Shown: positions 1 to 64,000, counted from the first letter of the stretch. The stretch: DNA of 64,000 nucleotides from an uncultured Planctomycetota bacterium (GCA_963823665.1 CAWGMQ010000004.1:2080001-2144000); one strand, 5' to 3'. Made by a program: numbers and translations. Notes: generated by a model from the letters alone, not told the origin.

Positions 1-1
1 C

Positions 2-214
2 GGCGCGAAAGTACGGCAAGCTCGGGGGACCGGCGAGGAGCCCCTGGTCGAGAGCGCCCACGATCCCGTCGTGCCGGTCGATCGCGAACACCCTGGCGCC
101 GGGCCGAAGGGCCTTGGCCAACATCCCCAGGACGACGGTGCCCCGCCCGAAGTAGCTCGCCTCCTCCCGAATCGGGTAACCCGGTCTCGCCGGCGGATGC
201 CCGCCGATCGTCAC
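2..214 (-). CDS. Probable class I SAM-dependent methyltransferase (Methyltransf_24-like), runs off the window edge
   Basis: Not in the ORF track. GTG at 214 overlaps the TGA of the upstream ORF (GTGA). Manual translation ...EEASYFGRGTVVLGMLAKALRPGARVFAIDRHDGIVGALDQGL resembles motif I (ExGSYxGRST) and the VxAIDxH motif of this family. Confidence 0.5.
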   Translation of the reverse strand, partial: MTIGGHPPARPGYPIREEASYFGRGTVVLGMLAKALRPGARVFAIDRHDGIVGALDQGLLAGPPSLPYFRA

Positions 215-558
215 TGCGGCGGCGGGCGCGTCGGGCCCAGCATCGGGGTCGGTGTCGAGAAGAACGTCTGGGTCGGAGCCGAGGGGGGGCGCGTGGGCTT
301 GCCGGACGGGCCGGCGTTCGGGCTGGCGTCGATCGAGGGGTGGTGATATGCCGGCCCGCCCGGCTCGCGCGTCCCTCCGACCAGGGGCGCGGGGCCCATC
401 GACGTTGCGAACGAGACGCGTTCCGGCGGCCGAGTCGGCTCGCCCGTCGGGTTCGGGGCCGTCGAGCCGCCCGCCCCGGCGGCCTCGGCATGCGTCCCCG
501 CCCGCCCGACGCCGGGCGCCTGCTCGACCCTTGCCGACTCGTCGTCGCTTGCTGCCAT
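211..558 (-). CDS. Pro/Ala/Gly/Thr-rich small hypothetical protein with three PTRPP motifs
   Basis: ATG at 558 has GGGAGG 8 nt upstream. The protein is low-complexity and its stop is coupled to the next ORF. Confidence 0.45.
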   Translation of the reverse strand: MAASDDESARVEQAPGVGRAGTHAEAAGAGGSTAPNPTGEPTRPPERVSFATSMGPAPLVGGTREPGGPAYHHPSIDASPNAGPSGKPTRPPSAPTQTFFSTPTPMLGPTRPPPQ

Positions 559-907
559 CGTTACAACCTCCCCGCCGGCACGCCGACGCTCGTTTCGTGG
601 AGCCCCGCGCCGGGCGTCGGCCCCGACCTCCGATCCACGACCGATCTCCGGTTGGATGCCGACACCCTCGTACGATACTCGGAGCCGGACGGCGACGGAA
701 GCGCCTTCCGTCTCGACGCTCAGCTTCGACGTGTTTGCGCGCTTCGGTCTGATCGACCGATGCGCCCAACGGCCCAGTGATTCCACAACGCATCCGGCAA
801 TCGATTCACGCCGTGTCCTCATGGACGCACGCCAGGATGCCTTCGCGGATCTCAGGTCTGTCGGAGGTGATCCGGCGATCGATCCGATCCGGCCCTGCGG
901 CCCGATT

Positions 908-1010
908 TGGTAAGAATATGGTAAGACTACTGACCGTGCCAGCCCAATGCGGCTACAATTGATCCCGAAAGAGCCAGCGATGTAACTGGCTTATAGAACA
1001 AAGACTTAAA
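908..1010. promoter_or_regulatory. Att-site-like motifs: tandem TGGTAAGA direct repeats (908-915, 919-926) and an IHF-like AT-rich box
   Basis: The direct repeats and TAACTGGCTTATAGAACAAAGACTTAA lie immediately before a tRNA 3' half, a layout typical of tyrosine-integrase arm and IHF sites (inference). Confidence 0.45.
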
Positions 1011-1026
1011 CGTCACCGCAACATCA

Positions 1027-1111
1027 GCCGAATGCCACGCTGATGGCAGACGCTGAGCACTTAAAATCCTCTGGGGGTAACCCCGTGTGGGTTCGATTCC
1101 CACCGTCGGTA
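1027..1111 (+). tRNA. Degenerate/pseudo tRNA-Leu(TAA), probable att site copy
   Basis: The anticodon loop CT-TAA-AA (1060-1066), long variable arm GGGGTAACCCC, T arm GTGGG-TTCGATT-CCCAC and 3' acceptor strand CGTCGGT-A are intact. The 5' half is corrupted, with 2 acceptor-stem mismatches and a C:C in the anticodon stem; only TGGCAGACGC of the D region is recognisable. Confidence 0.75.
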
Positions 1112-1174
1112 ATCGAAACCCTCCGCTGGCCACATCCGGCCCGGACGGTAGAATTGAACTGGAGGAGTTCTGCC

Positions 1175-1414
1175 ATGAACTCTCAGAACGTTGGCGTGAT
1201 TGTCGTTGCCGAGAAAAGCGAACCCGCAAGCGCGAACGCTCGGGGGGACTATGACATGCCCACGGAAGCACCGATCCAGGAGCTCGGCGTTGACGAGCTT
1301 CTCGATTACAAGCCGGTGCCGCCCCGGCGGGTCGTGCAAACATACGCCCGATACCCGCGGCAGGGTCGCGGGCGGCCGCTTCCCGATTTGCTGGACGAGG
1401 CTGGCCCGGAATGA
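1175..1414 (+). CDS. Small hypothetical protein
   Basis: GGAG RBS before ATG 1175. The stop overlaps the next start (ATGA). Confidence 0.45.
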   Translation: MNSQNVGVIVVAEKSEPASANARGDYDMPTEAPIQELGVDELLDYKPVPPRRVVQTYARYPRQGRGRPLPDLLDEAGPE

Positions 1415-1655
1415 CAATCGAGCCGTTCTGGAACCAAAGCAAGAGGTCACGGAGCGATACCAGGACGATTCCGAGTGGCACATCTGCGGCAAGACGCACC
1501 AGTTCCCCGAGTGGAAGAAGAACTTCCTCCCGAACACGTCCACGCCGATCCCCTGGGAAGAGGCGCTGGAGGCCCAGGGGCGGGCCGACATGATCGACGC
1601 CGTGGAGAAGCAAGACCAGCTCGGGCACTGCCTGGACACCGTCTTCCGGGCTTGA
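1411..1655 (+). pseudogene. Fragment of a Panacea/SocA (DUF4065)-like antitoxin
   Basis: After a frame change, the C-terminal segment KTHQFPEWKKN...STPIPWEEAL resembles the THxxPEW...SxxIPxE tail of DUF4065. Most of the domain is missing. Confidence 0.4.
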
Positions 1656-2035
1656 ATTATGGAGGCCAGAGACACGTTCTACCAACGCATCAGGCGGGGC
1701 GTCTCGCTGTCGAGACGAATCGATCTGGAGCACATCGAGCTGATGGAGGAGCAAGAGTTGCTGGACTGAGACGCACTCGGCGCGAGGCCTGGCATCGCCA
1801 TCAAGCTCATCCTGAGCTACCCATACCTGTCCAACTCCCTGAAATCCTTCCCCCGCAGCAACAATCACGACGTCGTCCTGGCCGCCGCACTCACGCTTGT
1901 CTGGGGAACGATCTTCTTCTGGGACGTGATCGGCCGGAAGTGGCCCAAGGTCCGCCTCGCCCTCGAAGCGTTGCTTGGACTTATGACCCTTTCAGGCATG
2001 GCCGCCCTTTATGGGACAACCATGTACCTGATTCT

Positions 2036-2684
2036 GAAGCTGAGTTGGAGGCCGGGCGGCTCGATGGATTCCGCCTCGGCGACGAATGGCGAATCACCGA
2101 AGACGCACTTTTGCGGTTCATGGGCGTTTCCGCCAAGCGAAAGGAGATTGAACCGATGACTGTTGCCGAGAAAGTCGCTGACAAACCAGGCCTTGATTAC
2201 GAGGCCATACTCGAAGGGGTCAACTGGCGCCCGGTTGAGCCCTTCTCCTTCAACTGGCCGAACGGTCCCGAACGGTTCGGGGAGGCAGTCGAAACCAAGG
2301 TAAAAGTCGGTCGAAAGGAGTATCGCCTCCGCGTGGGCTTTTGCATCCGGAAGGCCGCCGGAGACGCGAACCATCGGAGAGCGGTTATCTTCCTCGGCCA
2401 ACCTCCGAGTCTCATTGCATTGGTCGAGTTCGCCGGTGAGGACTCGGACATTTTCGAGACGAGCGGCCGCATGGTGAGCGTCATCAAGCAGCGAGGCAGT
2501 CAGCAGCACCTTCGGCCGGGAAACTCATCCCGCCGGAGTACATCGACCTGCCACTGGTTACCTACAATGACGTTGTCACCGGTCCGTATGCCGCCCAGAG
2601 TATGGCCGTCGTTGCTCAAAAAACTGATTATAACTTGATGGCACACCATGCGCTGATTCGGGCCCGCTCGAAGGGTCTCATCTG
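2036..2684 (+). pseudogene. N-truncated, frameshifted protein with an excisionase-type HTH_17 domain
   Basis: ELEAGRLDGFRLGDEWRITEDALLRFM matches the C-terminal half of HTH_17. The frame shifts near 2520-2535 and continues ...NDVVTGPYAAQSMAVV...ARSKGLI*. Confidence 0.5.
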
Positions 2685-2774
2685 AGCTGCTCAACTTCCC
2701 TCGAGACCGAAGTGTTTGAGGCCGCGGAGGAAGCGATCTTCCCCATCCAAAACCATCAACCAAGGAGAATTCGC

Positions 2775-3010
2775 ATGCTCACCGATTCAGTGAACGCTGC
2801 AGATGTTGCTCAGGCCGTGCGGGCTTTCGACGGTACTTTCCGCGAGATGGAGCAGGTTGCTTGGCGACTGTCTCAACAGTGCCGGATTGAATTACTCAGC
2901 AACGACGCCACGCTCCACCTTGAGGAGTTGGTATGGCTGGTAAAGAAATGGATGGGAATCCAAGGAGTTCTGCCATCCATCAAGGGGATCGCGGCGCAGG
3001 CTGTTTCAAT
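2775..3010 (+). pseudogene. Truncated hypothetical protein
   Basis: Strong AAGGAG RBS before ATG 2775. The frame runs into the convergent 3011-3310 gene. Confidence 0.35.
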
Positions 3011-3310
3011 TCAAGAAGTAGCATTTTTCTTGAGTCTAACGCCCAATCTACGGCGGGCTTTAGATTTCAAAATGGCGAGGAGATCGCCGGCCTTGCCGAA
3101 AGCATGTAGCTCCTCCTTCTCCTCGGCAGTCAGAGCATCATCCTGATTTCGCACAACTAAGTCGTGCATCCTCGCTTTGTCCCGATCACTGAAACTGAGT
3201 TTGAGAACATAGCGAGCTATTTCATCAGGAAGTTGGCCCCGTCCATTACTGAGGATGCGAGCAAGGATCGTCACCTCGGTTTCGCCAACGTGAGAAGTGG
3301 TCGTAGCCAT
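3011..3310 (-). CDS. Small antitoxin-like hypothetical protein, orphan
   Basis: AAGGA RBS. The pattern ARYVLKLSFSDRDKARMHDL...LTAEEKEEL...LLAILKSKARRRL resembles small proteins I recall preceding HNH-type toxins; no toxin follows here. Confidence 0.6.
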   Translation of the reverse strand: MATTTSHVGETEVTILARILSNGRGQLPDEIARYVLKLSFSDRDKARMHDLVVRNQDDALTAEEKEELHAFGKAGDLLAILKSKARRRLGVRLKKNATS

Positions 3311-3548
3311 ATAAAATCCTTACCTGAGTACTGTTCAAGTTAGAGCATAACACGACCGGAGGCCGCAAGGAAATTGCAACGACCACCTCATCAGGCCCAA
3401 GACAAACGCTCAACCTACTGACACCAGTCCAAGCTCGCGAGAGAGCGGAAAGATGGAATTCTGAAAGAAGCGAGTTAATCCCCGCCCCGTGATTGCGGTT
3501 CTTCTCCTGGCTGACTGAGTGTTGACTTGTTGGCAAAGGAGAGAATCG

Positions 3549-4175
3549 ATGTTGCGTGCACAGTTGCGATCGGGCGTTGTGCAGGTGGGCCTGGCCCTGC
3601 GCGAGCCGGAAGAGTTCACCCGCCGCTGGCATGGCGGCGATGTCCCGTATTCCTGGTGGGTGTTCCTGGCACTTGCGCTCACCGCGGTCCTCGGCACGTC
3701 CACCTATGGTCTCACGATGGGGCTGCTGGGCGGCCCGGGCGACATTTTCCTGGACGCACTTCGCTGCACGACGGCCGCCGGGCTGGCGTGGGGGATCGCG
3801 CTGCCGTCGCTGTACATCTTCAATAGCCTCTCGGGCTCGAAACTGCGGCCGAGCACCACGCTGCTGGCTGCCCTCGTGACGACGAGCTGGGGCGGCCTCG
3901 CGATGATCGCCTCGATCCCGATCAACTGGTTCTTCACGGTGGCGTTTCATGACCTCGTCGCAAACCCCTCCCATGTCACCTGGCTGGTGCGTGCGGTCAA
4001 TCTTGTTGTCTTCACCGGCGTCGGCATTTCCATGGTCGACATCTTCGGCCGTGTCATGACGGTGCTCGAGCCCGAGCGTGGCCGATGGCCGGTTCTGTGG
4101 CTAGCGGTCGTCACGGCGATCGGTGGTGAGCTGTTCTACGCCTTCGGGCTGTTTCGGTTCGCATTCAGCGGCTGA
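3549..4175 (+). CDS. Multi-pass membrane protein (PspA operon gene 1)
   Basis: AAAGGAG RBS and about 5 hydrophobic segments. Shares an ALPSLY/CLPSFY...GxKL motif with the next gene. Confidence 0.75.
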   Translation: MLRAQLRSGVVQVGLALREPEEFTRRWHGGDVPYSWWVFLALALTAVLGTSTYGLTMGLLGGPGDIFLDALRCTTAAGLAWGIALPSLYIFNSLSGSKLRPSTTLLAALVTTSWGGLAMIASIPINWFFTVAFHDLVANPSHVTWLVRAVNLVVFTGVGISMVDIFGRVMTVLEPERGRWPVLWLAVVTAIGGELFYAFGLFRFAFSG

Positions 4176-4223
4176 TAGAGAGTCTCGTCAAACCACACGT
4201 TCCCACAGAGCAGGAGTTCAGCG

Positions 4224-4967
4224 ATGCAAACGATGACAATTGACTCGCCGGTTACCGAGCCATGGACAGCCGGCTTGGGTGATGAAAGAAGTGAAGGCAA
4301 GACGACCGAGCTGGTCGAGCTGATGCTCAAGAATCAGCGGCGTCTTGATGCGCTCATCCGGCAAGAGTCGCGTGCGCCCGATCTGATTCCCAGGCTTCTG
4401 GCCGTTGCGCTCGTAGGATTCACGATTTTCGGAATCGCGGCCACGCTGATCCTGAACCTGGCAGTATCGCTTCCCTCGTGGGTGCCGCGGGCACGATGGT
4501 CCGACGGCACCTGGGCGAACCTGACGCTGGCGTACGTGTTGGGCCTCGTTGCGGCCACGGGCGTTTGCCTGCCGAGTTTTTACTTTTACGGGCTGCTCGC
4601 CGGCGTCAAGCTCTCCATGATCCAGTCAGTCGCGCACGCTGTGAAATGCCTTGCGGTCACTGCAGTCGTGCTGGTCGGTGCGCTGCCGATCTATGTCGCG
4701 ATCATGCTGGGGATGATCGTCTTCTCGGCTGAGGCAGAGTTGATGCAGCAAACGATCACGCTGGGGCTGGCCCTTCCGTTCGTGGCGGGACTCTGGGGTG
4801 TCAAAACACTGTTCCTCGGCTTCGCAGATCTCGCTGAGACGCTGCCGCCCTGTCGCAAGCGCGAACGGGCATGTTTCCTCCGGAGACTGACTGTCGCGTG
4901 GGCTGCGTGCTACACCGCCGTCACGCCCGTGATGATCATCTGGCTCTGGACGCGTCTCTCGGGCTGA
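4224..4967 (+). CDS. Multi-pass membrane protein, paralog of 3549-4175
   Basis: AGGAG RBS, hydrophobic helices and the CLPSFYFYGLLAGVKL motif. Confidence 0.75.
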   Translation: MQTMTIDSPVTEPWTAGLGDERSEGKTTELVELMLKNQRRLDALIRQESRAPDLIPRLLAVALVGFTIFGIAATLILNLAVSLPSWVPRARWSDGTWANLTLAYVLGLVAATGVCLPSFYFYGLLAGVKLSMIQSVAHAVKCLAVTAVVLVGALPIYVAIMLGMIVFSAEAELMQQTITLGLALPFVAGLWGVKTLFLGFADLAETLPPCRKRERACFLRRLTVAWAACYTAVTPVMIIWLWTRLSG

Positions 4968-5010
4968 TCGCCGAATTTTGGCGTCCGGATGAGGCGAGGA
5001 GGTTAGTACC

Positions 5011-5802
5011 ATGGGTTTTGGAGCGACGATGATCTTCTATCATGTGATCGGGCTCGGCGTGGCGACAGCCGTTTTCCTGTCCGATTCACGCCAGAGCCGG
5101 GTGTTCCCGGTGTTCCGGCTGGCGACCGCTGTCGTCTTCTGGCCGCTCTATCTGCCGATGGTGCTGGCCGGCCGCCGGGCTGAAACACAACCGGAGATAG
5201 CACCATCCCCGCATGCGGACGATGCGATGGCCCGCATGATTTCGCAAGTTGAGTCCGAGCTTGAGACGGCGCTTGCAAGCCTCGACGGCTGGGTCGAGCA
5301 CGTCTCTGGCGCACGAGGCCAGCCGCTTCCATGAGCTAAGCTCGGCCTGGCGTGCTCAGGCCGACCGGATTCGCGAAATGGATCGCGTTGCTCGGCCGCA
5401 CGGAGCTCGGCCGGGAGCGAGCCGATTCCTGATGTCTCTCGGCCGGGAGCGAGTGATCGCTATCTCCACAGTGAGCAGACTCGACGCGCGAACCTCGATC
5501 GCCTTCGCGAGGTTCGAAACCGGGCTCTCGAGGACCTCATGGGCACACTCGCCTGGGTCCGTGAACTGGTGTCGATGATTCACCTGGCCAAGTTCACGGG
5601 AGCACCGGCCGCGCGGGCCGAGGAGCTGGTGGCCCAGATAGCCGCCGCCGTCGAGGGGATCTCGGCGGTGACGTGGCAGGAACCCAGATCCGATTCTCCC
5701 GTCCGGCCCACAAGGCCGGCTTCCATTCCAATACATTCTGAAGAGGAGTTCATTCCATGCGACTTTTCCAGCGAATCAGCGACATCATCGCCGCGAACCT
5801 GA
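5011..5802 (+). CDS. Membrane-anchored coiled-coil protein (frameshifted)
   Basis: GAGGAGG RBS and two N-terminal TM segments (FWPLYLP). Helical remainder is spread over track ORFs 5011, 5249 and 5539. Confidence 0.6.
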
Positions 5803-6447
5803 ACGATCTGGTCGACCGTTTTGAGGATCCGGAAGCGATGCTCAAGCATGCTATCCGCGAGATGGAAACGATGATCGAGGAGGCAACTGGCGGTGCCGCA
5901 CGTGCCATTGCCGGTGAGCGGCTCCTGGCGAGAGACCTTGCGAGACCACGAGCAAAAAGCAGCGGGCTGGCGCGTCCGGGCCGAGGAGGCTGTTGTACGC
6001 AGCGATGACGACCTGGCCCGCCAGGCAATCGCCCGCGCACACGAGCACGAGGTGATGGCGCAGGCACTCGTCGGCCAGCGAACGTCAGCCGAGCAGACGG
6101 CGCAGGCCTTGCGGGGTCAGGTCGCCGCGATGCGCGCCAAGCAGGCCGAGGCTCGCCGAAAGCTGGAGAGCCTCTCCGCACGGCGTCAAGTCGCCCAGAC
6201 CGGTCGAGAGCTGCACGGGATGGCCAGTCGATCCAGGCGTGGACCGAATGGCTTCGCGCGGTTTGAGAAAATGCACCGGCAGATCGAACAGGCTGAAGCG
6301 GAGGCGGAAGCTCTGGGAGAACTCTACGAAACCACGGAGTTGAGCCTCGAGGCGGATATCGAACTACGCGAGCAAGCCCGCCGCATCGAGGCTGAGCTGG
6401 CGACCATAAAAGAACGAGTCCGAGCGTCACAGCCGTCTGTCGGATAG
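5757..6447 (+). CDS. pspA: PspA/IM30 family protein (one frameshift near 5945)
   Basis: MRLFQRISDIIAANLNDLVDRFEDPEAMLKHAIREME, DDDLARQAI and FARFEKMHRQIEQAEA are hallmark PspA motifs. Confidence 0.9.
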
Positions 6448-6539
6448 AATTCTGGCAGAGCGGTAAGACGTCGATATCACGCTATCGTGATAACGCGCTG
6501 TCGATTCCTCGCGTCCCCTGTTCGTTCTCCGGGAATGCG

Positions 6540-7439
6540 ATGGCAAACCAGCCCAAACAACCTGTTCGATCCAAGCAACTGAAGGTGTGGACGCTGATGA
6601 CGGCCACACTCGTTGTCGGACTCCTGCTCGCCTTCGGCCGGTGGGCCGGCCAATACCGAACGCAGATGGAGTTCAGTAACGCCGCGTGGGGCGCCCTTCC
6701 TGCCTGGTGGGTGCTAGCGATCGACTACGCTTTATTGCTCACGATGGTTGCCGCGCTCATCCAAGCTGACCGGGTCGATGAGCTCTTCTCGTCGACCGAG
6801 ACACTGACCTGGCTCGGCGGGATCTGTTTGTTCACGGCTGGTCTCTATCACGACCGCTATGGCCACCGCGGGCCAACGATCTGGGGTACCAGCGCCAATG
6901 GGTACGGCACGTTCACAGAGTTCCTGCGCAAGCCGTCGCCCGCGAATCTCCCGCTGCTGCTCTCAGTTTGGCCGATGGCTTATAGCCTGATCGTCATGTC
7001 CTCGTCGTTCGTGGCCGTCATGGGCTGGAAACGGCCGATTCTTCGCTGGCGATGGATTCTGCATGCACTGTTCCTCGTCACCCTTACCAGCTCGTGGATC
7101 GTGTTCGTGCTCTGGCCATGGAATATGAGATACGAATCGAGCTGGCTGGCTGGCTCACTCGTCGTGCTTCCGGTCTTGGTAGTCACACTCGCCTTGGTGC
7201 GCGACTTTGATCGAAAAATCTGGTGGACGAATTTGATCGCCGCGGTGTGGCTGTTGACGGCTCTCTCCCCTCGATTCAGCAGCGCGGGCCGGGGCCCGAT
7301 GGTGATGTCGGTGAGGGAGGCCCTTCGCTGGATTGACTACGGCTATCTGCTGCTGCTTCTCGCGGACCTCTTGGTCCTGGGCGGCTCCGTCGGCACGCTG
7401 TTCTCCGACGGCGATCGTGATCACAATTTCAGACAGTAA
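6540..7439 (+). CDS. Integral membrane protein (tandem paralog 1)
   Basis: About 8 hydrophobic segments. Clear similarity to the next gene. Confidence 0.75.
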   Translation: MANQPKQPVRSKQLKVWTLMTATLVVGLLLAFGRWAGQYRTQMEFSNAAWGALPAWWVLAIDYALLLTMVAALIQADRVDELFSSTETLTWLGGICLFTAGLYHDRYGHRGPTIWGTSANGYGTFTEFLRKPSPANLPLLLSVWPMAYSLIVMSSSFVAVMGWKRPILRWRWILHALFLVTLTSSWIVFVLWPWNMRYESSWLAGSLVVLPVLVVTLALVRDFDRKIWWTNLIAAVWLLTALSPRFSSAGRGPMVMSVREALRWIDYGYLLLLLADLLVLGGSVGTLFSDGDRDHNFRQ

Positions 7440-7449
7440 ACGGTGTGCA

Positions 7450-8394
7450 TTGGACCCACAATCCCAACCATCCAGTCGATCGAAGCAACTCAAGGTGTGG
7501 ACGCTCATGGCGGCCACACTTGTTGCCGGTGCGCTCCTGGCTTTCGGCCGGTGGGCCAGTGACGATCCACTCGCCATGCGGTTCGGGCCGATCGCGAGGA
7601 ACGCTTTCCCGGCCGGGTGGATCCTGGCGATCGAGTACGGCGTGATTTTCCTGATGGTTGTGCTCGTCATCCGGGCCGATCGTGTCGACGCATTCTTTTC
7701 CTCGGAGGAGACTCTGACCTGGCTAGGCGGGATCGGCCTGTTCACCGCCGCTCTGTATCACAATCCGGGCTTTAGCTCGGGCGTAGTCTGGGGCGGAAAA
7801 GTAAATGGTTACGGCACACTTACGCAGTTCTTGGAGAGGGCCTCGTTTGACTCTGTTCCTCTCCTGCTCTCGGCCTGGCCGATGGTCTACGGGCTGATTG
7901 TCGCGATGACGTCATTTCTAGCAATCATGGCCTGGAACCAGCGGCTTCTGCGCTGGCGATGGATTCTGCACGCGCTCTTCCTTTTGATCGTGATCGTCGC
8001 ATGGTTCACGCTCGTGTTCTGGCCGTGGAATCAGACAGACGAATCGAGATGGCTCGCCGCCTCGTTCGTGGTACTTCCAGCCCTGGTTGTCACACTCGTG
8101 ATGGTGCACGATCCGGTGCGAAGGATCCATTGGATGAACTTGATCGCGGCGGCGTGGCTCGCAACGGCGCTGTTGCCTCAATTTGACATCGGCCGAGTTG
8201 TGCTCCCGATGTCGGAAGCTCTCGCCAGGATGAATCACGGATACCGGATTCTCGTCCTGGGCGACCTGTTGGTCTTGGTGGGGTCGCTTGCGGTGCTCGT
8301 TGGGAAAGGCGAGCGCGACACAAGTGGTTCATCGACTCCCGCCTCGAACAGTCTTCGCCCAAAACTTGTGGACACACCCGCGCCCGGACCGTAA
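7450..8394 (+). CDS. Integral membrane protein (tandem paralog 2)
   Basis: Shares RSKQLKVWTLM, ETLTWLGGIxLFTAxLYH, NGYGT and LRWRWILHALF with 6540-7439. TTG start at 7450 inferred by alignment. Confidence 0.75.
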   Translation: MDPQSQPSSRSKQLKVWTLMAATLVAGALLAFGRWASDDPLAMRFGPIARNAFPAGWILAIEYGVIFLMVVLVIRADRVDAFFSSEETLTWLGGIGLFTAALYHNPGFSSGVVWGGKVNGYGTLTQFLERASFDSVPLLLSAWPMVYGLIVAMTSFLAIMAWNQRLLRWRWILHALFLLIVIVAWFTLVFWPWNQTDESRWLAASFVVLPALVVTLVMVHDPVRRIHWMNLIAAAWLATALLPQFDIGRVVLPMSEALARMNHGYRILVLGDLLVLVGSLAVLVGKGERDTSGSSTPASNSLRPKLVDTPAPGP

Positions 8395-8463
8395 TAGTGG
8401 GGTGAAATGGTTCAATCGCGCAAAACTGCAGGCGAAACGAACCGGCACGATGGGTTTGACGCT

Positions 8464-9453
8464 ATGACAACGGTTCCGCTCTATCCCCTGCGATTCACCC
8501 CGATCTTGCGCCGGCTGATCTGGGGGGGCCGGCGGCTGGGCACCATCTTGCACAAGCCGATCGGCGACGCATCAGACTACGCCGAAAGCTGGGAAATCTC
8601 CGACTATCGCGATTCGCTCAGCGTGCTCGAGAACGGCTCTCTTGCCGGTTCGACGATCCGCGAGCTGATCCAGTGGTACTGCCCCGGATTGCTCGGGACG
8701 GCCCTGGCCGGCGTCGATCAGTTTCCGCTGCTGGTGAAGTATATCGATGCGCATCAAGACCTCTCGGTCCAGGTTCATCCCGACGACGCGAAGGGCCGGC
8801 GGCTGGCCGGCGACAGCGGAAAGACCGAGACCTGGGTCATCCTGGAAGCTGAGCCGGGAAGCCTCATTTACGCCGGATTGCAGCAAGGAGTCAGCCGGAG
8901 TGAATTCGCCGTAGCGATCCGTTCGGGAGGCGTCGAGCCGTTGCTCCATCGTGTCGAGCCCAAAGCCGGCGATTGCATCTTGATTGAGTCAGGGACAGTG
9001 CATGCGATCGGCGCCGGTGTGCTCCTGGCCGAGATCCAGCAAACCTCCGATGCCACATTCCGCGTGTACGACTGGGGGCGAGTCGGCCCCGACGGCAAGC
9101 CACGGACGCTTCATATCGAGCAAGCACTCGAATCGATCGACTTCGAGCGCGGACCCGTCGAGCCAATCACCCCACGCGTCGAGGCACTGACTGGCGGAGG
9201 CAAGCGCGAGGACCTATCACGCTCGGCTTATTTCGCTCTCGACCGATTCGACATCTCGCAGCCGACGCCGTTCGGGCGATCCGATCGGTTCACGATTCTG
9301 ATGTGCCTGGCGGGCTCATTCGACGTGCGCACCGCGGCGGAAACCCTGCGTGTTGAGTTCGGCCAGACGGCGCTGCTTCCCGCTGCTATATCTGGGTGCG
9401 AGATCGTGCCACACGGGCAGTGCCAGCTTCTGACGTGTATCGTCCCCGAGTGA
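8464..9453 (+). CDS. manA: Mannose-6-phosphate isomerase, class I
   Basis: IWGGRRL, AESWEIS, FPLLVKYIDA, LSVQVHPDD, GKTETW, GTVHAIG, EIQQTSDATFRVYDW. Confidence 0.93.
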   Translation: MTTVPLYPLRFTPILRRLIWGGRRLGTILHKPIGDASDYAESWEISDYRDSLSVLENGSLAGSTIRELIQWYCPGLLGTALAGVDQFPLLVKYIDAHQDLSVQVHPDDAKGRRLAGDSGKTETWVILEAEPGSLIYAGLQQGVSRSEFAVAIRSGGVEPLLHRVEPKAGDCILIESGTVHAIGAGVLLAEIQQTSDATFRVYDWGRVGPDGKPRTLHIEQALESIDFERGPVEPITPRVEALTGGGKREDLSRSAYFALDRFDISQPTPFGRSDRFTILMCLAGSFDVRTAAETLRVEFGQTALLPAAISGCEIVPHGQCQLLTCIVPE

Positions 9454-9531
9454 GTTCGACGTGAGTCGCCCCTGACCGATCGGGCAAGCGCGTGCCGACG
9501 AAGTCGCCAGAGAGAGGATCGCGAAAACGAG

Positions 9532-10721
9532 ATGACCGGCGAAAGTTGCAACCTTGACCGGCGATTCCTGCGGCGGGTTTTCCCGGGCCTGCGCCTGGTC
9601 GGCGCGATCCGGCTGGCGTTCGACCTCAGGAAGCTGATCATCGCTGCACTCGGGCTGGCGCTGCTTCAACTCGGATGGTTGATCCTGGACGGGTTATTTC
9701 CCGCGTCGGCTGCCGTCACGCCTAACGTTTCAACGACAGGGCTGCCGATCGATCTTGATTTCCGCGCCGAAACGTGGACTCTCGCAACGTTCCGGCAGGC
9801 TCACGAACAGTTGTCTGAGCCCTTCCGGAATCTGGTCGGCCCTCTCCTGGCACTGTTTGACCCGCGCAGTCACTGGCCGGCCAGGCTGCATGCGGTGCTG
9901 GCCATGTCCTGGTTGTTCGCCGTGTGGGGAATTTGCGGGGGCGCGATTTGCCGGATCGCGGTTGTTCGAATTGCCCGCATGGAGCAGGCCGGCGTGGGCG
10001 CGGCGATTGCTTTTTCGCGCGCAACGCGACTTCGCTCATGGTTGCGCCGCTCATACCGTTCGGCGGCATGGCGCTTTGCGGCCTGACGCTCGCAGGATTC
10101 GGTCTCCTCTACTGGGTGCCTGTGGTCGGGAACGTGCTGGGCGGCCTGCTCTTCGCAATACCGCTCGTCATGGGTGTGATCATGACGCTTCTGGCGATCA
10201 TGCTCGCAGCCGGTTGGCCGCTCTTGCAGGCGGCGGTCGCCGCAGGGGCTGAAGACGCGCTCGACTCCGTCAGCCGGTCATTCGGCTATGTCAATCAACG
10301 CATTGGATCGCTCAGCACCCTGGCCGCGTTCGCGTGGATCGAGGGGATGATTGGCATCGTCTTGATGAATCTCCTGGCCGCCGGCGTGCTTCGTCTGACA
10401 GACTGGGGACTAGGACTGAGCGGGCCCGGAGCAGAAATCGCAACGATCTTCGGCAGAGCAGGGGAGGCTCAACCAGCAGTTGGGTCCGCCGCGCATTCCT
10501 TCTGGCTGGGCGTCGTGAGCCTGGTGGCCCACGGTTGGGCTTACAGCTTTTTCTGGACCGCCGCGGCGCTCATCTATCTGTGGCTGCGACACGACGTCGA
10601 CGGCACGCCCTGGGAGGAGATTGACCCGCCGACCATTCCGCCGAGGGGTCTGATCACCGAGACCCTGACACTCCCGGCCGGGCACGTGGATCCGGGCGAT
10701 GCGCAACGGACTCAAGGATGA
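9532..10721 (+). CDS. Conserved membrane protein (frameshift near 10020)
   Basis: Two consecutive hydrophobic ORFs (9532, 9924) join. C-terminal YSFFWTAAALIYLWLRHDVDG. Confidence 0.7.
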
Positions 10722-10805
10722 TGAATCGTGTGGCGCTCTTTTCGTAATTCCGTTTGGCATAGTTTGCCACACCGAGTAAACTGTGCGCTGAGGAGAACAA
10801 GTCAG

Positions 10806-11075
10806 ATGGCAACGATGAACATCTCACTTCCAGAGGAGATGAAGTCCTTCGTGGAGGAACAGGCGAATCGACGAGGTTTCGGGACAGTTAGTGAGTACAT
10901 GAGGGCTATCATTCGAGAAGTGCAGGAAGCGAGTGTTGAACGGGAGCGAATCGATGAGTTGCTCCTCGATGGGCTTAATTCGGGGCCGTCAACGCCGCTG
11001 GCTCCGGCTGATTGGGACCGCATCCGGCGCGAAGGGAAAAAACTGATTGCAAAGAGAAAGCGTCAGGGGAGATGA
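10806..11075 (+). CDS. parD: ParD-family ribbon-helix-helix antitoxin
   Basis: GAGGAG RBS; MATMNISLPEEMKSFVEEQ...GTVSEYMRAIIRE...LLDGLNSGP. Confidence 0.85.
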   Translation: MATMNISLPEEMKSFVEEQANRRGFGTVSEYMRAIIREVQEASVERERIDELLLDGLNSGPSTPLAPADWDRIRREGKKLIAKRKRQGR

Positions 11076-11128
11076 GCCGGGCTATCGTCAAGCGCCCACT
11101 GGCCGACATCGACCTGATCGGCCATTTC
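11072..11128 (+). pseudogene. N-terminal remnant (19 aa) of a ParE/RelE toxin
   Basis: ATGA-coupled to parD. MSRAIVKRPLADIDLIGHF matches a ParE N-terminus, then collides with the stop of the convergent gene. Confidence 0.65.
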
Positions 11129-12389
11129 AATTCCCCATCCACCGTCCCGAAACAAAATCCCCCTCGAAGACGGTGCCCAGAACGGGGAGATTCGATTCGA
11201 GGACGAGCGCGAACGGATCTTCCTCGTCGCGCTCGGGAAGCTCGACGATCGCCAGATCGGCGGACTTGCCGATTTTCAGGCTTCCCGTGGTGGTCTCGGC
11301 GCGCAGGGCCCAGGCGCCGAACAGGGTGGCCATGGTCAATAACAGCTCGCCCGAAAGCGATTCGTCACGGCGGTGCAGGAAGCGAAGCTCGTCGAGAACG
11401 CTCAGGCTGGGTGCCGACGCGAGGCTGTCGGTGCCCAGACAAACGATCACGCCTCGTTCCAGCAGAGCGCGGTAAGGATGGGGTGCATGGCCGAACCTCG
11501 CGTGGGTTCTGGGACAAAACGCCACGGCAACGCGGCGGCCATCCGGCGCCGCCTCGGGGCGAAGCTGCCAGAAATCGTCGGGCTCGAGATAGGTGCCATG
11601 TGCGATCAGCCAGTCGGCATTTCGCAGCTCACCCCGGCGCACATAGTCGGCAGGGCGGGGGCCGATCGGTTCCCAATCGTTGTCCCAGGCACCGAGTTCT
11701 TCCAGAAAGCTCCGCAGGGGCCCATCGCGGTGCTTGAGCAGGCGCAGCTCCTCGGGCATCTCGGCCAGGTGTGTCGAGAGCGGAGTCCGGCTGGCGACTG
11801 CCTTGTAATAAAGCCAGCCCGAGGTGCTATAGGGCGCATGCGGGCTCAAACCCGGCCTGGCGCAGGCCGCAACTTGCATTTCCGGACGGACCGAAGCCAG
11901 CCAGCGCCACGCAGATTCACAAGTCTCGAGCCCGCGCTGGCGCTTGAGCCCGATCAATTCGGCGAACACGAGTGCACGTAGCGGTGCCTCGGCGATGGAC
12001 CCCCAGCTCAGACCGGCCGTGGTCGTATCGGCAAGGAAGGTTGTGCCGGCTGCGATCGAGGCCTGGACGTTGCGATCAACGGTCTCTTTCTGAGACTGCT
12101 CGGTCCGCGCCCGGCGCTGGTCGATCACACGCCGCAGCCAGGGAATCTCGCTTTCATCGCGCTCCGCTGCTCGCGAGTTCTCGAGCGGATCAAGCTCGAG
12201 GTGGGTGTGTGCGTTCACCAAGCCGGGGATGATCGCGACGTTGCCCAGATCCAGATCGCCCGGCCGTTCTTGCGAGGGCCCAACCCAGGCGATTCGGCCG
12301 CGCTCGATCGTTAACGATCCGTGCTCGATCGGCGCACCCTCGACCGGAAGGACATAACGCGCCTGGAGCGTCAGCGTGCCACGTCTCAC
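11127..12389 (-). CDS. Amidohydrolase, probable aminodeoxyfutalosine deaminase
   Basis: NAHTHLE, SPHAPYS, THLAE, AHG and LGTDS metal motifs. Substrate inferred from co-orientation with mqnA/mqnC. Confidence 0.8.
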   Translation of the reverse strand: MRRGTLTLQARYVLPVEGAPIEHGSLTIERGRIAWVGPSQERPGDLDLGNVAIIPGLVNAHTHLELDPLENSRAAERDESEIPWLRRVIDQRRARTEQSQKETVDRNVQASIAAGTTFLADTTTAGLSWGSIAEAPLRALVFAELIGLKRQRGLETCESAWRWLASVRPEMQVAACARPGLSPHAPYSTSGWLYYKAVASRTPLSTHLAEMPEELRLLKHRDGPLRSFLEELGAWDNDWEPIGPRPADYVRRGELRNADWLIAHGTYLEPDDFWQLRPEAAPDGRRVAVAFCPRTHARFGHAPHPYRALLERGVIVCLGTDSLASAPSLSVLDELRFLHRRDESLSGELLLTMATLFGAWALRAETTTGSLKIGKSADLAIVELPERDEEDPFALVLESNLPVLGTVFEGDFVSGRWMGN

Positions 12390-12455
12390 CGGGAGATCTC
12401 CCTGGAAAAGGCGGATCCAACGAGCAGAGACGCTTGATCCAGGCCGAACCCCACG

Positions 12456-14663
12456 TCACAAGGGATGCAGCCCGGTCTGGCAAGCCGGCTCGACAGGTTG
12501 AGTGCCGTTCGAGTGCGCCTGGGCGGAACGATCGAACTTCAGCCTCCACAGGTAGAACAGCAGAACCGCCGAGACGATAGCGCTGCCCGCCGTCCAAGCC
12601 ACATGATAAAGCCCTTCATCCGGATTGCGATAGATCCAAGGGATGATCGGCCGTGACCAGGCGGCCTTCGCCATGAAGCCCTGCGAGACAGCAATCGCGT
12701 TGTTCAGGAAGTGAAAAATGAGTCCCGGCACGATGCTGCGGCTGCGCACCGCGAGCAGCCCGAGCACGATTCCCAGGAGCGTTGCGTTGAAGAGCTGCTG
12801 GAAGAGCGAGAGCAACACGTGGAGGAACCCGAACATCAAAGCCGACAGCAAGATCGCCGAGCGGGTGCGGTGCTGGTCCTGAAGCCCTGAAAGGATAAAG
12901 CCACGAAACGCAAATTCTTCGCAAATGGCCGGAAGCAGAGCGAAGACACCGATCGTGACCGTCAGGCCGGGCATCTGTACCATCACCTTGGCGAGAGCGT
13001 CCTTGACCGCAGATGAGATCGGAAACAACCATCCAACCAGCGGCCTGAGCTCGTTGACCACTGGGTTCAGTGCCAGAACAAGCGCAACGGCCAGCACGAT
13101 GTATCGCCGGTCAGGCCAGGCGAGCCGCAGCGTGCGCCCGGGCTGTGAGCTGAGCAGGATCGCCATCATCAAGGGCGGGATCAAGATCACGAGCTGGCCG
13201 GCCACCACGGCGGACACGCCCATGCTCAGTCCCTGAACGGCCAGATACTGAATCAGGAACCATGACGATGTGATGATCAGACAAAAGCAGAGAATCGCCT
13301 GGCCGCCCGTGGGCGCTGGCTGGCGGTCACGAAAGAGATGACGGAACCAGGAATAGAGATTGAATCGCTCGGCTTCCCGGAACAGCACTTCCTCGCGCTG
13401 GAACTGGTCGACCGCCCAACGCAGCGCGATCGCGGCATAGACGAGCGTCGGCATCATCACAGGAACAAAGTATCGCAGAGCGACATTGTAGTTATGCATG
13501 ATGAGCGCGCGCAAGAGCAAGGCGACCCCTGTGATCGGTACCAGGCTCTTGAACAGGTCGAGCTCGATCCCCGGCGCGAGTGTCAGGAAGATCAAAGGCA
13601 GGCAGACCAGATACAGCGGCGTCATGTAGTACTGGCCTTCTTTCATGCTTCGCGCCAGCACGGCCAGCGACAAGCAAATCGCGCTGAAAAACGCTGCCAG
13701 GGGAATCAGAAGCAAGATGATCCAGAAGGCGACCTCGAGACTCGGGGGGGTGATGATCATCGCCCGGCGCCCGGGTACGCCCGCGAGACTGCCGGCATAA
13801 CGCGCAAGCCATATGCCGGTAAGTCCCATGCTCACCAGATTCAAGAGCGCGGTAGTCACGCTCGCGAGCATCACTGTCAGGAACTTCCCGAGCACCAGCT
13901 CGGTCCGACTTGCGGGGCTGATCAGCAGGGTTTCCATGGTTCCCCGCTCCTTCTCGCCGGCGCACAGGTCGATCGCCGGATAGAACGCCCCGGTGAGCGC
14001 CATCATGACCAGCAGAAAAGGGAAAAGCTTGCTCCAGACGCTATCTCCCACCTCGCTGGCAGTTGCCACGTCCTCGGCCTTGACCTGAATCGGCTCAGTA
14101 TAGCTCTCGGTCTTCTGGTCGCGCTTGAGCCGGCCCGAGACGATGCTCTTGCGCCAGCGCGACAGCACCTCCTTGAGCCGCAGATAGGTGATCTGGCTGG
14201 GCTCGTCGACACTGTTGTACTTGATGGGAAGATCAATCTCTTTCTCGCGCACGAGCTGCTGGGGCAGATCTTGCGGAACGACCATCACCGCCGAGGCTTC
14301 TCCCGATCGAATTGCCAGCTCGCAACGGCGAGGATCGGCCCAGGGACCGCTTGCACTCTCGCGCAACACGAGTAACTTTTCGGCCTCGCCGGGTGAATCG
14401 AAGAAGGCCGGGTTGAAGGCGTCACCGCCTGGATTCAAGAGCGGCGGCGAGTTCGCGAGGAACTCGGCGCCCACGACCACCACGACCCGCGCCTTCTGGT
14501 CGAGCGCCTCGGCAACCTTGAGCAGACCGATTCCCAGCATGGGATAAAGCAGAATCGGCAGCACGAAGATCATGAAAAGCGTGCGCCGATCGCGGATCTG
14601 GTCGCGCACTTCGTGGCGGAAAATCACCAGCAAGTTCGACCAGTTCAGGGATGGTCTTGTCAT
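12456..14663 (-). CDS. NatB-like ABC-2 permease fused to a CPBP (CAAX-type) intramembrane protease
   Basis: RDRRTLF, AIDLCAGEKERGTMETLL; C-terminal CEEFAFRG, FGFLH and FHFLNN. Confidence 0.9.
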   Translation of the reverse strand: MTRPSLNWSNLLVIFRHEVRDQIRDRRTLFMIFVLPILLYPMLGIGLLKVAEALDQKARVVVVVGAEFLANSPPLLNPGGDAFNPAFFDSPGEAEKLLVLRESASGPWADPRRCELAIRSGEASAVMVVPQDLPQQLVREKEIDLPIKYNSVDEPSQITYLRLKEVLSRWRKSIVSGRLKRDQKTESYTEPIQVKAEDVATASEVGDSVWSKLFPFLLVMMALTGAFYPAIDLCAGEKERGTMETLLISPASRTELVLGKFLTVMLASVTTALLNLVSMGLTGIWLARYAGSLAGVPGRRAMIITPPSLEVAFWIILLLIPLAAFFSAICLSLAVLARSMKEGQYYMTPLYLVCLPLIFLTLAPGIELDLFKSLVPITGVALLLRALIMHNYNVALRYFVPVMMPTLVYAAIALRWAVDQFQREEVLFREAERFNLYSWFRHLFRDRQPAPTGGQAILCFCLIITSSWFLIQYLAVQGLSMGVSAVVAGQLVILIPPLMMAILLSSQPGRTLRLAWPDRRYIVLAVALVLALNPVVNELRPLVGWLFPISSAVKDALAKVMVQMPGLTVTIGVFALLPAICEEFAFRGFILSGLQDQHRTRSAILLSALMFGFLHVLLSLFQQLFNATLLGIVLGLLAVRSRSIVPGLIFHFLNNAIAVSQGFMAKAAWSRPIIPWIYRNPDEGLYHVAWTAGSAIVSAVLLFYLWRLKFDRSAQAHSNGTQPVEPACQTGLHPL

Positions 14664-14674
14664 GATCTCACGAA

Positions 14675-15479
14675 TCAATCGCGATTGTGGTTGTAGCCTC
14701 GGGCGCCTGAATGACCTTCAAGCCCGGTCAAGGCACTTTCCTTGTCGGCGCGGTCGACCAGAAAGAAGAATAGCTCCTCGAGATCAGGCTGCTCAAACTC
14801 ATCGAGCAGCCTGTGCGGAGTGCCTTCGGCCTGCAGCCGGCCCTTGTAGATGATTGCCACCTGCGAGCAGAGCTTTTCCACTTCATGCATCGAATGCGTC
14901 GAGAAGACGATGGTCTTGCCGCGCTCTCTCGAGCTCGATGATATTCTCGAGGACGGCACGGGCGACCAGCACGTCGAGGCCTGAAGTCGGCTCGTCGAAA
15001 ATCAAGACGGGTGGGTCGTGAACGATGGTCCGCGCGATCGAGACTTTCTGCTTCATGCCGGTGGACATCTTTGAGCCCAGAATGTCACGGAAATCGTTCA
15101 TCTTGAGCCAGTCAAAAATCGCCTCCATCCGCGTGCGCAGCGCTTCGCTGGGCAGACCGTAGAGCTGTCCGAAGTATTCCACCAGCTCCCATGCGGTCAT
15201 CCGGTCATAAATCCCGGTGCTGGCCGACATGTAACCGATGCTCTGCCGCACTTTTTCAGGATTGGCCACAACGTCGTAACCGGCGACAACCGCACGGCCC
15301 CCGGTCGGCTTCAATACCGTGCTCAGGATGCGCAGGGTCGTGGTCTTGCCGGCGCCGTTTGGGCCAAGCAGGCCGAAGATCTCGCCGGGCCGGCATTCGA
15401 ATGACACATCCGTGACAGCGGAAATCCACCCCCGCTGATAGTCGAGAAAGCGTTTGCAGAGGCCGTCGACATGAATCAC
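14675..15479 (-). CDS. NatA-like ABC transporter ATP-binding protein (frameshift near 14930)
   Basis: [27 protein letters not shown]; the FSTHSMHE H-loop is in the alternate frame. Confidence 0.9.
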
Positions 15480-16549
15480 GAATCGATCAACTCATAGAAT
15501 ACGTTCCGCTGGCGAGGAATGTAGCCCGCTTCCCGAATCGCGCTTTTGATTTCCTCGAGCGACAGATGGTAGACCGTGCCCGCCGAGGAAACGACGTTTT
15601 CCTCGATCATCAGGCTGCCCATGTCGTTCGCACCGAAATAAAGCGCTACCTGGCCGATCTTGGGCCCTTGCGTCACCCACGAGGACTGGATGTTCGCGAT
15701 GTTGTCGAGGTACAGCCGGGAGATCGCCTGATTCTTCAAGTACTCGAATGAACCGGCGGGCGGGATCTCGGCCATGTCGGTATGGTCAGGCTGAAACGTC
15801 CACGAGATAAAAGCCGTGAAGCCGCCGGTCTCGTCCTGAAGCTGCCGCACGCGCTCGAAATGCTCGACTCGCTCTTCGATCGTCTCGATGTGTCCGAACA
15901 TCATCGTCGCGGTCGAGCGGCCTCCCAGTTCGTGCCAGACGCGGTGTATATTCAGCCAGTCGTCTGTCATCACCTTGCCGCGGGTCATCGCCGCGCGCAC
16001 TCTGTCGACCAGGATCTCGGCGCCGCCTCCCGGAAGACTTCCCAGCCCCGCTGTCTTGAGACGCTCGAGCACCTCCTTGAGCGGCCGCTTTGATACTTTT
16101 GTGAAGTGGTGGATCTCGGGCGCGCTGAAACCGTGAACATTCACTCCGGGGAAGTGGCTCTTGATGTCCGCGAGCAGCTCCTCATACCACTCGAGCTTCA
16201 GATGCGGATGCAGGCCTCCTTGCATCAGGATCTGGTCGCCGCCCTGCGCAACGGTCTCGCGAATCTTCTCGAGAAGGACGTCGCGGTCGAGCACGTACGC
16301 ATCGGTGTCGTCGACTTTCCGGTAGAATGCGCAGAAATCGCAGACGGCCGTGCAGACGTTGGTGTAATTGATGTTGCGGTCGATATTGTAAGTTCGATAC
16401 GGCTCGCTATGAAGCCGCCGGCAGACGAGATCGGCCGTGCGCCCCAGCTCGAGCAGGGGGGCTGAGCGGAATAACTCGACTCCCTCTTCAACGCTCAGGC
16501 GATCGCCGTCAACGGCGCGGTGCAAGATCGCGGCCGCAGTGGAAGACAA
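15476..16549 (-). CDS. mqnC: Cyclic dehypoxanthinyl futalosine synthase (radical SAM)
   Basis: [55 protein letters not shown]. Confidence 0.93.
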
Positions 16550-17336
16550 GATTCACTCCTTCCGGCGCCAGCCCCATCCGGGCGGCCATCGCCGCAAATC
16601 GTCTCAGTCCAGCGAGCTCGGGCTCCCCGAGATCATACGACAGAACACGCGTCAAATAATCGTAGCACGCGTTCGCATCAAGTCCCAGTCGTTGGCCGTG
16701 GATCCGCGCCAGCACGCCTGCCTCCTGGAGCCCCATGGCACGACTCAGCAGGAGCGCTGCCGGTAGTTCATCCAGTTCAACCCCCGCGCGCGCCACCCAG
16801 AATGCAAACACGAAGGGCAGGGCGGTGAGCGCGTTCCACGCCTCGGCCAGGTCCACTACGTCGAGGAACGGCTCATGAGGCACCCGCATGGCCCGATCGC
16901 CGATCACCAGCACCGCGTCGGCCGTGCTTTCGAGTGCCGAGACCCCGAGCGGCAACTCCTCGACCCGGCTCGGCCGCACCCCGTGCCTCTCGTCGAGCCA
17001 GATCCGGGCCAGTACCTGGCTCGTCCTCGAGCCAGCATCCAGCGCCAACCGCTCGACCCGGCCCCACGGCACCCGGCTGAATAACTTCACGCTACGAACC
17101 GGCCCCCGCGCCGCAATCGCAATCCCAGGGATGATCTCATAGCCGCGCGCCGCCCCGCGCAAGTACTCGACCGAGGGAATCAGCGCCACCTCCAGCTCGC
17201 CCGCAGCAAGCTGCTCCGCCAGGCGGCTTGGCACCTCCATCGTGAGCCGAACGTCCGGCGCAAGATCGCATAGCTTATGATACAGAGGCTTGGCGTTAAG
17301 GTAGTTAACGGCTCCAACCCGGATCGGCGAGACCAT
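16509..17336 (-). CDS. mqnA: Chorismate dehydratase (futalosine pathway)
   Basis: RVGAVNYLNAKPL, SRTS, VIGDRAM, DLAEAW...LPFVFAFW; adjacent to mqnC. Confidence 0.9.
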   Translation of the reverse strand: MVSPIRVGAVNYLNAKPLYHKLCDLAPDVRLTMEVPSRLAEQLAAGELEVALIPSVEYLRGAARGYEIIPGIAIAARGPVRSVKLFSRVPWGRVERLALDAGSRTSQVLARIWLDERHGVRPSRVEELPLGVSALESTADAVLVIGDRAMRVPHEPFLDVVDLAEAWNALTALPFVFAFWVARAGVELDELPAALLLSRAMGLQEAGVLARIHGQRLGLDANACYDYLTRVLSYDLGEPELAGLRRFAAMAARMGLAPEGVNLVFHCGRDLAPRR

Positions 17337-17549
17337 CACGTCATGCCCTCCCGGTCGCGAAGCGTCCCGTCGGCTGCCAGCCGATGTCGGCCCCGTCCAC
17401 TCGGTGCTCCAGGACGAACTTTCAAATCTATTTGAAATTCTAGAAAGGAGAGCGCAGATCGCAAGTGCAGATGGACGGCTTTTGTGGGCGGATGTCGAGC
17501 CGAGCTTGCCCCCGCCCGAGTGTGTTACATTTCGGTTTTCAGCACATCG

Positions 17550-19361
17550 TCAACGTACGCATCGAGATCGGCTGTCATCTGATCGATTCGACGGGCGGTT
17601 TCTGCCTTGGCGGTCTGCCAGATGGCCGGGACCGGCCACGTCCGTCCGCGCGAACAGGTAAAACTTGATCTTAGGCTCGGTGCCTGAGGGGCGGGCGGCG
17701 ATTCGGGTGCCTGGCGTGCTCGGTATGAAAGATGAGTAGGTCGCCCGCGGGCTGGGGCAGGGGACGGGGAGGCACATTGTCTTCGAGCGTGCGAATCTCG
17801 TGGGTTTTGTAGTCGTAGACCTCGGTGACTGTGAGGCCACCTAGCTTCTGCGGTGGACGGCTTCGGAATGCCGCCATCAGTTGGTTGATTTTGGCCAGGC
17901 CTTCGCGCCCTTCCAGGAATTTGTTGATGAGCTTCTCGCCGTAGTGACCGACGTCGATGAACAGGTCATCGAGGTATTCGAGGACGGTCTGCTTGCGGTC
18001 CTTGACGGTGGCCGCCAGCTCCGCAAAGAGCAGAGCGGCCACGGCCGCGTCTTTGTCGCGTGCGTGAGTCCCTTTCAGATACCCGTGCGATTCTTCAAAG
18101 GCGAACAGGAAGCCATGGGGCCCGGCTTCGTCGATCCGTTTCCCGATCCATTTGAAGCCGACGAGCAAGTCGTCTTCGACGCGAATGCCCTCGCGACGAG
18201 CGAGGGCCCGTGTCATTTCCGTCGACACCAGCGTGGTGATCAAGTAGTGGTCGGGTCTCAGCTTTCCTCGCACCTGGCATTCCTTCATGACGAATGCGGC
18301 GAGCACGACGCCGATCTGATTGCCGTCGAGTGTGGTCCACTCACCGTATGGGTCGCGCGTGACGGGCACGCCAACGCCGATGCGGTCGGCATCCGGGTCG
18401 CTTGCCACGACGAGGTCGGCCCCGGTCTTCCTGGCTTCGGCGATCGCGGCCTCAAGAGTACGGGGATACTCGGGGTTCGCCACGTGGTCGGGAACATTGG
18501 GGAAATCGCCGTCGGGCATTCGCTGCGACGCGAGGATCGAAACCCGCGAAAACCCGGCCATCTGGAGCACGCGGGCAACCGATGTCTCGCCAACGCCGTG
18601 CAGGGGAGTATAGACGATCGAAAGGCCACGGGCATGGCTCACCGACTCGGAGAGCACAGCGGTGAGGTACGCGGTTTCAAGCTCATCGAGAAGTTCCACA
18701 AGCAATCCGCTTGAGCGTGCCTGCTCGAGATCCATCTCCGGAATTTCGCGGTCGGAGGCCGCTTTGACGCATTCAATGATACCCACATCATCGGGCGGGA
18801 CAACTTGCCCACCCGAACGGCCGTAACATTTGAATCCGTTGTCGGACGGCGGGTTATGTGATGCGGTGATCATGATTCCCGCGTCGCAGCCGAGATGAAG
18901 CACAGCACACGAGAGGAGCGGCGTGGAGCGCGGCTCCTTGACGAGATAGACCTTGAATCCCACGGCGGCAAGCACCCGCGCACAGAGCGCCGCGAACTCG
19001 GCCGATTGATGACGCGTGTCGTGGGCGATCACACAGGATCGCGGTGATCCGGCGTCTTTGCGCGAGCTCACATAGTCGGCCAGGCCGCGTGCGCTTTCCG
19101 CCATCGTCCGTTCGTTCAGCACGTTGGTCCCGACGGGATACATCTTGCCGCGGCGACCGCCCGTGCCGAATTCGAGCACGGTGTAGAACGCTTCGTCGAG
19201 CTCCTTCCAGCACGCTCGCTCGATGTCTTCGAGCAGCGCAGCCTCGATACTTCACGAACGGAGGCTCCTCAAGCCACTTCTTGATGTTTGCCGCGGCGGA
19301 CCCGGAAACCTGGCCGCTCGATCTCGGCATCCTTCAGTCGTGCAAGCGCATCGGAAGACAT
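17550..19361 (-). CDS. Phosphoglucomutase/phosphomannomutase (about 3 frameshifts)
   Basis: LEFGTGGRRG, TASHNP, DPDADR, FEESHG, RPSGTEPKIKFY spread across frames. Confidence 0.9.
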
Positions 19362-19916
19362 GATCATTGCGCAGTGATTTCCATCGGCTTGATCCTGTAC
19401 CTCAATTCCGCTCTCAGGCTATCGCGATTGCCGTGCCGTCAACAAGACGGCGGAGCAGCGCTTCGTCCGGAAATGGGCCTGGGGCAAGACGGGGCATGGC
19501 CGGGATGAAGCGTGTTTGTCGGTCGGCGCAACCTCTGACTTTAGAAAAACTTTCGTTGAATGGAGCCATCACCGGTTCCTTGTAAGAAGCTCCCTTTTGT
19601 AAGGTTGATCAAGCGGGGTCTGCCCGCAAAGTTTGACATCGCTTCGAGGATCGACAAAGGGCAGGGGAGCGAGCTTGATGCAAGAGAGTCTTTTTAGTTG
19701 GCGCTTGGCAACGACTTACGGCGTGGCTTGCCAGCCTGGAACTGTGGGCGGCAGGTTTCCGGCACGTGACTTGCTCTTAGTGGGCCGTCGCTGTGCAAGC
19801 GACAAATCCTTCCCGAGAAATTTTCCTAAAGTCTCCACGGCTCACTCCGGATTCGCTCATAGCGGCCGGGTCACGGCAAGGACCGGCCGGAAAACGACAA
19901 CGACACGGAGGTCCCG

Positions 19917-21067
19917 ATGGCTCGATTCAAATTCCGCCGCTCGCTGCGATTTGACAACCTGGAAGGCCGGCAGATGCTTTCGAGCGCCGCGGGAGGCGGG
20001 CCCTCCGCCGACCAGCAATACTTGCTCCAGTTGATCAACGAAGCCCGGACCAATCCCGCTGCCGCCGCCGCGCAGATCTCGAACGAGATCACGCCCCAGG
20101 TCGCGGCCACGCTTCAATACTACAACGTCAATCTCCAGACGGCGCTGCAACACAATTTCCTCGGCCACGCCGCAGCCCCCGCTCGCGTGGAACGCCGATC
20201 TGGCGAGCGCCGCCCAGGGCCAAAGCCAGTATATGGCCGACAATCAGATCCAGACTCACACGGGTGCAGGCGGCTCGTCTCCCCAGCAGAGAATGACCGC
20301 AGCCGGTTACTCGAACATCACTTCAAGTGCTGAAGATGCCTATGCTTATGCGAGTTCGCCCACCCAGGCCATGGAGGCGTTCTTGATCGACTGGGGCGTT
20401 CCCAGCGACGGTCACCGAATCAACATTCAGCAGCCCGGTGTGGCTCCTGGGAACGCGTTCACCGACGCCGGAGTCGGGATCGTTCAGACGGATCCCAGCA
20501 ACCCATCGTTCGGGCCGGAAGTCATTACCGAAGATTTCGCCCGCAGCTCGACTTCCTCGCCGCAACTCGTCGGTGTGGCCTACTACGACAATAGCGGTAC
20601 CAACTTCTATCAGCAGGGTGAGGGCGCAGGGTGGTGTGCAGATCGACGCGGTGAATCTCCAGACCGGGCAGGTGTTTTCCACCCAAACGTGGGCTTCCGG
20701 CGGCTATGAGCTGCCGCTTGCTGCAGGCCAGTACCGCATCATCGCGAGTGTGAACAACACGGTCTTCCAGGCGACGAATGTCACGATCAGCAATGTCAAC
20801 GTCGAACAGGACTTCGTGCTCACCAACTCGTGGCAGGGTGGATCAACCTCAAGCGCGATTGCCGCAGCCCAGCCAGCACCGGTGGCAATGACACCGGTGG
20901 TGACGGCACCGGTGGTGACGGCACCGGCACCGCAGCCGGTCGCTTCGCAGCCCACTCCTGAGGTGTGGGTCGTCCCGCTGCCGAACTACCAGCCGACCAA
21001 CGCCCAGCAAAGCGTGCTTTCCCTCTTGGCCTCGAGCTGGTCAACCTGGAATGCGGGCTTCAATTGA
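19917..21067 (+). CDS. CAP (SCP) domain secreted protein with a planctomycete LEPRxLL-type N-terminal motif (2 frameshifts)
   Basis: RFDNLEGRQMLS, LQLINEARTNP, SDGHRINI, VITEDF; Pro/Val/Thr-rich tail. Confidence 0.8.
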
Positions 21068-21207
21068 TCTGAGCTGACGCCGCCCGAATCAATCTCGAAC
21101 TCGTCCCTGAGCCACCCCGCAGGTTCCTGCAAGATGGAAACCGCGGGGTGGTTTCGTTTTTCGCCTGAACTTGAATTGAGCATGCACTCATGCATCTTGG
21201 TTAGTTT

Positions 21208-21642
21208 TTACGGTGCATTCTTCGATCGCTCGCCGGAGACCGTGACGGTGATGCGCCTGCGGTGCGGGCTGGTGCGGTGTTCCCAGAGAAAGACGCCTTG
21301 CCAGGTTCCGAGATCGCAATGGCTCTGGTCGACGGGGATGGTCAGCGACGTGAGCGTGAGGATCGACCGGATATGCGCCGGCATATCGTCGGGGCCTTCG
21401 CTGTCGTGCCGGTATGAGGGATCGCCGTCGGGCACCAGTTTCGCGGCGAAGTGTTCCAGGTCGCGGCGGACGGTTGGATCGGCGTTCTCACAGACAATGA
21501 GGGACGCGCTGGTGTGATGGACGAACAGATGGCAGAGCCCGAGCTCGATCTTCGAGCGCTCGACGATCTGGTGGATCTGCCGCGTGAGCTCGTACGTTCC
21601 GCGGCCGCGGGTTTCGATCGCAAGCTGTTCTCGATGGATCAT
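21208..21642 (-). CDS. yjbQ: YjbQ (UPF0047) family protein
   Basis: HHTSASL, ENADPTV, HDSEGPDDMPAH, LGTWQGVFLWEHR. Confidence 0.93.
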   Translation of the reverse strand: MIHREQLAIETRGRGTYELTRQIHQIVERSKIELGLCHLFVHHTSASLIVCENADPTVRRDLEHFAAKLVPDGDPSYRHDSEGPDDMPAHIRSILTLTSLTIPVDQSHCDLGTWQGVFLWEHRTSPHRRRITVTVSGERSKNAP

Positions 21643-21802
21643 CGCGTTCGTCGTTTCTCGCCAATCCGAGCCGATCTGAGCCGAGCGGAAGACCGCCCGA
21701 ACCTCTTCCCGGCAATACTAGCCCCAACCGAACATAAGGCTCATTATCAGACGTTGGCGTAAAATGCGAAAGCGGGTGCCCTGTGGTGCTTGGCAGCCGA
21801 AC

Positions 21803-22288
21803 TCAAGATCCCGGCTGATGCACGCAGACCAAGGCCGCGATCACGCCGGCGGCGATCACGTGAAACAGGACGATCAGCGTTCCCACGCCGTAGATCGTTT
21901 GCATGCCTTCGTCGGGCCGTTTCCGGGTGCGAAGAATCTGCATCGCGATCACCGAGCAGATCCAGTTCCAGTGCATCATCACGTGTAGCACGACTCCCAG
22001 CGCGAGCGAGCACAGAATCACGAACTGCACATCGCGCCACTGGTCGTAGCTCAAACCCCACAGAATCCATCCATCCGCTGCGGTCGGCGCGGGAAATACG
22101 ATCTGCAGCGTCGCCGATATCCAGCCCAGCGTGCACAGCATGATCAGTAACGAGGCATCGAGCCAGAAATTGATGACGGAGACGGACAGCCGGCGGCGGG
22201 GCTTTCCCTCCTTCGCGGCATCAATGCTCTCACCCGCTTGCAGGGAAGACGCGGCACCCAGATCAGAATCGCTCGCTGTGGATTTCAT
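21803..22288 (-). CDS. DUF4405-like membrane protein
   Basis: NFWLD, LSYDQWRDV, LHVMMHWNWI; three TM segments; divergent from the oxidase operon. Confidence 0.7.
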   Translation of the reverse strand: MKSTASDSDLGAASSLQAGESIDAAKEGKPRRRLSVSVINFWLDASLLIMLCTLGWISATLQIVFPAPTAADGWILWGLSYDQWRDVQFVILCSLALGVVLHVMMHWNWICSVIAMQILRTRKRPDEGMQTIYGVGTLIVLFHVIAAGVIAALVCVHQPGS

Positions 22289-22410
22289 GAGCTATCTCGA
22301 TGGACCCTTGCATTTGACGAGATGTCTCGATAACTTTCCAGCTTATCCGGTCTCGAAAGCATCGCCGCACTAATTTCCCCAACAATAATTTGTGTTCCTT
22401 TGTACACAGG

Positions 22411-23529
22411 ATGCCACCCGTGCACGGTCGGTTCTTGTTTCTTGCATTGGTTTTGACAACCGCGGCCGTCGGATGTGCTCGGCAACCCGAGCTTCCCTAC
22501 GTCGACAGCAAGGAGGTTCAGAAGCTCAAACCCGAAATGAAAGAGAAGGTTCATGCGTTTCTCGCCCGGTATTGTGGTACGCCACAGGCGCCCAAGCTGC
22601 TCGGGAATGACCAGGTTTCTCCGGCCCATCTGAAACGTGGCGCAGAAGTCTATTCACGCTATTGCATCCAGTGCCACGGCAACACGGGCGACGGGAACGG
22701 GGTCGCGGCGGCCTACATGGTTCCCAAGCCGCGAGATTACCGGCCCGGCATCTTCAAGTTCACGTCCACGATCTACGGAGCCAAGCCGCTTCGAGAAGAC
22801 TTGCTCCGGACTGTGAGGCGAGGAATCCGCGGAACTTCGATGCCGTCGTTCAGCTTGCTGCAGCCGGATGACCAGGAAGCCGTCATCGACTACGTTTTGA
22901 CGCTCACTCATCGCGGCGAGCTCGAAGCGCAGTTGGCGGAAGAGGCTGTCTTCAATGAAGCCATCGAACAGGCGCGAGTTCCCGAAATGGTCACAGCCAT
23001 TCTTACTCGCTGGAATCAGGCGAAGGGCCAGGTTGTCTACCCGTCGTCGCCCATGCCTGAATTCACAGCAGCCGTCATCGACAAGGGGAAGAAAGCATTC
23101 TTGACGGTTGGCTGCGCCCAATGTCACGGCGAAGATGGACGTGGTCAGCTTTTGACCAATAAAGCGATGAACGACTCGTGGGGCAACTTCACCAAGGCCG
23201 CTGATTTGACCTCCGGAATGTTGCACGGCGGGACACAGCCGCTGGACATTTTTCGACATGTCGACGCGGGCATCAACGGAACCCCGATGCCGTCGTTCCA
23301 CTCGGCGCTTCAGAAGGAACCCGAAACGATCTGGAATCTCGTCGGATATGTGCTCGAGATCGCCGACAGCCGGCGAAAGGGAAGAATCTTCGATTCCGGG
23401 CTGCTTGAAGACGGCATCTTGCAGCCGCTGCCTGGCGTGAAACCGGCCGCGGCCGCGAAGATTCCGAACGTTTCAATCAAAGATCGCCAGTCGTCGGACA
23501 AAACACGAGAAACACTGACGCAACGGTAG
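22411..23529 (+). CDS. Di-heme cytochrome c, probable lipoprotein
   Basis: Two CxxCH motifs (CIQCH, CAQCH), PKPRDY, GTSMPSF/GTPMPSF and an AAVG-C lipobox. Confidence 0.9.
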   Translation: MPPVHGRFLFLALVLTTAAVGCARQPELPYVDSKEVQKLKPEMKEKVHAFLARYCGTPQAPKLLGNDQVSPAHLKRGAEVYSRYCIQCHGNTGDGNGVAAAYMVPKPRDYRPGIFKFTSTIYGAKPLREDLLRTVRRGIRGTSMPSFSLLQPDDQEAVIDYVLTLTHRGELEAQLAEEAVFNEAIEQARVPEMVTAILTRWNQAKGQVVYPSSPMPEFTAAVIDKGKKAFLTVGCAQCHGEDGRGQLLTNKAMNDSWGNFTKAADLTSGMLHGGTQPLDIFRHVDAGINGTPMPSFHSALQKEPETIWNLVGYVLEIADSRRKGRIFDSGLLEDGILQPLPGVKPAAAAKIPNVSIKDRQSSDKTRETLTQR

Positions 23530-23562
23530 ATGGACGTCAGGCTGAAAGCCTGACCTACTTTA

Positions 23563-24255
23563 ATGGACAGCGAGGCCAAACAACGGGAGCTGGAACGACT
23601 TCGGTCTCAGGCGCAGCAGCTTGAGGCTGAAATCACCAAGGAGCAAGCCGAAAAGGGCTGGCGGCCGTCCGGGTACTACACTGCTTATTACGCCACGGCC
23701 GGCTTCGTGCTTGGAATCTTTGGCGCGATGACGAGCCTGCTGTTCAACGTGATCGGCGCCCCGGTCGCCGGCAAGACACCGCTCGAGCTGATCCGGGTTT
23801 ACTTGACCTTTCCTCTCGGCGAACGCGCTCTCGAGTTAAGTAGCGCCGGCCCAGGAGGCTACGCCGTCGGCGATGGAGTCATCCTGGCGATTGGCTGCTG
23901 TTTGTACCTGGGGACCGGGATGCTGCTGGGAATTCCGGTCTACCTGGCGCTCACCTGGTTTGCCGCCAAGGGGGGCCTGATCGTACGGCTTGTGGTGGCG
24001 AGTGTTGTCTCCCTGGCGATCTGGGCATTCAACTTTTATGCGGTGTTGTCGTGGTTACAGCCGCTCCTGGTCGGCGGTGACCCTGGCAACTGGATCACCA
24101 ATCCCAGGTTTCTTCCATGGTGGGTCGCCGCGGGGACGCACCTGGTTTTTGGCTGGACAATCGCTTTGCTTTACTCCTGGGGTGCTTACACTCCTTATCG
24201 AATGGCAAAAGAGAGAGGAACCGACTTTGGAGAAGGAACTGCCACGCCACGATGA
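23563..24255 (+). CDS. Membrane protein in the oxidase operon
   Basis: Four hydrophobic segments, HLVFGW; overlaps the ccoN start. Confidence 0.7.
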   Translation: MDSEAKQRELERLRSQAQQLEAEITKEQAEKGWRPSGYYTAYYATAGFVLGIFGAMTSLLFNVIGAPVAGKTPLELIRVYLTFPLGERALELSSAGPGGYAVGDGVILAIGCCLYLGTGMLLGIPVYLALTWFAAKGGLIVRLVVASVVSLAIWAFNFYAVLSWLQPLLVGGDPGNWITNPRFLPWWVAAGTHLVFGWTIALLYSWGAYTPYRMAKERGTDFGEGTATPR

Positions 24256-25609
24256 GCTGGTCGATGAACGACTCGTTCTGTGGTACTTCGTCGCTGCTCT
24301 CACCTTCATGTTCGCCTCCATGCTGGGCGGAATGTTGATGGGTTTGCAGCTCTCGCGCATGAATCCGTTCAAGGGAGTCGAATTGCTGTCGCCCGGACGA
24401 TGGCGCATGATCCATACGAATGCAATCGCCTATGGGTTCCTGGCGAATGCATTCCTGGGCGTCTTGCACTGGGCTGTTCCTCGGCTCACCTTGAAGCCCG
24501 TATTCCGCTCCTGGCTGTCGTACGCGATCTTCTTCGCGTGGCAGTTTGTCGTGGTTGCGACAGCCGTGGGAATTCTCCTGGGAGAAGCGCAGGGGCTCGA
24601 ATGGGGCGAGACTCCTGTGTGGATCGACCCGATTGCACTCTTCGGACTTTTCCTCGTCGCGGTTAACTTTGTGGCTCCCATTGCACGGACGTCGGGGCCG
24701 CTTTACGTGTCGCTCTGGTATTTCCTGGCCGCGTTCGTCTGGACATTCCTGACCTATGCGATGGGCAACTTCATTCCGGAATACTTTGTGGCGGGAACAA
24801 GCGCCGGGGCGGTCGGCGGGCTTTTCATTCACGACCTGGTCGGCTTGTTTGTGACTCCGCTGGGCTGGGGCATGGTGTACTACTTCGTGCCGATCATGCT
24901 CAAGAAGCCGATCTGGAGCCATGGGCTGTCGCTGGTCGGCTTCTGGGGCCTGGCGTTCTTCTACCCTTTGACCGGCATCCACCACTTCCTCTACACGCCG
25001 ATTCCGATGTTCTTGCAGTATGGTGCCGTCATCTCGACGATCGCGGTCGAGCTGGTGGTCACAACGGTGATCATCAATTTCTTCGCGACGATTCGCGGAT
25101 CGACGGGCGCTCTGACGACCAATCTGCCGATTCGCTGGCTCTACACGGGCATGGTGTTCTACTTCCTGACCTGCTTGCAGTGCTCGTTCCAGACGACGCT
25201 CACGTTCCAGGCGCTGATTCACTTCACCGACTGGGTGGTGGGCCACGCCCACATGGTGATGTTCGGCGTCTTTGCGATGTGGCTGCTGGGCGTGATGACG
25301 TACCTGATTCCTCGATTGCTCAAGACACCATGGTACAGCCAGCAGCTCCTCGAGTGGCATTACTGGCTCTCGACGATCGGCATCCTGGTGATGTCGTTCG
25401 ACCTGATCGTTCTGGGAGTTTTCCAGGGGCTGTCTTGGTCGTCGCTGTTGCCCTGGGATGCCTCGCTTGATCTCTCGTTCCCCTTCTGGGCCGTGCGCCT
25501 GGTGGCGGGGCTGCTCATGTTCCTGGGGTTACTCGTCTTCGCGTTCAACATCGCGAGAACCGTGTCTTTAGCCAGGGTTGCGCGACGTCAGCTCGTCGTT
25601 GCCGGGTAA
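24227..25609 (+). CDS. ccoN: cbb3-type (C-family) heme-copper oxidase subunit I
   Basis: His ligands RMIHTN, FIHDLVG, GIHH and GHAH; helix VII Tyr in FFYPLTGIHH. TTG start with AGAGGA RBS. Confidence 0.9.
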   Translation: MEKELPRHDELVDERLVLWYFVAALTFMFASMLGGMLMGLQLSRMNPFKGVELLSPGRWRMIHTNAIAYGFLANAFLGVLHWAVPRLTLKPVFRSWLSYAIFFAWQFVVVATAVGILLGEAQGLEWGETPVWIDPIALFGLFLVAVNFVAPIARTSGPLYVSLWYFLAAFVWTFLTYAMGNFIPEYFVAGTSAGAVGGLFIHDLVGLFVTPLGWGMVYYFVPIMLKKPIWSHGLSLVGFWGLAFFYPLTGIHHFLYTPIPMFLQYGAVISTIAVELVVTTVIINFFATIRGSTGALTTNLPIRWLYTGMVFYFLTCLQCSFQTTLTFQALIHFTDWVVGHAHMVMFGVFAMWLLGVMTYLIPRLLKTPWYSQQLLEWHYWLSTIGILVMSFDLIVLGVFQGLSWSSLLPWDASLDLSFPFWAVRLVAGLLMFLGLLVFAFNIARTVSLARVARRQLVVAG

Positions 25610-25624
25610 AGGTGAATTCCAAAC

Positions 25625-26332
25625 ATGCTTGAAACCAAAACGGGGGTTTTCTTCATCGCCGGCCTCGGTTTCTTCGCGGTGGCGTTTCTCTCGAACGCGG
25701 TCCTGCCGATCATGATGTACCGTCACCTGCCCGAGCAGAGCGTCGAGCAGATGCTCGAGCACAACGGGAACCTGCGCTACCAGTTCGAAGACCTGGCACG
25801 TCGGTTTCCCGATAGTTTCACCGCGGCCTATGGCCGGCCGCCCCAGGAAACGGCCGCGCGTGAGAAATGGTTGAACGAAAGTTGTGTCAAGGCTCTCAGA
25901 TACGGCCGCAAGATCTACGTCGGCGAGGGCTGCTGGCATTGCCACAGCCAGTTCGTGCGCCCGGTTTCCAATGAAGGGCGGCGCTGGGGGCCGGTCTCGA
26001 AGACGGAGGAATATCAGAACGAGCTGCAACGGCCGGTGATGTTCGGAACCAGGCGGGTCGGGCCCGACTTGAGCCGCGAGGGAGGCCGGCGATCGAATGA
26101 CTGGCACGCCGTGCATTTCTTTCAGCCTGGCATGCTCTCGGAGAAATCGCCGATGCCCGAATACCCCTGGTTCTTCGATGGATCACCCCAGAAACCCAAC
26201 GAACGAGGCCTCGCGCTCATCACTTACGTTCAGTGGCTGGGTTCGTGGCTGGAAAGCTATCCGTACTACGAAGATTACGAGCGATCGCCCGTCGCGACGA
26301 CCGAAGCTTCGCAGAAGGGGGAGACTCCATGA
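25625..26332 (+). CDS. ccoO: cbb3-type oxidase subunit II
   Basis: EGCWHCHSQFVRP, GTRRVGPDLSREG, SPMPEY. Confidence 0.92.
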   Translation: MLETKTGVFFIAGLGFFAVAFLSNAVLPIMMYRHLPEQSVEQMLEHNGNLRYQFEDLARRFPDSFTAAYGRPPQETAAREKWLNESCVKALRYGRKIYVGEGCWHCHSQFVRPVSNEGRRWGPVSKTEEYQNELQRPVMFGTRRVGPDLSREGGRRSNDWHAVHFFQPGMLSEKSPMPEYPWFFDGSPQKPNERGLALITYVQWLGSWLESYPYYEDYERSPVATTEASQKGETP

Positions 26333-26658
26333 GCGAGAAGCCGAACCGCCGCGGATCGACCCGTCGATCGCAGGTCATCACCACGATCGTCTTCGCACTC
26401 GCGATCCTGATTCCCAGCTTCGTCGGTTTCGCCAATAAGTTCCGAGAGTTCATCCTGATCTTTCGGGGCGATGTTGACGGTGTCTTCGCCATCACGCCGA
26501 TCGTGAATTACCTGCTGGCGAGCCTGGGGTTCTTTTTTCTGTTCTGCTGGGCGATCGGCCACGGGATGTTTCGCGACATCGAGCGTCCCAAGTACACAAT
26601 GCTCGACAACGAGCGGAAGCTCGACCTGGCCGACGGCGAAGACATGGGGTGGTATTGA
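26329..26658 (+). CDS. CcoS-like maturation protein with N-terminal extension
   Basis: C-terminal WAIGHGMFRDIERPKYTML resembles CcoS (WAxxxGQFDDxExP). Confidence 0.6.
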   Translation: MSEKPNRRGSTRRSQVITTIVFALAILIPSFVGFANKFREFILIFRGDVDGVFAITPIVNYLLASLGFFFLFCWAIGHGMFRDIERPKYTMLDNERKLDLADGEDMGWY

Positions 26659-26720
26659 CCAACAGAACTGCGTGGGGCCAGGGTCCTGATGCGACACAAC
26701 GGGAGGCGAATCGACCGGTC

Positions 26721-26900
26721 ATGGCCGAAGTCGTTGAGAACAAGACTGCCGAAGAAGAGAGCACGTTTCATAGCTACACCGGTAATGCAATACCTTGGTT
26801 CGTTCGCGCGATCTGGATCATTTTCTGGTGCGGCGCGATCGCCTACGTGGTGACCTGGCTGCTGCCGGCGCTCCAGTCCGAGCTACTCAAACCGCCATGA
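26721..26900 (+). CDS. Small single-TM protein (CcoP N-terminal/CcoQ-like)
   Basis: YTGNAIPWFVRAIWIIFW resembles the NPxPxWW membrane segment of CcoP. Stop overlaps the ATPase start. Confidence 0.55.
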   Translation: MAEVVENKTAEEESTFHSYTGNAIPWFVRAIWIIFWCGAIAYVVTWLLPALQSELLKPP

Positions 26901-29158
26901 CCAGCCCCCTGCCCCGCCAGCAGATCTGCGATTACTGCATGCTTCCGCTGCGCTACTCCTGGCGGCGACGCGATCCTCTTGCAAACACGGCCCCTAGCCC
27001 GCTTTACTGCTGCCTGGGATGCCGCGTTGCAGCGGCGATCGTCGAGGAAAAAGGTGAGCATGGTGTGCCCAGAACCATGCTCATGCGCCTGGGGCTTTCG
27101 ATCTTTTTCACGATGAACGTCATGGCGTTCACGATGGCGCTGTGGACCACGGATGTGTACGGCCGGGCCGATCTGCCCGGTCAGCTTTCGGCGGGCCTCT
27201 ACGGACTTTTCCGTTATCTTGTGCTGCTCTTCTCGCTTCCGGTCTTCCTGCTTCTCGGTCTGCCGCTTTTCGAGCATGCGTGGAGCAACCTGCGCCGCGG
27301 TGTTTTCTCGACTGACTGGCTGCTGGCCTCGGGCGTCGCGGCGGCATTTACGTTCTCGTTCCTGTCAGTCCTCTCGGGGCGCGGCGCAATTTACTTCGAA
27401 GTCGGCTGCTTCATCCTGGTGATGACGACGCTGGGCCGGTGGCTCGAGGCAACAGGCAAGCTCAAGGCAAACGCGGCGCTCGATGCAATCGCCAGGCTGC
27501 TGCCGCCACAAGTTCGACTCATCAGGAACGGCGTCGAGGAGCCGATTCCGCTGGAACAGGTTCAGATCGGTGATCTTCTCCGCGTGTTGCCCGGCGAGCG
27601 CTTTCCCGCCGATGGCTCCCTTGTCGGTCAGAGAGGTTTCGTCGATGAGCAAGTGCTTACCGGCGAGAGCCGGCCTGTTCTCAAGGAACCCGGTGATCAC
27701 ATCCTGGGAGGTGCGCTCAACCTCGACGGCGATGTCAGGCTAAGCGTGAGGGAAACGCCTGGAAAAGGAACTCTTGCACGCATCCTGGAGCTGGTTCGCC
27801 AGGCGCGAGAATCCAAAGGGCGTTATCAGCGGCTTGCCGATCACGTTGCGAGCTGGTTTGTTCCGATCGTCGCCGTCGTTGTCATCGTTACATTCGGCGC
27901 CCACTGGGCGCTTGGTTCTCTGGAGCGCGGCTTCTGGTCGGCTCTGACCGTTGCCCTGATTGCCTGTCCGTGCGCGCTGGGACTGGCTGCACCACTGGCA
28001 ATCTGGAGTGCCCTTGCCAATGCGGCCGGGCACGGAGTCTTGTTCCGCGGCGGAGAGGCGCTCGAGCGGTTGGCTGAGATCACCGCAATTCGATTCGACA
28101 AAACTGGAACGCTCACGACCGGCTCAGCCGCCGTCTCTCATTTTGTCGAGGAGAGCCTTGATTCTCCCGACACGATACTGGCCAGGGCGGCCGCTCTCGC
28201 GTCCGTTTCGATTCATTCGATGTCGGCCGCCATCGGCGAGTTCGCTGCATCGCACTCGCTCGCGATGAGCGGCGAAGTCTCGGACATTCGTGTCCAGCCG
28301 GGCCTGGGTGTGAGCGGGATACTCTCCCCTGCCGGCGTGCCGATCGTGCTGGGTAGCCGGCGATTCATACTCGAGCAGAAACTCACGATCGGACCGCTGC
28401 TCGCGACCGAAATCGAAGACGCCGAGTCGCGGGGACTGCCGATCGTCTTGATCGGCTGGGGCGCTCGGGCCCGCGGTCTCTTTGTCTTTGAGGAAGAGTG
28501 GCGCCCCGGGGCGGTTGCCGTTCTCCGGCAGCTCGCGCTGGAAAAACTCGATGTAGGGGTGTTGACTGGAGACCATGCCGGGCGAGCACGGGCTATCGAG
28601 AAGCAGCTCGGTGTGAAAGTAGAAGGCGAGCTTCTGCCCGCGCAGAAGGTTGCGGCCATCGAGCAGGCCAAGAAGGCGATTGGCCCGGTATGCATGGTCG
28701 GCGACGGCATCAACGATTCGCCGGCGCTTGCTACAAGCGATGTCGGCATCGCACTGGGCTGTGGCACCGACGTTTCGCGAGACGCGGCTTCAGTGTGTCT
28801 GATCGGCGACGATTTGAGCCGGATTCCCTGGTGCATCGAGCTGGCCCGGCGCACGCGACGTGTTATTCGATGGAACCTGCTCTGGGCGTTCGGGTACAAC
28901 AGCGTGGGGGTTGTCTGCGCAGCCTGCGGCATCCTCAACCCGGCGCTTGCTGCATTCTTGATGGTGGCCAGCAGCGCCCTGGTGACCATCAACTCGCTAC
29001 GGCTGGGTCGTTCGTTTGAGGTCGAGCTGCCTGAGCGGGGTAACGCGCCCGCGCTACGACATGATCTCGCAGATTCAGAGACGCCGATCTGGACCGACCA
29101 GCCGATCGGATGTCAATCCCCGGCGGAGCAGCTCCCAGCCCTGGAGATCGCGCAGTAA
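26897..29158 (+). CDS. ccoI: P1B-type heavy-metal (Cu) ATPase, CcoI-like
   Basis: N-terminal CxxC and YCCLGC, TGES, ACPC, FDKTGTLT, GDGIND, YN...P...M motifs. Confidence 0.9.
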   Translation: MTSPLPRQQICDYCMLPLRYSWRRRDPLANTAPSPLYCCLGCRVAAAIVEEKGEHGVPRTMLMRLGLSIFFTMNVMAFTMALWTTDVYGRADLPGQLSAGLYGLFRYLVLLFSLPVFLLLGLPLFEHAWSNLRRGVFSTDWLLASGVAAAFTFSFLSVLSGRGAIYFEVGCFILVMTTLGRWLEATGKLKANAALDAIARLLPPQVRLIRNGVEEPIPLEQVQIGDLLRVLPGERFPADGSLVGQRGFVDEQVLTGESRPVLKEPGDHILGGALNLDGDVRLSVRETPGKGTLARILELVRQARESKGRYQRLADHVASWFVPIVAVVVIVTFGAHWALGSLERGFWSALTVALIACPCALGLAAPLAIWSALANAAGHGVLFRGGEALERLAEITAIRFDKTGTLTTGSAAVSHFVEESLDSPDTILARAAALASVSIHSMSAAIGEFAASHSLAMSGEVSDIRVQPGLGVSGILSPAGVPIVLGSRRFILEQKLTIGPLLATEIEDAESRGLPIVLIGWGARARGLFVFEEEWRPGAVAVLRQLALEKLDVGVLTGDHAGRARAIEKQLGVKVEGELLPAQKVAAIEQAKKAIGPVCMVGDGINDSPALATSDVGIALGCGTDVSRDAASVCLIGDDLSRIPWCIELARRTRRVIRWNLLWAFGYNSVGVVCAACGILNPALAAFLMVASSALVTINSLRLGRSFEVELPERGNAPALRHDLADSETPIWTDQPIGCQSPAEQLPALEIAQ

Positions 29159-29877
29159 TGATCGAGCTGCCGCTGGTTTTTCTTGGTGGTTTGCTCGGCT
29201 CGGCGCATTGCGTGGGCATGTGCGGGGGCTTTGCCGTGAGCATCGGGCTGGGCGCGCGCAGTTTGACTGCCAACCTTTGGCGGCAAGTGATTTACACCGC
29301 GGGGCGAATCTTCACGTACTCATTCTTCGGCGTTGTCGCCGGGTATACAGGCTTCTGGCTCGCAGGTCGAGCGAGTCTGTGGATCAATGCGCAGGCAACT
29401 CTCTCGCTGGTTGCGGGCGCGCTGCTGGCAGGGCAAGGGCTCCTGGCTCTCGGAGTCGTGCCACGCCGGTTGTGGCCTGGCTCCTCAGGAGGGGGAGTGC
29501 CGTGCCTGGCCGGGACGTTCGTCGGGCCGTTCCTTACCTCGCCGCGGCTGGCGAATGTACTTCTTGCGGGCGTGCTCACCGGTTTCCTGCCGTGTGGGCT
29601 GGTCTACGGCTACCTCGCCCTGGCAAGTAGCTCGGCCAACATCCGCGACGGGTTGCTCACGATGTGCCTCTTCGGCGCGGGGACCGGGCCGCTCATGATC
29701 CTCGCCGGCACTGGCGCCTCCCTGTTGTCGCATGGCGCACGGCGAAACCTGCTGCGAGTTTCGGCCGTGTGCGTTGCCCTCACCGGGTTGATCTCGATCG
29801 TTCGCGGAATTCTGTTCATCCAGCTCACGCCGGCGCCCGAAGCCGTTCGCTGCCTGTTCTGCGGTCCGTCGAGCTGA
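29158..29877 (+). CDS. DsbD_2/TauE-SafE family membrane protein
   Basis: HCVGMCGG, GRIFTY, GFLPCGLVY. Confidence 0.88.
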   Translation: MIELPLVFLGGLLGSAHCVGMCGGFAVSIGLGARSLTANLWRQVIYTAGRIFTYSFFGVVAGYTGFWLAGRASLWINAQATLSLVAGALLAGQGLLALGVVPRRLWPGSSGGGVPCLAGTFVGPFLTSPRLANVLLAGVLTGFLPCGLVYGYLALASSSANIRDGLLTMCLFGAGTGPLMILAGTGASLLSHGARRNLLRVSAVCVALTGLISIVRGILFIQLTPAPEAVRCLFCGPSS

Positions 29878-29939
29878 GACCGAAGCCCGGTCGCGGCGAC
29901 GGCTCGAGCGTCATCGGGTATCTTTCAGGCAGCAGAGAA

Positions 29940-30365
29940 TCCTGGTTGCCACTCGTTCTCGAAGGAGTCGATTTTGAGCTGCCTGCGGGCACTTTCTTCG
30001 ACTGCGCGCCGATTCACCTGATCACAACCGCGACGCTCGAGCGTCTGGCTGCAATCGCCCCGAACCCCCGCTTTGACGTCGCACGCTTTCGCCCGAATTT
30101 CGTGATCGACTGCCCCGATTCACCGGCAGGATTCATCGAGAACGACTGGGTCGGTCGAACTCTTTCGATCGGGGACGAGGTTCGTATGCACGTTATCCGT
30201 CCGGCGGCGCGTTGCGTCATGACCACGCTGAGGCAGGGAGATCTTCCCAAAGACCCCGATGTTCTTCGCACGCTCGTACAGAACAATCAAGGGAATGTGG
30301 GCGTTTACGCAACGGTGGCGCTCGGTAAAACGGTGCGGCGAGGAGATGGGGTTATGGTGACGTGA
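29940..30365 (+). pseudogene. MOSC domain, N-terminally truncated
   Basis: FFDCAPIHLITTATL, RFRPNFVI, ENDWVG, RCVMTT, GVYATV; no start or MOSC_N region. Confidence 0.7.
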
Positions 30366-30374
30366 ATCGTGCGG

Positions 30375-30835
30375 TCACGGCGTGATCGCGTTCCAGTGCC
30401 GAGCGTCGAGATGATAACGAGAAATGTGCTTTGCGTTGTACGTTGCCATGGTCAGCGAATCGTTCAGCCCAGCGAAATTCTGAGCTTGCGCGGCCAAGAT
30501 CACGTCGGCGTCGATCTCTTTGTCATCTGCCGTAGCGAATCCCTTTTTCCGAGCCTCGGCCCACAGATCGGCCGCCTGTCGCATGGCGGCTGTCGAAATC
30601 GGTATATAATGTCCGAGCTGCTCGCGTAGCTTATCGAGTCGCTCGACGCCGTCGGTTGCCCCTCCCAAAATTAATCCGCGACGAACTTCATAGTCAGCGA
30701 TCTCAGGTATGGCCACGATCGCCCATTCGCCTTGGCTTGAATATGCCAGAGAGTCAGGCGTTTCACATCCGGACTGTTTTGTCGCCGGCAGGCATCGCCC
30801 AGCGGTCCGGAATCCAGAACGATGATCCGCGCCAT
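30375..30835 (-). CDS. PIN-domain (VapC-like) protein, one frameshift in a G run near 30723
   Basis: Manual translation MARIIVLDSGPLG... joins PEIADYEVRR...AADLWAEAR...DADVILAAQA. Confidence 0.8.
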
Positions 30836-30837
30836 CC

Positions 30838-31227
30838 TCAGTGCCTTTGTTTGATAGCAGCCACCGCCTCGTCAGTGGCTCCAGGGCGCTCGCGGTCGGG
30901 AACATCCACGACCGCCAACACGGCTGGTAGATTCTTCACGAAGCGGGTCCAACTCGGCCTTGAGTAAACCCCGCCAAAATGCTTGCCGGTCGGTTGAAAT
31001 TCTGCCGTGTCAATATCTTCGCTATATTTGAACAATTTATAGTTTAGCGGATTTGAAATCGACGCGCATAGGACCTGTTCCGGCTGTTTTTCGCCTTCGG
31101 GCCAGGTGTCGTAATTCGAAGGCACATCAAGCCCAACGCCCTCCTGAACTTGCCAGCCCTCTCCCTGTGGTTGGTCTGATACGAAGAAAATAGCAACGAG
31201 TGGTTCAATCGTCACGGCGTACATCAT
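30838..31227 (-). CDS. Hypothetical protein upstream of the PIN gene
   Basis: GAGGAG RBS; lower GC than the flanks. Confidence 0.5.
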   Translation of the reverse strand: MMYAVTIEPLVAIFFVSDQPQGEGWQVQEGVGLDVPSNYDTWPEGEKQPEQVLCASISNPLNYKLFKYSEDIDTAEFQPTGKHFGGVYSRPSWTRFVKNLPAVLAVVDVPDRERPGATDEAVAAIKQRH

Positions 31228-31399
31228 GATTCGGACTCCTCGTGGCAAATACTATCGACATCTGATCGTCGACGCTCGATTCTAGCATTTGTCCACCGAG
31301 CCGGTCATTGGCTCTTGCGGATTGCTGTGGTTTGCGTCAGGTTTAGATCGAAGTGCTGTCGTCGAGTCTCAGTTCCGGCCAAGGTCAGATTGTTTAGCT

Positions 31400-32686
31400 A
31401 TGCAGACTAAAGCGATGAACTGCTTGTTGTGGATTGGCGTGCTAGTTGGGACAGCTTCTGCAAGCGCGATCGAGACGCGGACGATCGAGATACCCATTGG
31501 CAAGACGGGTGAGATTCAGGTGTCCGAAATTGTTTCTCGTCTCGCCAGGGCGAGCGGGGTTGTCCTGGACCTACCTGAGGCCGGGCTGACGTTATCGACT
31601 CAGGGGTTTGCGAGCGCACTCACCCGGACGTTGCTCTCCGAGGCGCTGGGGCCCGAGGTCACGATCTCGTTTCGACCCGGAACGATGGTCATCGCGATCG
31701 ATGAACGCATTCTAACCTCAGCCAGGCGCGGTGAGTGGCTGGGACGACTCCATAACCTCGGGGATCGTGCGGCCGAGGCGGTGCGCAAGCGGCAGGCTTA
31801 CGGAATGCACGCGCTCAAGTCTTTTCGGGCAAACGATCCTGGCCGGCCGACGGTCTGTCTGATCCATGGACTGAATTCGTCGTCCGGCGGGTTTGTCCAC
31901 GTGATCCCGTTGCTGGAAGAGGCGGGCTATGGAATCGTGGTGTACGATTACCCGTATAACCGCGGTCTGTTCGAGTCGTGCGCGATTTTCGCACAGGATT
32001 GGGCTGCATTTCGGCGCGAGACTCAGGACCGGCTTCCGTGGTCGATCGTCGGCCATTCGATGGGAGCCCTTCTGGCACGGTCGCTGGTCGAAGACGATGC
32101 GACCTGGGCGGGTGACGTGTCGTCGCTCGTCATGATCGCGCCAGTGAATCAAGGCTCGCAACTGGCGAAGGTCCAGACATTCATGCAGATTTCGAAAGGA
32201 CTCAAGGCGATCAACGGCAAGGACGCGACCAAGGCTATGCTCAGCCTTTCCGACGGATTAGGCCAGGCGGCCGAGGACATGCTGCCCGGGAGTAAATTCC
32301 TGAAGGCACTGAATCGCCGGCCGCGCCGGGCGGGCGTGGCGTATCATATTCTGGCCGGCGATCGCGGCTTCTTGACCCGCGAGGGACGAGAACAGATTGA
32401 GGGTAGGCTCGAGCTGGTGAACCAGAATGCCGGCGTCTTCGGGCGATTGACCAGGGCTGCGACTGCTGACTTGCCCGACCTTCTCGATGAGCTTACCGAT
32501 GGCAAAGGCGACGGCTGCATTGCCGTTGAGCGAACACGGCTCGAAGGTGTTAACGACCACGTTGTCATTCACGCCAATCACGTCGAACTGGTTCGCGGGC
32601 CCCTGCTCTATCCGGAGCCGGGGCCGGTGGTGTGCATGCCGGTGGTGCTCGGGTGGCTCAAGGCCGACCGCGAAAAAGGAAAGTAG
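31400..32686 (+). CDS. Secreted alpha/beta hydrolase (lipase/esterase-like)
   Basis: Signal peptide, LIHGL, GHSMG nucleophile, GDG and NH. Confidence 0.85.
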   Translation: MQTKAMNCLLWIGVLVGTASASAIETRTIEIPIGKTGEIQVSEIVSRLARASGVVLDLPEAGLTLSTQGFASALTRTLLSEALGPEVTISFRPGTMVIAIDERILTSARRGEWLGRLHNLGDRAAEAVRKRQAYGMHALKSFRANDPGRPTVCLIHGLNSSSGGFVHVIPLLEEAGYGIVVYDYPYNRGLFESCAIFAQDWAAFRRETQDRLPWSIVGHSMGALLARSLVEDDATWAGDVSSLVMIAPVNQGSQLAKVQTFMQISKGLKAINGKDATKAMLSLSDGLGQAAEDMLPGSKFLKALNRRPRRAGVAYHILAGDRGFLTREGREQIEGRLELVNQNAGVFGRLTRAATADLPDLLDELTDGKGDGCIAVERTRLEGVNDHVVIHANHVELVRGPLLYPEPGPVVCMPVVLGWLKADREKGK

Positions 32687-32818
32687 GGTTCGCTACTTGA
32701 TGGTTCAGCGTCAACGACCGCCGAGCCAGGGTCTTGGGATTTGTCGCGCCATTCGTTAATCTGGTCGCACGCCGGGGAGTGAGTCACCGCTCGGAGCCAA
32801 TTGAAGAGGATCCCCCCA

Positions 32819-34357
32819 ATGTCTCAGACTGTTGTGACCGCGCGAGATGGGCTGCCCGCCATGGAGACAGGGCGGGAAGGCCACCCACGCGGACTTTATG
32901 TCCTCTTCACAACCGAAATGTGGGAGCGGTTCAGTTATTACGGAATGCGGGCCCTGCTGGTCCTGTATCTGACGAAGGCAATTGGTCTGGACCGACCGGC
33001 CGCATTGAACATCTACGCGATCTACACCGGCCTTATCTATCTGACTCCATTGATCGGCGGCCGGCTGGCCGATCGCTACCTTGGTCAGCGCAAGGCGGTG
33101 TTCATCGGCGGAATCTTGATGGCGCTCGGTCAACTGGCGCTGACTCAGAGAGATTCGCTCTATTTGGGTCTGGGCTTACTCATCGTCGGCAACGGCTTCT
33201 TCAAGCCGAACATTTCGACCATGGTCGGCACACAGTACCCCCAGGGCGATGCCAGACGAGACGGGGCGTATACGATCTTCTATATGGGGATCAACCTGGG
33301 CGCGTTCCTATCGCCGCTCATTTGTGGCCCTCTCGGTGAACGAATCGGGTGGGGTTATGGCTTCGGCGCGGCGGGAGTCGGCATGACGCTCGGGCTGCTC
33401 ACTTTCGTGTTCACCCAGCAATGGCTTCAGGGCAAAGGGCTTCCTCCGCTTCGCGAAGAGACGGCTCACGCCCGGCTTTCTATTCGTGATTGGATCGATA
33501 TCGCGGTGATCTCGGCGGGGATCACCGCACTTGTGTTCGGGGCGATGCACTCGTGGCCGTACATCAGCCCAATCTGGTCTCCGTCCTGGCTGACAAGCTC
33601 CTTGGCGGCGTTCTTTTACAAGGGTGCGATTTTGATCGGCGCCCTCGGATTGTTCCTTTACGCGACGGAACCCTCGAAGAGCAGCGCCTTGGCCCAATCT
33701 GTACACGAGCCATTCACCTTCGAAGATTGGCAACGGATCGCGGTGATCATCATCATCAGCCTGTTTTCGATCCTTTTCTGGATGGGTTTCGAGCAATCAG
33801 GCGGAACGCTGAATCTCTTTGCAGACGAAAAAACGAATCGAACAATCTTCGGCTACGACGTGCCGGCGTCGGTATTCCAGGCCGTGAACCCGGTATTCAT
33901 CATCACGTTGGCTCCTCTCTTCGCGATCCTCTGGACCTATCTGGCCCGGCGCCAGTTTCCGCTGCATTCCGTGACGAAACAGGGGCTCGGCCTGGCGCTG
34001 CTCGGCGTCGCGTTCCTTGTCATGTACTTCGCCGACTCGGGGCCCAAGACGGAACGGGTTTCTTCGCTCTGGCTGATCCTGGTGTACCTGATTTTCACGG
34101 TTGCCGAGCTGTTCGTTTCACCCATCGGATTGTCCCTGGTGAACAAGCTCGCACCGGCGAAGGTTGCGTCACTCATGATGGCAACGTGGTTCCTGTGCAC
34201 GGCGGCGGCCAATTATCTCGCTGGAATCATGGAGCACGTGCTCGAGCCATACCATCTGAATCTCTGGGCATTCCTGGGTGTGATGGCACTGGTCCCGGGC
34301 TTGCTGTTGATCGCCCTGACGCCAGTGCTGGTCAAGATGTCGCACGGCAGAGTGTAA
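32819..34357 (+). CDS. POT/PTR proton-dependent oligopeptide transporter
   Basis: EMWERFSYYGMRALL, GNGFFKPNIST, FYMGINLG. Confidence 0.95.
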   Translation: MSQTVVTARDGLPAMETGREGHPRGLYVLFTTEMWERFSYYGMRALLVLYLTKAIGLDRPAALNIYAIYTGLIYLTPLIGGRLADRYLGQRKAVFIGGILMALGQLALTQRDSLYLGLGLLIVGNGFFKPNISTMVGTQYPQGDARRDGAYTIFYMGINLGAFLSPLICGPLGERIGWGYGFGAAGVGMTLGLLTFVFTQQWLQGKGLPPLREETAHARLSIRDWIDIAVISAGITALVFGAMHSWPYISPIWSPSWLTSSLAAFFYKGAILIGALGLFLYATEPSKSSALAQSVHEPFTFEDWQRIAVIIIISLFSILFWMGFEQSGGTLNLFADEKTNRTIFGYDVPASVFQAVNPVFIITLAPLFAILWTYLARRQFPLHSVTKQGLGLALLGVAFLVMYFADSGPKTERVSSLWLILVYLIFTVAELFVSPIGLSLVNKLAPAKVASLMMATWFLCTAAANYLAGIMEHVLEPYHLNLWAFLGVMALVPGLLLIALTPVLVKMSHGRV

Positions 34358-34383
34358 GCCGATTTAACGGGAGACCGTCAATC

Positions 34384-36465
34384 ATGAAGCCGTGGTTCTT
34401 CGCGGTTCTTGTTCTTCTTCAACTCGCGGCGCCTTTGTTCGCCGCAGGACGCCCCATGACAGTCGAAGACCTTCTGGCCGTGAAAGGGGTCTCGGATCCT
34501 CAGGTCTCCCCTGACGGCTCGCTCGTTGTCTACGTGGTGACCCACCTCGATCAGGCTACGCAGAAAAACCACAGCAGTCTCTGGCTGGTTCCGACCGCGG
34601 GGGGGCAGCCCAAGCAGTTGACGACGGCTCCCGGGACCAACAACCACCCGCGCTGGAGCAAAGACGGCAAGTCGATCGCGTTCGTCTCGAGCCGGGGAGG
34701 CTCAAACCAGGTGTGGCTGATGCCGGTCGATGGCGGCGAGGCGCGACAGTTGACCAAGCTGCCGATCGACGTCTCAGGGCCGATCTGGTCACCGCAAGGC
34801 GACAAGATCGCGTTTGCGGCCGAGGTTTATCCAGGCACTACGGCCGAGGAGACGGCCGCCAAGGAAAAGGAGAAAGAAAGCTCGAAGAAGAAGGTTCGGA
34901 TCTATGACCGCCTGATGATCCGGCACTGGAACGCGTGGGACGAGGGGAAGCGGAGCCACCTGTTCGTGGCCGATGCTCATTCCGGCGAGGCGCGAGACCT
35001 GACTCCCAAGCTCGAGGTGAACACACCCCCTGCTCCGTTTGGCGGCTCGTCTGACTACGCCTGGTCGCCCGACGGCAAAGAGCTTGCCTTCACCGCCGAG
35101 CCGGTGACCACCGCCGCCTGGTCGACCAACACGGACATCTGGACCGTGCCCGCTCTCGGTGGCGACGCCAAGAACCTGACCGAGGCCAACAAGGGGGCAG
35201 ACGCCCAGCCCGCGTACTCGCCTGACGGCCGCTGGCTTGCGTATGTGAGCCAGGCGCGGGCGGGGTTTGAAGCGGACCAGTGGGTCTTGACATTACGAGA
35301 CCGGCAGACGGGCGGGCTTACCCAGCCGACGAAGGCCCTCGATCGGCCGGTACAGTCTTTCGCCTGGGACCCATCACTGCCGCGCACGATCATCGCGGCG
35401 ATCGATCATGAAGGAACGGTTGCCATCATCGGTTTCCGGATCGACGACGATGGGACATCGCAGATCGACTCGAAGCGGCTGCATTTTGCCCTCACGCGTG
35501 GCGGAGCAGCCCCGGCGTTCAGCGTTTCGCCCAAAGGGGGGAGCGTGGTCTTCACGCACAGCAGGGTCGCGCAGCCGGCTGAGCTCGAGCGAATTGAGTT
35601 TAGCACGCCCGATGCCTCCAAGAGCATGACCGCACCCGCGCGGCTCACAAACCATAATGCACAACTCGTCGCCGATCTCGACCTTCAGCCGGCTGAATCG
35701 TTCGAGTTCTCCGGCGCCGACGGCGACCGCGTTCAGGGGTGGCTGGTGCGTCCGCCCGGCTTCGACCCCACCAAGAAATACCCCGTTATCTTCTTGATCC
35801 ACGGCGGGCCGCAAGGGGCCTGGCATGACGAATGGCATAACCGATGGAATTATGCCATGTTCGCGTCGCCGGGCTATGCGGTGGTGGCGATCAATCCCCG
35901 CGGCTCGACCGGCTTCGGCCAGAAGTTCACCGATCAGATCAGCCAGGATTGGACGGGCCGCGTCTACGAGGACCTGATGAAGGGTCTTGACCATGCTCTC
36001 AAGACGTATGGGTTTCTGGATGGGTCGAAGGTGGCGGCCTGCGGCGGGTCATATGGCGGGTTCATGGTGAACTGGATCGCCGGGCACACCGATCGATTCG
36101 CGGCACTCATCAGTCATGCCGGCGTCTTCGACCTGACGAGCATGTACGGCACGACCGAGGAGCTGTGGTTCCCGGAGTGGGAATACGGCGGACCGCCCTG
36201 GGAGAAGGCCGAGCACTATCACGAACGGTCACCGAGCACGTTTGTCGCCAACTTCAAGACGCCCACGCTGGTGATTCATGGGGCACTCGACTTTCGCGTG
36301 CCGGACGCGCAGGGCCTTGGAATGTTCACCTCACTCCAGCGCCGGGGAGTGCCGAGTCGCTACGTCTATTTCCCCGATGAGGGGCACTGGATCGCGCAGC
36401 CCCAGAACCGCTCGGTGTGGTGGCATGAGGTCACGAGCTGGCTCGATCGCTACTTGAAACACTGA
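34384..36465 (+). CDS. S9 family peptidase with PD40 repeats
   Basis: Signal peptide, SPDG repeats, IHGGPQ, GGSYGG, DFRVP, DEGH. Confidence 0.95.
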   Translation: MKPWFFAVLVLLQLAAPLFAAGRPMTVEDLLAVKGVSDPQVSPDGSLVVYVVTHLDQATQKNHSSLWLVPTAGGQPKQLTTAPGTNNHPRWSKDGKSIAFVSSRGGSNQVWLMPVDGGEARQLTKLPIDVSGPIWSPQGDKIAFAAEVYPGTTAEETAAKEKEKESSKKKVRIYDRLMIRHWNAWDEGKRSHLFVADAHSGEARDLTPKLEVNTPPAPFGGSSDYAWSPDGKELAFTAEPVTTAAWSTNTDIWTVPALGGDAKNLTEANKGADAQPAYSPDGRWLAYVSQARAGFEADQWVLTLRDRQTGGLTQPTKALDRPVQSFAWDPSLPRTIIAAIDHEGTVAIIGFRIDDDGTSQIDSKRLHFALTRGGAAPAFSVSPKGGSVVFTHSRVAQPAELERIEFSTPDASKSMTAPARLTNHNAQLVADLDLQPAESFEFSGADGDRVQGWLVRPPGFDPTKKYPVIFLIHGGPQGAWHDEWHNRWNYAMFASPGYAVVAINPRGSTGFGQKFTDQISQDWTGRVYEDLMKGLDHALKTYGFLDGSKVAACGGSYGGFMVNWIAGHTDRFAALISHAGVFDLTSMYGTTEELWFPEWEYGGPPWEKAEHYHERSPSTFVANFKTPTLVIHGALDFRVPDAQGLGMFTSLQRRGVPSRYVYFPDEGHWIAQPQNRSVWWHEVTSWLDRYLKH

Positions 36466-36717
36466 CGCGGCGATTCTCTTCAAAGAACGGCCCCGTGATC
36501 CACCGATTTGCTCCATCCTGGGCGGGTTCCTGGTCCTTTTCTTGATGAGGGATCGCTTCGGTCCGAATGAGGTCTGTTATCCGGTTGCCGGGGGCGTCGC
36601 TGTGCTTCTGGCACTCATCAGCCCGCCCACTCTTAAACACTTCCGGCTGACGGGACAACACCGCTTGGCCCCGACGCTATCGGAAAGGCAAGCGGCAAAC
36701 ACCCCGGTGAGCCGATC

Positions 36718-37110
36718 ATGAACACGACGGAAGAAGGCGAGGATTTGCGGCCGCGTTTGTCTGCAATCGGCGGCATCATCCGCAAGCGCTGCCCGCACTG
36801 CCGCCGCGGGCGAATCTTCCAATCTCTCTGGAAGATGAACGAAAACTGCCCGGTGTGCGAGCTCGATTTCGATCGTGGCGACCCCGGTCATTTCACGGGC
36901 GCGATGTATGCCAGCTACGCGATGGCGATCCCGATCGGGACCGTTCTCACCGCGCTCGCGTACTTGATCTTCCCGACGTGGTCGCTCTTTCAGATGGTCA
37001 TGCTGGCGGCAGCGATCAGCGCACCGTTGATTCCGTGGATCTGGCAGTATTCACGGGTCCTCTGGATTTACTTCGACCGGTATTTTGATCCGGAGGATGA
37101 GACGGCTTAA
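36718..37110 (+). CDS. DUF983 family protein
   Basis: RCPHCRRGRIF...CPVC...DPGHF plus two TM segments. Confidence 0.85.
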   Translation: MNTTEEGEDLRPRLSAIGGIIRKRCPHCRRGRIFQSLWKMNENCPVCELDFDRGDPGHFTGAMYASYAMAIPIGTVLTALAYLIFPTWSLFQMVMLAAAISAPLIPWIWQYSRVLWIYFDRYFDPEDETA

Positions 37111-38925
37111 TTGCCAGCCCCCCTGCCCTGCCCTCGCAGTGCCGATTCGATCGCACGATCCATGCGGGGTAGCGTTGTGTCGGTGGCGCCGTGCTCTCGC
37201 GCCAGCAGCTTGCCGTCACGGCTGATCAGGACCATCGTGGGATAGAACTGAACCTGAAGCGCCTGTTGCAGGGGGCAAGTCCCGTCTCGGCCCGATAGCA
37301 GCACCGGATAGCTGATACCGAGTTCGTTCACGGCTTTGACCGCACTGGCTTGTCGGTCACGCGGCGCTGCTGCTTTTTCACAGGCGATCCCGACCACCTG
37401 AAATCGTTTGCCTGCGAACTTCTTCTGGAGCTCGATCAAGTGAGGGATCGACTTGCGGCAAGGCTCGCACCAGCTTCCCCAGAAATCGAGCAGGATCACG
37501 TCGGCGTCGATGTCGTGAAGCGACACCAGTTTTCCACTCAAATCGGCAAGCTTGAAATCGATCAGACGGCGCTCGGCGGCGTCGATGCTGCATGCGCTCT
37601 GCTTGACGGCATCGTCGATCGGTGCAGGAGAGCTACCCAGCAAGCGAGCCAGGCCTGACCTGGGCGGCTGATTGGTGCTCGTAAGCGTGACCACGGCATG
37701 GTCATCTTTTGGGGGGGCATCCGACCTGGCAAGGCAAACAGCCTCGTCGAGCGGCACGTTGCCTTGCTTACCGGTGATGTCGCCCCAGGTTGGGCGGCGG
37801 GCTGCCCGCACAACGGTATCAGGCTCTGACACGTTTGCCTCGACGAGCTCCTCCGGTATCGGCTGAGGGGCTTGATCGGAGGCTGGTTGAGCGCCGCGGT
37901 CGCCGGGCTGCGGATCGTCACGCTGCGGCACCGCACGCACTGCCTGATGTACAGGTTGTGACGAGCTTTCCGATTTGCTCTGAGCCGTTCGGACCAGATT
38001 CTCTTCCACCAGCGCGCGCGGACGGCGGATGGTGTTAGACGCTCCTGAACCGATCGCAGGCGGCAACGGATTTGGCCCGTCGTCATCGGCATCCTGGCTG
38101 CTCCGACTGGACGAAGCCGGCCGATCAGTCGACTCACCGCTCTCGTCGCTAACACGAGGAGCAGAACCCGATCCGGTCGCTGCTTTGGACCCACCCTGGC
38201 GGGCGTTCCAGCCTGCCTTTCCAGAGAGCTGCGAGGAACTACGAGCTGAGCTGCGCCGGCCTCTCACGTCACTGTCGGGTAACAAGGCCGTGGCTTCGGC
38301 GGCTGGCGGCTCGAGGTCTTCGGGATTGATCCGGCTGCCTGATCGTCCGTCAGTCTCGTCGGACGATTCTTCGTCCAACGAATCCACATTGGAGATCGGC
38401 TCAATCCGGGGCCGCGCCGGCCGGATCGAGGCGTGTCCCTGATTGGATCCACCGTGAGCCTGCACGCGCGATGCGGACATCTGTCTCCGGCGCCTTGACC
38501 TGTACCCGACCTGACATCAGCCCTTCTTCGTCTTCGTATTCCGCGACAACTGTATACGACGAGCCGGAACGCAGACCGGAGAGCGTGAATGCACCGGATC
38601 GATCGGTGGTCGCAACGACGGCTTTTCCGCCAGCGGTGCCTCCCACTGCGAGGCGTACCTTGGCACCCGGGACAGGCTTACCGCGTTCGTCGTAGATTCT
38701 GCCGGAAATCCGCGAGCCGGATCGCGCCGGCCGATCAATGTCTTCGGTCTCCGCACGAAGTGACGCGCCAGGCTCGCCCGATACGATCGGAAGAGGCTTG
38801 TCGCCGACCGAGGCAATCGTCTTCACATCGGATGTATTGCTCGAACGAAGCGCCCCGGTCTGCGAGCAGCCCGAGACGATCAGGACCGAGCTCAGGAGGC
38901 ATAACGTCAATTGGGAGCTGCGCAT
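37107..38925 (-). CDS. Lipoprotein: carboxypeptidase-regulatory-like domain, disordered linker and TlpA thioredoxin (frameshift near 38465)
   Basis: IVSG-C lipobox, ISGRIYDERGKPV...TDRSGAF, LLDFWGSWCEPC. Confidence 0.8.
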
Positions 38926-39188
38926 CTCGCGATTTCCTCCTCCTGATCAAGACGGCACGGTGAGCTTCATCGAGGCGCGAGTCAAAATCGAAAGGGTCGT
39001 TCATCCTGAAGACCCCCACATCAACCAAGATGCGGAACCCGTTGCTTCATCACCGGCGGCGCGCTCGCGTACCCGCGAGTGCCGTATCAAAAAGGATCGA
39101 CCGATCGCACCTCAGCTCTTGAATCGTTCCGAAAATCTCGTTCGGATCGTCGTCGCCAGCGTGACGACGGCAAGAGCATGCATGCACG

Positions 39189-40025
39189 TCAATTCCAGCG
39201 TGAAACCTCACGGCGAAGACTGACGAGCAGCTCACGGATCTCCGTTGCATCGCCCGTTTCGGGACATACTTCGAGATAGGCCTGCAACGGCTCGATCGCC
39301 TCACCGAGACGATCCGCCTGCACGCACAGGATTCCCAGATCACGCAACTCACCTGGATCGCGGCGGTTGATTGCGGTCAATCGACGCTGGATGGGTAAAA
39401 CAGACGCGATGTCGCCCGACTTTGCGTAGATTGCCTTGAGGTTTCTGAGCATCCGCGAAACCACGGTCTGGCTTGAACAGGGCTCAACCGCCGCATCAGA
39501 CAAGGTCACGTGTCGCTCGGCGATCTCGCTGAGCTTCCGCTCGCAACCGCCGCGATCGTACACTGCTCCGCCGTAGAACGGGTCAACAAAGCAGGTTTCG
39601 TCGCCGTCATCCACTCGAAGCATGAAATGCAGCGGCAGATCGACCCCTCCGATTGCCAAGCCCAGGCGTTCTGCGATCGTTCGGTATACCAGCGAGAGGG
39701 TGATCGGAATTCCAAGTCCCCGATCAAGTACCTCGTTCAGGTAGCTATTCCGCGGGTCGTAATAATCTTCCTTGTTTCCACGAAATTCCTCTTCGACGAA
39801 GAGCACCCAATTGATCTGTCCCAGAATTTCTCGCGCGATCGAACCTGGTTTGAACCGTGCATGCGCTCGATCGGCCAGGCGATGGATTCTTTCGAGGTAC
39901 ACCTCAATGTCGATCTCGGGGTAGGCATCTCGCCCGATTTCCAGGGCAACCCGGGCGAGATCGACATGATCTTGGCCGGTGAGAAGACGCAGAAACTCGG
40001 GACTATCGGCAAACGGTACGGCCAA
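39189..40025 (-). CDS. SirB1/transglutaminase-like protein with C-terminal TPR
   Basis: YYDPRNSYLNEVL, GIPITLS, PLHFML, VDPF, RMLRNLK. Confidence 0.9.
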   Translation of the reverse strand: MAVPFADSPEFLRLLTGQDHVDLARVALEIGRDAYPEIDIEVYLERIHRLADRAHARFKPGSIAREILGQINWVLFVEEEFRGNKEDYYDPRNSYLNEVLDRGLGIPITLSLVYRTIAERLGLAIGGVDLPLHFMLRVDDGDETCFVDPFYGGAVYDRGGCERKLSEIAERHVTLSDAAVEPCSSQTVVSRMLRNLKAIYAKSGDIASVLPIQRRLTAINRRDPGELRDLGILCVQADRLGEAIEPLQAYLEVCPETGDATEIRELLVSLRREVSRWN

Positions 40026-40104
40026 AATGCATTCTCCTCGGGGATGATCAACGATGCTGTGAGCCTGTCTCTACATCCTGCTCACCAAGTGCGCTCTCTT
40101 TCAA

Positions 40105-42324
40105 CTAGAAGAGCTCTTCGCCGATCACCTGCTCGTGGTCGGGAAGAACATCCGACTCTGGCTGAACGATGATGCCCTGCCCCAGAAGTTTATCGCGTTC
40201 GGAGGCGGTCAGCTTGGCGTGATCGATCGCGATGATGGTTTCGCTGATGCGCTCGGCCTGGTGTCTGAGCACAGCCATTACCCGATCGGCCGAATCTCGC
40301 TCGCCGCAGCGAATCACGGTCATCTTGGCAAGTTTGACCTGCCGTACCCAGCTTGACCAATCCTTGACCTCGCGGAGCACGTTTGCCGGCAATTCATTGC
40401 TCGCCAGACGAGTCAGCAGCGCGATGATGTCGTCACGCTGCAAGCCCAGCCGCACCGCCCTCACGATTGAGTCTCGCGTGATCTTGAGAATGGTTGCGCC
40501 GTTACCGCCGCGTTTGGTCAAGCGTTCGCATAACGGGGTCAGCTCGGCGAGGGATGCCGTGTTCAGCCCGATCACGATCACGCTGAAATCGGGCTGGATG
40601 ACGACCCGGCTGTCGTGGCCGGAGGACGGGTATAGTTCTGCCAGGTCGACCTTGTGGCCGAAGTAAAGCTCACAACTCAGCTCGCGTGCGACGCAGACCT
40701 TACCTTCGCTGTCGATGGCCGCGCGGACACAGCCAAGCGGAATCAAGCGACAGCGCACGAATGTGTCGATCAGGCTCTTGGCGGCCTCCTCGCGTTCCTC
40801 CAAGAGGGATGGCACTTGCTGTCTGCCGCGGGTGACCCGCGTGCGATCGAGCGGAAGCCCAGCGTTCAAGGGGTTATGTGCACCGAAGGCCAGATGCGCG
40901 GAGATACTATCCAGCCGGTAGAAGACCTCCGGCTCGAGCGCCGCGAGGGCGCGCTCGACGTGCGGCCGGAGTGCCAGTTGTTCGAGGCCCTGGACTATGC
41001 CCCAATTCGCTTCGTTTGCTGCCGGCCTATCCAATTTCTGTACCGTAACAGGCTCGCCGAAAAACTGTGACTCGTCCGAGACGAACGTGCGCGATCGCTT
41101 GCGATCAGGATTCAAGAGCGCTTCATACTGGTCGAATGGGTTTTCCCGTACGGAAGCTCGCGTGAAGTGTTCGACGAGCGCTGCGTATTTCTCGGCGACG
41201 CTGCTCGAAAGCCACCGGCGTCCCGCCGCGCTAAGCTGGAGCCGGACGGTGCGTTCTTCGGCAACTTCCTTTACCAGATGAAGCGTTTTGGCCCGTTCAA
41301 ATGCATCGGTGAGCCGCCCTGGCGTGGACCACTCGATGGCGTTTGTGAGCCATGCGGGCAGTGGATCCAGCACGGACAGGAACCGATCGATTTCGCGCTG
41401 GTAGAGCTCGTGGTCGGCTCGAACGCGGGGCGGCGTGTTGGCTATTTCCAGGAGGACGGATGCGAGGTCATTCACGAACACGCTCCCGTGGGGTGCGAGC
41501 TCCTTGGGATTTTCGCAGATCTGGAGGGGAGGGCGCTCGCGAGGCCGGCGGGCTTCGATGATTTTCTGGCGAACAGCGGGGAGGAATCCCACCAGGATTT
41601 CCCACGTTTCGGGCTGAAAATCCTCGAACAGCACAAGATGACCGATCAATTGATCCACGACCGCATGGACCTTCTCCGGCTTGGTTCCCCCGATCCGTCC
41701 GCAGAGCTCCAGGAGCGGGATCGGTGCACCGGCTTCCTTTACTGCTTTCAAAATCGGCTTCGCCAGAGGTTCCGCAAATGCCCGCGCTACCAACTCGTGC
41801 CAGCGGTGGCCGTTGATGAATCGCTCGAGCAACTCGTCGAGTCGATAATAGCCCTCCGAAAAACCAACCGTCTGGAGGATCGCGATGATGGCTTGCACGA
41901 GATCGGTGCGGAAAAAGGCCTCGTCGATGTATTTCGACAATTCACTCGGCAGATCGGCGTTCAGGAGGTGCATCCGGCGCAAGATACGGCCGCGCCAGGC
42001 GAAGTCGCTAACGCCAGTACCGGCGAGCACGCGATCGGCTGTCTGGCCGGGCTTGCGACGCTCAATCCTGGCGAAGCCGGTGGCGATGAGCTCATCCAGA
42101 ACGTGCGGCGGAAAGTCCTCCGTAGGCGCGCTCGGAGGATCACCATAAGGTGCCGGGTCTTTATGAGGGAGTTTCACGACGTGCAAGAACGAGTATCGGG
42201 CCGGGACTGTTAACTGCTGCCACTTGGCATCCCACGCGGCCAGGGAACGACGTCGATAGGCCCTCTCGTAGAAGTCACGCGGTTCGCCTCCATCCCATTG
42301 ATTCCAGTATGGGCTTCGCATCAC
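40105..42324 (-). CDS. Helicase-associated (Helicase_C_3-like) domain protein
   Basis: C-terminal VIQPDFSVIV...ITRDSIVRA...LPANV...W pattern; no helicase motor motifs. Confidence 0.75.
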   Translation of the reverse strand: MMRSPYWNQWDGGEPRDFYERAYRRRSLAAWDAKWQQLTVPARYSFLHVVKLPHKDPAPYGDPPSAPTEDFPPHVLDELIATGFARIERRKPGQTADRVLAGTGVSDFAWRGRILRRMHLLNADLPSELSKYIDEAFFRTDLVQAIIAILQTVGFSEGYYRLDELLERFINGHRWHELVARAFAEPLAKPILKAVKEAGAPIPLLELCGRIGGTKPEKVHAVVDQLIGHLVLFEDFQPETWEILVGFLPAVRQKIIEARRPRERPPLQICENPKELAPHGSVFVNDLASVLLEIANTPPRVRADHELYQREIDRFLSVLDPLPAWLTNAIEWSTPGRLTDAFERAKTLHLVKEVAEERTVRLQLSAAGRRWLSSSVAEKYAALVEHFTRASVRENPFDQYEALLNPDRKRSRTFVSDESQFFGEPVTVQKLDRPAANEANWGIVQGLEQLALRPHVERALAALEPEVFYRLDSISAHLAFGAHNPLNAGLPLDRTRVTRGRQQVPSLLEEREEAAKSLIDTFVRCRLIPLGCVRAAIDSEGKVCVARELSCELYFGHKVDLAELYPSSGHDSRVVIQPDFSVIVIGLNTASLAELTPLCERLTKRGGNGATILKITRDSIVRAVRLGLQRDDIIALLTRLASNELPANVLREVKDWSSWVRQVKLAKMTVIRCGERDSADRVMAVLRHQAERISETIIAIDHAKLTASERDKLLGQGIIVQPESDVLPDHEQVIGEELF

Positions 42325-42770
42325 ATCGCCCCCTCCGCCACGATCAAAGCCGCCTAGCTCTGCAGCCCTTTGATCTGAAGTAATGGCGGTGGCCCAGCAG
42401 AAGCTCTCGGATGATTTTGAAGAATCGCGTCTGAGAATCGCTTAGCCAGCTCCCTATAGCGTTACAGAAGGGCCGGGGCGAGATCAAGCAACAGGAACCT
42501 GACCTGGGTCAACCTGGCTTTTTAGCGCTCCGAACCGAGCCGCAGGTCCTGCCATGTGATTGACCTGCCAACCCGCGCAAGCGGCAGTTGCGACGCGGCG
42601 ACCAAACGCTGCGATCGCCCTGTAGAAGCTGAAATCGTCGCAGCGCGCCGGGGTGCGGCAACACCCCGGCGGCTGCCTTCCAAGGCCGGGCTCGTCGCCA
42701 TCCGTACGCCAATCGGACGTCGAGGATGGTGCGCGCCTCATCCGGGCAAATGCCCAGAGCGAGATCCATC

Positions 42771-42968
42771 ATGCCGCGCAATTCGATCAACCGAAAGTAC
42801 CGTCCAGGCTTTGAGAACCTCGAGTCCAAGCAGCTTCTGTCGGCCGGCCTGCTTGCCCACGGCGTGCAGCCTGTGATGCAGACAAGTGCGCCGGTATCGT
42901 CCCAAGCCGAGCACCAGGGGATGAGCCCGGATGGCACCGGGACGGGACTTGTCATCATCACGTCCTGA
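42771..42968 (+). CDS. 65-aa peptide with an LEPRxLL-type motif
   Basis: RKYRPGFENLESKQLLS followed by only about 40 residues. Confidence 0.65.
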   Translation: MPRNSINRKYRPGFENLESKQLLSAGLLAHGVQPVMQTSAPVSSQAEHQGMSPDGTGTGLVIITS

Positions 42969-42972
42969 CCCT

Positions 42973-45677
42973 TTACTCTTTCAACTGAGCCGGGCGGGCC
43001 TTGATTTGGTCGAGCCGCACCTTGTCTGCCGCGCGTGCCGAGTCAAGCCCGATCGCCCGGCTCAGTTTTTCAACCGCCTGGGCATGGGTGCTCCGCCCCT
43101 CCGGCGACTGTCCCCCGAGGAAATAAATCCGGCTCTGCTGATCCTGCACCTGACCGAGAAGGCTGAGATACTGGGGGTTTTCCGGTGCACCCTTGCGTGT
43201 TTGTTCCCCGACCAACCAGGCAAGATGGTCCAGGGCGTCCTTGCAATCGCGCTGGGCGTCCGGGATGCGGTTCATGGCGAGGCGCACCGCGGCCCGGCCG
43301 CACAGCGTCAATGCCATCTTCTCGCGGTAATGTGGAATGACTTTATGGTTGCTGATCAGCCTGGTGAGGATCTCAGCGGCTTGTGAGTAGTTCCTCTCTG
43401 ACTCCGCCAGTGTTGAACGGTCCGTGTTCAAGAGTTCCCCTCGTCCGTTCGCGATGCCGGCGAGCTGGAATTGAAAGTCTTCATACATTTCGTCGTCCTG
43501 GGCAACCGACCCCGCGACCCGCGCCGCCTCGTCGAAATCACGGGTGGCGCGATCACGATCACCGGCTTCCATGGATGCAACGCCCCGATCCGTGAGCGCC
43601 ATCGAGAAGAGCCATTGATCCCTAGTCTTGGAGTCGGGGCTGGCGACTGGGTCGGCAAGAGGCCGCAGGGTGTCGACGGCTTGATCAGCGGCCGTGTGAG
43701 CCTCGGCGTGCTGACGCTTGAGGACGAGGATTTCGGAAAGATCGATCAGGGCCGACCCAATCGCGCGTCGGTAATCCGGGGAGATCGGGCTGGACCGAAG
43801 CTTCTCGGCATGGGTGATCGCCGCGTGAAAATCATGCTCGGCGTCGATCGTCCGGCCGCTCATATGATTGAGCTCTCCGCGATCGGTGAAGGTCTCCACC
43901 AGCCACCGGCGGTATTTCGCCTGGCCGGGGTCAATCTCGCAGAGAGCCGTCAACTCCTGGATTGCCTTCTGATAAGACTCCTGTGATTTCGTGAATTGCC
44001 CGGTGAGGCGCCCGATCCCCCCGATCACGCGAAACACCTGCGCCGTTTCGAGCCGGATGGCCGGGTCTCCCGGGAATTTCTCGCCCAGTTGTTGATATCG
44101 AGCGAGAACCAGCCCGGCCAGGTGCTCACGCAGGTTCTCCGTATTGGGAATGTACGCCAGGTTTTGCCCCGAGACTGCGAGGAGCTCTCGCAGTGCCTCG
44201 CAGGTCATGGCAAGCTGATCTGTCGTTCTCGCTTGCTCCTTCGTAATTCGCCAATTGTATATCCCCAGTCCGAGCACGGTCAGGATAAGCAGGGCGGCCG
44301 CGGCCGCAACCCATTGCTTGTGCCTGCGAACCCACCGAACGGCCCTGGCCGGGAGAGGCTCGGGGTAGGCCAGAACAGGTTCATCGGCCAGCCAGCGCTC
44401 GATTTCGCCGCCAAGTGCCTGGGGACTGGAGTATCGACCTTCCTGAGAGACTGCCATGGCTTTCAAGCAGATCGCCTCGAGCGCGGCGGGCACGGTCGAC
44501 TTGACCTGGCGGGGCCGGGGAAAGTCGCCCGTGCAGACCTTGGCCAACATGATGGACTCGTCCGACTGGTCAAATGGGGGCCTCCCGGTCAGCAGGCAAT
44601 AGAGAGTGGCCCCAAGGCTATACACATCGCTTGCGGGGCTAAGCTTCGAGAGCTGGCCCTGTGCCTGTTCCGGGCTCATGAAGCCAGGCGTGCCCATCGC
44701 CGAACCTGCGCGGGTGTAAGGCGTGCTACTGGTCGAGACCGGCGGGAGTGTGACCCCATCGGATTGAGAATCAACATCGATGGGTCCCGTCTTCGCCAAG
44801 CCCCAGTCGACCACCAGCGTCTCGCCGTAGTCGTCGAGGATGATGTTGCCTGGTTTCAGATCGCGGTGCAGGACTCCGCGACTGTGCGCGTACGCCACCG
44901 TGTTACACACATCAACGAACCGACTCAGGAGACGGCGCAGCTCCAGCGACCGATCGCCGCCGGCGAGGTCTGAAGCCTTGACTCCGTGGAATCTGGCGAT
45001 CGCGTCCTTGAGGCTGGTCCCGCTCACGAAGCGCATGGCATAGAAGGGACGTCCGTTCTCAAACAGACCCAGGCTGTAGACGGGAACGATGCCACGATGC
45101 TCGAGGCACCCGGTCACCTCGGCTTCGTGGACGAAGCGGGTCCGGCTGTGGGGACTGTCGGCCCAACGCTGCTGGATTTGCTTCAACGCCACTTCCCGAT
45201 TGAGCCTCGAGGTCCTGGGCGACCCAGACCTCACCGAGGCCGCCTCGCGCGTGGAACCGGAGAAGTCGGAAACGGGAACCTCCGGAAGTTGCCGATTCGG
45301 CATCGTGAGGGATTGTGGTGTCCGAAGCCGGTTCCGTTTGTCCGGCGGAATTCGCCACGACGTCGGGAGTGGGACGCAGGTTGGGGTCGCCGATCTGTTC
45401 GAGGTCGTGCAAGGTCGCGCTTACCGTGGTCACGGCCGCCAGGCAACTCCGAGCATTGTGATCGTGCTTCTCCATGAGCCTGTGCACCAGAGAGTTCAAC
45501 AATCCATCATCGTGCTCGGCCAAAGCTCCTTGCGAGTGGAGGACCTGACCAACGGGTTTGTCTTTCTCGCAGGCGCAGGTGCGCATCGCGGTGACGAGCG
45601 CGTCGCGCGTGATGAAGTTCATCTGGAGCGCCAGGATTCCGAAGAGCAGGTTATCGTCCGTATGGGTCTCTCGCCAT
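42973..45677 (-). CDS. Ser/Thr protein kinase with TM segment and TPR-like C-terminus (frameshifts near 45670 and 45205)
   Basis: NLLFGILALQMNFI, HARGGLGEV, VALK, HRDLKPGN, DWG, GTPGFMSPEQA. Confidence 0.9.
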
Positions 45678-45718
45678 GGATGGGTTTCCCATTCGTCGCC
45701 CCGTCGTGCGTAACACAG

Positions 45719-47269
45719 TCACGACGCATGATCCAGCTCCAGTCCCACCGCGTGCCAATCCTCAGGCCGCAACTGCTGCACTGACTGCTGGACGCGTTTC
45801 ATGTCGCGGGTTGCGACATACGGCCGGGAGGCGGGAGATTCACCTTTGGTGGGTTCGACCAGATTGTGCAACTGATCGAGGTGCAGGGACAGCGGCTGGC
45901 GTGTCCAGACGGCGAACAGCCGCTCCTGCCCGGATGGCGGCGTCATCTCTACGTCCAAGATGTTCAGTGTGCGTTGCGCCTCGATCGGGGCCGAGGAATC
46001 GGCCGACTGCGGATCTGGATAGAGCAAGTTCAAATGTCCGGTCGGGCCGACGTTGAACACCGTCAGGTAGCCCGCCCGGTCGGCGATTGCCTCGATGCGC
46101 ACGTGGTCTCTGGTTCGCAGGCTAACCTGGTCGGGCGACTTTGGCACGCGTTTCATGTCGCGGGTTAGTCGATCGGGACGCGGGTGGGTGGCCGCCACGT
46201 GTTCATAACGGCCGCTGTTGACACGGCGGCTGACGTTGAGGCGAAGAGCCGCCGGTTTGTGCGGGCGAGCCTCGCCCTGCGGCGTGGATAGCGTGTCGGC
46301 CAGAAGCTGGTTGAGTGATCCTCGCAAGCTGTCGACGAACTCGCGCAGATTCGGTCGTTGATCCGGGCTCGACCTCAGGCCGGCGCGGATCACTCGCTCA
46401 AGCGGAGCGGGGAGCCCAAGGCACCTGGAATCCGGGTCGGGCAGGCCCATGGCGATCTGCGCTTTATAGTCAGAGATCTGCGTGCCGAGGAATGGCTGAA
46501 ACCCGGTCACGAGGTGAAACAGCGTCGCGGCCAAGCCGTAGACGTCAAGCGAAGGTGAAACCTTGCCGTCATATGCCTCGGGGGCCATGTAGGCGAGCGA
46601 TCCGGCGACGCTGGCGGGGTCGCCCAGCCACGAGCCCACTCCAAAGTCAGTCAGAAGCGCCTCGTCACGCTTCGGCTCCCAGAGAATGTTCGCCGGCTTC
46701 ACGTCGCGGTGGACAATTCCTTGCTTGTGGACCGCGAGCAACCCCTCGCCCACATCGGCGATATACCGGGCGGCTCGCTGCCAGAGGAGCGGCCCTTCTG
46801 CCTTCAACAGATCGGCAAGGGACCCGCCCGGCACGTATTGCATTACGAGGAAGTGCTGCTCGCCGACTGTCAGCCAGGTGTAAACCCGCACAACGTTGAG
46901 GTGAGCGACCTGAGTCAGCAGGTGTGCGTCCTTCCGGAGCACCTGCACGGCCCGCCGCCGCTCGTCGGGGGCGGTGCCAACCCTGAGTGTTTTCACTGCG
47001 ACCACTCGCGGCAGGTTCAAGTCCTGCGCCAGCCAGACCTCGCCGAACGCTCCGGAGCCGAGGAATTTGTACACGCGGTATCCGTGGATTCCCAGGTCGG
47101 GCATTGTCGTGCCGGTGGGCACGTCTTCAGGCGTCAGATCGTCGAGCATGCGCTGACAGTCAAAGCATTCCTCGACGTGCGCCTCGATCCAGGCATGCCA
47201 TGCCGGCCCGAGCGAGTCGTCTTGAGTCACGTATTGCTTCAGTTCCCCAGGCGCAGGACAAGCGGCCAT
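45719..47269 (-). CDS. ZAS (HxxxCxxC) + Ser/Thr kinase + DUF4384-like protein
   Basis: HVEECFDC; GSGAFG, VAVK, HRDVKPAN, DFG, APE; C-terminal RAGYLTVFNVGPTGHLNLLYP...GQERLFAVW resembles DUF4384. Confidence 0.85.
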   Translation of the reverse strand: MAACPAPGELKQYVTQDDSLGPAWHAWIEAHVEECFDCQRMLDDLTPEDVPTGTTMPDLGIHGYRVYKFLGSGAFGEVWLAQDLNLPRVVAVKTLRVGTAPDERRRAVQVLRKDAHLLTQVAHLNVVRVYTWLTVGEQHFLVMQYVPGGSLADLLKAEGPLLWQRAARYIADVGEGLLAVHKQGIVHRDVKPANILWEPKRDEALLTDFGVGSWLGDPASVAGSLAYMAPEAYDGKVSPSLDVYGLAATLFHLVTGFQPFLGTQISDYKAQIAMGLPDPDSRCLGLPAPLERVIRAGLRSSPDQRPNLREFVDSLRGSLNQLLADTLSTPQGEARPHKPAALRLNVSRRVNSGRYEHVAATHPRPDRLTRDMKRVPKSPDQVSLRTRDHVRIEAIADRAGYLTVFNVGPTGHLNLLYPDPQSADSSAPIEAQRTLNILDVEMTPPSGQERLFAVWTRQPLSLHLDQLHNLVEPTKGESPASRPYVATRDMKRVQQSVQQLRPEDWHAVGLELDHAS

Positions 47270-47283
47270 GACAACACCTCGCG

Positions 47284-47871
47284 TCAATTCGAATGTTCAA
47301 GGAGTTCGACTTCCTGCTGAAGCAGGGTCAGGACCTGATACTTTGCCTGGCTAACCGCGCCGACCTTCATGCCAAGCTCTCGGGCCACATCGGCACCTTT
47401 GCGGCATTGTTCCGCTATTTCCACATATGCGGACCAAGTGCGCGGCTCGACGCGGGCGCGTACGTTTTCTTTGGCTTTTTGCAGCAATTCCAGGTCGTAT
47501 TCCCGCGCGAGCCTTGCCAGCAGGTCCTCGCCTGCCTCTACCTCTTCCACAAGACCATCGCCGTCGACCACCCGCCGCCCTCGCTCTCTCTCCTTCAGGT
47601 CTGCCATCAAACGGTGCGTCACGGTTTTCAGGTATCCGCGGAAGGTTCTGGCGGGGTCGTAGACGAACTCCCTCAGTCGCCTGACCAGCAGGAGCATGAC
47701 TTCGTTAACCATGTCCTCGGTCTCACGCGGAAACCACCGGTGGCACCAACCGCTGATCATCGGGGCATAGCGCGCGTAAAACTCCTCCCATGCCTGTTGA
47801 TCTGCGGGGTCGTGGAGGCGGCCCAACAGGGTCCGGCTGGTCCGCGCTGGGTCGAAGCTGCCCGTAGTCAT
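47284..47871 (-). CDS. ECF RNA polymerase sigma factor
   Basis: TSRTLL...DQQAWEEFYARY, FRGYLKTV, VARELGMKVGAV; GAGG RBS before ATG 47871. Confidence 0.9.
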   Translation of the reverse strand: MTTGSFDPARTSRTLLGRLHDPADQQAWEEFYARYAPMISGWCHRWFPRETEDMVNEVMLLLVRRLREFVYDPARTFRGYLKTVTHRLMADLKERERGRRVVDGDGLVEEVEAGEDLLARLAREYDLELLQKAKENVRARVEPRTWSAYVEIAEQCRKGADVARELGMKVGAVSQAKYQVLTLLQQEVELLEHSN

Positions 47872-48055
47872 CGCTGGTACCTCGGTTCGACTTCGGAATC
47901 GCGACCATCCAACTCTCTGATAGGGGGATCGGAACGATTTCTCAGACGGGATTTCCATTGAAAGGTTTTCCGCCGAGTTCTGTACGAGATCACAGCGAGA
48001 GAAAGCGCAATGGGCGGAGTTCATGAGCTGTTCGGATTGTCTCTGAGATCCCGCC

Positions 48056-48198
48056 CCATCGACCCCTATCAGCCTACAGAGGGTCGGTGAGCCAAATCCA
48101 ATGATTTCAATACCATCCCTCCGAACACGGGAAGCCGATCGGCGTGCGCACCATCGCTGACCAGGTGTTCCGAACCTTGGTCTCGAATCCACAGGGAG
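48056..48198 (+). repeat. 143-bp direct repeat, copy 1
   Basis: Ungapped match to 54775-54917 (offset 6719), 24 mismatches by hand count, with an exact 25-mer GTGAGCCAAATCCAATGATTTCAAT. Confidence 0.9.
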
Positions 48199-48206
48199 AA
48201 ACAACA

Positions 48207-49985
48207 ATGAAACTTGCTCGCAGGAAAAACGATGGTGTCAACCGGTTTGGTTTGAACGGAATCCTCATCATCCTCGGCGTCGGGGCTTGTCTGTTAGTCG
48301 TGGCCTTACAAGTCGATCGCGGGCCCGAACGCTCGGGCGCGAGCGCGTCTGCCCTGCCGCCAGTCCCCGTAAGGATCACCTGGGCCATGGCCGAGCGATT
48401 CGGCCCCGGCTATGACCGCAACCACGACGGCCGGCCCGACCTTCCCAATTCGCACGAATACGTGAACCCTGGTCGATACGAGGTTCATCTCGCCGCGAGC
48501 GTCGGCGCCAGCGCCCAAGCGACCGCGGACATGTCGTGCGTCTGGACGATCGACGGTCCTAATCAAGCGACTGGTCTGTGTGCGGCCGGGCCGAAGCCGG
48601 TGGTCCAGCTCCCGATGGGCACCTACTCCGTGACGGTTACCGTCCACCTTGCCGACGGCCGGGCCGGATTGGCCCGCGAGACAGTCCGCGTGAAGGACAT
48701 CCTGATCGTCGTGCTCGGCGACTCGCTGGCCGCCGGCGAGGGTAACCCTGAGGTGCGCGCGTGCTGGAAGGGGGCGGGGACTTCGGCCCAGACCTGGAAG
48801 CTCCGAGGCCGCCTCGACCCGCCAACGCCCGCCGGATGGGCCTATGGCGGCCCCGGTGGCGATCAGCCCCGTGCGACCCCCGCGGGGATTTTGCCACCGG
48901 CAGACGTCTCGCACGCCACGGCTCATCGCTCGACTCTCTCGGGCCCGGCTCAGTTCGCGAAGCGCCTTGAGGCGGAAGACCCACACACGTCGGTCACGTT
49001 CGTCTGCCTGGCCGCCACCGGCGCGCGTATCGATGAGCTATTCAACAGCGAGCGGTCAGTGTGCAACAAGACCAGGGGGCCGGGGCCGGCACTCCGGGCC
49101 CAGATTGATGAGCTGCACGCGATTGCAGGCTGTCGGCCGGCAGACATTCTTGTCCTGTCCGTCGGCCTCAATGACGCCGGTGGCTTTGAATTGCTGGGCG
49201 AGCTACTTCGCCGGGAGATCCGGTGCGTTGATCCATGCCGTTTGCTCGCGGTCTACCCGACGCGCAAGGAGTGGACGGCGGCCGCGTCTCCGGACCTCGA
49301 GGCCTTGGTCGACCCGACGAAACGCTCGTGGCTAAACGGACTCGAGGCCGACGCCCGGCGCACCGCACTGGTCAAAGACGCCGCCCTGATCTTCGACCTG
49401 GCCGAGATGGCCGCAGCCGGGGTGGCAAGGGCCCGCGAGCAATTCGAACGCCTGACAACAGCGATCGCCAGCGATCAGCTCCTGGCCCAGGCGGAGATCT
49501 ACCTGCTCGAGTACCCCGACCCAACAGGTGACGCAAACGGCACCGCGGGCGCGGCCATGCTGGCGGACCTCGTCCCCGGCTTTCAGGTCAATCGTCGCGA
49601 GCTGGATCTGGCCCACGAGCGCTTGTTGCGTCCCCTGATGATGATGCTCCGTGAGGTGGCCAGCAGCCAGAACTGGACCTGCGTTGACGGGATCTTCACG
49701 ACGTTCCGGAGCCACGGCCCTGCGGCGACGGAAGCCTGGTTCGTGAAGGCGAAGGAGTCAGAGGAGCTTCAGGGCCCGCGCTTGACGCCCCTGGCGTACG
49801 TCCGCGGCGAGTTTTCTCCGGGAATGCTGCACCCGAATCGGCGTGGACATCAGGTCGTCGCCGATCAGTTGTACGAGCGCCATGCGGCGGTCAGGACGGG
49901 TCGGCTCCGGGCACCGCAGGTGGTTTCTCGTGGTCTCTCCAGCTCCGATCAGGTTCGCTTTGGAAGGGACCGGAGGCCTCGCTGA
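48207..49985 (+). CDS. Membrane-anchored/secreted SGNH/GDSL hydrolase with a PKD-like domain
   Basis: N-terminal hydrophobic segment; blocks LGDSLAAGEG, CLAATGA, VGLND and LHPN (the usual block V Asp is absent). Confidence 0.8.
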   Translation: MKLARRKNDGVNRFGLNGILIILGVGACLLVVALQVDRGPERSGASASALPPVPVRITWAMAERFGPGYDRNHDGRPDLPNSHEYVNPGRYEVHLAASVGASAQATADMSCVWTIDGPNQATGLCAAGPKPVVQLPMGTYSVTVTVHLADGRAGLARETVRVKDILIVVLGDSLAAGEGNPEVRACWKGAGTSAQTWKLRGRLDPPTPAGWAYGGPGGDQPRATPAGILPPADVSHATAHRSTLSGPAQFAKRLEAEDPHTSVTFVCLAATGARIDELFNSERSVCNKTRGPGPALRAQIDELHAIAGCRPADILVLSVGLNDAGGFELLGELLRREIRCVDPCRLLAVYPTRKEWTAAASPDLEALVDPTKRSWLNGLEADARRTALVKDAALIFDLAEMAAAGVARAREQFERLTTAIASDQLLAQAEIYLLEYPDPTGDANGTAGAAMLADLVPGFQVNRRELDLAHERLLRPLMMMLREVASSQNWTCVDGIFTTFRSHGPAATEAWFVKAKESEELQGPRLTPLAYVRGEFSPGMLHPNRRGHQVVADQLYERHAAVRTGRLRAPQVVSRGLSSSDQVRFGRDRRPR

Positions 49986-50261
49986 TCGCAAGTGAGGTCG
50001 AACTGGTTTCTGTCCTCGGTACACGATCGGTCGGCCGAGGAGGAGTCAGCCGGGAAGTCAACGTATAATGCCAGTTCTACGATCAATCGATCAGCAAGCG
50101 CTGGGAAGGTGACCCGCTACATGAATCGCGTCCGGTGATCGGTGCAGAAGTTGTGCTGCGGTGATCGGCAGGCGGTGGGCCTGGTGCTGGATGATGGCCA
50201 TTGAGGGAACCACGCTAGAGTGGCAATTTGCACTCAAACGGGGTTTGGGAGAAATGAACCC

Positions 50262-53200
50262 ATGGCCTTGAACCGCACTACTGGCGGTCTCATGCAGGAA
50301 CTCCACCGACTTTTTCGGCGAGCCATAAAGCTCCGCCAACAGGGTCGCTGTCAAGAGGCAATTGTCCGTCTGACTCACGCCCGAGACGCAGCTCGTCGCC
50401 ATCTGGGACTACACCATCCCGCCTATGCCACCAGCCTGAACAACCTAGCATTCCTGTATGCGGAGATGGGGGAATACGCGGTGGCCGAGCCTCTCTTCTA
50501 CGAGGCCCTCGGGATCTACCGCGCGACGCTGGGGGCGAACCACCCCGAGTATGCGGGTAGCCTCAACAACCTGGCGACGTTGTACCGGCATATGGGGGAC
50601 TACGACGCCGCCCAATCACTCTACTGCCACGCCCTGGAGATCCGCCGCGCGGTGCTGGGCGAGCATCACCCCGTCTACGCCAAGATTCTGAGCCACCTCG
50701 CGCTGTTGTACCAGGCGATGGGGGACTACGCGGCGGCCGAGCCCCTCTTCCGCGAGGCCCTCGGAATCTACCGCGCGACGCTGGGCGAGAGCCACCCCGA
50801 CTATACCGGCAGCCTAGACAACCTGGCGGGGCTGTACTGCGCGATCGGAGACCACGCGGCGGCCGCGCCCCTCATCCGGCTGGGGCTCGAAATCGTTCGC
50901 GCGGCGCGGGGTGATGACCACCCCGACTACGCCAGAAGCCTGGACCGCCTGGCGGGGCTGTATTGCGCGATCGGAGACCACGCGGCGGCCGAGCCCCTCT
51001 GTCGCCAGGCCCTGGAGATCCGCCGCGACGCGCTGGGCGAGAGTCACCCCGACTATGCCGCCAGCCTGAACAGCCTGGCGGCGCTATACTGCGCGATCGG
51101 GGACTACGTGGTCGCCGCGTCCCTCATCCGGCTGGGGCTCGAAATCATTCGCGCGGCGCGGGGTGACGACCACCCCGACTACGCCAGGAGCCTGGACAGC
51201 CTGGCGGGGCTATATTGCGCGATCGGGGACTACACCGCCGCCCTACCTCTCCACCGCCACGCCCTGGAGATCCGCCGCGCCGCGCTGGTCGAGAGTCACC
51301 CCGACTACGCCGCCAGCCTGGACAGCCTGGCGGGGCTGTATTGCGCGATCGGGGACCACGCAGCCGCCGCGCCCCTCTACCGCCAGGCCCTGGAGATCCG
51401 CCGCACGGCGTTGGGCGAGGACCACCCGGACTACGCCACCAGCCTGAGCAACCTCGAGGGGGTGTACCGAGCGATGGGGGACCACGACGCCGCTTTGCAT
51501 CTCTGCCGCCAGGCGCTGAAGATCCGCGGCACTGCGGTAGGCGAGGACCATCCCTCCTATGCCACCAGCCTGAACAGCCTGGCGGGGTTGTGCCGGGAGA
51601 TGGGGGACTACGACGACGACGCCACCAGCCTGAACAGCCTGGCGGGGCTGTATTGCGCGATCGGGGACTACGCGGCCGCCGCGCCCCTCTACCGCCAGGC
51701 CCTGGAGATCCGCCGCACGGCGCTGGGCGAGGACCACCCGGACTACGCCACCAGCCTAAGCAACCTGGCGGGGGCGTACCGAGCGATGGGGGACCACCCC
51801 GCCGCTGCCACCGGCCTGGACGGCCTGGCGGGGCTGTATTGCGCGATCGGGGACTACGACGCCGCCCTATCACTCTACGGCCGGGCCCTGGAGATTCGCC
51901 GCACGGCGCTGGGCGAGGACCACCCGGACTACGCCACCAGCTTAAGCAACCTGGTGGGGGTGTACCGAGCGATGGGGGACCACGCCGCCGCTTTGCACCT
52001 CTGCCACCAGGTGGTGCTGGAGATCCGCCGCACCCCGGCAGGCGAGGACCATCCCTCCGATGCCACCGGGCTGAGCAGCCTGGCGGGGTTGTGCCGGGAG
52101 ATGGGGGACTACGCCGCCGCCGTATCACTCTACGGCCGGGTCCTGGAGATCCGCCGCACGGCGCTGGGCGAGGACCACCCGGACTACGCCACCAGCCTGA
52201 GCAACCTGGCGACGTTGTACCAGGACACAGGTGACTACGCCGCCGCCCTAGCGCTCCACCGCCGCGCGCTGGAGATCCGCCGCGCCGCGCTGGTCGAGAG
52301 TCACCCCGACTATGCCGCCAGCCTGAACAGCCTGGCGGGGCTGTATTGCGCGATCGGGGACCGCGCGGCGGCCGCGCTCCTCTACCGCCAGGCCCTGGAG
52401 ATTCGCCGCACGGCGCTGGGCGAGGACCACCCGGACTACGCCACCAGCCTAAGCAACCTGGCGTGGGTGTACCGAGCGATGGGGGACCACGCCGCCGCTT
52501 TGCACCTCTGCCGCCAGGCCCTGGAGATCCGCCGCGCCGCGCTGGTCGAAAGTGACCCCGACTATGCCGCCAGCCTAGACAACTTGGCGGGGCTGTATTG
52601 CGCGATCGGGAACTACGCGGCCGCCGCGCCCCTCTACCGCCGGGCCCTGGAGATCCGCCGCACGGCGCTGGGCGAGGACCACCCGGACTACGCCACGAGC
52701 CTGAGCAACCTGGCGACGTTGTACCAGGACATAGGTTACTACGCCCCCGCCCTAGCCCACCACCGCCAGGCCCTGGAGATCCGCCGCACCGCCTTGGGCG
52801 AGTGCCACCCGCACTTTGCCATCAACCTGAGAAACCTGGCGGACTCGTGGGCCGCCTTGGGCCGAGCCTGGCTGGCTATGCCCCTCATGGAACAGCTCGC
52901 GTCCATCGAGGACCGGATGATCGGACAGGTCTTCGCGATCGGTTCCGACAGGCAGAGAATCGCATACCTCAGGACGGTCCTGGGCAATCTTCACACGTTC
53001 TTGTCTCTGGTACAGCAACACCTCGCCGACTCCCCCGCAGCCATCCGCGCCGCCCTAGACCTGGTATTGCGCCGTAAGGCGATCGCGGCCGAGGCGCTGG
53101 CCACCCAGCGCGATGCCGTGCTGGGAGGCAAGTATCCCGGATTGGAGCCCAAACTACGCGAGCTCGCCGCCCTGCGGCTGCAGATCGCCCGCAAGACACT

Positions 53201-54809
53201 CGCGGGGCCTGGACCGGAAGGTCTCGAGCCTCATCTGCAACAGCTCGCCGAGTGGAACGCACAGAAAGAACGGCTGGAAGCCGAGCTGGCCCAGCAGATC
53301 CCCGAGATGAATCTGGAGCGGAAGCTACGCGCCTCTGACCGTCGCGCCGTCGCGCTGGGCCTACCGGAGGGGGTCGTCCTGGTCGAGTTCGTCCGGTTTT
53401 CTGTCTTCGATTTCCAGGCGGTGCCGGCCCGAGGCGAGCCGCGATGGAAGCCGGACCGGTACGTCGCTTTCGTTCTGCCGGGCGGCGAGCCGCTTGAGGT
53501 GCAAATGATCGAGCTAGGCGAGGCCGAGCCGATCGACCAGATGATCGCTGACTTCCGGGCCGGGATCATCGCCGAGGCCACGGCGGGCAACGGCCGCGAC
53601 ATGGCGAAACGGCGGCGTGATGCCCCTTCGACCGTCGAAAGCGATGTCGACCTGGCCCTGCGAGCGGTGGTATTCGACAAACTGGCTCCGGCACTCGGGA
53701 ATCGAACGCACCTCCTGATCGCTCCAGATGGCGACCTGACCAGGCTCCCCTTCGAGGTCCTGCCCACGGCCAATGGCCGCCGCTTGATCGACGACTACCA
53801 GATCAGTTATCTGAGCTGCGGCCGTGACGTGCTCCGGTTCGGGGCCGGTGCTACTGGCCAGCCTGGCAAGCCGCTGATCGTCGCCGACCCCGATTTCGAC
53901 CTCGAAACGGTCACCGTGCCCGAGCCGGCGCTGCCCAAGGCTGGTTTCTGGTCCCGCTTACTCGGCCGCGGCGAGCAAGCCACGGGGACGCCAATGCCAT
54001 CGGTCCCGGCGGTCGCAACCACCGCTCGCTCCACCGGGCGTCATTCGCGCGACCTGGACCGCGACCGGAGTGCTTATCATTTCCATCGTCTGCCGGGGAC
54101 CCGGGCCGAGGGGGAGCGGGTCGCAGCCCGACTTGGTGTCTCCCCCTGGCTCGACGCCACGGCCCTGGAAGGCCGGCTCAAGACCGCTTGTCGGTCGCCA
54201 CGGATACTCCACCTCGCCACGCATGGCTTCTTCCTGTCCGATCAGGAGTGCGACCTCAACCGCGAAGGCCGGGGCCTCGGGTTCGACTTCGGAGAGCTCT
54301 CCGGCGCGGCGGACGGACTGGTACGGCTCTCGGGCCCGACGATGGAGAACCCCATGCTCCGCTCGGGTCTGGCGCTGGCCGGGGCCAACACTTGGCTCAA
54401 GGCCGGCAACCTGCCCGAGAAGGCCGAGGACGGCTTTCTGACTGCCGAGGACGTCACCGGGCTGGACCTGCTGGCCACGGAGCTGGTCGTGCTCTCGGCC
54501 TGCGAGACGGGGCTGGGTCAGGTCCACGTCGGCGAGGGGGTCTTCGGCCTGCGGCGAGCGTTCGTCCTGGCTGGGGCCAAGACTTTGGTCATGAGCCTGT
54601 GGAAGGTGCCGGACGAGCCGACCCGCGAGCTGATGGAGGACTTCTACGGGCGACTGCTCGCCGGCCGAGGCCGCGCCGAGGCACTGCGCGAGGCGCAGCT
54701 CGCGATGAAGGCGAAATACCCCGACCCATTCTATTGGGGTGCCTTCATCTGCCAGGGAGACCCATCACCCCTCGCCATCGACCTCCACCAACCTATAGGT
54801 GGTTCGTGA
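50262..54809 (+). CDS. TPR-array + CHAT (caspase-like) protease
   Basis: About 19 full and 2 half 42-aa HPDYAxSLxxLA repeats; IAPDGDL...LPFE, LPGT, LHLATHG, VLSACETG, SLWKV, PFYWGAF. Confidence 0.93.
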   Translation: MALNRTTGGLMQELHRLFRRAIKLRQQGRCQEAIVRLTHARDAARRHLGLHHPAYATSLNNLAFLYAEMGEYAVAEPLFYEALGIYRATLGANHPEYAGSLNNLATLYRHMGDYDAAQSLYCHALEIRRAVLGEHHPVYAKILSHLALLYQAMGDYAAAEPLFREALGIYRATLGESHPDYTGSLDNLAGLYCAIGDHAAAAPLIRLGLEIVRAARGDDHPDYARSLDRLAGLYCAIGDHAAAEPLCRQALEIRRDALGESHPDYAASLNSLAALYCAIGDYVVAASLIRLGLEIIRAARGDDHPDYARSLDSLAGLYCAIGDYTAALPLHRHALEIRRAALVESHPDYAASLDSLAGLYCAIGDHAAAAPLYRQALEIRRTALGEDHPDYATSLSNLEGVYRAMGDHDAALHLCRQALKIRGTAVGEDHPSYATSLNSLAGLCREMGDYDDDATSLNSLAGLYCAIGDYAAAAPLYRQALEIRRTALGEDHPDYATSLSNLAGAYRAMGDHPAAATGLDGLAGLYCAIGDYDAALSLYGRALEIRRTALGEDHPDYATSLSNLVGVYRAMGDHAAALHLCHQVVLEIRRTPAGEDHPSDATGLSSLAGLCREMGDYAAAVSLYGRVLEIRRTALGEDHPDYATSLSNLATLYQDTGDYAAALALHRRALEIRRAALVESHPDYAASLNSLAGLYCAIGDRAAAALLYRQALEIRRTALGEDHPDYATSLSNLAWVYRAMGDHAAALHLCRQALEIRRAALVESDPDYAASLDNLAGLYCAIGNYAAAAPLYRRALEIRRTALGEDHPDYATSLSNLATLYQDIGYYAPALAHHRQALEIRRTALGECHPHFAINLRNLADSWAALGRAWLAMPLMEQLASIEDRMIGQVFAIGSDRQRIAYLRTVLGNLHTFLSLVQQHLADSPAAIRAALDLVLRRKAIAAEALATQRDAVLGGKYPGLEPKLRELAALRLQIARKTLAGPGPEGLEPHLQQLAEWNAQKERLEAELAQQIPEMNLERKLRASDRRAVALGLPEGVVLVEFVRFSVFDFQAVPARGEPRWKPDRYVAFVLPGGEPLEVQMIELGEAEPIDQMIADFRAGIIAEATAGNGRDMAKRRRDAPSTVESDVDLALRAVVFDKLAPALGNRTHLLIAPDGDLTRLPFEVLPTANGRRLIDDYQISYLSCGRDVLRFGAGATGQPGKPLIVADPDFDLETVTVPEPALPKAGFWSRLLGRGEQATGTPMPSVPAVATTARSTGRHSRDLDRDRSAYHFHRLPGTRAEGERVAARLGVSPWLDATALEGRLKTACRSPRILHLATHGFFLSDQECDLNREGRGLGFDFGELSGAADGLVRLSGPTMENPMLRSGLALAGANTWLKAGNLPEKAEDGFLTAEDVTGLDLLATELVVLSACETGLGQVHVGEGVFGLRRAFVLAGAKTLVMSLWKVPDEPTRELMEDFYGRLLAGRGRAEALREAQLAMKAKYPDPFYWGAFICQGDPSPLAIDLHQPIGGS
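50410..52860 (+). repeat. 126-bp coding tandem repeats (TPR)
   Basis: Recurrent GCCCTGGAGATCCGCCGC and GACCACCCGGACTACGCCACCAGCCT at about 126-bp period. Confidence 0.92.
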
Positions 54810-54917
54810 GCCAAATCCAATGATTTCAATGCCATCCCTCCGAAGAAGCGAAGTCGATCGGCGTGCGCGCCGCCTCTGAGCAGGTGTTATGAGCCCTGGT
54901 CTCGAATCCACCGGGAG
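54775..54917 (+). repeat. 143-bp direct repeat, copy 2
   Basis: See copy 1; includes the last codons and stop of the TPR-CHAT gene. Confidence 0.9.
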
Positions 54918-54920
54918 CGG

Positions 54921-57900
54921 TCAACACGGTGTGACTGTTTTCTCGACCCGAGCCCACGGATCGGCGAAGCAGCAGTAGGCCAGCCAAGTGGGATCATTCG
55001 GGAATCGCAGGCGTACGCGGTGCCTCGCAGCCAACATGACCTCGCTGATGGGCAATCCCTGAGACATCAACTCGTAGAAGGCTTCGGCGAACACAAAGGC
55101 TGCCTGATCGGTGACCGGCCATAAGGTCCCCACGAACCCGCCACAGCCTAGCTCGACGAGTCGGGCGCCCCACGAGCCCAGGCGTGTGAGGGAGAAGCCG
55201 ATCCGCCCACTATGGCAGGTGTTGAAGAAGATTAGCGGCGAAGCCCCGCGCATCGCTCCGACGATCCGTGTTGAAAGCTCGGCTACACGGAATTCGCCAT
55301 CTTCCATGCGTACGGCGGAGGCGTCTGCGGCGAACGTTCCTCCGAACGCTCCGTGACCGATCAGGTGGAGAAGATCAAATCCCCCGCGTTCGAAGGCATC
55401 GATCAGCTCGAGCCGGCGGGCTGGGAGTACCCGGACCTGGGCGCCGGAAGCCTCCAAAGAGCGAAGGATGGCTAACTCTTCATCAGCAGACTCGAGGCCG
55501 AATTCGGTGCGTCGATCGGCAGACTCAATGTAACACGCCGTCTTGTCGGCGAGCAGGACCATGTCACGGGTCAGTTCCGGTCCTCTCTGCGGCGCAGCTA
55601 CCCCTCCCTGAGCCATGGCAAAAATGCGGTTGAATGAGAACCGCTGGACTGGCGGTCTTCCGCGCAGCCACCGTGTCAGTGCAAAAGCCTCCCCCCAGAA
55701 CACGTCCTCGGCAATCAGCTCCCCCGCGATCGGATCGGTCCGGTAGGGCTTGATCAATTCCCAGGGGATGTGCGGTTCATCGGACAGGATCAAGACTTTC
55801 CTGATTCCTCGTTGGCGGAAGGTCCAGCACATGTCTTGCAACGTCTTGGGAAGGACCTGGTCGAAGAGATTGCAGCCCACCCTGGCAAGCGTTGCTGAGA
55901 CGTCCTCGATCGATATGCCGGGTTGGCTCGCGAGCGATCCTAACGCGTGGAGTTGATTTTCGACCCAGTCCGCGACATCGGTGTTGAGGTCTTGCGTCCC
56001 CAGATCGCCGTCCAGGACCGGGAGGTCCTTCAACCTCGGATCTGTCGATGAAATGACGAAGTGCAGCCGACCGGCTAGCCCGGAATGACGGTGTTGAAAG
56101 ACCTTGATGACCAGGTCGGGAGCGTCAAGGCCGGGCCCCGATCCGAGGTTCAGCTCCGCTCCCGTCGCAGCGCGATCCGGCGAGTCTTCTAGATCGACAG
56201 CGACCACGTCGGGAGCTAGGTCCACGGAACCAACCGGCCGGCCTGATTGGGCGAAGTCAATCATCACGCGGCCCGGACCGACTTTCCTTCCCCGGAGACG
56301 AAAGACGGCCGCGGGTGACTTTTCTAGCAGCGGTACGATGATCTCAGCCCTGGCCGGACCTTCGATCTCAAAATTCTCGGCGGCTACATCGATGGTCACA
56401 CGGATGTCCGGCGGCGGTTTCCCAGGCTCGGTGGGCTGCGAGACGAGGAGCGACATCGTCACGTCATGGTCGTGCGGCTTCGCAAGCTTCTTGACTTCGC
56501 CGGTGGGAAGTGTTTTCTCGGCCAGAATGATCTGCACGCGCAGGTTGTAGGATTTAGCAACGTGAACCCTGGCTGGGAATGAAATATCGGTGTGTCGCCG
56601 GATTGATTCGGACGATGCGACGTTAGGTGCCGGGTTGGCTTTCTCTTCGGACGTTTCGGGATTCAAAAACTGCAAGCAGCAGCGGGCACGGGCAATGGCC
56701 TGCTTCATATAAAGGTGAGAGTTCTGGATTGCGATGGCGGCATCGCAGGCTAACTTGGCCAGCAAATCCAGGTCTTCACGGCTGAATTGCTTCCGGTCGG
56801 TGGTGTCGACTTGGATGATCCCGAGCGCTTGCTGATCGGGGATGAGTAGAGGGGCGCACATTACCGAGCGAATCTTGAGATCGGTGATGGAAGCGCTGGT
56901 CGGAAAGTTCATGTCGGCATCGACTTCAGTGCTCAAGATCGCCTTCTTCTGTCCCAGCACTTCATTAACCAGCGACTTGCTGAGCTTCCACTGGGTCTCG
57001 CCATCCGGAGTCGCCGTGGCGACTCTCATGTTCTTTTCGGTCCGGTATTTGAAGGCCGTGCGCAGCAATCGATTGGACATCGGGTCATCCAGGCATAGGA
57101 AGAGCTGCTCGGCCTGGGGGAAAAGCTCCATTAAAGAGTCGAGGATCTTGGACGCGAGCATGTCAATTGTGAGGTCGCTTGAAGGATCGGGGATGCACCG
57201 GGGCTCTCCGGGATCTCTCCGACGTTCGGGATATACGAAGGTCGCGATCTCTTCGGTGCTCAGAAATGCTGTGCCCTTTCGAGCCGACACCGCATACTTG
57301 ATGATGGCGATGAGCGCTTGGAAACATGGACCGGGGTACTCATGGTTGTAGGCGGGGGGGGCATGAAGAGGTAATCGCCCTGCGTGGAAGTCCGACAGAT
57401 GGCCAGCCAGGCGGCATAGCTCTGTGTAGATGGCCACAGGGGGCTGACGGCCTGGATAGGTGATCGCCTCCAGGCATGAAGACACGCCGTTAAGTGCTGA
57501 CAGTTTACGCAGCCGTTCGGCCTGATGTTGCGGCTCGTCCAATCGCGGACCAAGTAATTCTTTGGTCTTTTCCCACTCGAGTAACATGTTGACTTTCTCG
57601 AGGTACGCACCCTCGAGCGCGAGATCGCCATCGGCGAGCTGCCGGGACAATCTGATGATGTCGTCGAGTAACGCACCCTCGAGTGCGAGATCGCCATCGG
57701 CGAGCAGCCGGTACAATCTGTCGACCGCATCGCGAATGGCGTCAACGAGCGAGCGTAACTCCTGCAACAAAGGTGGCCAGGCGCCGATCACCAGTAAAGG
57801 CGGCATCATCTGCACGTTGATTTCCGGTGGCCCCTCCGGCGACAATTGCCAGATGTAACACAATGGCGAGATCTCGAAGCCCGTAGGTTCGCTGTGCGAG

Positions 57901-58271
57901 ATGAGCAACCGAGCTTTCGGACGCTGTGCTTTGACCGAATCGGCCTCGCTCGCGCTGCTGCTCTTTTCTCGTTCACCTTCGAGATCCTCTTTCCGGCCAG
58001 CAGACCCGATGTCGGCGCCCATTCGCTTAAAATTGGTCTGGCTCGGGAGTAACCCAGAGGTTGTCAGGTAGACGATGACCCAGTTGCGACCGGCTAGTAA
58101 ACTCCGCACGTCAACTGGGTCGACAATCGAATCATTCTGGATCGACACCTCGGTACCGTCTTTGAAACGGATCTGGCACGAGCGTACTGACACCCAGCCA
58201 TTGGCGAGCGCAGTCGTATCCAGTTCAAGGGAGCGCAAACCCCAATTGAAAGAAGACGAATGGTCGTCCAT
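54921..58271 (-). CDS. TssK-like + GAF + beta-rich linker + CHAT protease fusion
   Basis: WGLRSLELDTTALANG...FKDGT, PPLL, YTELCRLAGHL...PAYNHEYPGPCF (TssK-like); IRSVMCAPL...LGIIQVD...FSREDLDLL (GAF); IPWE, LHLIGHG, FFNTCHSG, GTLWPV (CHAT). Confidence 0.8.
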   Translation of the reverse strand: MDDHSSSFNWGLRSLELDTTALANGWVSVRSCQIRFKDGTEVSIQNDSIVDPVDVRSLLAGRNWVIVYLTTSGLLPSQTNFKRMGADIGSAGRKEDLEGEREKSSSASEADSVKAQRPKARLLISHSEPTGFEISPLCYIWQLSPEGPPEINVQMMPPLLVIGAWPPLLQELRSLVDAIRDAVDRLYRLLADGDLALEGALLDDIIRLSRQLADGDLALEGAYLEKVNMLLEWEKTKELLGPRLDEPQHQAERLRKLSALNGVSSCLEAITYPGRQPPVAIYTELCRLAGHLSDFHAGRLPLHAPPAYNHEYPGPCFQALIAIIKYAVSARKGTAFLSTEEIATFVYPERRRDPGEPRCIPDPSSDLTIDMLASKILDSLMELFPQAEQLFLCLDDPMSNRLLRTAFKYRTEKNMRVATATPDGETQWKLSKSLVNEVLGQKKAILSTEVDADMNFPTSASITDLKIRSVMCAPLLIPDQQALGIIQVDTTDRKQFSREDLDLLAKLACDAAIAIQNSHLYMKQAIARARCCLQFLNPETSEEKANPAPNVASSESIRRHTDISFPARVHVAKSYNLRVQIILAEKTLPTGEVKKLAKPHDHDVTMSLLVSQPTEPGKPPPDIRVTIDVAAENFEIEGPARAEIIVPLLEKSPAAVFRLRGRKVGPGRVMIDFAQSGRPVGSVDLAPDVVAVDLEDSPDRAATGAELNLGSGPGLDAPDLVIKVFQHRHSGLAGRLHFVISSTDPRLKDLPVLDGDLGTQDLNTDVADWVENQLHALGSLASQPGISIEDVSATLARVGCNLFDQVLPKTLQDMCWTFRQRGIRKVLILSDEPHIPWELIKPYRTDPIAGELIAEDVFWGEAFALTRWLRGRPPVQRFSFNRIFAMAQGGVAAPQRGPELTRDMVLLADKTACYIESADRRTEFGLESADEELAILRSLEASGAQVRVLPARRLELIDAFERGGFDLLHLIGHGAFGGTFAADASAVRMEDGEFRVAELSTRIVGAMRGASPLIFFNTCHSGRIGFSLTRLGSWGARLVELGCGGFVGTLWPVTDQAAFVFAEAFYELMSQGLPISEVMLAARHRVRLRFPNDPTWLAYCCFADPWARVEKTVTPC

Positions 58272-58404
58272 TGGCGTGGAGTCTGCACTCCCCTCGTCAG
58301 GGCAATGCTTCTACGTCGCCCTGGAGCAAGGCGTTGGGACCGAGGCGTTCTGTTCGATTATCCTCGCCTCGGAGCCGGCGGACTAGTGGAGTGCCCCCAT
58401 CTGG

Positions 58405-59268
58405 TCATTGCGGCCGAACCGCACCGGCGCTACGATGAACCTTGGCCGGCGCGGAGGCACACGCACCGCAGGGGTTCGCGACGCCAGGCGGTTGGCGAAT
58501 TCTCGTCTCGAACTGGGATTCTGATCGGGCCCCGATGCCGGCCGTTCATTTCGCGCTGCGCCGGAGGTTTGTTTGGAGAAGATCAAGGTCCTGCTCTTTG
58601 CCGCGAACCCGCGTGGCACAGGCCCGCTTGATCTGGCGCGCGAGTTCCGGGAGATCGACGAGGAAGTCCGCCTGGCGACGTTCCGCGGCGCGGTTGAGCT
58701 GATCCTCGTTCCCGGTACCCGGCCGGTTGATCTGCTGCGCAAACTCAACGAGAACCAGCCGCAGGTTGTGCATTTCAGCAGTCACGGCAGTCCGGATGAG
58801 ATCATCCTTGAATCCGGGGAGCCAGAGGTCGAGTCTTCAGATTTGGACGCTGCTGTTCTCCGTTCGGCTGATGAACGGGACATGAAGAAGGTGGGCTCGG
58901 AAGAGGTCGTCGGCTTCGGCCAGGGCGAGCCTCAAGTGGTCAGCAAGTCGGCGCTCGTGAATGTGCTGCGGTCCTGCAACGAGGGAAATCTCCGGCTGGT
59001 GGTGCTGAACGCCTGCAGCACCCGGCCGCAGGCCGAGGCGCTGACCGAAGTCGTCGACTGCGTGGTGAGCATGAACCAGACCATCACGGACCGGGCAGCG
59101 ATCAAGTTCGCGGCCTCGTTTTATGGGGCGCTGGCGTTTGGTCGCTCGGTGCAAAAGGCGTTCGAGCAGGGAGTGGCGCGGTTGAGCGCGGAAGGGATCG
59201 CTGAGTCGGATACGCCTGAGCTGCTGGTGCGGGCGGGTGTCGACGCCGCGCAGGTTGTGCTGGTGGGC
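58405..59268 (+). repeat. Segmental duplication copy 1 (leader + CHAT domain)
   Basis: Highly similar to 62449-63313 at the DNA level. Confidence 0.9.
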
Positions 59269-61374
59269 TCGGCGGCGGGCGATGGTGGCGAGATTGCCGC
59301 CGGATACTTCGCCGTGCAGCGCGAGGCTATCGAGGAACACGTCCGACGATTCGTCGGCCGCGTTGCCGTCTCGGAGGCTCTCGATCGATTCTTGGCACGA
59401 GAGTCGAGGGGTTATTTCGTTATCCGCGGTGCGCCGGGCCAGGGCAAATCGGCGGTTGCATGTCACTTGATCAAGTCCCGGGGCTGGCCGCATCATTTGA
59501 TCAACCGGACGGGTGGCCGATCAGATGTACGCTTGATTCTCCGGTCACTTATCGCGCAGCTCGCGCCCAGGCTGGAGCCGGACCGGACCCTACCCGATTC
59601 AATTCCGGAGCTGGCCAAGTCGTTCGAGGATCTGCTAGCCCGAGCCACCGCGAAAATTGGTCGACTCGTCCTCGTCGTCGACGCACTTGATGAGCTCTCC
59701 GAGGGAGCAGGCCCGGATCCGCCGTTCCTGGTTACCGAGGGGCTGCCGGCGAACGTGTACGTGATCGTGACGGCGCGCCCCGGGGATCGTCTCGATCAAC
59801 TTCTCGAAGCGCTCCACTCCACACCGCATGAGCTCTACGACCTCGGTCCGCTTGAACCTCACGAGGTCGGCGCAATTCTCCGCGCTGGGCGCCCGGACTT
59901 CGGCGATGCGAGGATTGCTCTGGCCGGGAAAGCGTCCAAGGGCAACCCGCTCTTTCTGCGAGCTGTCGCCGACGCGCTCGAGCGCGACCCGAATTATGAC
60001 CTACGCGACCTGCCCTCGTCAGTCGAAGGATTCTTCCGGCGGGCGGTCGGCGGGCTGAGCGGCCGGCGCGATCCCCTGCTGACCGACGTGCTGGGATTGC
60101 TGGCCGCGGCGCTCAAACCGCTCGCGCTGCGCGAGCTGGCCCAGATTACCGGGACGACACAACGGGAGATGCACGACAGGGGTATCCGCCCCATCCGCCA
60201 ATTCCTGCTCGAAGTCGACGAAGGTTACAGCTTTTACCATGCCCGATTCCACGAATTCGCCGTGCACGAATTGCTCTACGAGGACGAGTTGCCCCGTTTT
60301 CACGCGAAACTGGCGTCGTGGCTGCGCCGTCCCGAGTGCTTATCGTCGAATTATCGGTATCTTGCGCTGGCGCATCACCTCGGCCGAGCCGGCGACCGCG
60401 ATGGGTTGTGGGCGACGGTCGAGCCCGGCTTCCTCCGCGAGAAGATCCGGCGATTTGACTATGGCGTGCTGGAGGACGTGGCGCTCCTGGCCCGTGACGC
60501 GATCGACACCGGCGACCCGAGCCTTGTGGGACGTTGCATTGAACTGGTCGAGGGTCTGCGTGAGGTCGCCGGTGGTGACCTCATCGACGAGGCCCGCCGC
60601 GCCATTCAGGGCCGTCGTCTGGTCGTAACTGCAAAGCGAAATCGGATCGAAGCCCCCGATCCACCGCGCATCCCAGGGATGGACCTCTACATCGGCATGC
60701 TCCCCAAGTCGACCGTGGGGGCTGACGTCGTGGAGGCCCTGCGGACCCGGGACGGCCTCATTCTAGCCTTGGGTGACGCGCCCGGAGTAGGACTTAAGGG
60801 GGCGTTCGTCGCGCGATTCGTCGGCGGCCTCGTGCGTCGTCTGGCAGAGCAGCCAGGGGCGTTGCATTTGAATGAGCTCTTGGAGGAAGTCGACCGGATC
60901 CTCTCGCCACATCCTTTTTTCGACCTCATCTCGCTCCAATGCGTGGCCGTGAACTCCGCGACGGGCACGCTTACCATCGCCGGGGCTGGTCATCCGCACC
61001 CTGTCCTGTACTCGCCCCGCCGTGGGCGGTGCGACCGCTTACCTGTCGGGGACGACTTGCTACTGGCGCGGCAGCGAGTCGGTGACTCGTCCGCCCGTCG
61101 GCGCCAGCGCCACTTCGAGATTCAACCGCGCGACGTCCTGATCATGGTCTCCGACGGGCTGACGGAGGGTCACGGCATGACCGCCCTACCATACGGCTAT
61201 CGCTTCGAGAGGATGATCCCGGCTCTTTCTCACCTGGGTACCCGGGCGATCGGCGAGGCCATACTCGAGGACTGGCTGGCCCACTCGGAGGGTGCCGACT
61301 ATGTGGACGACGTGACGGTCGTCGTTCTGGCGATGAATGAGAATGGCCCAAAAGAGTCCCCTCCAGAGGAATGA
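58573..61374 (+). CDS. CHAT protease + STAND/NACHT-like NTPase + PP2C/SpoIIE phosphatase domain
   Basis: VHFSSHG and VLNACST; GAPGQGKS and LVVDALDE; VGAD, LGDAPG, AGHPHP, SDGLTE, DDVTV. Confidence 0.88.
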   Translation: MEKIKVLLFAANPRGTGPLDLAREFREIDEEVRLATFRGAVELILVPGTRPVDLLRKLNENQPQVVHFSSHGSPDEIILESGEPEVESSDLDAAVLRSADERDMKKVGSEEVVGFGQGEPQVVSKSALVNVLRSCNEGNLRLVVLNACSTRPQAEALTEVVDCVVSMNQTITDRAAIKFAASFYGALAFGRSVQKAFEQGVARLSAEGIAESDTPELLVRAGVDAAQVVLVGSAAGDGGEIAAGYFAVQREAIEEHVRRFVGRVAVSEALDRFLARESRGYFVIRGAPGQGKSAVACHLIKSRGWPHHLINRTGGRSDVRLILRSLIAQLAPRLEPDRTLPDSIPELAKSFEDLLARATAKIGRLVLVVDALDELSEGAGPDPPFLVTEGLPANVYVIVTARPGDRLDQLLEALHSTPHELYDLGPLEPHEVGAILRAGRPDFGDARIALAGKASKGNPLFLRAVADALERDPNYDLRDLPSSVEGFFRRAVGGLSGRRDPLLTDVLGLLAAALKPLALRELAQITGTTQREMHDRGIRPIRQFLLEVDEGYSFYHARFHEFAVHELLYEDELPRFHAKLASWLRRPECLSSNYRYLALAHHLGRAGDRDGLWATVEPGFLREKIRRFDYGVLEDVALLARDAIDTGDPSLVGRCIELVEGLREVAGGDLIDEARRAIQGRRLVVTAKRNRIEAPDPPRIPGMDLYIGMLPKSTVGADVVEALRTRDGLILALGDAPGVGLKGAFVARFVGGLVRRLAEQPGALHLNELLEEVDRILSPHPFFDLISLQCVAVNSATGTLTIAGAGHPHPVLYSPRRGRCDRLPVGDDLLLARQRVGDSSARRRQRHFEIQPRDVLIMVSDGLTEGHGMTALPYGYRFERMIPALSHLGTRAIGEAILEDWLAHSEGADYVDDVTVVVLAMNENGPKESPPEE

Positions 61375-61377
61375 TCG

Positions 61378-62319
61378 ATGGCAACGAGAAAGCCCACTCT
61401 CTTCTCGACAGAGTCCGTTGGCAACGTAGCCGTTTTTCGGATCGAGACGACGACGTTGTTCGACGAGCGTGACGTAAAACGTTTGTTTGACGAACTCGCT
61501 GAGGCCATCGGCCCGCGTTCACAAATCATCGTTGATCTGGCGCAAGTTCTTCATATGAGCAGCACGGCCCTATCAAAGCTGGTACTGATGCATAGGCAAT
61601 CAAGAATCAGAGGGGGCCAGGTCGTCCTGTGTAACTTGGCACCGAAAGTGAGCGAAGCGTTCCGGACCAGCAAGCTCGACAAGTTGTTTGAGATCGCGTC
61701 GAGCCTGGAGGAGGCCCTGGCCGCCCTGCACTGGTCCTTGGAGGTCAGGTGCCCAATCGCGGGTTGTGAGGGGACCAGTCTGTCCCACGAACCATCCATA
61801 GCCGAGCAGGGAGGAGTGCAGTGCTGCCGGTCATGTGGCTGCCGGTTCTGGTTGGCTCCGTTCCAGCTCTCCCCGCGCGGCGAGGCCCGGGTCGCGGTGT
61901 CGCGCTTCGCGATCCCTACCTATGAGCAGGAGCAGATTCGCGCGGCGCTCGGTGTCATCGTGGTTTTTGATATCGTCGGCCGGCTGGACCTATTCGCCTC
62001 CGAGGCGTTGGTCGACGCCTGGCGGTCCGTGCCACAGTCGTGTCGTGCTTTGCTCGATCTCCGCGCGGCGACGGAGTTGAGCGAACCGGGCCTTCGTTTG
62101 CTCAAGGGGCATGTCGGCATCAATAATACCTCGCCCAATCGGATCGTCGTCTTGGTCGACCAAGATCGGTTTACTCGAACGCACGCGATTATTTCGAATG
62201 CTTGCATCACGACCAACCACGACGAAGCAATGTCCGCACTGCACGGTTCTCTTGCATCGGACGAATCGCCGACTCCTCTCATGGTGCTGGCGCGAAAGGT
62301 CGACACAACGATGGAATAA
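61378..62319 (+). CDS. STAS + Cys-rich (Zn-ribbon-like) + degenerate STAS protein
   Basis: VDLAQVLHMSSTALSKL...LCNL...LDKLFEI; CPIAGC...CCRSCGC; GRLD...LDLRAATELSEPGL. Confidence 0.8.
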   Translation: MATRKPTLFSTESVGNVAVFRIETTTLFDERDVKRLFDELAEAIGPRSQIIVDLAQVLHMSSTALSKLVLMHRQSRIRGGQVVLCNLAPKVSEAFRTSKLDKLFEIASSLEEALAALHWSLEVRCPIAGCEGTSLSHEPSIAEQGGVQCCRSCGCRFWLAPFQLSPRGEARVAVSRFAIPTYEQEQIRAALGVIVVFDIVGRLDLFASEALVDAWRSVPQSCRALLDLRAATELSEPGLRLLKGHVGINNTSPNRIVVLVDQDRFTRTHAIISNACITTNHDEAMSALHGSLASDESPTPLMVLARKVDTTME

Positions 62320-62448
62320 CCCCAGTTGCCTCACGCGGAGCCACCAGCCGGGCGGCGCGAGTTCTTGTGATCGACACCTTGACGCTGGAAGCCACTCGTG
62401 GCCGTAGATCCGTGCTAATCGGGCCCGGGGAACACTGGTCCGGACAGA

Positions 62449-63313
62449 TCATTGCGGCCGAACCGCCGCCGCGCTACGATGACCTATGGCCGGAGCGGTA
62501 GCCGAAATGCCTGAGCAGTTCGCGGCGCCAAGAACGCGGCAAATTCTCTTCTGAAACTGGGATCCTGAACCAGTTCAGACGAGGGCCATGCATTTCACGC
62601 CGTGTCGGAGGTCCGTTTGGAGAAGATCAAGGTACTGCTCTTCGCCGCGAATCCGCGGGGCACAGCACCGCTTGATCTGGCGCGCGAGTTCCGCGAGATC
62701 GACGAAGAAGTGCGTCTGGGCACGTTCCGGAGCGCGGTTGAGCTGATCCTCGTTCCCGGCACGCGGCCGGTTGATCTGCTGCGAAAGCTCAACGAAAACC
62801 AGCCACAGATCGTGCATTTCAGCAGTCACGGTAGTCCGGACGAGATCGTCCTCGAATCCGGGGAGCCAGAGGCCGCGGATGTGGGTTTGGGCGGCGCCAT
62901 TCTTCGTTCGGCTGATGAACGGGACATGAAGAAGGTAGGCCCGGTCGAGGTCGTCGGCTTGGGCCATGGCGAGCCTCAAGTGGTCAGCAAGTCGGCGCTT
63001 GTGAATGTGCTGCGTTCCTGCAACCAGGGTAATCTCCGGCTGGTGGTGCTGAATGCCTGCAGCACCCGGCCACAGGCCGAGGCGCTGACAGAGGTCGTTG
63101 ACTGTGTTGTAAGTATGAATCAGACCATCACGGACCGGGCAGCAATCATGTTCGCGGCCTCGTTTTATGGAGCGCTGGCATTTGGTTGCTCCGTGCAAAA
63201 GGCGTTCGAGCAGGGAGTGGCGCGGTTGGGCGCGGAGGCGATTATCGAGTGCGACACGCCTGAGCTGGTGATAAGGAGGGGAGTTGACGCCGCGCAGGTC
63301 GTGCTGGTTGGAC
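62449..63313 (+). repeat. Segmental duplication copy 2 (leader + CHAT domain)
   Basis: See copy 1. Confidence 0.9.
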
Positions 63314-64000
63314 TGGCACCGAAAACGCCTGCGACCCCGGCCCCCGAGGCTTCGTTCATCGTACCATTTCCGCGGAACGGCGAGTTTGTCGGACGGGATG
63401 GCGACCTGCAGCGGCTGCATGCTCAATTGTCTGGTCCGGGATCGGGCCCGGTCGGCATCCGCCCGGCTGGTCTGACTGGGATGGGCGGCATTGGCAAGAC
63501 CCAGCTCGTGGTCGAGTACGTGTACCGACATCGGGACGATTATCCGGATGGCATCTTCTGGATCGACGCGGCCGGACCTCTGGCTGAAGGCTTTGCCAGG
63601 CTGGCGACGGATCATCGTTTGCGCTGGGCCGAGAACGAACAGCCTCGCGATGAGCAGATTCAGGCGGTGTTCAAGACGTTCGACTCCAGGCCACGAGCGC
63701 TACTGGTGCTCGACAATCTACCTGACCCGTCGGCATTAGCTGTCTCGCTTTCAACTGGCTGTGTACCGGAGGATTTGCGCTGCCGGGTGCTGTTCACAAC
63801 GCGCCGGCACGACCTGGGGCGGTTTGTGGGGATTGAAGTCACGATCCTGCCCGAGGAGCCGGCTTTGCAGCTCCTGCTTCGGCACCCCTCACGCCGCGCG
63901 GCTCTGATACCATCCCATACCGATCACGAGCACGCCCGCGCAATTGCGCGGATGCTCGGCCGCTTACCCCTGGCGCTGGAGCTGGCTGGGGCATACCTTG
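62617..64000 (+). CDS. CHAT protease + NB-ARC (STAND) NTPase, runs off the window
   Basis: Not in the ORF track because there is no stop. TTG start with GGAGG RBS; VHFSSHG and VLNACST; PFPRNGEFVGR, GMGGIGKT, LLVLDN, LFTTR, GRLPLALELAG. Confidence 0.9.
   Translation, partial: MEKIKVLLFAANPRGTAPLDLAREFREIDEEVRLGTFRSAVELILVPGTRPVDLLRKLNENQPQIVHFSSHGSPDEIVLESGEPEAADVGLGGAILRSADERDMKKVGPVEVVGLGHGEPQVVSKSALVNVLRSCNQGNLRLVVLNACSTRPQAEALTEVVDCVVSMNQTITDRAAIMFAASFYGALAFGCSVQKAFEQGVARLGAEAIIECDTPELVIRRGVDAAQVVLVGLAPKTPATPAPEASFIVPFPRNGEFVGRDGDLQRLHAQLSGPGSGPVGIRPAGLTGMGGIGKTQLVVEYVYRHRDDYPDGIFWIDAAGPLAEGFARLATDHRLRWAENEQPRDEQIQAVFKTFDSRPRALLVLDNLPDPSALAVSLSTGCVPEDLRCRVLFTTRRHDLGRFVGIEVTILPEEPALQLLLRHPSRRAALIPSHTDHEHARAIARMLGRLPLALELAGAYL

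What the first reader, a model, noticed from the sequence alone, without database searches (positions are those of the whole stretch)
45719..64000. Candidate CRISPR-independent caspase-like cascade: four CHAT proteases with different sensor modules beside an ECF sigma, a ZAS-kinase-DUF4384 protein and a STAS protein
Seen: within about 18 kb there are four CHAT domains, all keeping the catalytic His and Cys (THG/SAC, GHG/NTC, and SHG/NAC twice). They are fused to a TPR array, TssK-like+GAF, STAND+PP2C and NB-ARC respectively. An ECF sigma factor, two kinases, a double-STAS protein and an SGNH hydrolase are adjacent; there are no cas genes or CRISPR array in the window. Established: CHAT domains are clan CD caspase/separase relatives and STAND NTPases are NLR-like sensors. 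From recall, CRISPR-linked CHAT proteases control sigma factors or downstream proteases (type III-E Csx29/Csx30; type III-B SAVED-CHAT/PCaspase with sigma, inhibitor and kinase genes). Inference: this locus is a multi-input version in which interchangeable sensors drive one protease-kinase-sigma output (defence, cell death or development).
Basis: partly seen in the sequence, partly recalled or inferred. Interest (0 to 1): 0.9.

Follow-up and report, generated by a model that had tools for sequence, protein, structure and literature searches.

The report
Caspase cascade with exported signal peptide
In a planctomycete bacterium, a CRISPR-free gene island joins immune-sensor proteases that all carry the same short candidate cut-site tag with a gene switch that probably turns on a small exported peptide encoded next to a membrane receptor kinase, which suggests an untested alarm circuit that may pass from inside one cell to its neighbours.

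Summary
In detail: four CHAT domains with His/Cys, an ECF sigma and a cytoplasmic ZAS-kinase-DUF4384. The island is larger than reported (~28 kb). Past the window lie a C14 caspase-HEAT-pseudokinase-kinase and a receiver-like ORF; upstream lie a membrane kinase-TPR and an unannotated 65-aa exported-type peptide.

Three new links, all from sequence:
(1) An R-[DN]-M motif lies in all four CHATs, the caspase linker and twice in DUF4384 (7 in 1,867 aa against 6 in 95,131 control aa) and is conserved in homologs.
(2) A candidate ECF promoter has 5 matches in 16.5 Mb, 4 of them in this island.
(3) The peptide lies tail-to-tail with the receptor kinase in 7 of 7 close homologs.

A CHAT or C14 gene lies near the DUF4384 kinase in 8 of 10 related genomes. 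No cas or SAVED gene was found here.

Best model (0.5): sensor-gated CHATs cut at RDM, activate the caspase and disable the anti-sigma kinase; sigma then makes the peptide. No cleavage, binding or phage link is shown, and two genes are frameshifted in this assembly. The scan earlier noted an exported sigma/kinase-DUF4384/TPR-CHAT trio with a shared motif on other DNA; this cytoplasmic form and the peptide were not found in those notes.

The parts
42431..42457 (+). Candidate ECF promoter CTGAGA-N16-CCTAT in front of the peptide gene
   Evidence: present before the peptide in 7 of 7 intact homolog loci
42771..42968 (+). Unannotated 65-aa gene: Planctomycete-type export leader (R..FE.LE.K.LLS), then about 41 aa ending PDGTGxGxVIITS; tail-to-tail with the receptor kinase
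   Evidence: dN/dS below 1 in 15 of 15 pairs; no Pfam hit
42973..45680 (-). Single-pass receptor Ser/Thr kinase with an extracytoplasmic TPR domain; two frameshifts near the 5' end in this assembly (about 45670 and 45205), intact ortholog in G033
   Evidence: TM helix at 44257-44313
45719..47269 (-). Cytoplasmic ZAS (HxxxCxxC)-Ser/Thr kinase-DUF4384, 516 aa; two RDM motifs (46154-46162, 45800-45808) in an Ig-like domain
47284..47871 (-). ECF sigma factor; keeps an acidic sigma2.2 motif (ETED), not STTA
47920..47945 (-). Candidate autoregulatory ECF promoter of the sigma operon
48043..48069 (+). Divergent copy of the promoter, in front of the SGNH gene
   Evidence: SGNH follows the same promoter in G012 C67
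48207..49985 (+). Exported or membrane-anchored PKD-SGNH hydrolase, probable sigma target
50220..54809 (+). TPR (126-bp repeats)-CHAT protease, no signal peptide; RDM at 53595, SRDL at 54045
54769..54917 (+). 149-bp degenerate copy (83%) of the promoter/5' region at 48050-48198, a trace of rearrangement
54921..58271 (-). TssK-like-GAF-DUF7363-CHAT; RDM at 55560; found in this genome only
58573..61374 (+). N-terminal CHAT-STAND-wHTH-PP2C(SpoIIE); RDM at 58876 in an insert between His and Cys
61378..62319 (+). STAS protein (second STAS-like half without a Pfam hit); pairs with the PP2C gene here and in G030
62617..64000 (+). N-terminal CHAT-NB-ARC-WD40 (1356 aa, ends about 2.7 kb past the window). 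Past the window it is followed by C14 caspase-HEAT-pseudokinase-kinase (window-equivalent 66691-69947, one 5' frameshift) and a promoter plus 133-aa receiver-like ORF (70229-70630)

Best explanation
The island is one cytoplasmic, CRISPR-independent caspase circuit with a transcriptional output. Step 1 (inferred from STAND/TPR biology): a trigger bound by the WD40, TPR or GAF parts switches on the fused CHAT proteases. Step 2 (inferred; the motif is shown, cleavage is not): the proteases recognise a shared R-[DN]-M tag, probably cutting after Arg. They cut the loops in their own domains and the linker after the catalytic Cys of the C14 caspase, which activates it, as SAVED-CHAT does to PCaspase. 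Step 3 (inferred by analogy with Csx30): CHAT or C14 cuts the RDM loops of DUF4384 on the ZAS-kinase, which disables this anti-sigma and frees the ECF sigma; the kinases and PP2C/STAS set the threshold. Step 4 (promoter shown by sequence, sigma dependence inferred): sigma transcribes itself, an exported SGNH hydrolase, a receiver-like protein and a 65-aa exported peptide. Step 5 (most speculative): the peptide's GTGxGxVIIT strand acts on the TPR ectodomain of the receptor kinase encoded tail-to-tail with it. The likely purpose is defence or stress-induced dormancy/death in a large-genome planctomycete.
For: Co-occurrence among 100 relatives: RDM-type DUF4384 kinase in 10; C14-HEAT in 7, of which 6 are shared; strong N-CHAT in 6, all shared; peptide in 4, all shared. 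A CHAT or C14 gene lies in the fetched neighbourhood in 8 of 10. One genome of another family has C14-kinase-kinase next to kinase-DUF4384. The two 120-protein hit lists share 19 exact contig lengths. Motif: 7 in 1,867 aa against 6 in 95,131 control aa, and RDM is the only tripeptide shared by four domain types. The Arg is invariant in 120 of 120 C14 linkers while the 10-15 residues upstream vary. TRDMK occurs in 90 and 96 of 119 DUF4384 at its two sites. One contig pair shares the variant RNME in both proteins. The exported C7 and C11 loci of the same genome lack RDM in their CHAT domains and share other motifs between CHAT and DUF4384 (read by eye). The first RDM lies in a low-confidence loop of an Ig-like fold. 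The N-CHATs are closest to SAVED-CHAT 8TL0 (E 3e-15). The C14 has the acidic DC motif associated with Arg-P1 specificity (PMC8283722 passages). Promoter: 4 of 5 genome-wide matches lie in the island; 3 in the window against a shuffle mean of 0.05; 5 of 11 looser matches in G033 lie in its island. Peptide and receptor are linked in 7 of 7 close homologs.
Against: Nothing biochemical is shown. The RDM and GTG motifs were found post hoc, and could be structural or auto-processing sites; the second DUF4384 RDM starts a predicted helix. One further contig pair shows only a partial motif match. Gene order is shuffled, and N-CHAT/RDM genes also lie far from any sigma. Two neighbourhoods (G015, G058) show no CHAT or C14 gene. 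The strict promoter precedes sigma in only 4 of 10 aligned regions (2 more degenerate; absent in G012, G055 and G040), and was not seen directly in front of the CHAT or C14 genes. The looser promoter pattern is at control level genome-wide. The caspase and receptor genes are frameshifted in this assembly. Sampled genomes are kin (about four genera for the peptide). Csx30 cleavage is not after Arg and needs no single residue (PMC10028731 passages), so CHAT specificity need not be Arg.
Confidence: 0.5

Rival explanations
1. RDM is a self-processing or bait (pseudo-substrate) loop, not a relay site. Each protease matures or restrains itself in cis, and DUF4384 is a PCi-like inhibitor or decoy that buffers the proteases. 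Sigma is released by some other route, such as zinc loss or phosphorylation.
For: RDM sits inside the protease domains themselves. N-CHAT/RDM proteins occur alone elsewhere in these genomes. DUF4384 is often fused to proteases (bioRxiv 2022.08.17.504292 passage; 23 cyanobacterial orthocaspases in PMC8283722). PCi is both cut by and inhibits PCaspase.
Against: DUF4384 is fused to a ZAS-kinase next to sigma, the layout of a cleavable anti-sigma. Truncated DUF4384 3' ends still lie directly before TPR-CHAT genes. Motifs differ locus by locus between the three DUF4384/CHAT loci of G000.
Confidence: 0.25
2. An accreted, partly decaying island: a common planctomycete ECF/kinase pair, a receptor/peptide pair and independent NLR-like CHAT effectors that gather at one integration hot spot and share no output.
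For: The genome has 22 CHAT and 8 other C14 matches. The order is shuffled, there are duplications and repeats and frameshifts, TssK-GAF-CHAT is unique, and the same-genus genome G001 (84% complete) gave no strong match to the core genes.
Against: One motif runs through non-homologous domains, one promoter is nearly confined to the island, and the C14/DUF4384 pairing recurs, including in another family.
Confidence: 0.15
3. A phosphorylation relay: the receptor kinase senses an outside cue and, with the ZAS-kinase and PP2C/STAS partner switching, activates sigma; the proteases are downstream or parallel effectors (developmental or stress signalling rather than defence).
For: Four kinase domains, PP2C and STAS are present. 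Kinase-linked ECF groups are typical of Planctomycetes (PMC7826278 and PMC8999054 passages).
Against: The sigma keeps acidic sigma2.2 residues in all 10 aligned sequences rather than STTA, and has a ZAS partner. PP2C/STAS occurs in only one other neighbourhood. This model leaves the RDM tags on DUF4384 unexplained.
Confidence: 0.1

Closest known systems
Haliangium ochraceum type III-B/CBASS-derived SAVED-CHAT - PCaspase - PCc-sigma - PCi - PCk (bioRxiv 10.1101/2023.06.23.546230; parts 1-3 of 5 of the text read)
   Same: CHAT + C14 caspase + sigma + Ser/Thr kinase in one cluster; the N-terminal CHATs are closest in the PDB to SAVED-CHAT 8TL0.
   Different: No SAVED, Cas10 or cyclase found in the locus. 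The sensors are STAND/WD40, TPR and GAF. The caspase is fused to HEAT-pseudokinase-kinase, and the kinase carries ZAS and DUF4384. There is a shared RDM tag, a candidate sigma promoter and an exported peptide/receptor pair, none of which appears in the text read.
Type III-E Craspase: Csx29 TPR-CHAT, Csx30, Csx31, CASP-sigma (bioRxiv 2022.08.17.504292 and PMC10028731, passages)
   Same: TPR-CHAT plus ECF sigma plus a protein with an N-terminal sigma-binding part and a C-terminal domain with a cleavable loop; one group of Csx30 C-terminal domains is DUF4384.
   Different: No Cas7-11. The anti-sigma candidate is a ZAS-kinase. There are several proteases. No Csx30 chain appeared in the fold searches.
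DdvA-DdvS of Myxococcus xanthus (PMC11506125, passages)
   Same: ZAS anti-sigma, ECF sigma and TPR-CHAT linked to a defence island; CHAT proposed as the site-1 protease.
   Different: DdvA is one transmembrane protein with a periplasmic CHAT. Here ZAS-kinase-DUF4384 and all CHATs lack TM or signal segments.
EACC1/EACC2-caspase and STAND conflict systems of multicellular bacteria (PMC7159879 and PMC8195603, passages)
   Same: Constant N-terminal caspase-fold domain with variable STAND/kinase/repeat C-termini; EACC2 neighbourhoods include an ECF sigma and a TPR protein; planctomycetes are among the enriched hosts.
   Different: No EACC1 gene seen; the caspase scores 104 bits against the 140 cut-off of NF047832. 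DUF4384, the RDM tag, the promoter and the peptide do not appear in the passages seen; the source-data supplements were not read.
Kinase-associated ECF groups (ECF43 EcfP/PknT; ECF59-62, ECF217) (PMC7826278, PMC8999054 passages)
   Same: ECF sigma next to a Ser/Thr kinase in a planctomycete.
   Different: The acidic sigma2.2 motif is kept, a ZAS domain is present, and caspase-fold proteases are linked.
Plant metacaspase - PROPEP/Pep - PEPR receptor-kinase danger signalling (recalled, no call)
   Same: Logic only: intracellular caspase-fold protease, small exported peptide and receptor kinase.
   Different: No homology shown; here the peptide appears to be a transcriptional output with its own export leader and has no RDM site.

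Membership tests
Type III-B SAVED-CHAT/PCaspase system | SAVED sensor fused to CHAT | tested here: not met
   No SAVED Pfam hit in any island protein; PADLOC SAVED_CHAT matches cover only the CHAT part
Type III-B SAVED-CHAT/PCaspase system | Cas10/Cmr or CD-NTase in the cluster | tested here: not met
   RAMP and cas1 matches lie elsewhere; the Cmr operon is about 350 kb away with its own Card1. No cyclase hit among the island proteins scanned
Type III-B SAVED-CHAT/PCaspase system | CHAT + C14 caspase + sigma + Ser/Thr kinase gene set | tested here: met
Type III-B SAVED-CHAT/PCaspase system | PCi inhibitor homolog | not tested
   No PCi sequence or model was fetched
Type III-B SAVED-CHAT/PCaspase system | CHAT cleaves and activates the caspase | not testable with these tools
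   needs biochemistry
Type III-E Craspase | Cas7-11 effector | tested here: not met
   No RAMP match in or near the island
Type III-E Craspase | Csx30-like substrate with sigma-binding N-terminus and cleavable C-terminal domain | tested here: inconclusive
   DUF4384 is named as one Csx30 C-terminal group; the model is Ig-like, best Z 9.5 (rmsd 2.0, 90 aligned) to complement C5, and no Csx30 chain is listed
Type III-E Craspase | TPR-CHAT with His/Cys dyad and adjacent ECF sigma | tested here: met
Avs/AVAST (bacterial NLR defence) | N-terminal effector - STAND NTPase - C-terminal repeat sensor | tested here: met
   CHAT-NB-ARC-WD40; CHAT-STAND-PP2C lacks a repeat sensor
Avs/AVAST (bacterial NLR defence) | Score within a described Avs family | tested here: not met
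   Avs1b 27.8 bits against a cut-off of 1500; PADLOC 18.8 bits
EACC1-caspase two-gene system | EACC1-associated caspase above cut-off with an upstream EACC1 gene | tested here: not met
   NF047832 104 bits, below 140; the gene upstream of the caspase is CHAT-NB-ARC-WD40
EACC2-caspase system | EACC2 domain N-terminal to the caspase | not tested
   No EACC2 model was searched specifically; the C14 protein starts directly with the caspase domain
Phosphorylation-activated ECF (ECF43 type) | STTA instead of acidic DAED in sigma2.2 | tested here: not met
   ETED/AADD/EVDD/EADD in the alignment of 10 sigmas; definition from PMC8999054
DdvA-type transmembrane ZAS/TPR-CHAT anti-sigma, and the exported sigma/kinase-DUF4384/TPR-CHAT trio of earlier scan notes | TM helix between the cytoplasmic part and an exported DUF4384 or CHAT | tested here: not met
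   No TM-like segment before DUF4384 in 119 of 120 homologs (the one hit is a kinase helix); no N-terminal hydrophobic leader on the four CHATs; the C7 and C11 loci do have them
Planctomycete cell-surface signal peptide (PF07595) | N-terminal R..[LF]E.LE.[RK].LL motif on the 65-aa peptide | tested here: inconclusive
   The regex matches the peptide and the N-termini of large surface-type proteins of the same genome; no Pfam hit at E 1; the motif consensus is recalled, its role is from PMC8567305 passages

The most novel reading that the evidence does not exclude
A bacterial innate-immune circuit with both inside sensing and cell-to-cell warning. NLR-like sensors fire a caspase cascade addressed by a locus-specific three-residue barcode; the freed sigma makes an exported peptide ('bacterial cytokine') whose GTGxGxVIIT strand is read by a receptor kinase TPR domain on neighbouring cells and primes the same regulon.
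Probability: 0.2. Interest if true: 0.96.

Novelty: new variant of a known kind. Interest (0 to 1): 0.82.

Why it matters
The characterised CHAT-caspase-sigma cascades are triggered by CRISPR or CBASS signals, and their cut sites and sigma targets are mostly unknown. This island offers a version wired to NLR-like sensors. It comes with a predicted shared cut site in six proteins, a predicted sigma promoter with four targets and a candidate ligand-receptor pair, so each step can be tested with point mutants. It gives DUF4384 a testable role (cleavable or bait domain). It adds a caspase-pseudokinase-kinase family (312 hits) and a previously unannotated peptide family (36 cluster hits). If the peptide is a ligand, it would show peptide/receptor-kinase danger signalling coupled to caspases in bacteria.

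Tried and rejected
Complex prediction of a C14 domain (G033 ortholog) with the window's DUF4384: no answer, score 0.00, neither for nor against. Foldseek of DUF4384 against the PDB: no match at E 0.001. VIA gave only generic Ig-like folds; the likeness to macroglobulin domains is not taken as function. A model of one exported partner protein was low-confidence (pLDDT 54) and was not searched. Single-sequence locus scans were poor: 1 locus in genome contigs and 0 in metagenomes; the alignment gave 27 mostly short loci, 22 of them under 6 kb. Viral contigs: no relative. Rfam 40-64 kb: nothing. The loose promoter pattern is uninformative genome-wide. The idea that the sigma/kinase pair beside the type III-B operon is a CRISPR-linked copy of this system was rejected: its kinase has no DUF4384 and no CHAT is adjacent. 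The idea that SGNH is a bystander was dropped after it appeared behind the same promoter in G012. The idea that the 149-bp repeat is a CHAT remnant was dropped: it is a promoter/5' region copy. Literature searches found no description of this island, the RDM tag or the peptide. The library lacks most subscription papers, and the supplements of the Csx30 preprint (figs S13-14), the ECF reclassification and the Kaur papers were not seen and may list such neighbourhoods. The whole genome was not available as a file, so control counts rest on fetched stretches (203 control ORFs).

Full report
Setting. The window is G000:C4:2,080,001-2,144,000 of a 16.46-Mb, 12-contig genome. Named homologs are from Isosphaeraceae/Isosphaerales planctomycetes. 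The genome has 22 CHAT matches, 8 other C14 matches and 4 DUF4384 matches. All four DUF4384 lie beside TPR-CHAT genes.

Observation. The two N-terminal CHATs and their upstream DNA are a duplication. Beyond the window the last gene ends in WD40 repeats and is followed by a C14 caspase-HEAT-kinase-kinase and a 133-aa ORF resembling receiver-fold OKR_DC_1_N clusters (the Atlas hit is a lead only). The first kinase of the caspase protein lacks the catalytic Asp (HG[SG][IV]KPSN) in the window-genome copy and in the common family patterns, so it is a pseudokinase. Cas1 and RAMP genes lie elsewhere; a type III-B operon with Card1 is about 350 kb away. The caspase gene has one, and the receptor kinase gene two, frameshifts near the 5' end, where the G033 orthologs are open. 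Many relatives show similar breaks, so assembly error is plausible but was not shown.

Conservation. In 100 relatives the RDM-type DUF4384 domain was found at E below 1e-20 in 10, all of the own family. The C14-HEAT part was found in 7, six of them among those 10. The N-terminal CHAT was found strongly in 6, all among the 10, and weakly in 4 others. The same-genus genome G001 gave no strong match to any of these. In the fetched neighbourhoods a CHAT or C14 gene lies near the DUF4384 kinase in 8 of 10; G015 and G058 show none. The caspase is the adjacent gene in G008, G021, G030 and G037, and about 16 kb away in G033. Of 27 metagenome loci, 22 are under 6 kb; 5 show a C14 or CHAT gene, including 3 of the 5 long ones. 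In a phylum sample of 400, one genome of another family (G238) had the caspase, next to a kinase-DUF4384. The top-120 lists of the two families share 19 exact contig lengths. TssK-GAF-CHAT was found in 0 of 100, and STAND-PP2C with STAS only in G030. So the core is sigma + ZAS-kinase-DUF4384 + caspase and/or CHAT, with exchangeable sensors and shuffled order. The distribution is patchy, as in conflict systems of multicellular bacteria (PMC7159879, PMC8195603; passages).

Topology. Kinase-DUF4384 has no TM segment before DUF4384 in 119 of 120 homologs, and none of the four CHATs has a hydrophobic leader, whereas the C7 and C11 loci of the same genome are of the exported type. Earlier scan notes describe that exported trio and a shared motif. 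I had found the motif here before reading them, and sequence look-ups of the DUF4384 kinase, the caspase and the peptide returned nothing.

The RDM tag. R-[DN]-M occurs twice in DUF4384, once in each CHAT and once in the linker after the caspase's catalytic Cys: 7 in 1,867 aa against 6 in 95,131 aa of 203 control ORFs (nominal binomial p 2e-10; 4e-9 with the duplicate dropped). RDM is the only tripeptide common to DUF4384 and the three CHAT types. The motif was chosen post hoc, so conservation is the better test. In 120 caspases the Arg column is invariant, D/N is 99% and M/L 96%, while the preceding linker is variable. In DUF4384, TRDMK occurs in 90 and 96 of 119 at the two sites. In 13 further N-CHAT loci, 10 have RDM, 1 has RDL and 2 show none. 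In N-CHATs the tag lies in a roughly 30-aa insert between His and Cys that SAVED-CHAT (8TL0, the closest PDB entry) lacks. One of 20 same-contig pairs shows the variant RNME in both DUF4384 and caspase, one shows a partial match, and the rest keep RDM in the caspase or are uninformative. The C7 locus shares RG[KT]GxKAR, and the C11 locus RG[IT]P, between DUF4384 and CHAT (by eye). The DUF4384 model (pLDDT 77) is an Ig-like sandwich with the first RDM in an unstructured loop and the second at the start of a helix. Csx30 is cut in a loop of its C-terminal domain, and one group of these domains is DUF4384 (PMC10028731 and bioRxiv 2022.08.17.504292; passages). Orthocaspases are reported as Arg-P1 (PMC8283722; passages). 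Hence the inference that RDM is a cut or bait site; the complex prediction gave no answer.

The sigma regulon. Upstream alignments revealed CTGAGA-N15/16-CCTAT. It has 5 matches in the genome, 4 in this island: before the peptide gene, the sigma operon, SGNH and the receiver-like ORF; the reversed control pattern has 4 matches genome-wide. The window has 3 against 0.05 expected. It precedes the small ORF in 6 of 6 loci, and sigma strictly in 4 of 10 (2 degenerate, 4 absent). In G033, 5 of 11 looser matches are in its island, although the looser pattern is at control level overall. SGNH follows the same promoter in G012. The sigma keeps acidic sigma2.2 residues, unlike the phosphorylation-activated STTA type (PMC8999054; passages), which favours inhibition by the ZAS domain.

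The peptide and the receptor. The promoter at 42431 leads to an unannotated 65-codon gene. It was found in 4 of 100 relatives, all with the RDM-type DUF4384; it has 16 homologs in the 90% set and 36 hits among 50% representatives, mostly 64-80 aa. dN/dS is 0.31-0.81 in 15 of 15 pairs. Its N-terminus matches the motif at the start of large surface-type proteins of the same genome, described as a planctomycete cell-surface signal peptide (PMC8567305; passages), though Pfam gave no hit. The conserved C-terminus is P[DC]GTGxGxVIITS. All 7 receptor ectodomains at 53% identity or more have the peptide and promoter tail-to-tail, and an eighth pair is fragmentary; these come from four genera. More distant receptors instead have convergent 150-240-aa ORFs, several with hydrophobic leaders, that carry the same Gly-turn plus hydrophobic strand. 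A post-hoc pattern hit 12 of 16 loci at 30% identity or more and 2 of 14 below, 16 times in 33,672 aa of convergent ORFs against once in 164,428 control aa. One such ORF carries SPDGTGKGIIIVT almost exactly. These ORFs have no Pfam hit above cut-off. The peptide looks like a minimal form of this partner family. Whether it activates, inhibits or stabilises the receptor is unknown.

Verdict. Works like: the Haliangium SAVED-CHAT to PCaspase cascade joined to Csx30/CASP-sigma-style anti-sigma cleavage. Member of: neither (no SAVED, Cas10 or Cas7-11), nor a described Avs, EACC1 or ECF43 family. Shown by sequence: domains, dyads, co-occurrence, shared tag, island-restricted promoter, peptide-receptor linkage. 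Inferred: every activity, the order of the cascade and the defence role. Nine literature searches found no description, within the limits of the library and of unseen supplements. New variant of a known kind, interest 0.82; the peptide-alarm reading has probability 0.2 and would deserve 0.96.

Noticed in passing
G000:C7 829-841 kb (L008, L059) and G000:C11 50-61 kb (L009): Two exported-type modules: TM kinase-DUF4384 and signal-peptide TPR-CHATs (the C7 ones with a PDZ insert); each shares its own Arg-Gly motif between DUF4384 and CHAT.
   Followed up: partly
G000:C4 about 2.497-2.505 Mb (L088): Type III-B cmr operon with Card1 and a short Csx3-like ORF (name from recall); no repeat array seen in the 40 kb scanned; an ECF sigma/ZAS-kinase-TPR pair lies 2.5 kb downstream.
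   Followed up: partly
G000:C4 609-624 kb (L090): Four C14 caspase-FGE-sulfatase genes with a kinase and a divergent ECF sigma.
   Followed up: no
G000:C6 323-328 kb (L010): Alpha/beta-hydrolase next to a CHAT-PLD fusion.
   Followed up: no
G000:C6 1.222 Mb (L095:7885-12315): TIR-CHAT-STAND-TPR protein, an NLR-like candidate.
   Followed up: no
G000:C6 1.380 Mb (L094): A frameshifted paralog of the island TPR-CHAT with two RDM motifs, without sigma or DUF4384 in the 20 kb fetched.
   Followed up: partly
L015:12277-19675 (12-20 kb past the window): nSTAND1-WD40 followed by TPR genes, separated from the island by an NHL-repeat gene; link not tested.
   Followed up: no
L139-L146, L158, L159: Family of 150-240-aa ORFs without a Pfam family, several with hydrophobic leaders, tail-to-tail with TM kinase-TPR genes across the family; conserved W...F.x.L.F...Y...W...GTGxG pattern.
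   Followed up: partly
window 57587-57718: 66-nt tandem duplication inside the TssK-like part of the TssK-GAF-CHAT gene.
   Followed up: no
L106 (G055 C107) and L114 (G030 C4): Only the 3' end of DUF4384 remains directly before TPR-CHAT (the kinase is deleted in L106), suggesting an ancestral order sigma - kinase-DUF4384 - TPR-CHAT.
   Followed up: partly
window 19863-20330: 156-aa open frame starting with the planctomycete export-leader motif.
   Followed up: no
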